This document shows, in pieces, positions 1 to 15,035 of a stretch of 15,035 bases of DNA (the first letter of the stretch is position 1; each line of letters opens with the position of its first letter). Both the position numbers and the translations under genes were made by a program. This DNA comes from Nitrososphaerota archaeon (GTDB taxonomy: Archaea > Thermoproteota > Nitrososphaeria > Nitrososphaerales > UBA57). The notes beneath the pieces were generated by a model. It saw only the letters and a list, made by a program, of their open reading frames with translations, was not told the DNA's origin and searched no databases. The stretch is from assembly GCA_013378385.1 (NCBI GenBank), contig JACAFS010000024.1:1-15035 (forward strand), written 5' to 3'.

Positions 1-741
1 GATGACTTGGGACTTGAACTCAAACACGACTTCAACTTCCTTACTATCGCCCAAATGGGTCCAAGGAAGAACCTCGCCAATAACATCAGGTGGTTCCTCG
101 AAGAGTTCCACGACGACGAAGTTGGACTTGTAGTAAAAACTCACATGAAGAACTGTAGCACCGCCGACGGACAATATTGTCTACAATCTATGAAAGAATT
201 GACAAAAGACTTCCCAGATAGAAAGTGTAGCGTACACTTGCTTCATGGAGACTTATCTCTTGAACAAATGAATTCTCTTTATACTCACCCAAAAATGAAA
301 GGTTTTGTCACTCTAACCCACGGCGAAGGATATGGGCTCCCCATCTTCGAAGCAGCATATCATGGGTTGCCCGTAGTCGCTCCTGGATGGAGCGGACAAA
401 ATGACTTCCTCTATGCTCCCGTGAAAAGCGGCAAGCAAAAGAAAGCGAAGCTACGCCCCTTATTTGCAAAAGTTGATTATACTATAGGGCAAGTTCCACA
501 GGAAGCTGTTTGGGATGGTGTGGTTCAACAAGACTCTGGCTGGTGTTATCCAACCGAGGGCGGAGCAAAGTCTGCCATGAGAGATGTTTATGGCAACCAT
601 TCAAATTATGTTGGAATGTCTAGAAAGCTTAAAAAACATATCTTAACAAACTTTACGGAAGAACAAATGACGACTAAGTTTGCAGAAGCTGTCTTGGGTG
701 AGAAAATTAAGGAAAAAGAATTGGATTTAGTACATGTCTAA
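1..741 (+). CDS. Glycosyltransferase, GT-B fold, family 4-like; C-terminal part only (5' end outside window)
   Basis: Frame 1 is open from base 1; the track start at 7 is only an internal TTG. It carries the C-terminal GT4-type motif HGEGYGLPIFEAAYHGLPVVAPGWSGQNDF (E-x7-E class). Stop TAA at 739-741. Confidence 0.85.
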   Translation, partial: DDLGLELKHDFNFLTIAQMGPRKNLANNIRWFLEEFHDDEVGLVVKTHMKNCSTADGQYCLQSMKELTKDFPDRKCSVHLLHGDLSLEQMNSLYTHPKMKGFVTLTHGEGYGLPIFEAAYHGLPVVAPGWSGQNDFLYAPVKSGKQKKAKLRPLFAKVDYTIGQVPQEAVWDGVVQQDSGWCYPTEGGAKSAMRDVYGNHSNYVGMSRKLKKHILTNFTEEQMTTKFAEAVLGEKIKEKELDLVHV

Positions 742-2365
742 AATTATTTACATCGCTGACTTCTTTATAGATCAAATATCAGGCGGCGCAGAAATATGCG
801 ATGACAATCTTATAAATATGTTTCTCGATAGAGGTGAAAAAGTAGTTAAGATAAATACTGTTGAATTCAATGATAAACATTTCAACATGTATAAGGGGGC
901 AGGATTTCACTTCATTGTGTCAAATTTTATTAATATGTCTGATATGGTTAAAAATTATATGATAAACCATCCTAATTCATATTCAATTATGGAGCATGAT
1001 CATAAATACCTTAAGACTCGCGATCCTTCAAAATTTGATGACTTTCTTGCCCCAAGCGAATACATTATTAACCGCTCCTTCTATGCCAGTGCTAAAAATG
1101 TTTTTGCTCAATCTAAAATACACGCAGAAGTAATACAAAAGAATCTAAAAATAAAAAACGTAATAAATCTTGGAATGAGTCTTTGGAATGATGAGCAGTT
1201 ACAAGTTATTACGGACAATATAAATAATAAGAAGAAAGATGATTTTTGTATATTGGAAAGCAATAATCCAACTAAGAATACGCAATTTGCTATAAATTAT
1301 TGTGAAAAGAATAATATTAATTACACGCTAATCCCGAGCATGAAGTATGAAGATTATATTTGCGAGCTATCAAAACACAAAACATATCTATTTTTTCCTA
1401 AAGTATTGGAAACATTCAATAGAGTTTTGCTTGAAGCAAAAATGCTTGGGTGTGAAGTTATAACTACAAAACTAAATGGATGCCTGTCTGAAGATTGGTT
1501 ATCTGGAAAAAAGGGAAAGGAGTTAGTTGATTTCGTTAAGAGTCAAAGAGAGGTAGTTTATGACAAAATCAAGAACTCTATCGAAGAAAATGAAAGAGAA
1601 AAAAGTTATTCACAATCACAATCTGACATTACTGTTATCTTAAATGCATACCGACGCCCATACAACCTTAAAATGCAGATTGATTCTATAAGAAATCAAA
1701 CTCATCCTCCAAAAGAAATATGGTTGTGGGTGAATAGTCATGAAGATAATCATGGATTTGATTTTAAAAGTCTTGATGTTGATAAAATAATTCACAACGA
1801 CTTTAATTGGAAATTTTATGGCAGATTCGCAGCAGCACTTTTGGCGGACACAGAATATATTTCGATATATGACGATGACACAGTTCCAGGAAACCGATGG
1901 CATGAAAATTGCTTAGACACTATGCAAGTTAACGAAGGAATATTAGGTTCTGCTGGAATTATTTTAAAAAGCGATAGTTACGTAAATCATGACAGATGTG
2001 GATGGCCAACTAAAAATGAAGATATCACCGAAGTTGACTTAGTTGGACATGCTTGGTTTTTTAAGAGAGAGTGGCTCAGATATTTGTGGCAAGAAAAACC
2101 CGTTACTTGGGACAATGGCGAAGACATACAGTTTGGATTCATGGCAAAAATACATGGCAATATCCCAACCTATTGTCCACCACATCCACCAAGTTGTCCT
2201 GATTTACATGGATCAGTTCTTGGCAACGAGTTGGGAATTGATTCGAAGGCGACTTCAACGGATTCGAGTATATCACATCAGCGCTTTTTCTCTGAAAGAG
2301 ATGAATGTGTTAGAATGGGTATACGAAAAGGCTGGGAAACAGTTAATGGTATAAGGGAGTCATAA
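734..2365 (+). CDS. Two-domain glycosyltransferase: N-terminal GT-B (GT4-like) fused to C-terminal GT-A (DxD; GT2/GT64-like layout)
   Basis: 543-aa ORF whose ATG overlaps the upstream stop by 8 nt. N-half motifs: IYIADFFIDQISGGAE and FNRVLLEAKMLGCEVITT. C-half motifs: ITVILNAYRRPYNL..IRNQTHPPKEIWLWVN, the DxD segment YISIYDDDTVP, then LVGHAWFFKREWL. Confidence 0.8.
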   Translation: MSKIIYIADFFIDQISGGAEICDDNLINMFLDRGEKVVKINTVEFNDKHFNMYKGAGFHFIVSNFINMSDMVKNYMINHPNSYSIMEHDHKYLKTRDPSKFDDFLAPSEYIINRSFYASAKNVFAQSKIHAEVIQKNLKIKNVINLGMSLWNDEQLQVITDNINNKKKDDFCILESNNPTKNTQFAINYCEKNNINYTLIPSMKYEDYICELSKHKTYLFFPKVLETFNRVLLEAKMLGCEVITTKLNGCLSEDWLSGKKGKELVDFVKSQREVVYDKIKNSIEENEREKSYSQSQSDITVILNAYRRPYNLKMQIDSIRNQTHPPKEIWLWVNSHEDNHGFDFKSLDVDKIIHNDFNWKFYGRFAAALLADTEYISIYDDDTVPGNRWHENCLDTMQVNEGILGSAGIILKSDSYVNHDRCGWPTKNEDITEVDLVGHAWFFKREWLRYLWQEKPVTWDNGEDIQFGFMAKIHGNIPTYCPPHPPSCPDLHGSVLGNELGIDSKATSTDSSISHQRFFSERDECVRMGIRKGWETVNGIRES

Positions 2366-3357
2366 TGTTGCTAATTAGTTTTGGAACAAGACCTGAATAT
2401 ATTAAACTTAAGCCAGTCATTGAATCAATCAAAGGAAAGATTCCTTACAAACTTTTATTTACTGGACAACATGTCGACTTGCTGTCAGAGATAGACGGAG
2501 ACATCCAAGAGCTTGAAATTGAAAATGGAAACAATCGTCTTGACTCCATTGTTCAATCTGTAATGAATAACGAAGATATATTTACAGATATATCGGCTGT
2601 CTTAGTACAAGGAGATACGACTTCAGTATTCGCAGTTGCCTTGGCAGCATTCCATAGAAAGATCAAGATAGTTCATTTAGAAGCTGGATTGCGTACTTGG
2701 AACAAATATCATCCATATCCAGAGGAGTTCAATAGATGCGCCGTCTCTCGTATGGCGGATATTCACCTATGCCCTACTGTCAATTCTGCTTCAAATTTAG
2801 AGAATGAGAGAGTGGATGGAAAAATACATGTCGTAGGAAACACTGTTCTGGATAATCTGGTTGGTATTCCAACTTTATACGACAAACATATTATTGTTAC
2901 AATGCATCGAAGAGAAAATCATGGCAATATGGATACATGGTTTAAAAAAATAAACAATTTGGCTAAAGAATATGACGAATATGAATTCATCATTCCACTC
3001 CATCCGAACCCTAATGTACAAAAACATCGTCACTTGTTGACAAATCTGACAGTTGTCGATTCTATGGAGCACGCGAGTTTTATTAAAAAATTAGCAAGCT
3101 CTCATTTAGTTATTACTGATTCTGGAGGAATTCAGGAAGAATCATCGTTTTTTAAGAAAAAGTGCATTGTCTGCCGCGAGCATACGGAGCGAGGAGAAGG
3201 GCTGGAAGTGTTCTCCTTCTTGGCATCAGAAGAAACGATGGAAGGTATTTTTAGAGATTTAGTCGAAGACAATATTCCGTCTGGCGATTGTCCCTACGGT
3301 GATGGAAAATCCGCTGAAAGAATTGCTAAAATTTTGATTGAGGAGCTTAAGTTTTGA
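2365..3357 (+). CDS. wecB: UDP-N-acetylglucosamine 2-epimerase (Epimerase_2 family, compact 330 aa)
   Basis: SD AAGGGAG at 2353-2359, 5 nt before the ATG. Motifs are collinear with E. coli WecB: FGTRPEYIKLKPV, VQGDTTSVFAVALAAFHRKIKIVHLEAGLRT, HPYPEEFNRCAVSRMADIHLCPT, VTMHRREN, PLHPNPNV, ITDSGGIQEES, PYGDGKSAERI. Hydrolysing versus non-hydrolysing type cannot be decided by eye. Confidence 0.93.
   Translation: MLLISFGTRPEYIKLKPVIESIKGKIPYKLLFTGQHVDLLSEIDGDIQELEIENGNNRLDSIVQSVMNNEDIFTDISAVLVQGDTTSVFAVALAAFHRKIKIVHLEAGLRTWNKYHPYPEEFNRCAVSRMADIHLCPTVNSASNLENERVDGKIHVVGNTVLDNLVGIPTLYDKHIIVTMHRRENHGNMDTWFKKINNLAKEYDEYEFIIPLHPNPNVQKHRHLLTNLTVVDSMEHASFIKKLASSHLVITDSGGIQEESSFFKKKCIVCREHTERGEGLEVFSFLASEETMEGIFRDLVEDNIPSGDCPYGDGKSAERIAKILIEELKF
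3340..3345 (+). promoter_or_regulatory. Shine-Dalgarno GAGGAG serving the TTG start at 3354
   Basis: GAGGAG lies 8 nt upstream of the TTG, which overlaps the epimerase stop as TTGA. The next in-frame ATG is 33 codons downstream and would remove the conserved RFSDGE segment. Confidence 0.6.
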
Positions 3358-4157
3358 AAAAATTTGATACAGCATTTAATAACCTTTTAGGCAAAATATC
3401 TAAAAAAGAGAATTTTGCTTTTACAAGATTCTCAGATGGAGAACTGTTTATAATGCAAAACAAGACAGTTATTTTAGCAAAGGATCATTATGTTACGGGC
3501 GACATTAAAGGTCCAAACATTTATACAAAAGAGGAACAAAAAGAATTCTTACCAGAAAGAGATGGATTTTATAGAGAAAAACTCATAGAGTGTTATAAGC
3601 ACAATCGGGACAACTACTTTAAGGGAATCTGCACAGGGACAGACGCACACGTTGGAACTGAAAATTTTAAATATATGATAGATCTTCATGGAGGAGATCA
3701 CCCAAATTTAACTTTTTCTAATCTGCTGATAAATGCAAATTACAGAAGATTTGTTGAGGAAATGATTCCTTTATTTCAGGATAGGGAAATAGTATATATT
3801 GTTAATGAAAACGCAGATATTTCAAGATTGCCTTTTGACATAAAAAAGACGTTTGAGATTGGAGCCAATTGCATGATTAATGATTATGAGACAGCAGAAA
3901 AGGTTAAAGACTACATAAATGAAAATGATATTAAGAATCACATTTTTCTATGCTCCGCTGCCTCATTGAGTAATTATGTTATATACGAGTGCTTTAAGAA
4001 TAATCAAAATAATACATTTCTGGACATTGGAAGTTGTTTGAATCCTCTTTTGAAATTAGAGGGTTGGAAATATACTAGAGGATATCTTACTCACTATTGG
4101 TTAGGAAAGAATAGTAATTTTGGGACACAGGTTGATGTATGGCAAACTATAGATTGA
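3354..4157 (+). CDS. Hypothetical protein; candidate GT-D (DUF1792-like) glycosyltransferase
   Basis: 267-aa ORF with a TTG start and strong SD. The N-terminal FAFTRFSDGELFIMQN resembles the RFGDGE / D-x-E segment I recall for the roughly 270-aa DUF1792 GT-D fold. I recognised no other family motif. Confidence 0.55.
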   Translation: MKKFDTAFNNLLGKISKKENFAFTRFSDGELFIMQNKTVILAKDHYVTGDIKGPNIYTKEEQKEFLPERDGFYREKLIECYKHNRDNYFKGICTGTDAHVGTENFKYMIDLHGGDHPNLTFSNLLINANYRRFVEEMIPLFQDREIVYIVNENADISRLPFDIKKTFEIGANCMINDYETAEKVKDYINENDIKNHIFLCSAASLSNYVIYECFKNNQNNTFLDIGSCLNPLLKLEGWKYTRGYLTHYWLGKNSNFGTQVDVWQTID

Positions 4158-4531
4158 CGCCAAACGAAGAAAAATACTGGGAATTTATTAGAATCCTCAG
4201 AACCACCGACGGTATCGCCCAAGGTTTTATTAAACAAAATAATATTTCTCCTATAAAACAAAAAGAATATATGCTAAAATATAATCAATGTTTTCGAATA
4301 TGTTTAGATGGAAACATTCCAGTTGGATATGTCGGAATTATTGATGACGACATTCGAGTTGCCACTCACCCTGATCACCAAGGCAAGGGCATAGGATCGT
4401 TTATGATAAATGAAGTAATGAAGGATAGTCCATCTGCCGTCGCAAAAGTAAAGATTGATAACAAAGCAAGCTTAAAATTATTTGAAAAATGTGGTTTTAA
4501 GCTTAAGTATTATTTGTTGGAGAAAGAATGA
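4139..4531 (+). CDS. GNAT-family N-acetyltransferase (small, 130 aa)
   Basis: Acetyl-CoA binding motif A: VATHPDHQGKGIGSFMINEVM (Q/R-x-x-G-x-G/A). C-terminal N-x-x-A: DNKASLKLFEKCGFK. The ATG overlaps the upstream gene by 19 nt. Confidence 0.85.
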   Translation: MANYRLTPNEEKYWEFIRILRTTDGIAQGFIKQNNISPIKQKEYMLKYNQCFRICLDGNIPVGYVGIIDDDIRVATHPDHQGKGIGSFMINEVMKDSPSAVAKVKIDNKASLKLFEKCGFKLKYYLLEKE

Positions 4532-5139
4532 GACACAATCCGTTTAAAATTGTTGAGATGTTCGAAGAAACTGTTGCAGATTACACAGGCGCTCCATATG
4601 CCGTGTCGGTAGATTCAAGCACAAATGCACTATTTTTGTGTTGCAAGTATTTGCAAGTTGAGACTGTGACGATACCAGCTAGGACGTACCTATCGGTTCC
4701 TCAATCTATTATCCACGCTGGCGGCAATATTTTATTTTCTGAAAAAGACTGGAAGGGAATATACCAGTTAGAGCCGTATCCAATTTATGATTCAGCAAAG
4801 AGACTTACATCAGGAATGTATATTCCTGGAAGCTTTATGACGCTTTCTTTTCATATTAAAAAACACCTAAAGATGGGAAAAGGTGGTATGATATTGACTG
4901 ACAATGAGGAAGCAGCAGAATGGTTTTTAAGAGCAAGATACGAAGGGCGCAGCAAAGTAAAGTATCATGAAGATAATATTGAAATATGCGGCTGGAACAT
5001 GTATATGACGCCACAAGAGGCTGCGCATGGACTGGCACTAATGCAGAACTTTCCAGAGCACAATGAGGATTTGCCTGAAAACCCTCCTTATCGTGATTTG
5101 AGAGAGTTTGAATTGTTTAAGAACAAGGTTAAAGAATAA
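4528..5139 (+). CDS. DegT/DnrJ/EryC1/StrS-type PLP-dependent sugar aminotransferase, strongly shortened (203 aa)
   Basis: ATGA overlap with the GNAT gene. Family motifs occur in order: FEETVADYTGAPYAVSVDSSTNALFLC, VTIPARTYLSVPQSIIHAGG, IYDSAKRL (PLP Asp region), LSFHIKKHLKMGKGGMILTDNEEAAEWFLRARYEGRS (Schiff-base Lys region), GWNMYMTPQEAAHGL. The N-terminal approximately 25 aa and the C-terminal small domain of typical members are absent. Confidence 0.8.
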   Translation: MRHNPFKIVEMFEETVADYTGAPYAVSVDSSTNALFLCCKYLQVETVTIPARTYLSVPQSIIHAGGNILFSEKDWKGIYQLEPYPIYDSAKRLTSGMYIPGSFMTLSFHIKKHLKMGKGGMILTDNEEAAEWFLRARYEGRSKVKYHEDNIEICGWNMYMTPQEAAHGLALMQNFPEHNEDLPENPPYRDLREFELFKNKVKE

Positions 5140-5142
5140 TAG

Positions 5143-6030
5143 ATGCTAACATTTACTGAATTAGGCAGTCTTGGCAGGCTGGGAAATCAAATGTTTCAAT
5201 ATGCAGCACTTCGTTCAGCAGGACTTAGACTTGGTTTTGAAACCAAAATTCCTAATCCAGAATTAAAAGGCTGGCACGGGCAAAATTGCATGTTAGGAAA
5301 TTTAAACATTCGCAGTGAATATTTAAGCAATACTGATATGAAAAAAATAAAGTATCAATATATTGAAAAAGATTATATGAACTTTGATAATAAAGTATTT
5401 AGTCTTCCAGACAATACAAATATGCATGGGTTTTTTCAAAGTATTCATTATTTTCAAGATTTTAAAGAAGAAATAATTAAAGAACTAATGCCTAGACAAC
5501 AGTTTTTAGACACTGCTGATAAAAAGTTTCAAGATATAAAGAATGCGAATAATGATTACGAGATAGTATCATTGCATTTGCGGAGAGGTGATAATACTGA
5601 TGGCTCTAATCCAAGTAAAGAATTAAACGAGATGTATGGAAAAAGTGGAGACTTAGAAATGAACAGTTTTTACGGCAAATATTTAGTTGATGCAAAGCAG
5701 CGTTTTAAAAATAAGAAGGTTAAGTTCTTGATTTTTACTGGAGGATCGAGAAGTGATGGAAATTCAAATGAAACTGATATGGAATGGTGTCGAAGAAATT
5801 TTGTTGGTGAAGAATATTTGTTTTCTGAGGAAAACGATGTTATAATAGATTTTTCAATGATATCACGATGTGATCATAATATTGTTTCCCATATTAGTAG
5901 CTTTGGATGGTGGGCGGCGTATTTAAATCAAGGTGAAGGAATCGTAATTGCTCCAAGTAATTACCACCCAGACCGCCCTACGATGGGCTACAGGCAGGGA
6001 TTTTACCCAAAAAAATGGATTTTAGTATGA
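5143..6030 (+). CDS. Alpha-1,2-fucosyltransferase (glycosyltransferase family 11)
   Basis: GT11 motifs are collinear with H. pylori FutC: GRLGNQMFQYAA, HGFFQSIHYFQDF, VSLHLRRGDN, DFSMISRCDHNIVSHISSFGWWAAYL. Confidence 0.9.
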   Translation: MLTFTELGSLGRLGNQMFQYAALRSAGLRLGFETKIPNPELKGWHGQNCMLGNLNIRSEYLSNTDMKKIKYQYIEKDYMNFDNKVFSLPDNTNMHGFFQSIHYFQDFKEEIIKELMPRQQFLDTADKKFQDIKNANNDYEIVSLHLRRGDNTDGSNPSKELNEMYGKSGDLEMNSFYGKYLVDAKQRFKNKKVKFLIFTGGSRSDGNSNETDMEWCRRNFVGEEYLFSEENDVIIDFSMISRCDHNIVSHISSFGWWAAYLNQGEGIVIAPSNYHPDRPTMGYRQGFYPKKWILV

Positions 6031-6716
6031 AGTTAATATTTGACATTGGATATAACAAGGGAGAATTTGCACAAGAATGTTTTCGATTATATCCTGATTG
6101 TAAAGTAGTAGGAGTCGAAGCAAATTTAAGTCTCATTTATAATAATCAATCTACGGAGAGTATGGTACTGCTGCACGCATTGGCGTCTTCTGGAGAAAAT
6201 CAATATGAAGATTTTTATATTGAACCAAATCAGAGCGGTATATCCACTGCGTCAACTATGTTTATGAAGAATTCTAGATTTACAAAAGGTTCTAAGAATT
6301 TAAATCCTAACTCTGCAAGATGGAGTTTGAAGACTAAGGTGAAAACGCTCACGATAGACGACATGGTTAAGACTTACGGAATTCCTGATTTGATAAAAAT
6401 AGATGTAGAGGGGTATGAATATGAAGTTCTCAGAGGACTTACGCAGAAACAAAATAAAATTTGTTTTGAGTGGCATGAGGAAGAATACGATACTTTATTG
6501 AAGATTATTGAACATTTACAAAACTTAGGGTATAATGAATTTGGCATTATTGGATACTTTGACGAAGGAGATGTTTTTGATAATGTCACGTATTCCGACA
6601 AAGGAGATCCGTATTTGCAAGAACCAGAAGAATACTGTTCATGGAAAGATATAGACGTCCAGCGATTAGTGAATCCAGAAAGGCGCGTTAATTACGGCAT
6701 GGTGTTTGCGAAATGA
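6015..6716 (+). CDS. FkbM-family SAM-dependent methyltransferase
   Basis: Motifs IFDIGYNKGEFAQ, VVGVEAN, and the hallmark LIKIDVEGYEYEVLRGL. The start could instead be the in-frame ATG at 6027, which forms an ATGA overlap with the upstream stop. Confidence 0.88.
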   Translation: MDFSMKLIFDIGYNKGEFAQECFRLYPDCKVVGVEANLSLIYNNQSTESMVLLHALASSGENQYEDFYIEPNQSGISTASTMFMKNSRFTKGSKNLNPNSARWSLKTKVKTLTIDDMVKTYGIPDLIKIDVEGYEYEVLRGLTQKQNKICFEWHEEEYDTLLKIIEHLQNLGYNEFGIIGYFDEGDVFDNVTYSDKGDPYLQEPEEYCSWKDIDVQRLVNPERRVNYGMVFAK

Positions 6717-7705
6717 AATTATTTAAAGATTTAACAGGAAACTATCCAGATGTTATTGTGACATATTTTAATTTTGAGAAATATGTTCAAAATCATCCAG
6801 ATTCAAAATCTGGACTTTTTATTGGATATAATTCACAGTTTAATGAAGAATTCTTATCTCAAACATTGGAGGCAGATGAGAGTAGATTGTTTTTTAATGG
6901 AGAACAGCCCTGTGCCTACACCAATCCTGATATCAATATTGGAAACGCTAGTACGGATTTAGAGAACAAGTTTACGGATATTTATACGATTTGTCCTTGC
7001 ACTGCTGATTGGGCAAATGAAATTTATAACAATGGTGAAGAAAAGTTTAAGCCTATTTTATTCCCTATCGATAAATCAAACTTAATTTCTAATTTTGATA
7101 AAAAATATGATGCTATCTTTTACGGCAGTGTCTGTGGGCAAGATCACGTTGAGGCGATAAATGCTATTAGTAAATTCAATCATAAGTTTTTAACTTTAGG
7201 CGTCAATCATTGGCACCCGAACGAGAAATTAGTTAACGTGTCTGGTATTGGAAATCTAATAACAGACGTTAATATTCATACTTTTGAGAAATGGAAAATT
7301 CTTAGTCAGACAAAAGTTGTTCCAATATACAATCAATTGTATTTGCACGATAATCATATTCAGAATATTAAAAAATATGATAATTGGGAAAAGAATCGAG
7401 CATGGAGTCATCTTAATGAAAAACGAGCGCCACAATTGAAGCCTCGTGTAACTGAGGCTGCTCTGTTTAAAATGTTAATGTTAGTAAAACGTGATCCGTG
7501 GAATCTAATAGAATATTGGTATAATCCAAATGAGGATTTTATATATTTTGATTCCAACGATGAGCTAGAAGAATTAATATACGAAACAACGCATAATTGG
7601 GAGAACTATCAACATATTGTTGAAAATGCCTATAAGAAAGCAGTTGACAATTATACAACTGAACCAATTTTAAAGAGAATAATTACACAAGTGAGGAAAA
7701 GATGA
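6713..7705 (+). CDS. Hypothetical protein with CgeB-like (Glyco_trans_1_2-type) C-terminal glycosyltransferase domain
   Basis: ATGA overlap at the start. The C-terminus LKPRVTEAALFKMLMLVKRDPWNLIEYWYNPNEDFIYFDSNDELEELIYETTHNWENYQHIVENAYKKAVDNYT resembles the R-x-F/T-E-A...F..e.v.f.s.eEL pattern of CgeB/DUF3880-type GT-B C-domains. I recognised no motif in the N-terminal approximately 230 aa. Confidence 0.6.
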   Translation: MKLFKDLTGNYPDVIVTYFNFEKYVQNHPDSKSGLFIGYNSQFNEEFLSQTLEADESRLFFNGEQPCAYTNPDINIGNASTDLENKFTDIYTICPCTADWANEIYNNGEEKFKPILFPIDKSNLISNFDKKYDAIFYGSVCGQDHVEAINAISKFNHKFLTLGVNHWHPNEKLVNVSGIGNLITDVNIHTFEKWKILSQTKVVPIYNQLYLHDNHIQNIKKYDNWEKNRAWSHLNEKRAPQLKPRVTEAALFKMLMLVKRDPWNLIEYWYNPNEDFIYFDSNDELEELIYETTHNWENYQHIVENAYKKAVDNYTTEPILKRIITQVRKR

Positions 7706-8652
7706 ACTTTTGGAAAGACAAAAGAATATTAATTACAGGAGCACATGGATTTGTTGGAAATAATCTAATGAAAGTTTTGTCAGAAATGCAAGAAAAGGAA
7801 TTTTTTGAGATTTTATCACCAACAAGGCAAGAATTAGATTTAACAAAACAAGATCAGGTTGAAGATTATTTCAAAACACACACACCAGATATTGTTTTGC
7901 ATCTCGCTGGCAAAGTTGGAGGAATTTTAGCAAACAAGACGAAGCCTGCTGATTTCTTTTATGAAAATATTATGATGGGAACGCTAGTAATGCACTGTGC
8001 TTATAAATATGGGGCAGAAAAGGTAGTAGCATTGGCAGCAGGATGTGGATATCCAAAGCTACTCCCAGTTCCGTACACAGAAGACGACTTTTGGAAAGAT
8101 TTGCCAGATGAAAATTCAATAGGATACTCAATGGCAAAAAAGAATTTAATTATTCAATCTTGGACGTATCGTGAACAGTTTGGGTTCAATTCCGTAGTGC
8201 TTCTTCCAGCAAATCTTTATGGCCCGCATGATAATTTTAATTTAGAAACATCACATGTTGTACCTGCTCTTATAAGGAAATTTATTGAAGCAAAAGAGCG
8301 CGGCGACAACGAGGTGACGGTATGGGGAACTGGAAAGGCGTCTCGTGAGTTTCTGTATTCAGTGGATACAGCCCGCGCAATAATTGACATAGCTGAATCT
8401 GTAAACGAGACTGGTCCATTTAATCTTGGAACAGGGGCAGAGACTTCTATTAAAGAATTGGTGAAAACAATAAAAGAATTGACAGCATTTGAAGGTGAAG
8501 TAGTGTGGGACACATCAAAACCAGATGGACAACCGAGAAGGTTCTACGATATGTCTAAGTTTAAAGATGCTGTGGGATATGTTCCCAGTACAGATATTGA
8601 GACTGGTTTGAAAAGTACAATAAGGTGGTATAATGAAAATAGAAATTCCTAA
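7702..8652 (+). CDS. fcl: GDP-L-fucose synthase (GDP-4-keto-6-deoxy-D-mannose 3,5-epimerase/4-reductase)
   Basis: SD GAGGA at 7693-7697 and an ATGA overlap. Collinear with E. coli Fcl: ILITGAHGFVGNN, HLAGKVGGILANKTKPADFFYENIMMG, AAGCGYPK, YSMAKK, LPANLYGPHDNFNLETSHVVPALIRKF, VWGTGKASREFLY, WDTSKPDGQPRR. Confidence 0.93.
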   Translation: MNFWKDKRILITGAHGFVGNNLMKVLSEMQEKEFFEILSPTRQELDLTKQDQVEDYFKTHTPDIVLHLAGKVGGILANKTKPADFFYENIMMGTLVMHCAYKYGAEKVVALAAGCGYPKLLPVPYTEDDFWKDLPDENSIGYSMAKKNLIIQSWTYREQFGFNSVVLLPANLYGPHDNFNLETSHVVPALIRKFIEAKERGDNEVTVWGTGKASREFLYSVDTARAIIDIAESVNETGPFNLGTGAETSIKELVKTIKELTAFEGEVVWDTSKPDGQPRRFYDMSKFKDAVGYVPSTDIETGLKSTIRWYNENRNS

Positions 8653-9463
8653 GAATATAAATTCACTAAGAATGGATATTGGGACGTCTACAACTGCTCC
8701 CAATACGTCCAACTGGATTAGAGATATTGACGACTGTTTCGTTATTGCAGTCGAACCTGTTTTGAGGAATGTTATAACATCAACAGAGCTTATGAGTCAA
8801 AGTGCTAATTTTAAAAATACGTATTTTATACATGCCGCTGTGGACAATGTTAAAGAACCTGAAGAGGGGCTGATGTACGTAACGAAGGGAAACATAGGAT
8901 GTTCAAGTTTGTATTTGCCACGATCTCATAAAATCGAACACGAAGAGAAAGTTACAAAAGTAAGCTTAAATTATATTTTAGATAAAATCGACTGGAAAAG
9001 TGTTAATTTTGATTATATTGAATATTTTAAAACCGACACGCAAGGTAACGAAATCAATGTATTAAAAAGTATGAAAAAATATTTAAATAAAATTGCGATT
9101 TTAGAGATAGAATGTACAACTTGGGACGAATATCATGACACTCCAAAAGAGGACGAAGTTTTATCTTTTCTAGAAGAAAATAACTTTGATTTTTTAAAAA
9201 ATTGTGAAGATTCTTGGCGTCACGATTACGGAATGTATGTCGATAGAATATTTATTAATAAAAACTTCTTGCATCTTAAGGATAAAATCAAAAAAGACTT
9301 TGCCCCAGATAGTCGTCTTGTGAGTATTCACTCTGAAGGCTCTCCGCAGCGTTCTGTCGATGTTAATTCTTTCGCCATAGCTTTTGGCAACGTGATGATG
9401 GAACGACAAGTGGATTCTAAAGTTAATAATTATTATTCTTTCCCCACCAAGGAATTGTCATGA
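8633..9463 (+). CDS. Probable FkbM-like methyltransferase (divergent)
   Basis: SD AAGGTGG lies just upstream. LRMDIGTSTTAPNTSNW sits at the position of the SAM-binding D-x-G-x-x-x-G. YFKTDTQGNEINVLKSM matches the FkbM K-x-D-x-E/Q-G-x-E-x-x-V-L hallmark. ILEIECT follows. Confidence 0.65.
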   Translation: MKIEIPKNINSLRMDIGTSTTAPNTSNWIRDIDDCFVIAVEPVLRNVITSTELMSQSANFKNTYFIHAAVDNVKEPEEGLMYVTKGNIGCSSLYLPRSHKIEHEEKVTKVSLNYILDKIDWKSVNFDYIEYFKTDTQGNEINVLKSMKKYLNKIAILEIECTTWDEYHDTPKEDEVLSFLEENNFDFLKNCEDSWRHDYGMYVDRIFINKNFLHLKDKIKKDFAPDSRLVSIHSEGSPQRSVDVNSFAIAFGNVMMERQVDSKVNNYYSFPTKELS

Positions 9464-10458
9464 ATTATTGGAAAGATAAAAAGGTTATTATTACTGGAGG
9501 CGCAGGAATGATTGGTTCCGCCCTGTCTTGTGATATGGTAAGGAGAGGAGCAAAAGTAACCGTCATAGATGATTTTTCACGGGGCAGTAGGAAGTCTCTT
9601 GATAGCGTAGCTAGTGCTATTACCATCATTGTGGCTGATTTGCGCGACTATAATTTATGTGTAGAAAATATTATAGATGCTGATATCGTTGTCCACATGG
9701 CATCTAAAGTGGGAGGCATAAAGGTATATACAGATAGTCCATTTTCGATAATGAATGATAATATTTTAATTGATTCAAATGTGATTAAGGCAACAATTCA
9801 TAATAATATTAAGAATTTCTTCTATGCCAGCAGTGCTCATGTATACCCAATTGAGTTGCAGGACAGTATAGAACAAGAGCAAAGCATTGCGGAAGAACAG
9901 GCGTACCCAGCAAATCCACTATTAACATATGGGTGGGCAAAGTTGATTTCCGAGAAACAACTAGTGAGCGCCACCAGCGAGGTTGAGGGTTTTTCAGCCG
10001 CCATCGCACGCTACATTGGTATATATGGAAAAAATCAAGATTATGATTTAGAAACAGGTTCAGTAATACCAGTATTTTCGAATCGCGCTATTCAATATCC
10101 AAAGGTTGACTTTACTATTTGGGGGGATGGAAAAGAAACTCGCTCCTATTGCTACATTGATGATGCAGTGACATGTACTGTGATGATGATGGAGAAATTA
10201 GAAAATAAGAAAGTTGTAGGACCTTATAACGTTGGATCAGACGAAACGATAACTATTGAAGAAATAGCTCAGAAAATAATCAAGATATCGGGTAAAAGCG
10301 TAATAATAGAGTTTGATACTACTAAGAAGGCAAAAATATTATCACAACAATGTGATTGTAGCCGTATTCAAAAGGAGTTGGGTTGGAAAATAACAACATC
10401 ATTTGATGATGGTTTAAAAATAGTGTATAATGATATTAAGATAAGGAGAGAACAATGA
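9460..10458 (+). CDS. Extended-SDR NDP-sugar epimerase/reductase, paralogous to GDP-fucose synthase / GDP-mannose 3,5-epimerase-like
   Basis: ATGA overlap. Motifs: VIITGGAGMIGSAL (Rossmann), HMASKVGGIKV (KVGGI as in the Fcl family), FFYASSAHVYP, YGWAKLISE (Y-x-x-x-K), WGDGKETRSYCYIDD. The N-terminus MNYWKDKKVIITG mirrors the fcl N-terminus MNFWKDKRILITG. Confidence 0.85.
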   Translation: MNYWKDKKVIITGGAGMIGSALSCDMVRRGAKVTVIDDFSRGSRKSLDSVASAITIIVADLRDYNLCVENIIDADIVVHMASKVGGIKVYTDSPFSIMNDNILIDSNVIKATIHNNIKNFFYASSAHVYPIELQDSIEQEQSIAEEQAYPANPLLTYGWAKLISEKQLVSATSEVEGFSAAIARYIGIYGKNQDYDLETGSVIPVFSNRAIQYPKVDFTIWGDGKETRSYCYIDDAVTCTVMMMEKLENKKVVGPYNVGSDETITIEEIAQKIIKISGKSVIIEFDTTKKAKILSQQCDCSRIQKELGWKITTSFDDGLKIVYNDIKIRREQ

Positions 10459-11384
10459 AAGTATTAGTTACAGGCGGCGCTGGTTATATCGGCAGCGAAT
10501 TGGTTCAATATCTGTTGGACGATGGATATGAAGTAGTGGTTATCGATTCCCTGATGTATGACAAGACATCACTACTGCGCTATGCAAATAATCCTAATTT
10601 TTCTTTTGTTAAGGGCGATGTAAGAAACATCCCTTTGATGGAAAAACTAATGTCTGACGTAGACGTTATAATCCCATTGGCTGCACTAGTTGGCTTCCCT
10701 CTTTGCGACGACTATCCTCGCGATGCTCAAGAGATTAATCATGACGTTAATACGTGGATTGCGCAGAACAAAAGTCCAGAACAGAGGGTTATTTATCCTT
10801 GTACGAATTCTGGCTACGGTGTTAGTATCGATGGCTCTGTATGCACAGAAGAGTCTCCGCTTAATCCACTGTCTCTCTATGGACGAACAAAAGTTGCCGC
10901 AGAGAACGAATATAAGAATGTTGAAAACTACGCAACATTCAGATTAGCTACAGTGTTCGGTCCAGGTTCACGTATGCGTTCCGATCTTCTTGTAAATAAT
11001 TTTGTTCTTAGGACATTGCGAGATAGAGTCTTAGTTCTTTATGAATGTGAATTCATGCGAAACTATGTCCATCTTCACGATGTATGTCGTGGATTTATGT
11101 TTATTCTTGACAATTGGGAAGAGTGTAAAAACGAAACGTACAATCTCGGAAATGATGATTTAAATATGAACAAACTTCAGTTGGCTGAGAAAATTAAAGA
11201 ACATCTACCGCTTGAGATTATTCGTGCAGAAATCAATAGTGATCCAGACACTCGCGACTACATCGTAAGTAGCGACAAGATTTATAACAAAGGATACGAA
11301 TGTGAATACGATTTAGATGATGGTATTCGACAGTTAATTACTGCGTTCGCTATTATAGAGAGCCCATGGTTCGCCAATTATTAA
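10455..11384 (+). CDS. NAD-dependent NDP-sugar epimerase/dehydratase (extended SDR), specificity unknown
   Basis: SD AAGGAG at 10443-10448 and an ATGA overlap. Motifs: VLVTGGAGYIGSEL, YGRTKVAAE (Y-x-x-x-K), LATVFGPGSRMRSDLLVNNFV. Confidence 0.88.
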   Translation: MKVLVTGGAGYIGSELVQYLLDDGYEVVVIDSLMYDKTSLLRYANNPNFSFVKGDVRNIPLMEKLMSDVDVIIPLAALVGFPLCDDYPRDAQEINHDVNTWIAQNKSPEQRVIYPCTNSGYGVSIDGSVCTEESPLNPLSLYGRTKVAAENEYKNVENYATFRLATVFGPGSRMRSDLLVNNFVLRTLRDRVLVLYECEFMRNYVHLHDVCRGFMFILDNWEECKNETYNLGNDDLNMNKLQLAEKIKEHLPLEIIRAEINSDPDTRDYIVSSDKIYNKGYECEYDLDDGIRQLITAFAIIESPWFANY

Positions 11385-11385
11385 T

Positions 11386-11715
11386 ATGACATACGTATTT
11401 GACATTGATGGAACGATATGTACCACTACAGATGGAGACTATGCTCTCGCAAAGCCTCTAGAAGCTCGTATAGGCTTGGTAAATAAATTATACGATGAAG
11501 GGCACACAATAATTTTTCAAACCGCTAGAGGCATGGGCAGGAGTGGAAATTCTGTAATGCTGTCATATGAAATGTTTGAAGTAGCCACTAAAAATCAATT
11601 GGATATGTGGGGAGTAAAATACCACTCTTTATTTTTAGGGAAGCCTTCTGGAGATTTTTATATAGATGACAAAGGAATAAAAGATGAAGACTTCTTTACC
11701 AATAAAACACGTTGA
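11386..11715 (+). CDS. Minimal cap-less HAD-superfamily phosphatase (109 aa); candidate sugar-phosphate (GmhB-like role) phosphatase
   Basis: All four HAD motifs occur in order: I = FDIDGTI, II = QTARG, III = GKPSG, IV = YIDDKG. The assigned role is inferred from the adjacent heptose kinase and nucleotidyltransferase genes. Confidence 0.8.
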   Translation: MTYVFDIDGTICTTTDGDYALAKPLEARIGLVNKLYDEGHTIIFQTARGMGRSGNSVMLSYEMFEVATKNQLDMWGVKYHSLFLGKPSGDFYIDDKGIKDEDFFTNKTR

Positions 11716-12043
11716 TAAGGGTTGGGGCTATGAAAAGTGGATAGTAAATTGCGAAGAATATTGTGGAAAACTGCTATTTTTTAATGAAGGGAAACAATGT
11801 TCGTGGCACTATCATAAATTAAAAGATGAGGTTTTCTATTTACAATCTGGAAAAATGATGGTATACTATTCTATAGAGGATAATATAAAGGAAGCAGCAC
11901 AAGTTATTCTGAATCCTGGAGATAACTTTCACGTATTCCGAGGGCTACGACACCGAATGTTAGCACTTGAAGATTCGGAATTATTTGAATTTTCAACAGA
12001 ACATTTTGATAGCGACTCTTACAGACTTCAAAAGGGAGATTGA
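11684..12043 (+). CDS. Cupin-domain protein (type II phosphomannose-isomerase-like single barrel)
   Basis: An AAAGGAA SD lies 7 nt upstream, and the ATG overlaps the HAD gene by 32 nt. Motifs: KGWGYEKW, GKLLFFNEGKQCSWHYHKLKDEVFYLQSG, PGDNFHVFRGLRHR. Paralogous to the partial ORF at 14819. Confidence 0.8.
   Translation: MKTSLPIKHVDKGWGYEKWIVNCEEYCGKLLFFNEGKQCSWHYHKLKDEVFYLQSGKMMVYYSIEDNIKEAAQVILNPGDNFHVFRGLRHRMLALEDSELFEFSTEHFDSDSYRLQKGD
12032..12038 (+). promoter_or_regulatory. Shine-Dalgarno AAGGGAG upstream of ATG 12049
   Basis: A purine-rich SD lies 10 nt before the ATG at 12049. That ATG is in the same frame as track ORF 12109-12453. No comparable SD precedes the TTG at 12109. Confidence 0.5.
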
Positions 12044-12048
12044 GAACA

Positions 12049-12453
12049 ATGAACAGACGATACCTACCAACGCTTTCTGAATTAGTAGATAGATGATCTA
12101 TTGCACAATTGAAAGAAGTTTTTATTTCTGAGCACAAAGAAGAGTACGCTCAAGAAATATCAGACATATGTCATGACATTCAGGGAATCTTGGAAGAAAA
12201 TTCAGAACAAGCGACAGCAGATTTTATACGCGCAGTTGTAGTTCTTTCTCAGATGAATCTTCACATCTGGCACAACGAATCACAAGTTCGCGCTGGAACT
12301 GGAGATGGCAATCTTGAATTGACGCATGGATTGAATGGAATTAGGAATACGGCTAAGAACAAAATTCAAGAAGTCTGCGGAGGGAGAAAGGATTATAAAA
12401 TTGATTGCCTCGCTGCTGATTTTGAAGATTGGGAGATTAGTTGGAATGAATGA
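12049..12453 (+). CDS. Helical protein of unknown function (DUF4254-like), reading frame interrupted by in-frame TGA at 12094-12096 (possible pseudogene, recoding or reinitiation)
   Basis: Translation from ATG 12049 reads MNRRYLPTLSELVDR-TGA-SIAQLKEVFISEHKEEY, in the same frame as the track ORF that starts at TTG 12109. The downstream NLHIWHNESQVR and NGIRNTAKNKIQE fit my recollection of the N..LWH.ED..R and N..RN pattern of DUF4254. Confidence 0.55.
12089..12101. repeat. 13-bp perfect palindrome ATAGATGATCTAT centred on the in-frame TGA
   Basis: Bases 12089-12094 pair with 12096-12101 and the centre is G12095. As RNA this gives a 5-bp stem (AUAGA/UCUAU) with UGA as the triloop. Confidence 0.7.
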
Positions 12454-12745
12454 AAAAAAAACATTCACGGAATACTATCAATATTATTTAACATTACACC
12501 AAAATAAGATAAATAGATGGTTGCACGCTGTGGGACAATGCGTTACATTGGCAACATTGTGGTGCGCCATAACAACTCAAACGTGGATCGTATTGCCACT
12601 GGTGCCCTTTGTAGTATACCCTTTCGCATGGCTTGGGCACTTGTATTTCGAGAAAAACACGCCAGCAGCATGGACACGTCCAATTTGGGCTAAAGCTTGC
12701 GACTGGGTTATGTTGAAAGATATGCTGACAGGAAAGCTAAGGTGA
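12446..12745 (+). CDS. DUF962 (Mpo1/YGL010w-like) small integral membrane protein
   Basis: I prefer the ATG at 12446 (ATGAATGA overlap with the upstream stop) over the track ATG at 12335, which would overlap the previous gene by 119 nt. Motifs: FTEYYQYYLTLHQNKINRWLHAVGQ, a hydrophobic span, then WLGHLYFEKNTPAA. These match the F..Y...H.n..N...H and GH..fE...PA pattern of DUF962. Confidence 0.72.
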   Translation: MNEKKTFTEYYQYYLTLHQNKINRWLHAVGQCVTLATLWCAITTQTWIVLPLVPFVVYPFAWLGHLYFEKNTPAAWTRPIWAKACDWVMLKDMLTGKLR

Positions 12746-13494
12746 GAGTTTTAGTTATTGGCGATAGCTGTAAGGATGTATTTGACTATGGCTTTTGTGA
12801 ACGGCTTGCACCCGCCGCTCCCGTTCCCGTTTTTGTTTCAAGAACAAGGAAAAGTAACAAGGGTATGGCAGGGAACGTGTTCGAAAACTTGATTAATCTT
12901 GGATTTGAATGCGACATCATCACAAATAAGAAAGAGATAGTTAAAACACGTTTTGTTGATGAAGGGACAAATCATATGATTGTGAGAATAGATTCAGGGG
13001 AAGAAAACCTTGAGAGGATAAACAACTTGCACCTCATTCCGTTTGAAAGTTATGATGCAATTGTGATATCAGATTACAACAAGGGATTCGTAACATCAGA
13101 AGACATAGAATATATCTCTAGAAAGCATAGCATTGTTTTTTTAGATACAAAAAAGTTAATTGGTGACTGGGCAAGAGACATCTCATTTATTAAAATAAAT
13201 AAGCCAGAATTTGAAAGAACGAAACACTTGTTTGAGCAGAAAGTGTGGATAAAAGAGAAGCTGATAGTGACACTAGGATCAGAAGGTTGTGTATATTGCG
13301 ACGAAAAGTTTACTGTTGATAAGGTAGAAATAAAGGATTTAACTGGAGCGGGTGATACATTCTTGTCAGCACTTGTTCATAATTATTTAAATACTAAAAA
13401 TATAAAACAATCAATTAAGTTCGCCAACAAGTGTGCGACAATTGTTGTTCAACAAAAGGGAGTTAATGTCATCAATGTCGATAATTTGGACTAA
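12742..13494 (+). CDS. hldA: D-glycero-beta-D-manno-heptose-7-phosphate kinase-like (RfaE/HldE domain I, PfkB family), stand-alone
   Basis: Collinear with the E. coli HldE N-domain: [29 protein letters not shown] vs [81 protein letters not shown]. I prefer the GTG at 12742 (GTGA overlap, AGGAAAG SD 8 nt upstream). The track start, TTG at 12697, remains possible. Confidence 0.9.
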   Translation: [250 protein letters not shown]

Positions 13495-13867
13495 TGGCTG
13501 CTTTGATGTTCTCCATCGAGGGCATTTTGAACTTCTTAAATATGCAAAATCTCTGGGTGAATATCTAATTGTAGGTATTGATTCTGATGCGAAAGTCCGA
13601 AAAGATAAAGGATTGGATAGACCATATAATACCGAGGATGATAGAAAATTTGCTCTCGAAAGTATACGACATGTCGATAAAGTTATAATATTTGATTCCA
13701 GAGACGAACTGTCCAATTTGATAAAAGAATCTCGCCCATCTTGTATGGTAATAGGTTCCGACTGGAGAGGGAAAGATGTCGTCGGACAGGAATACGCACA
13801 AGAACTGTGCTTTTATGATAGAATAGGGAATTACTCAACTACAAACGTTTTAAAGGAGATGAAATGA
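13466..13867 (+). CDS. hldC: D-glycero-beta-D-manno-heptose-1-phosphate adenylyltransferase-like (RfaE/HldE domain II, cytidylyltransferase fold), stand-alone
   Basis: Motifs: [35 protein letters not shown] vs HldE [59 protein letters not shown] vs STTNIIKKI. The start is ATG 13466 or 13475, after AAGGGAG at 13456-13462. The track start at 13433 is a GTG with no SD. Confidence 0.9.
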   Translation: [133 protein letters not shown]

Positions 13868-14814
13868 GATTGGTTGTTATCACTGGTTGCTTAGGTCTTA
13901 TAGGATCTCATGTCACTAAATTGTGTTTAGAAAAGGGATGGAAAGTTTATGGAATTGATAATTGTACTTATGCTGCGAACATTGATTTAATATCAAAGTT
14001 CGAAGAGAACTCAAATTTTACATTTAGAAAACAAGACATATCAAAACTGTCGTATATACCTGATTGCGATTACGTTATAAACATAGCAGCAGAATCGCAT
14101 GTCGGGAACAGCATAGTAAATTCTACCGATTTCATTCAGACAAATATTGTAGGTGTTAAGAATCTTCTCGAAGTAATCCGAAATAAACAAAACAATGTTA
14201 GCGATTTACCTATTTTTTTCCACTTCAGTACAGATGAAGTGTATGGAGACATCTCGTCTGGAGAGCATACTGAAGAAGATTTACTAAAACCAAGTAATCC
14301 GTATTCAGCTTCCAAGGCAGCGGCAGATATGCTTATTTTTGCATGGGCAAGAACGTACGGAATAAAATATAATATTATTAGACCTACTAACAATTATGGC
14401 ATTGGACAGTATCCTGAAAAATTGATACCAATTTCAGTGAAAAACCTGATGAGAGGTAAGAGGATTAAACTTCATGATGAAGGGCATCCAATTCGAAACT
14501 GGTTGCACTCTAGCGACACTGCGACTGCGGTAGTCGCTATAATAGAATCTGGAGCATCGAACGAGATTTTCAATGTATCGAGCGACTTTGAGCAAAAAAA
14601 TATAGATACTGTGAAGAAAATAATACACTCCTATTTCGGTGAAGAGGTGGACATAGAAGAATATATTGACTTAGGGCATAATAGAAAGGGACAAGACGTT
14701 CGTTATGCGTTAAATGATGATAAAATTAAAGCATTAGGGTGGATTCCGAAAATGAATTTTGATAATGAAATTGGACATATTGTAGAAGATTATTCTACTA
14801 AATTTAGGTGGTAA
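13864..14814 (+). CDS. rfbB: NDP-hexose 4,6-dehydratase (dTDP-glucose 4,6-dehydratase RmlB family)
   Basis: SD AAGGAG at 13853-13858 and an ATGA overlap. Collinear with E. coli RfbB: VVITGCLGLIGSHV, NIAAESHVGNSI, IQTNIVGV, FSTDEVYGD, PSNPYSASKAAADML, RPTNNYGIGQYPEKLIP, IRNWLHSSD, RKGQDVRYALNDDKIKALGWIP. The nucleotide and sugar specificity is not determinable by eye. Confidence 0.92.
   Translation: MRLVVITGCLGLIGSHVTKLCLEKGWKVYGIDNCTYAANIDLISKFEENSNFTFRKQDISKLSYIPDCDYVINIAAESHVGNSIVNSTDFIQTNIVGVKNLLEVIRNKQNNVSDLPIFFHFSTDEVYGDISSGEHTEEDLLKPSNPYSASKAAADMLIFAWARTYGIKYNIIRPTNNYGIGQYPEKLIPISVKNLMRGKRIKLHDEGHPIRNWLHSSDTATAVVAIIESGASNEIFNVSSDFEQKNIDTVKKIIHSYFGEEVDIEEYIDLGHNRKGQDVRYALNDDKIKALGWIPKMNFDNEIGHIVEDYSTKFRW
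14806..14811 (+). promoter_or_regulatory. Shine-Dalgarno AGGTGG serving ATG 14819
   Basis: AGGTGG lies 7 nt upstream of the ATG at 14819. It supports the frame-2 ORF that is absent from the track. Confidence 0.55.
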
Positions 14815-14818
14815 GATA

Positions 14819-15035
14819 ATGACTAAAATAGAAAAACCTTGGGGATACGAGATTCATTGGGCAAAAACAGACGGATATGTCGGGAAGCTTCTCTTTATCA
14901 ATGCTGGACATCGCCTCTCAAAACAATATCACGAAGTGAAAGAAGATACTCTCTATGTTCTCAGCGGAGTTCTACCCAACTACGACGAACACGACACGCC
15001 AATGAAAATACTTCCAGGTGAGTCATTTCACGTCA
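14819..15035 (+). CDS. Second cupin-domain protein (PMI type II-like), 5' part only; runs off the window end
   Basis: Hand translation of frame 2 gives 72 codons with no stop: MTKIEKPWGYEIHWAKTDGYVGKLLFINAGHRLSKQYHEVKEDTLYVLSGVLPNYDEHDTPMKILPGESFHV. It shares PWGYE, GKLLF.N.G, YH..K.E..Y.LSG and PG..FHV with the cupin at 11684-12043. The track ORF 14839-15021 is in a different frame. Confidence 0.75.
   Translation, partial: MTKIEKPWGYEIHWAKTDGYVGKLLFINAGHRLSKQYHEVKEDTLYVLSGVLPNYDEHDTPMKILPGESFHV

Follow-up and report, generated by a model that had tools for sequence, protein, structure and literature searches.

The window, meaning the whole 15,035-nt stretch of DNA analysed here, covers about 85% of a 17–18-kb glycan-synthesis island that belongs to an abundant uncultured marine T4-like myovirus. 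We are highly confident both that the island originates from a phage and that it is designed without export functions. Its enzymes are tentatively read as assembling a glycan in the cytoplasm on a phage protein, most plausibly a virion protein. The window contains 21 open reading frames (ORFs), listed below by coordinates, strand and assignment.

1–741, plus strand: GT4b, the C-terminal 246 codons of a 414-aa GT-B/GT4 glycosyltransferase (weak Pfam GT4 match; E-x7-E motif)
734–2365, plus strand: g02, a 543-aa two-domain transferase and signature core gene (Pfam GT2 at residues 300–448)
2365–3357, plus strand: WecB, non-hydrolysing UDP-GlcNAc 2-epimerase giving UDP-ManNAc (Pfam Epimerase_2, 2.4e-69; NCBIfam wecB, 237 bits, above the cut-off of 210)
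3354–4157, plus strand: GT-D-fold-like protein, putative glycosyltransferase (Pfam GT-D-like, 22.5 bits, below the cut-off of 27; weak NCBIfam GT-D_rel match)
4139–4531, plus strand: GNAT N-acetyltransferase, presumed to act on an amino sugar (Pfam Acetyltransf_1, 3.7e-11)
4528–5139, plus strand: 203-aa ‘mini-DegT’ sugar aminotransferase (Pfam DegT, 4.2e-22, in two stretches)
5143–6030, plus strand: GT11 alpha-1,2-fucosyltransferase-like glycosyltransferase, a variable cassette (Pfam Glyco_transf_11, 1e-24)
6015–6716 (start perhaps 6027), plus strand: FkbM-family methyltransferase, probably a sugar O-methyltransferase (Pfam Methyltransf_21, 5.4e-17; NCBIfam fkbM_fam above cut-off)
6713–7705, plus strand: Glyco_trans_1_2 glycosyltransferase of GT-B C-terminal type (Pfam PF13524, 6.5e-10)
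7702–8652, plus strand: GDP-L-fucose synthase-like SDR, a 3,5-epimerase/4-reductase (Pfam Epimerase, 3e-48; NCBIfam GDPFucSynFcl, 297 bits, below the cut-off of 500)
8633–9463, plus strand: second FkbM-family methyltransferase (Pfam Methyltransf_21, 3.5e-10)
9460–10458, plus strand: NDP-sugar epimerase/dehydratase, extended SDR (Pfam Epimerase, 6.4e-43; no NCBIfam equivalog above cut-off)
10455–11384, plus strand: NDP-sugar epimerase/reductase, extended SDR (Pfam Epimerase, 7.2e-33; RmlD_sub_bind)
11386–11715, plus strand: 109-aa HAD phosphatase, EcbF/BcbF capsule phosphatase-like, presumed sugar-bisphosphate phosphatase of a heptose-type branch (NCBIfam TIGR01689, 3.3e-12, below cut-off)
11684–12043, plus strand: cupin, presumed NDP-sugar epimerase or isomerase (Pfam Cupin_2, 1.1e-7)
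12049–12453, plus strand: g16, a conserved 134-aa helical protein, interrupted here by TGA (AF2 model)
12446–12745, plus strand: 99-aa Mpo1-like/DUF962 small hydrophobic protein (Pfam Mpo1-like, 9.9e-29)
12742–13494, plus strand: PfkB sugar kinase resembling the heptose-7-phosphate kinase of HldE/RfaE domain I (Pfam PfkB, 2.3e-20; NCBIfam rfaE_dom_I, 2.8e-35, below cut-off)
13466–13867, plus strand: nucleotidyltransferase resembling the heptose-1-phosphate adenylyltransferase of HldE/RfaE domain II (Pfam CTP_transf_like, 2.4e-18; NCBIfam rfaE_dom_II, 2e-33, below cut-off)
13864–14814, plus strand: dTDP-glucose 4,6-dehydratase-like (RmlB-like) SDR (NCBIfam dTDP_gluc_dehyt, 299.5 bits against a cut-off of 365)
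14819–15035, plus strand: second cupin, N-terminal 72 codons, running off the window (direct sequence reading); it clusters with the cupin at 11684–12043

Non-coding DNA inside the window amounts to 13 nt. Genes are separated by 3, 1, 5 and 4 nt at 5139/5143, 11384/11386, 12043/12049 and 14814/14819, respectively. They overlap by 8 nt at 734 and 12446, by 1 nt (TAATG) at 2365, by 4 nt at 3354, 4528, 6713, 7702, 9460, 10455, 12742 and 13864, and by 16 to 32 nt at 4139, 6015, 8633, 11684 and 13466. An earlier sequence-only reading had described a single co-directional, nearly gapless gene string; the recount of ORFs and junctions agrees with this, and every junction coordinate was reproduced. 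That reading is corrected in that the string runs on past both window ends, and the first ORF (7–741) is the C-terminal piece of a 414-aa GT4 with a further GT4 gene upstream. At the 6015 junction a start at 6027, which is the gene caller’s choice, is equally possible and would add another ATGA overlap. An in-frame TGA at 12094–12096 within the gene at 12049–12453 had gone unnoticed, and two near-identical contigs carry TTA (Leu) at this position.

Of the 20 starts, 17 have a Shine-Dalgarno match of 4 nt or more, compared with 19% of control ATGs (n = 354). Sigma-70-like and terminator-like sites occur in the window at shuffled level (66 versus 59 ± 8 and 9 versus 7.6 ± 2.8, respectively), and a scan of the window for Rfam families and tRNAs returned no matches. 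The earlier statement that there is no room for internal promoters goes beyond what the sequence shows, as promoters can sit within coding sequence. Spacing between genes is at most 5 nt at 90% of the 575 island junctions from 53 related phage loci, compared with 45% of the 349 junctions counted in the flanks upstream on the same contigs; the compaction therefore exceeds a general phage property.

The first six genes form a core kept across the lineage. GT4b, complete in L001 (427–1671), is found in 51 of the 53 related viral loci at 40–52% identity and shares 30% identity with a protein of Flavobacterium phage immuto annotated as a glycosyltransferase. The g02 protein combines a compact GT-B/GT4-like N-terminal domain (GGxE, EHDHKY and E226-x7-E234) with a GT-A/GT2-like C-terminal domain (DDD at 380–382), these invariant motifs being derived from an alignment of 30 sequences. 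Its AF2 model (pLDDT 81) has as top Foldseek PDB matches the two-domain polymerases EXT1/EXT2, EXTL3, PmHS2 and K4CP (E 1e-11 to 1e-7, TM ~0.27), a predicted likeness to alternating co-polymerases that is one of architecture only; the enzyme may act in a polymerase-like manner. Among viral structures, g02 is matched best by a glycosyltransferase from a giant virus (Homavirus, 30% identity). Bacterial homologues of the GT-D-like protein adjoin a GT2-domain homologue and WecB, or are fused to a GT2 domain. The most conserved core gene is mini-DegT, with 62–88% identity across relatives, 46% to immuto gp172 and 36% to the homologue of cyanomyovirus S-SCSM2R. It aligns to residues 40–108 and 177–252 of perosamine synthetase 3bn1 and keeps the SFHIKK lysine; its YDSAKR motif, in the unaligned segment 75–100, is the one we take to carry the PLP-binding Asp.

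The phage origin of the island is established by its relatives. IMG/VR viral contigs, the longest of 191 kb, carry 94 relatives of g02, and among 185,579 species genomes the full-length protein turns up solely on one short contig binned in a metagenome-assembled genome (MAG). A common backbone is seen on the contigs of 53 of these relatives, consisting of PhoH, a 229-aa protein, a PD-(D/E)XK nuclease, GT4a, GT4b and g02, followed by WecB, the GT-D-like protein, GNAT, the 203-aa mini-DegT and then swappable cassettes. On contigs of 85–190 kb the island lies between PhoH, HNH and nuclease genes upstream and a gp55-like/gp25-like baseplate module downstream. Complete islands are followed by a gp55-like gene, a lysozyme-domain protein, a ~2200-aa protein and a gp25-like baseplate wedge gene (phrog_261, 4e-22). 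The neighbourhood also contains genes for phage tRNA and tmRNA, and GC content is 0.376 in the island versus 0.374 in the flanks. Judging by sequence relationships, the lineage is an uncultured T4-like one; among cultured phages, Flavobacterium phage immuto and Microcystis phage Mel-JY01 come nearest to it (27–34% identity). The phage is not a cyanophage, the comparison drawn earlier, although one link to such phages remains in GT11, which is 28–31% identical to GT11 genes of 102 phage records, nearly all cyanomyoviruses. Immuto, at ~30% identity the nearest of these, has a syntenic cluster with GT4a, GT4b and mini-DegT homologues, likewise lacking export genes and membrane proteins. The nuclease-GT4a-GT4b unit is kept in phages that infect Flavobacterium, Microcystis and Rhodothermus, hosts from three phyla whose envelopes differ, and in RM378, Mel-JY01 and the present lineage the GT4 pair adjoins DNA-metabolism genes, not structural ones.

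Downstream of g02, the related islands vary widely, with 41 architectures among 49 loci and 110 protein clusters. Cassettes found elsewhere include a sulfotransferase, a split transketolase, RpiB, a radical-SAM/B12 enzyme and UDP-glucose dehydrogenase, and this diversity points to a surface-exposed, diversifying product. The g16 protein (AF2 model helical, pLDDT 89) has no Pfam or NCBIfam family match and no PDB fold match with E <0.5; in metagenomes it is represented by at least 8000 clusters at 90% identity and by 507 at 50% identity. The Mpo1-like gene usually follows g16 in relatives, and the pair is present in L175 and L176. The RmlB-like homologue is the final glycan gene before the gp55-like gene in L124, L017 and L023. 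Pfam and NCBIfam annotation bears out the earlier count of five or six glycosyltransferases and at least four activated-sugar branches.

Genes for membrane components of a polysaccharide pathway are absent. No window protein has more than one hydrophobic 19-mer, and a scan of all ORFs leaves the Mpo1/DUF962 protein (12446–12745; one Kyte-Doolittle segment ≥1.6) as the only plausible small membrane protein, as had been proposed. Across the 53 loci, all 1196 ORFs stay below four hydrophobic segments and those inside the islands below two; with the same predictor, exporters and polymerases from bacterial control loci give 5–9 such segments, and a phage holin gives 4. The sequence-only reading had noted the lack of Wzx, Wzy, ABC exporter, ligase and WbaP/WecA-type genes, and no flippase, polymerase, ABC exporter, ligase or priming transferase occurs in the window. 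Nor were any such genes, which in adjacent positions would have indicated an ordinary O-antigen or capsule locus, found in the flanks of the 53 loci, including fully covered islands, within ±10 kb in genomes of 150–200 kb. The glycosyltransferases do look soluble, but this does not indicate a soluble acceptor as had been argued, O-antigen transferases being soluble or peripheral too. In Vibrio tetraodonis, a homologous GT-D/GT2/WecB module adjoins an ABC exporter and an EpsG polymerase, so the phage retained the soluble part only.

The island provides the cytoplasmic half alone of a polysaccharide pathway, comprising several activated sugars, soluble transferases and tailoring enzymes. One long transcript probably begins upstream of the window near PhoH, with translational coupling along its length. 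The conserved core (two GT4s, the two-domain GT-B+GT-A transferase, WecB, GT-D-like, GNAT and the mini aminotransferase) is combined with phage-specific cassettes, here GT11, two FkbM proteins, a GDP-fucose-type synthase, SDRs, a split HldE-like branch and an RmlB-like dehydratase. The product would be a strain-specific glycan made in the infected cell’s cytoplasm on a phage-encoded acceptor, putatively a virion protein, and lipid priming, flipping, periplasmic polymerisation and export would then be unneeded. Conservation of the GT4 unit across three host phyla suggests a phage-encoded acceptor rather than a host-specific one. The CTATTTA motif, enriched 5–8 fold in intergenic DNA, lies 13–25 nt upstream of PhoH and also precedes baseplate-module genes, which may point the same way, its temporal class being putative. 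The giant-virus match of g02 would, by analogy with viral glycosylation precedents, also favour such an acceptor. In giant viruses, clade-specific glycan clusters serve fibril and capsid glycosylation (PMC10117803; PMC9614988). That phage glycosyltransferases glycosylate the capsid and tail tube of mycobacteriophages has been established (Freeman et al. 2023, cited in PMC12619734).

Ranking close behind is the possibility that the island adds cytoplasmic steps (sugar activation, transferases and possibly a polymerase) to a lipid-linked pathway of the host, whose WecA-type priming and Wzx/Wzy, ABC or Kps export would display an altered O-chain or capsule that blocks superinfection or shifts recognition by grazers or phages. 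WecB, the RmlB-like protein, the GDP-fucose-type synthase, heptose activation, GT11 and FkbM are the content of O-antigen and capsule loci, which counts against a virion acceptor, as do the position of the GT4 pair next to DNA-metabolism rather than structural genes and the finding that the large flanking proteins are not Ser/Thr-rich. The bacterial GT-D/GT2/WecB homologues operate within an exporter-containing locus, and the hypervariability resembles that of host glycotype islands. ABC-dependent and group-2 capsule exporters can tolerate varied glycan cargo, so the host could provide priming and export, and the conservation of GT4a/GT4b across host phyla would also fit a lipid acceptor common to all hosts, for example Und-PP-GlcNAc. 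Against host remodelling, priming, flipping, polymerising, ligating and exporting components number zero in 53 islands, whereas temperate-phage serotype converters do bring membrane components (Gtr-type). A foreign glycan would also have to pass the exporters of every host, and the core GT4 pair persists across phages of three host phyla. Glycan gene clusters of marine T4-like phages have already been described, and GT11 and mini-DegT are common to cyanomyovirus ‘cell-wall’ clusters. Such clusters are read in the field as modifying the host O-chain or ‘glycotype’ (PMC7029224; PMC12379486), and host remodelling is the published reading for pelagimyophage and cyanomyophage clusters (PMC7029224; PMC12801897; PMC12379486), although none of the papers examined demonstrates it by experiment for a lytic marine phage.

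It is unlikely that the product is some other cytoplasmic one, namely a soluble or lipid-anchored glycoconjugate or polysaccharide on neither virion nor host surface glycan, such as a storage or protective polymer, a modified small molecule or mainly a redirection of sugar-nucleotide pools. Pfam and NCBIfam annotation of the window contains no acceptor-defining gene, g16 and the Mpo1-like protein are two conserved proteins without an assigned role, and a phosphomannomutase, a NUDIX/phosphoheptose-isomerase-like fusion and extra cytidylyltransferases lie beside the islands of relatives. Set against this, five or six transferases, methyltransferases and O-antigen-like hypervariability point to a complex exposed glycan, and a precedent was not found in the papers examined. 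Glycosylation of modified bases, which evades restriction in T-even phages and 5hmC-glycan clusters, is very improbable here. Phage glycosyltransferase clusters, some with epimerases, decorate cytosine with one to three sugar units, among them seven- and eight-carbon sugars (bioRxiv 10.1101/2023.12.21.572611), and in RM378 and Mel-JY01 the neighbours of the GT4 pair are nuclease and replication genes. Those published clusters have 1–3 glycosyltransferases, however, while the island has at least 20 genes with O-methyltransferases and 4–5 sugar branches. DNA as the acceptor, one option of the sequence-only reading, is disfavoured by LC-UV-MS of immuto virion DNA, in which dA, dC and dT are canonical, dG alone is replaced, by fdPreQ1, and a glycosylated nucleoside is not reported despite the homologous GT4a/GT4b/mini-DegT cluster (PMC10516641). 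No thymidylate-synthase/hydroxymethylase-like gene lies within ±10 kb of the lineage’s islands (the E. coli ThyA query being approximate), and no cytosine methyltransferase or TET-type gene is among the flanking ORFs scanned. Least probable of all is an ordinary bacterial surface-polysaccharide island on contigs misclassified as viral, which had earlier been held equally possible. Every individual enzyme family is bacterial in origin, and a 9.6-kb relative (L084; g04 81% and g06 88% identical) sits in a MAG labelled ‘uncultured Alphaproteobacteria’. This short contig is the sole exception to the absence of full-length g02 from species genomes; the flank synteny, the nearby tRNA/tmRNA genes, the arrangement shared with cultured immuto and the lack of ribosomal or bacterial housekeeping genes in any flank clearly favour a phage.

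If the favoured reading of glycan assembly on a phage protein is true, this phage sugar-coats its own particles, not the host surface.

The window carries 21 ORFs, all on the plus strand and numbered g01 to g21 from left to right, and forms part of an island, a longer string of glycan-synthesis genes. The genes were assigned using Pfam and NCBIfam, with the results listed below.

Gene assignments in the window
7-741, plus strand: GT4b, a glycosyltransferase, partial in the window
734-2365, plus strand: g02, a two-domain transferase of 543 aa with a GT2-type C-terminal domain
g03, plus strand: WecB, scoring above the curated cut-off
g04, plus strand: GT-D-like protein, from a sub-threshold match
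plus strand: GNAT
4528-5139, plus strand: g06, a DegT-type aminotransferase of 203 aa (mini-DegT)
g07, plus strand: GT11 fucosyltransferase-like enzyme
plus strand: two FkbM methyltransferases
plus strand: Glyco_trans_1_2 transferase
plus strand: GDP-fucose-synthase-like SDR
plus strand: two further SDRs
g14, plus strand: small HAD phosphatase resembling capsule phosphatases
plus strand: two cupins
12049-12453, plus strand: g16, a 134-aa protein of no Pfam or NCBIfam family
plus strand: Mpo1/DUF962 protein
g18 and g19, plus strand: HldE-like kinase and nucleotidyltransferase, split
g20, plus strand: RmlB-like dehydratase

This gene content bears out the five or six glycosyltransferases (GTs) and at least four sugar-nucleotide branches that the sequence-only reading of the window had proposed, and every gene junction it had listed is reproduced at the same coordinate; the start at 6015 may lie at 6027. 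Three things had escaped it: the ORF at 7-741 is only the 3' end of a gene encoding 414 aa, a further GT4 gene (GT4a) lies upstream of GT4b, and an in-frame TGA is located at 12094-12096, codon 16 of the g16 gene. At this last position two near-identical contigs (L001 and L002) have TTA (Leu), and the remaining four differences between the window and L001 (2176, 2179, 2204 and 2212) are synonymous. The TGA is either genuine, as a natural nonsense allele, or the result of misassembly, and translation could restart at a TTG at 12109.

Adjacent genes in the window overlap at 16 junctions (by 1-32 nt) and are separated at four (by 1-5 nt), leaving 13 non-coding bases in 15 kb. A Shine-Dalgarno match of at least 4 nt precedes 17 of 20 starts, as against 19% of 354 other ATGs. 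Sigma-70-like and terminator-like patterns are as frequent in the window as in shuffled sequence, and no Rfam families or tRNAs were found there. Such compaction characterises the island throughout the lineage: of 575 island junctions, 90% measure 5 nt or less, compared with 45% of 349 upstream-flank junctions of the same lineage, with overlaps somewhat inflated because the ORF caller picks the longest ORFs. The genes would plausibly form a single long transcript beginning near the upstream PhoH gene. The sequence CTATTTA(T/A) is enriched 5-8 fold in the lineage's intergenic DNA and is a candidate lineage-specific promoter element, unlike the T4 late consensus TATAAATA. In at least 10 loci (e.g. 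L008 4491, L026 4061 and L051 4291) CTATTTA stands 13-25 nt ahead of the PhoH start codon; it also precedes the gp25-like baseplate genes and the first gene after the gp55-like gene (L096 at about 10690 and L126 at about 20110 in the baseplate module); over the PhoH and baseplate-module genes together its distance to the start codon is 4-25 nt. The window contains one copy in that orientation, at 11836, within a gene.

IMG/VR viral contigs, which reach 191 kb in length, carry 94 relatives of g02. Examples of contigs with the island are IMGVR_UViG_3300030108_004965 (191,696 bp), 3300030419_007131 (165 kb), 3300038530_003085 (187 kb) and 3300032085_001886 (44.7 kb), the last of which is closest to the window in its cassettes. 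Neither a tblastn search with g02 nor a megablast search with the whole window yields a match among 50,697 phage records, which indicates a lineage without a close cultured member. Full-length g02 is likewise missing from 185,579 bacterial and archaeal species genomes, with the exception of one 9.6-kb contig (L084, CALJEH010000084.1) binned in an ‘uncultured Alphaproteobacteria’ MAG. L084 is the closest relative of the core and middle genes (identities to g04, g06 and g16 of 81%, 88% and 83%) and carries another copy of the island, probably as phage DNA in a bin. Its binning is at best a weak host hint, as are the phage tmRNA tags of the ANDxxxxLAA type. These tags (ANDADYDLALAA, ANNNLHFDEAARLAA, ANNNVEFDSVALAA and ANDDFQLAQAA) are encoded by tmRNA genes (Rfam RF00023, 82-129 bits; L008 708-1019, L053 765-1102, L039 751-1061 and L042 4267-4589) which, together with tRNA genes (Asn, Thr, Met, Gly and Ala), are located a few kb upstream of the island in several contigs.

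The window's own contig is 15.9 kb and so has no informative flanks; its T4-type context is established by synteny on relatives of 85-190 kb. The same order of genes recurs in 53 IMG/VR viral loci: PIN-PhoH, a small ORF, a 229-aa metallopeptidase-like protein, a PD-(D/E)XK nuclease, and then GT4a, GT4b, g02, WecB, the GT-D-like gene, GNAT and mini-DegT. Past this core the content is hypervariable, with 41 architectures among 49 loci, and the genes downstream of g02 fall into 110 protein clusters. The cassettes of other loci include HAD, PfkB, RpiB, a split transketolase, WavE-like proteins, a sulfotransferase, a radical-SAM/B12 enzyme, an E1 dehydrogenase and UDP-glucose dehydrogenase. The last five of these, together with the split transketolase and RpiB, count as unusual tailoring genes

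In the three islands covered completely (L017, L023 and L124) the last gene is RmlB-like. Past the island, a gene with weak similarity to gp55 comes within about 1 kb; behind it lie genes for a lysozyme-domain protein and a protein of roughly 2200 aa, and a baseplate wedge gene of gp25 type (phrog_261, 4e-22; 29% to T4-type gp25). L124 has homologues of g07 to g20 at 52-80% identity in rearranged order, and the right end of the window therefore probably lies within 1-2 kb of the island's end. Upstream, the 85-190-kb contigs carry PhoH, HNH and Hsp20 genes, and the GC content of the island equals that of its flank. This synteny identifies the window as DNA of a phage that is T4-like in its baseplate module. 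The only cultured relatives are immuto (Flavobacterium), Mel-JY01 (Microcystis) and RM378 (Rhodothermus), all distant at 25-34% identity. PhoH is uninformative as a lineage marker, its best identity being 38% with matches scattered over unrelated phages, and an upstream walk along the 191-kb contig (L093) meets no hallmark gene, just NUDIX/isomerase-like, HNH and unknown proteins. Large flanking proteins of 879-2158 aa match nothing in PHROGs, in Pfam or by tblastn and contain no Ser/Thr-rich stretches, which gives no basis for proposing them as acceptors or identifying them as VrlC. Very large ORFs (1164-2326 aa) around the island, at L094 13282-19758, L093 9410-13495 and L016 11-3700, likewise have no PHROG, Pfam or phage tblastn match and encode acidic, lysine-rich proteins; one of them is the immediate upstream neighbour of the gp25-like gene and may code for a structural protein.

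The first 290 residues of g02 contain invariant GGxE, EHDHKY and E-x7-E motifs, and its GT-A domain has DDD. The AF2 model of g02 (pLDDT 81) has its top PDB structural matches in EXT1/EXT2, EXTL3, PmHS2 and K4CP (E 1e-11 to 1e-7), all two-domain glycosaminoglycan polymerases; since the TM score is only about 0.27, the predicted resemblance is one of architecture only. The same two-domain architecture is common to g02, heparosan and chondroitin synthases and EXT-type GT-B+GT-A enzymes; compared with the bacterial loci, the GT-B+GT-A fusion seen in g02 is specific to the phages. Among viral models (BFVD), g02 matches a Homavirus GT best (30% identity); multi-domain GTs from ChoanoV1, Fadolivirus, Catovirus, Tupanvirus and uncultured phages come next. 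For GT4a, GT4b and the GT-D-like protein, PDB sequence searches return generic GT4 matches or nothing. A GtfA/GtfB-like pair of catalytic subunit and chaperone was rejected for GT4a and GT4b because both proteins keep E-x7-E, and the Pfam ‘GT4-conflict’ match reflects generic GT4 resemblance, to which the literature adds nothing specific.

Mini-DegT, which is better conserved than any other core gene of the island, encodes the large PLP domain only, with an internal deletion and without the C-terminal domain. The protein aligns with perosamine synthetase over two segments and keeps the Schiff-base lysine; a YDSAKR motif in an unaligned segment presumably supplies the PLP-binding Asp. Homologues occur in immuto (46%) and in cyanomyovirus S-SCSM2R (36%), and three records of uncultured phages, each about 600 kb long, have one too. 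The g16 protein is modelled as helical (AF2, pLDDT 89), with no PDB sequence match, no significant fold match and no relatives in Pfam or NCBIfam. It is extremely common in marine metagenomes (at least 8000 clusters at 90% identity and 507 at 50%), and is about 80% identical where neighbouring genes are 50-60% identical (L174-L176, about 10001-10402). An Mpo1/DUF962 gene usually follows it. Some g16 relatives have two copies within proteins of about 610 aa, one of which gives a weak DUF4254 match; otherwise the longer and two-copy forms yield only NUMOD3/HNH, in another protein.

No protein of the window has more than one hydrophobic 19-mer by a crude predictor, which in controls reports 5-9 segments for exporters and polymerases encoded at bacterial loci (L085, L088 and L089) and four for a phage holin. 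Across the 53 viral loci, including the three complete islands, none of 1196 ORFs has four or more such segments, and the few with two or three are small upstream-flank proteins. The hydrophobic-segment scan thus gives no candidate in the window or related loci for a Wzx flippase or Wzy polymerase, proteins of 10-14 TM helices that usually come with a chain-length regulator. An initiating polyprenyl-phosphate transferase of the WbaP/WecA type, a polytopic membrane protein, has no Pfam or NCBIfam match in the window, and no such protein turned up among the 1196 ORFs; ABC permeases and ATPases are equally lacking, with no ABC_tran or ABC_membrane match in the window and none in the scanned flanks of its relatives. 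Nor does the island correspond to a serotype-conversion cassette (GtrABC, O-acetylase), in which the membrane proteins GtrA and GtrB and a serotype-specific GtrC adjoin an integrase and attachment site: membrane proteins are missing, the scanned flanks have no integrase, and the context is a T4-like, lytic-type genome, unlike that of the temperate-phage cassettes. The sequence-only reading had held that export or priming genes immediately adjacent would point to an ordinary surface-glycan locus. None is present on either side, where the immediate neighbours are the nuclease and PhoH genes upstream and the gp55-like and baseplate genes downstream.

A bacterial counterpart of the core provides the comparison. 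Vibrio, Dechloromonas, Rhodobacteraceae and others have a GT-D-like/GT2/WecB module at 26-40% identity, in which the GT-D-like gene directly precedes GT2, WecB adjoins on one side or the other, and an unannotated protein of about 570 aa is often found alongside. Two genomes have the GT-D-like and GT2 parts fused in a protein of about 540 aa (L085 9239-10858 and L092 9275-10909). In Vibrio tetraodonis (L088 6292-13859) a 419-aa protein separates the module from an ABC exporter (TMD+NBD) downstream, and the locus also encodes RmlA, an acetyltransferase, a full-length DegT and an EpsG polymerase. Sugar-tailoring enzymes belong to the same families in the island and in the bacterial ABC-dependent loci, but the latter carry an exporter and EpsG, or other proteins of 5-9 segments, and the phage islands never do. 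Since the bacterial module comes with exporter and polymerase and the islands without, the gene content indicates that the phage lineage has kept the soluble part of a bacterial-type pathway and none of its membrane part.

LPS or ‘cell-wall’ auxiliary gene clusters of marine T4-like phages contain GTs, NDP-sugar epimerases/dehydratases and rfaE-type heptose genes, vary strongly between related phages and under-recruit in metagenomes (PMC7029224; PMC12801897). Like those of pelagimyophages (HTVC008M-type) and of P-SSM2, S-SCSM1 and S-SCSM2R, the island belongs to a large, marine, T4-like tailed-phage genome, comprises the same gene classes and is hypervariable in content, and it shares GT11 and mini-DegT homologues with cyanomyoviruses at 28-36% identity. 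The lineage is nevertheless different: its gp55-like and GT genes match only immuto and Mel-JY01 (27-34%), not pelagi- or cyanomyophages. The position probably differs too: the island lies between PhoH/nuclease and gp55-like/baseplate genes, and the ‘host recognition cluster’ of pelagi- and cyanomyophages, which includes tail-fibre genes, between vrlC and gp14. The island is one contiguous string of up to about 18 kb in which an invariant seven-gene core is followed by cassettes. No tail-fibre gene was identified, and for the neighbouring protein of about 2200 aa neither phage records nor PHROGs give a match that would identify it as VrlC.

The nuclease-GT4a-GT4b unit is found in all three cultured relatives: immuto (L083 9380-13299), Mel-JY01 (L179 6935-11862) and RM378 (L178 5045-8726). 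RM378 has the unit without any further glycan genes, beside ribonucleotide reductase, Erf and helicase. The immuto cluster begins with a PD-(D/E)XK nuclease and two GTs that are 30% identical to GT4a and GT4b, continues with GT2, aminotransferases, a methyltransferase and a 214-aa short aminotransferase (46% to g06), and also includes an acetyltransferase, an epimerase and further GTs. As in the island, the genes are co-directional and no membrane protein is predicted. The relationship is distant: the cluster has a length of about 11 kb, lies about 18 kb from the gp55-like gene and is without g02, WecB, GT-D-like, GT11 and any heptose or fucose-type branch.

The acceptor of the glycan is tentatively taken to be a phage protein, most plausibly one on the virion. 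Such an acceptor would allow the glycan to be assembled without any export, and it would fit both a GT4a/GT4b unit that is conserved among phages whose hosts belong to three phyla and the candidate promoter motif shared with the baseplate module. Viral precedents would fit as well. The cited work describes Megavirinae fibril and chlorovirus capsid glycosylation as based on soluble viral transferases and viral rare-sugar pathways with no membrane export, and the glycan gene sets of giant viruses as clade-specific (PMC10117803; PMC9614988); mycobacteriophage capsid and tail-tube glycosylation is a further precedent (Freeman et al. 2023, cited in PMC12619734). The island resembles these virion-glycosylation systems in its virus-encoded soluble GTs and rare-sugar and sugar-nucleotide pathways that do not depend on membrane export. 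Apart from the Homavirus GT-A domain, its sequence relation to giant viruses goes no further than generic GT folds, and the mycobacteriophage systems, unlike the island, consist of two or three GTs beside structural genes, without sugar-activation pathways. Against a phage-protein acceptor, the GT pair adjoins DNA-metabolism genes and not structural ones. A more specific and somewhat more doubtful version is that this abundant, uncultured lineage possesses a self-sufficient, export-free factory, in which a fixed core with an exostosin-like two-domain polymerase, together with exchangeable sugar cassettes, would coat the phage's own virion proteins with strain-specific glycans. The resulting phage ‘serotypes’ would be to bacteriophages what fibril glycosylation is to giant viruses.

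A host lipid-linked glycan as the acceptor is a serious if doubtful possibility. This is the standard interpretation of pelagimyophage and cyanomyophage clusters (PMC7029224; PMC12801897; PMC12379486) and the gene families fit it, but the host would have to prime and export a foreign glycan for which no island supplies a membrane component. That the island makes some other cytoplasmic product is unlikely, and DNA as the acceptor is very improbable. Known phage clusters do place up to trisaccharides, including heptoses, on cytosine (bioRxiv 10.1101/2023.12.21.572611). In DNA-glycosylation clusters the GTs adjoin enzymes for the hydroxymethyl or hydroxy pyrimidine acceptor, either C5-MT with 5mYOX/TET or a ThyA-like hydroxymethylase. 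However, LC-UV-MS of immuto DNA detects canonical dA, dC and dT with only fdPreQ1 in place of dG (PMC10516641), no TET-type gene occurs among the scanned flank ORFs, and the island is far larger than known DNA-glycan clusters. Within 10 kb of the island on either side the lineage has no ThyA-like sequence; the sole match (L075) is on a distant contig with just a homologue of the g02 C-domain.

That marine T4-like phages carry glycan clusters in hypervariable regions is already published. What is new is a lineage without a cultured member, the probably different position of the island, its invariant seven-gene core followed by cassettes, and the systematic lack of the membrane half across about 50 islands, shown against a bacterial counterpart. 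The island also offers new enzymes, in the form of the 203-aa putative aminotransferase and the GT-B+GT-A fusion, as well as a very abundant 134-aa helical protein. With a compact, conserved core suited to heterologous expression and a syntenic cluster in the cultured relative immuto, the acceptor is directly testable. About 10% of the genome of marine T4-like phages consists of glycan genes. If the target is the host envelope, the island would show cleanly how a lytic phage reprograms the synthesis of surface polysaccharide by way of host exporters. If the target is the virion, ocean phage particles would carry variable glycan coats, with effects on adsorption, grazing, aggregation, decay and antibody- or lectin-based detection, and hypervariable phage islands would constitute a second, virus-side glycotype layer in phage-host coevolution.

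Follow-up and report, generated by a model that had tools for sequence, protein, structure and literature searches.

The bacterial ADP-heptose pathway proceeds through an isomerase, an anomeric kinase, a phosphatase and a nucleotidyltransferase (NTase). The isomerase GmhA has the SIS fold and normally converts sedoheptulose-7-P to D-glycero-D-manno-heptose-7-P. In cyanomyophages (P-SSM2, PSSM2_309-313; S-CAM1, S-SM2, SynMITS9220M01 and others), genes for an NTase, a kinase, a HAD protein and a cupin lie next to each other, a set already described as heptose-related LPS genes (PMC7378029). This cassette is conserved in ~15 cultured cyanomyophages and >500 viral contigs. Since the cyanophage records label the HAD gene as "phosphoheptose isomerase" and the cupin as a nucleotidyltransferase or a cysteine dioxygenase, the question of the isomerase has been masked.

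The window (the whole stretch of 15,035 nucleotides analysed here) contains the same four families within a run of eight tightly packed plus-strand genes: HAD, cupin1, D4254-like, Mpo1-like, kinase, NTase, RmlB-like and cupin2 (Table 1). Its source is designated here an uncultured marine virus, and the cluster a viral pathway variant. Profile searches and gene calls bore out the order and positions that a sequence-only reading had given for these genes, as well as the 29-nt overlap of the unfused kinase and NTase genes. The same reading had seen no SIS-type gene in the window, and this also held: Pfam scans of all window ORFs found no SIS/GmhA gene, and three GmhA probes run against all six window frames gave a best E of 0.26 and no gene. 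An HldD-like gene is likewise absent from the window. The cyanophage cupin is 58-72% identical to the window cupin. However, the gene order is NTase-kinase-HAD-cupin in the cyanophages and HAD-cupin-X-Mpo1-kinase-NTase in the window, and an HldD-like SDR is found in the cyanophages but not in the window, whereas the cyanophages are without the D4254-like, Mpo1-like and RmlB-like genes of the window.

Table 1. Positions and assignments of the window genes discussed in the text.
Feature	Length	Position	Strand	Remarks
HAD phosphatase	109 aa	11386..11715	+	minimal, cap-less, DxDGT motif; GmhB slot
cupin1	119 aa	11684..12043	+	metal-site cupin, PMI-like motif; candidate aldose-ketose isomerase, GmhA slot
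D4254-like gene	134 aa when intact	12049..12453	+	four-helix bundle; abundant unnamed viral family
Mpo1-like/DUF962 small membrane protein	99 aa	12446..12745	+	PF06127 9.9e-29, 99.8 bits, cut-off 24
HldA-like PfkB kinase	250 aa	12742..13494	+	GTG start overlapping upstream stop; presumed anomeric kinase
HldC-like cytidylyltransferase-fold NTase	133 aa	13466..13867	+	CTP_transf_like 2e-18
RmlB-like NDP-sugar 4,6-dehydratase	316 aa	13864..14814	+	TIGR01181 2.5e-89
cupin2	first 72 aa only	14819..15035	+	divergent cupin1 paralogue, S-x-Q-x-H-x-x-K; runs off window end
Fcl-like 3,5-epimerase/4-reductase		7702..8652	+	NF047922 GDP-L-fucose synthase 1.5e-88, 297 bits, cut-off 500; context gene

Judged by sequence, there is about an even chance that the region encodes a viral four-step NDP-manno-heptose activation pathway in which non-orthologous proteins have replaced two of the four enzymes. 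Cupin1, with a metal-dependent active site of the phosphomannose isomerase (PMI) type, would convert a ketose phosphate into a manno-configured aldose phosphate, the substrate most likely being sedoheptulose-7-P and the product D-glycero-D-manno-heptose-7-P. The HldA-like PfkB kinase, a presumed anomeric kinase, would phosphorylate O1 (anomer assumed), the HAD would remove the terminal phosphate (the GmhB step), and the HldC-like transferase would form the NDP-sugar (nucleotide assumed). One activity is missing, that of GmhA, and one protein is unassigned, the cupin; this is therefore counted for the cupin as the isomerase, and suggests that cupin1 performs the GmhA step in GmhA's place.

Cupin1 matches Cupin_2 (1e-7) and Lyx_isomer (0.009) in Pfam, and phrog_7851 (5e-60). 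Its conserved residues are S40, H42, H44, K47, E49 and H90, with a C-terminal EFSTxHFDxDSxR. The PMI motif S-x-(H/Q)-x-H-x-x-K-x-E is kept in 37/37 divergent cupins and in the A2 alignment, with the spacing of the type II PMI motif found in the PF01050 domain of one surveyed locus (L261). Phosphate binding, catalysis and zinc binding have been assigned to positions of the PMI motif (PMC9602691); the cyanophage MPI of that study is matched by neither window cupin. Type II PMI domains (PF01050) and the D-lyxose/D-mannose isomerase cupins are single metal-site cupins like cupin1, and share with it an N-terminal WGxE motif, S-x-(Q/H)-x-H-x-x-(R/K)-x-E at identical spacing, and an acidic-rich C-terminal segment with a final R, whereas the Q and R of the type II PMI motif are H and K in cupin1. 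In PDB searches the cupin profile matched a mannose-6-P isomerase (7zvm, 4e-5) and a D-lyxose isomerase (2y0o, 4.5e-5), a weak likeness to sugar isomerases (E about 1e-4 to 1e-5). Cupin1 has no match to PF01050 at E<0.1, and hhalign of the cupin with a true PF01050 domain reached a probability of only 38%. The AF2 model of cupin1 (pLDDT 90.7) is matched in Foldseek by the CapF cupin domain, D-lyxose isomerase, KdgF and PMI.

The CapF cupin domain ranks first among these matches (E = 8.7e-9, TM 0.79), and the profile also matches Cap5F (2e-3) and WbuC (E = 0.025). These hits favour a reading in which the cupin, like the CapF/WbjC cupin domain or WbuC, would be a metal-cupin epimerase/isomerase acting on an NDP-4-keto sugar after a dehydratase, with GmhA or the aldose phosphate supplied by the host. 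Cupin2 lies directly 3' of the RmlB-like dehydratase, and an RmlB-like or HldD-like SDR is often adjacent, which also speaks for this reading; it is nevertheless improbable in view of the surveys described below.

The kinase matches PfkB (2e-20), with rfaE_dom_I as its best family (7.7e-36; 124 bits against 54 for ribokinase, curated cut-off 345), and phrog_8133 (1e-85). Its top PDB match is HldA (4e84, 5.6e-10), with which it has the motifs R(I/L)(S/A)P(E/A)APVPV and GAGD in common. For the NTase, which carries HxGH and STT motifs, the best family is rfaE_dom_II (1.6e-33; 116 bits against 84 for TagD, curated cut-off 181.5). It is not an STTR5 protein as that motif is defined (PMC11573728), because a Tyr precedes STT. 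The HldA-like and HldC-like identities proposed earlier thus agree with the best families, rfaE I and II, but both proteins fall under the curated cut-offs. The HAD matches TIGR01689 EcbF-BcbF (3.3e-12), HAD-IIIA (0.012) and phrog_1238 (2e-28), a family mislabelled "phosphoheptose isomerase"; in the PDB it matches a "capsule biosynthesis protein" (9iqw, 3e-13) and 1xpj (7e-7), and no GmhB or KdsC at E<=10. By these matches the HAD is not a GmhB orthologue, despite its GmhB slot.

The same data bear on a very improbable alternative, namely that the kinase, NTase and HAD activate a non-manno compound (for instance a pentose or the phosphate of a polyol, by analogy with TagD-/ribitol-type capsules) that the cupin, D4254-like and Mpo1-like proteins then modify. 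The NTase scores ethanolamine-phosphate and glycerol-3-phosphate cytidylyltransferases nearly equally with HldC (in the PDB, ECT 2e-20, HldC 5x9q 7e-20 and TagD 5e-17), the HAD belongs to a Haemophilus "capsule biosynthesis phosphatase" family rather than to GmhB, and all three enzymes lie under the heptose-family cut-offs. However, the bit scores and shared N-terminal motifs make the kinase specifically HldA-like, and the same kinase family associates with HldD-like and GmhA genes. A heptose is preferred because HldD-like SDRs adjoin the cassettes, the best families of the kinase and NTase are rfaE I and II, and HldA is the top PDB match.

Viral loci were surveyed over +/-10 kb each. In a set of 80 loci anchored on the HldA-like kinase, the cupin occurs in 37 and GmhA in 16, and the two never occur together (Fisher p = 1e-5, an optimistic value given the phylogenetic non-independence of the loci). 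In both groups the respective gene mostly sits no more than a few hundred bp from that of the kinase, and in 17 of the 37 cupin loci the distance is <=50 bp. Five of 80 GmhA-anchored loci have a PfkB kinase and an NTase, and the cupin occurs in 0/5; a validated E. coli GmhA probe found no match in the cyanophage records. In 80 cupin-anchored IMG/VR loci, the HAD occurs in 70, the NTase in 53 and the kinase in 51; 48 of these loci contain the full trio. The cassette cupin is present in 35 phage records, and in cells the arrangement NusG-NTase-cupin-PfkB-SDR occurs on a deltaproteobacterial contig and HAD-PfkB-cupin on an archaeal one.

A cupin acting after the dehydratase on an NDP-4-keto sugar fits these surveys poorly. 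Its closest partner is the phosphatase (the 70/80 above) rather than an SDR. Of the 48 full cassettes, 9 lack any extended SDR within 10 kb, and in 21 the nearest lies >3 kb away; the cassette is thus independent of a dehydratase. Strict exclusivity with GmhA would also be unexpected of a downstream tailoring enzyme. Moreover, host supply seems doubtful for cyanophages, because cyanobacterial LPS has been reported to be without heptose (PMC4515613).

The cupin clade is not confined to heptose-like cassettes, scoring a median of 206 bits equally in cassette and NeuB contexts. In 19 of the 26 loci without kinase and NTase, the cupin adjoins or is fused to a NeuB-type synthase, together with a CMP-synthetase, and these loci carry a divergent HAD paralogue. 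L109 encodes a true NeuB-cupin fusion, and in some loci a NeuB without its usual C-terminal domain is fused to the cupin. The cupin is therefore not a dedicated heptose enzyme. Its placement in GmhA's stead, as first suggested, is favoured by its fixed membership in the cassette, its 37/16/0 exclusivity with GmhA and its retained PMI motif, but weakened by the NeuB associations, which a dedicated sedoheptulose-7-P isomerase leaves unexplained. In the NeuB contexts a mannose-6-P product fits better than a heptose.

This leads to the main rival, a modified form of an earlier suggestion that the cupins are PMIs while GmhA is encoded elsewhere, not kept as originally worded. Here the cupin would act as a phosphomannose isomerase, turning fructose-6-P into mannose-6-P, and the cassette would be a mutase-independent route from mannose-6-P through mannose-1,6-bisphosphate and mannose-1-P to NDP-mannose. 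In the window the product would pass through the RmlB-like dehydratase, the Fcl-like epimerase/reductase and GT11 to a 6-deoxy-L-hexose such as fucose; in the NeuB contexts the cupin would supply a KDN-9-P-type synthase, after which a phosphatase would act. Besides the NeuB loci, this agrees with the conserved PMI-type motif, a weak match of cupin2 to MannoseP_isomer (PF01050, E = 0.052), the Fcl-like (297 bits) and GT11 genes in the window, and an RmlB-like gene <=10 kb from the cupin in 28/80 cupin-anchored loci. It is nonetheless rather unlikely. HldD-like 6-epimerases accompany the cupin and kinase in 26/37 loci and in cyanophages, where the SDR beside the cassette scores 188-210 bits with TIGR02197, the next family reaching 35-52 bits. 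These genes count against mannose, as the C6 alcohol on which HldD acts is a secondary one and mannose has none. The kinase and NTase are nearest to heptose enzymes, beside the kinase the cupin stands in for GmhA and not ManA, and we know of no anomeric PfkB kinase for mannose-6-P. Counted against the heptose proposal are the weak isomerase likeness, the NeuB contexts, the HldD-less window and the sub-cut-off kinase and NTase.

The two genes between cupin1 and the kinase are optional accessories of the glycan island in which they lie, with no core or obligatory step. Their tight coupling had been taken as an argument for a pathway role, but it is not specific: all 19 junctions among the 20 complete window genes measure -32 to +5 nt. 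Such a role is weakly supported, since cyanophage cassettes have neither gene, and the D4254-like and Mpo1-like genes occur in 15/80 and 9/80 cupin-anchored loci, respectively. The Mpo1-like gene is present in 26/84 D4254-anchored loci, and ~25 of these 84 have no cassette gene within 10 kb. The name "DUF4254-like" did not stand, as the intact protein matches PF14063 at a sub-significant E = 0.052 (13.8 bits, cut-off 27), and the best value among diverse relatives, 0.0015, was reached by 1/34. The window copy has an in-frame TGA at 12094-12096, which is TTA in a contig that agrees with the window at every other position over 5982 bp, where the Mpo1-like gene is likewise called; the D4254-like gene is uninterrupted in L003, and TGA is the ordinary stop in 13/20 window genes. 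The family has >8000 homologues at >=78% identity and occurs in 468 IMG/VR stretches and in no isolated phage. Its model (pLDDT 89.8) matches no PDB fold, and in BFVD only weakly matches domains of giant-virus "glycosyltransferase" and GNAT proteins.

The RmlB-like dehydratase, with visible STDE and YxxxK motifs, occupies the position of the HldD-like epimerase in related cassettes. Its proposed RmlB-family membership agrees with its best family, TIGR01181, but the score of 299.5 bits is under the cut-off of 365.1. Cupin2 is a paralogue of cupin1 (36% identical, E = 5e-15), and its tblastn matches are confined to the 35 phage records with the cassette cupin. The dehydratase may convert the product into a 6-deoxy sugar, or it may act with the Fcl-like enzyme, its possible partner, in a 6-deoxyhexose branch of its own; given this reductase, a cassette-independent branch is as possible as the heptose tailoring by the dehydratase and cupin2 that the sequence-only reading had proposed.

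In Campylobacter and Yersinia, GDP-6-deoxy-heptose tailoring likewise employs a dehydratase and then a cupin, with SDR reductases close by. There the substrate is GDP-alpha-heptose made via a GHMP kinase, the dehydratases are GMD-like and the cupins are RmlC-like and metal-free, whereas the window genes point to an RmlB-like dehydratase and a metal-site, PMI-like cupin paralogue. The CMP-Kdo and CMP-KDN pathways (isomerase, PEP-condensing synthase, HAD phosphatase, CMP-synthetase) resemble the cupin loci without kinase and NTase, in which the cupin and a related small HAD stand beside a NeuB-type synthase and a CMP-synthetase; the isomerase-phosphatase bracket is the same around another middle step, although the window itself has no NeuB. 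From the ADP-heptose pathway the window differs in having a PMI-like cupin in place of SIS-fold GmhA, a TIGR01689-type HAD instead of GmhB, an RmlB-like dehydratase instead of HldD, a short kinase, and kinase, NTase and RmlB-like scores under the curated cut-offs. However, the overall logic is the same, the window kinase and NTase are most closely related to rfaE domains I and II, these two enzymes are encoded by separate genes as are HldA and HldC, and orthologous cassettes include an HldD-like SDR.

The window carries 21 genes in one plus-strand array (GC about 0.36), with the 20 complete genes meeting at 19 junctions, all between -32 and +5 nt. ORF calling combined with Pfam and NCBIfam profile searches recovers the eight genes that the sequence-only reading had listed at the 3' end, in the order it had given. 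Their 5' neighbours include glycosyltransferases of the GT2, GT11, GT-D-like and Glyco_trans_1_2 types, two FkbM methyltransferases, a UDP-GlcNAc 2-epimerase, a GNAT acetyltransferase, a short DegT-like ORF and three extended SDRs, one of them Fcl-like. The DegT/DnrJ-type aminotransferase ORF (4528-5139, 203 aa), directly 3' of the GNAT gene, looks truncated or split, as its alignment covers only the middle of the 360-position Pfam profile. A 543-aa protein (734-2365) may be a two-domain glycosyltransferase, given its weak GT1-like N-terminal and GT2 C-terminal halves. No close DNA match to the window is found among isolated phages: near-identical DNA is absent for 1-11385, and the HAD, cupin and kinase genes give only 60-80% matches. 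The RmlB-like protein is found on just two contigs, one of 5982 bp and one of 10-20 kb (the latter probably the source of the window itself), and neither takes the search for gmhA beyond the window. Metagenomic relatives at 75-92% identity number in the thousands each for the D4254-like protein (from the 134-codon gene after cupin1) and for cupin1. In IMG/VR, relatives of one or the other occur on viral contigs in the hundreds, the longest reaching 358 kb, and PhoH, PD-(D/E)XK and HNH genes are among the neighbours on related contigs. The most fitting reading of the window is a glycan island from a large, uncultured marine phage.

Genes of the region under study, with best profile match (E-value) or similarity
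Feature	Position	Strand	Match
HAD phosphatase	11386-11715	+	TIGR01689, 3e-12
Cupin1	11684-12043	+	Cupin_2, 1e-7
D4254-like 134-codon gene	12049-12453	+	
Mpo1-like/DUF962	12446-12745	+	PF06127, 1e-28
PfkB kinase	12742-13494	+	rfaE_dom_I, 7.7e-36
NTase	13466-13867	+	rfaE_dom_II, 1.6e-33
RmlB-like dehydratase	13864-14814	+	TIGR01181, 2.5e-89
Cupin2, cut by window end	14819-15034+	+	36% identity to cupin1

The HAD, cupin, kinase and nucleotidyltransferase (NTase) genes match a four-gene block of T4-like cyanophages (P-SSM2, PSSM2_309-312; S-CAM1, S-CAM3, S-SM2, S-T4 and others), with protein identities of 58-72%, and heptose-related LPS genes have been described for those genomes (PMC7378029). The window cassette is the same one that has long been annotated in cyanophages, where the cupin goes by the names 'nucleotidyltransferase' or 'cysteine dioxygenase'. 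What GenBank and PHROG label 'phosphoheptose isomerase' is the small HAD gene (7071-7394 in the S-CAM1 record, L001; 7769-8113 in that of P-SSM2, L002). An E. coli GmhA probe, checked as genuine (NF001628, 404 bits), matches Caulobacter phage Cr30 and a few other phages, and detects no SIS-fold GmhA in any cyanophage record. The SDR beside the cyanophage cassette is specifically HldD-like (188-210 bits against TIGR02197, cut-off 274.6; next family 35-52 bits). With this SDR, the cassette and no GmhA, these cyanophages thus carry four of the five ADP-L,D-heptose enzymes and an unassigned cupin, and the isomerase is the sole missing activity. Related arrangements occur on a deltaproteobacterial contig (NusG-NTase-cupin-PfkB-SDR) and an archaeal one (HAD-PfkB-cupin), and in ocean viromes the cupin family is very numerous, with over 588 IMG/VR stretches and thousands of protein clusters.

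For the kinase, NTase and dehydratase, the families assigned by the sequence-only reading do come out best, but each score lies under the curated cut-off of its family. The kinase has TIGR02198 (RfaE domain I/HldA) as top family (123.8 bits; cut-off 345) and HldA (4e84) as top PDB match, with motifs in common. The NTase ranks TIGR02199 (RfaE domain II/HldC) first (115.6 bits; cut-off 181.5) and TagD at 84 bits; in the PDB, ECT, HldC and TagD are all comparably similar. The RmlB-like protein reaches 299.5 bits against TIGR01181 (equivalog cut-off 365.1) and contains STDE and YSASK (TDE and YxxxK motifs), making it a predicted member of the 4,6-dehydratase kind. The HAD protein is of the TIGR01689 type (46.5 bits; cut-off 162) and not a GmhB-type HAD-IIIA, and no GmhB structure in the PDB matches it at E<=10; its function may be analogous to that of GmhB. 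According to the part of Tang et al. (2024) relayed in PMC11573728, STTR5-type promiscuous heptose nucleotidyltransferases carry an (F/L)XXGRSTT motif with Arg before STT. The motif was set aside as an indicator of which nucleotide is used: it is absent from the window NTase, whose C-terminus has a Tyr before STT and the Gly shifted by one residue. A eukaryote-type phosphomannomutase (PF03332) is paired with a 170-aa cytidylyltransferase-like gene on two contigs (L004 and L005, 1-1228), ~9 kb upstream of a D4254-like/Mpo1-like pair at a locus lacking kinase, HAD and cupin. No inference on the NTase substrate is drawn from this pair, as the L004 NTase is just 24% identical to that of the window.

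The absence of an SIS/GmhA gene from the window, noted by the sequence-only reading, holds for Pfam searches of all ORFs and for three GmhA probes run against the six frames. The proposal made from it, that the cupin takes the GmhA step, can be weighed by gene neighbourhoods. Among 80 IMG/VR loci covering 10 kb on either side of a cupin gene, 70 contain the HAD phosphatase, 53 the NTase, 51 the kinase and 48 all three. An SIS probe matches in three loci (L108, L182 and L147), and among the 48 full cassettes only in L108, weakly (E=7e-4) and in an ORF without a Pfam SIS domain. The L182 match is also weak (E=2e-4, ~337 aa) and a candidate only, and L147 lies in a NeuB context and has neither kinase nor NTase, so the three apparent co-occurrences are not counted against the hypothesis. 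Loci anchored on GmhA frequently contain a GHMP (HddA-type) kinase (39/80); PfkB kinase and NTase occur together in five of the 80, none of them with a cupin. Of 80 loci anchored on the HldA-like kinase, 37 have the cupin, 16 GmhA, none both and 27 neither, with a Fisher p of 1e-5; non-independence of the loci makes this value only indicative. In either group, the distance from the kinase gene to the cupin or GmhA gene mostly stays within a few hundred bp (<=50 bp for 17 of the 37 cupins), and the kinases of the two groups interleave in similarity ranking. An HldD-like SDR is present in 26 of the 37 loci with cupin and kinase. Extended SDRs are absent within 10 kb of nine of the 48 full cassettes, which argues against an obligatory post-dehydratase role of the cupin. 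Viral NDP-heptose enzymes with GmhA-type isomerases are active, as far as Tang et al. (2024) is summarised in PMC11461863 and PMC11573728, and no paper in our literature search connects a cupin to ADP-heptose or to sedoheptulose-7-P isomerisation. Some viral contigs encode a cytidylyltransferase-like NTase fused to a genuine PF01050 phosphomannose isomerase (PMI) domain (L261:9552-10304; likewise L253, L259, L260 and L262). The fusion adjoins GmhA, a GHMP (HddA-type) kinase and GMD-like and Fcl-like SDRs, and this type of locus is a different viral heptose/mannose cluster design.

The main rival explanation, that the cupin is a PMI, bears on the same motif as the preferred one. The residues WGxE and S-x-H-x-H-x-x-K-x-E are kept in all 37 divergent cupins of the kinase-anchored loci, and the cupin alignment gives S40, H42 (Q in cupin2), H44, K47, E49 and H90, together with a conserved acidic C-terminal segment. 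They are spaced as in the type II PMI motif of the genuine PF01050 domain of L261, and phosphate binding, catalysis and zinc binding have been assigned to these positions (PMC9602691). Compared with the type II motif S-x-Q-x-H-x-x-R-x-E, cupin1 keeps the positions but has H for Q and K for R. Cupin1 has no match to PF01050 (cut-off 23.6 bits), the partial cupin2 stays under that cut-off (14.2 bits, E=0.052), and hhalign to the true PF01050 domain gives 38% probability. The WbuC/CapF-type family TIGR04366 is reached by cupin1 at 14.4 bits (E=0.025; cut-off 42 bits). The cupin profile matches the M6P isomerase 7zvm, D-lyxose isomerases and L-ribose isomerase, and also quercetinases and the Cap5F cupin. 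For the AF2 model of cupin1 (pLDDT 90.7), built from an alignment shallower than one with the cyanophage and bacterial cupins, the CapF cupin domain is the best match and D-lyxose isomerase the next. Fold alone cannot tell an isomerase from an epimerase, since hundreds of metal cupins match equally well, and for cupin1 sequence and fold similarity together cannot separate the two.

A second context of the cupin is a NeuB-type synthase, usually with a CMP-synthetase, which is present in 19 of the 26 cupin loci with neither kinase nor NTase, as against 7 of the 54 with either gene and 3 of 84 D4254-anchored background loci. In IMGVR_UViG_3300007512_001945 (L109:9089-10348) synthase and cupin are truly fused, the cupin part being 79% identical to cupin1; this NeuB is apparently without its usual C-terminal domain, and a CMP-sugar synthetase gene lies 5' of the fusion. 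NeuB stands directly upstream of the cupin in L147, L175 and L120. On the Deltaproteobacteria MAG contig PCXA01000009.1 (L099:15286-16812), a bacterial NeuB is fused to a C-terminal D-lyxose-isomerase-like cupin. The same polysaccharide cluster holds an NTase-cupin-PfkB kinase trio, downstream of a NusG-like gene. The NeuB and kinase/NTase contexts interleave on the cupin tree, and the cupins score equally in both (median 206 bits), while the HAD of the NeuB loci is a divergent paralogue (77 vs 134 bits). The same cupin with different HAD paralogues points to a single cupin function behind two routes, of which each has a phosphatase of its own. This bracket logic, as in the CMP-Kdo and CMP-KDN pathways, strengthens the reading as a sugar-phosphate isomerase. 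The NeuB contexts also make mannose-6-P a serious alternative to heptose-7-P. Sedoheptulose-7-P and fructose-6-P have their C1-C5 stereochemistry in common, and the cupin may accept both ketose phosphates. Cassette conservation, the mutual exclusivity of GmhA and cupin and the motif thus favour replacement of GmhA, the NeuB contexts and the ambiguous fold and sequence weigh against it, and the chances that the cupin is the isomerase of the pathway are about even. If it is, heptose is the somewhat probable sugar in this window.

The sequence-only reading also suggested that the dehydratase and cupin2 may tailor the activated heptose or a hexose. In the window's own clade, many cassettes are followed on the 3' side by an RmlB-like gene (within 10 kb in 28 of 80 loci), at the position held in other clades by the HldD-like gene; no HldD-like SDR (TIGR02197) is found in the window. 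By this positional analogy, its sole support, the RmlB-like enzyme may act on the cassette product. Instead, the Fcl-like enzyme of the window could pair with it in a UDP/dTDP-6-deoxyhexose branch. The Fcl-like 3,5-epimerase/4-reductase gene (7702-8652), the GT11 (fucosyltransferase-family) gene (5143-6030) and the RmlB-like gene could together form a 6-deoxy-L-hexose branch; neither Gmd nor an RmlA-type transferase is found in the window. Cupin2 matches the cassette-cupin family only.

The D4254-like gene is interrupted by an in-frame TGA at 12094-12096 (codon 16, G at 12095), and the ORF lister places its start at 12109. On contig L003, identical over 5982 bp but for one base, the codon is TTA (Leu) and the product has 134 aa. 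As TGA is an ordinary stop in 13 of 20 window genes, the window copy is a nonsense allele or a sequencing error; the N-terminus lost to it holds nearly invariant residues of the family. The label 'DUF4254-like' is not confirmed, the intact protein reaching 13.8 bits (E=0.052) against PF14063, whose gathering cut-off is 27 bits. A distant DUF4254 relationship is possible, as recurrent sub-threshold matches all fall on one helix (one of 34 relatives at E=0.0015; P0356, another relative, at 20.7 bits). DUF4254 itself has only passing mentions, in two papers, in the literature found. The model is a confident four-helix bundle (pLDDT 89.8), with D14, K22, E36, D43, N70, W74, H93, N96, R99 and K117 as invariant polar residues of the family. 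Nothing significant is found in Pfam, NCBIfam or PHROGs, nor in the PDB by Foldseek at E<=0.001, and the sole marginal profile match in the PDB is the dimeric dUTPase 1w2y (E=0.7). In BFVD, the model matches domains of giant-virus proteins annotated as glycosyltransferase or GNAT (probability 1.0, E 3e-3 to 0.1, TM about 0.6-0.66). Longer homologues have no informative fused domain save one HNH endonuclease: in the predicted protein P0320 (323 aa), NUMOD3/HNH homing-endonuclease domains precede the D4254-like domain, which suggests a homing endonuclease inserted at a highly conserved gene. Some relatives of ~610 aa (P0305, P0356-P0358) have two domain copies, and many others have N-terminal extensions of 40-120 residues of variable sequence.

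The Mpo1-like protein is a clear PF06127 member (99.8 bits, gathering cut-off 24; profile positions 2-95 of 95), and its gene follows the D4254-like gene or lies between kinase and NTase. For both genes the sequence-only reading had argued, from their tight translational coupling, that they take part in the heptose pathway. Linkage is indeed frequent, 84 D4254-anchored loci having the kinase in 39 (directly downstream in roughly 17), the NTase in 31, Mpo1-like in 26, the cupin in 20, HAD in 18 and GmhA in none, but roughly 25 of the 84 contain none of these genes. No isolated phage, cassette-bearing ones included, has a D4254-like gene. From this survey and this absence, the two genes are common yet optional additions, at home in viral glycan islands generally and not in the heptose module specifically, and an obligatory pathway role is unlikely. 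The D4254-like family is among the most conserved unannotated genes of such islands.

More broadly, we tentatively propose, as a joint scheme that is rather doubtful in its entirety, that the cupin founds a second, non-SIS class of isomerases converting a ketose phosphate (sedoheptulose-7-P, possibly fructose-6-P) into a manno-aldose phosphate. With the small HAD protein it would form a portable isomerase and phosphatase bracket in marine viruses and some bacteria and archaea, plugged into an anomeric kinase and NTase (giving NDP-heptose) or into a NeuB-type synthase and CMP-synthetase (giving a KDN-like acid). In this scheme the four-helix D4254-like protein, too, would be an enzyme, one of viral glycan islands that has so far escaped recognition. 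To our knowledge, bacterial heptose synthesis is taken to begin universally with GmhA; the enzyme is pursued as a target for antibiotic adjuvants, and NDP-heptoses act as agonists of innate immunity. If a cupin performs the GmhA step, it would be a clear non-orthologous displacement in a textbook pathway. It would also explain a self-sufficient heptose route in cyanophages, whose hosts' LPS is reportedly without heptose, and correct about 20 years of misannotation (an isomerase label on the phosphatase, wrong labels on the cupin). The NeuB link suggests that viral sugar activation may be modular in a more general way. Compared with the ADP-heptose pathway, from which it departs in lacking GmhA and GmhB and in having sub-threshold counterparts of HldA and HldC, the window system would work alike.
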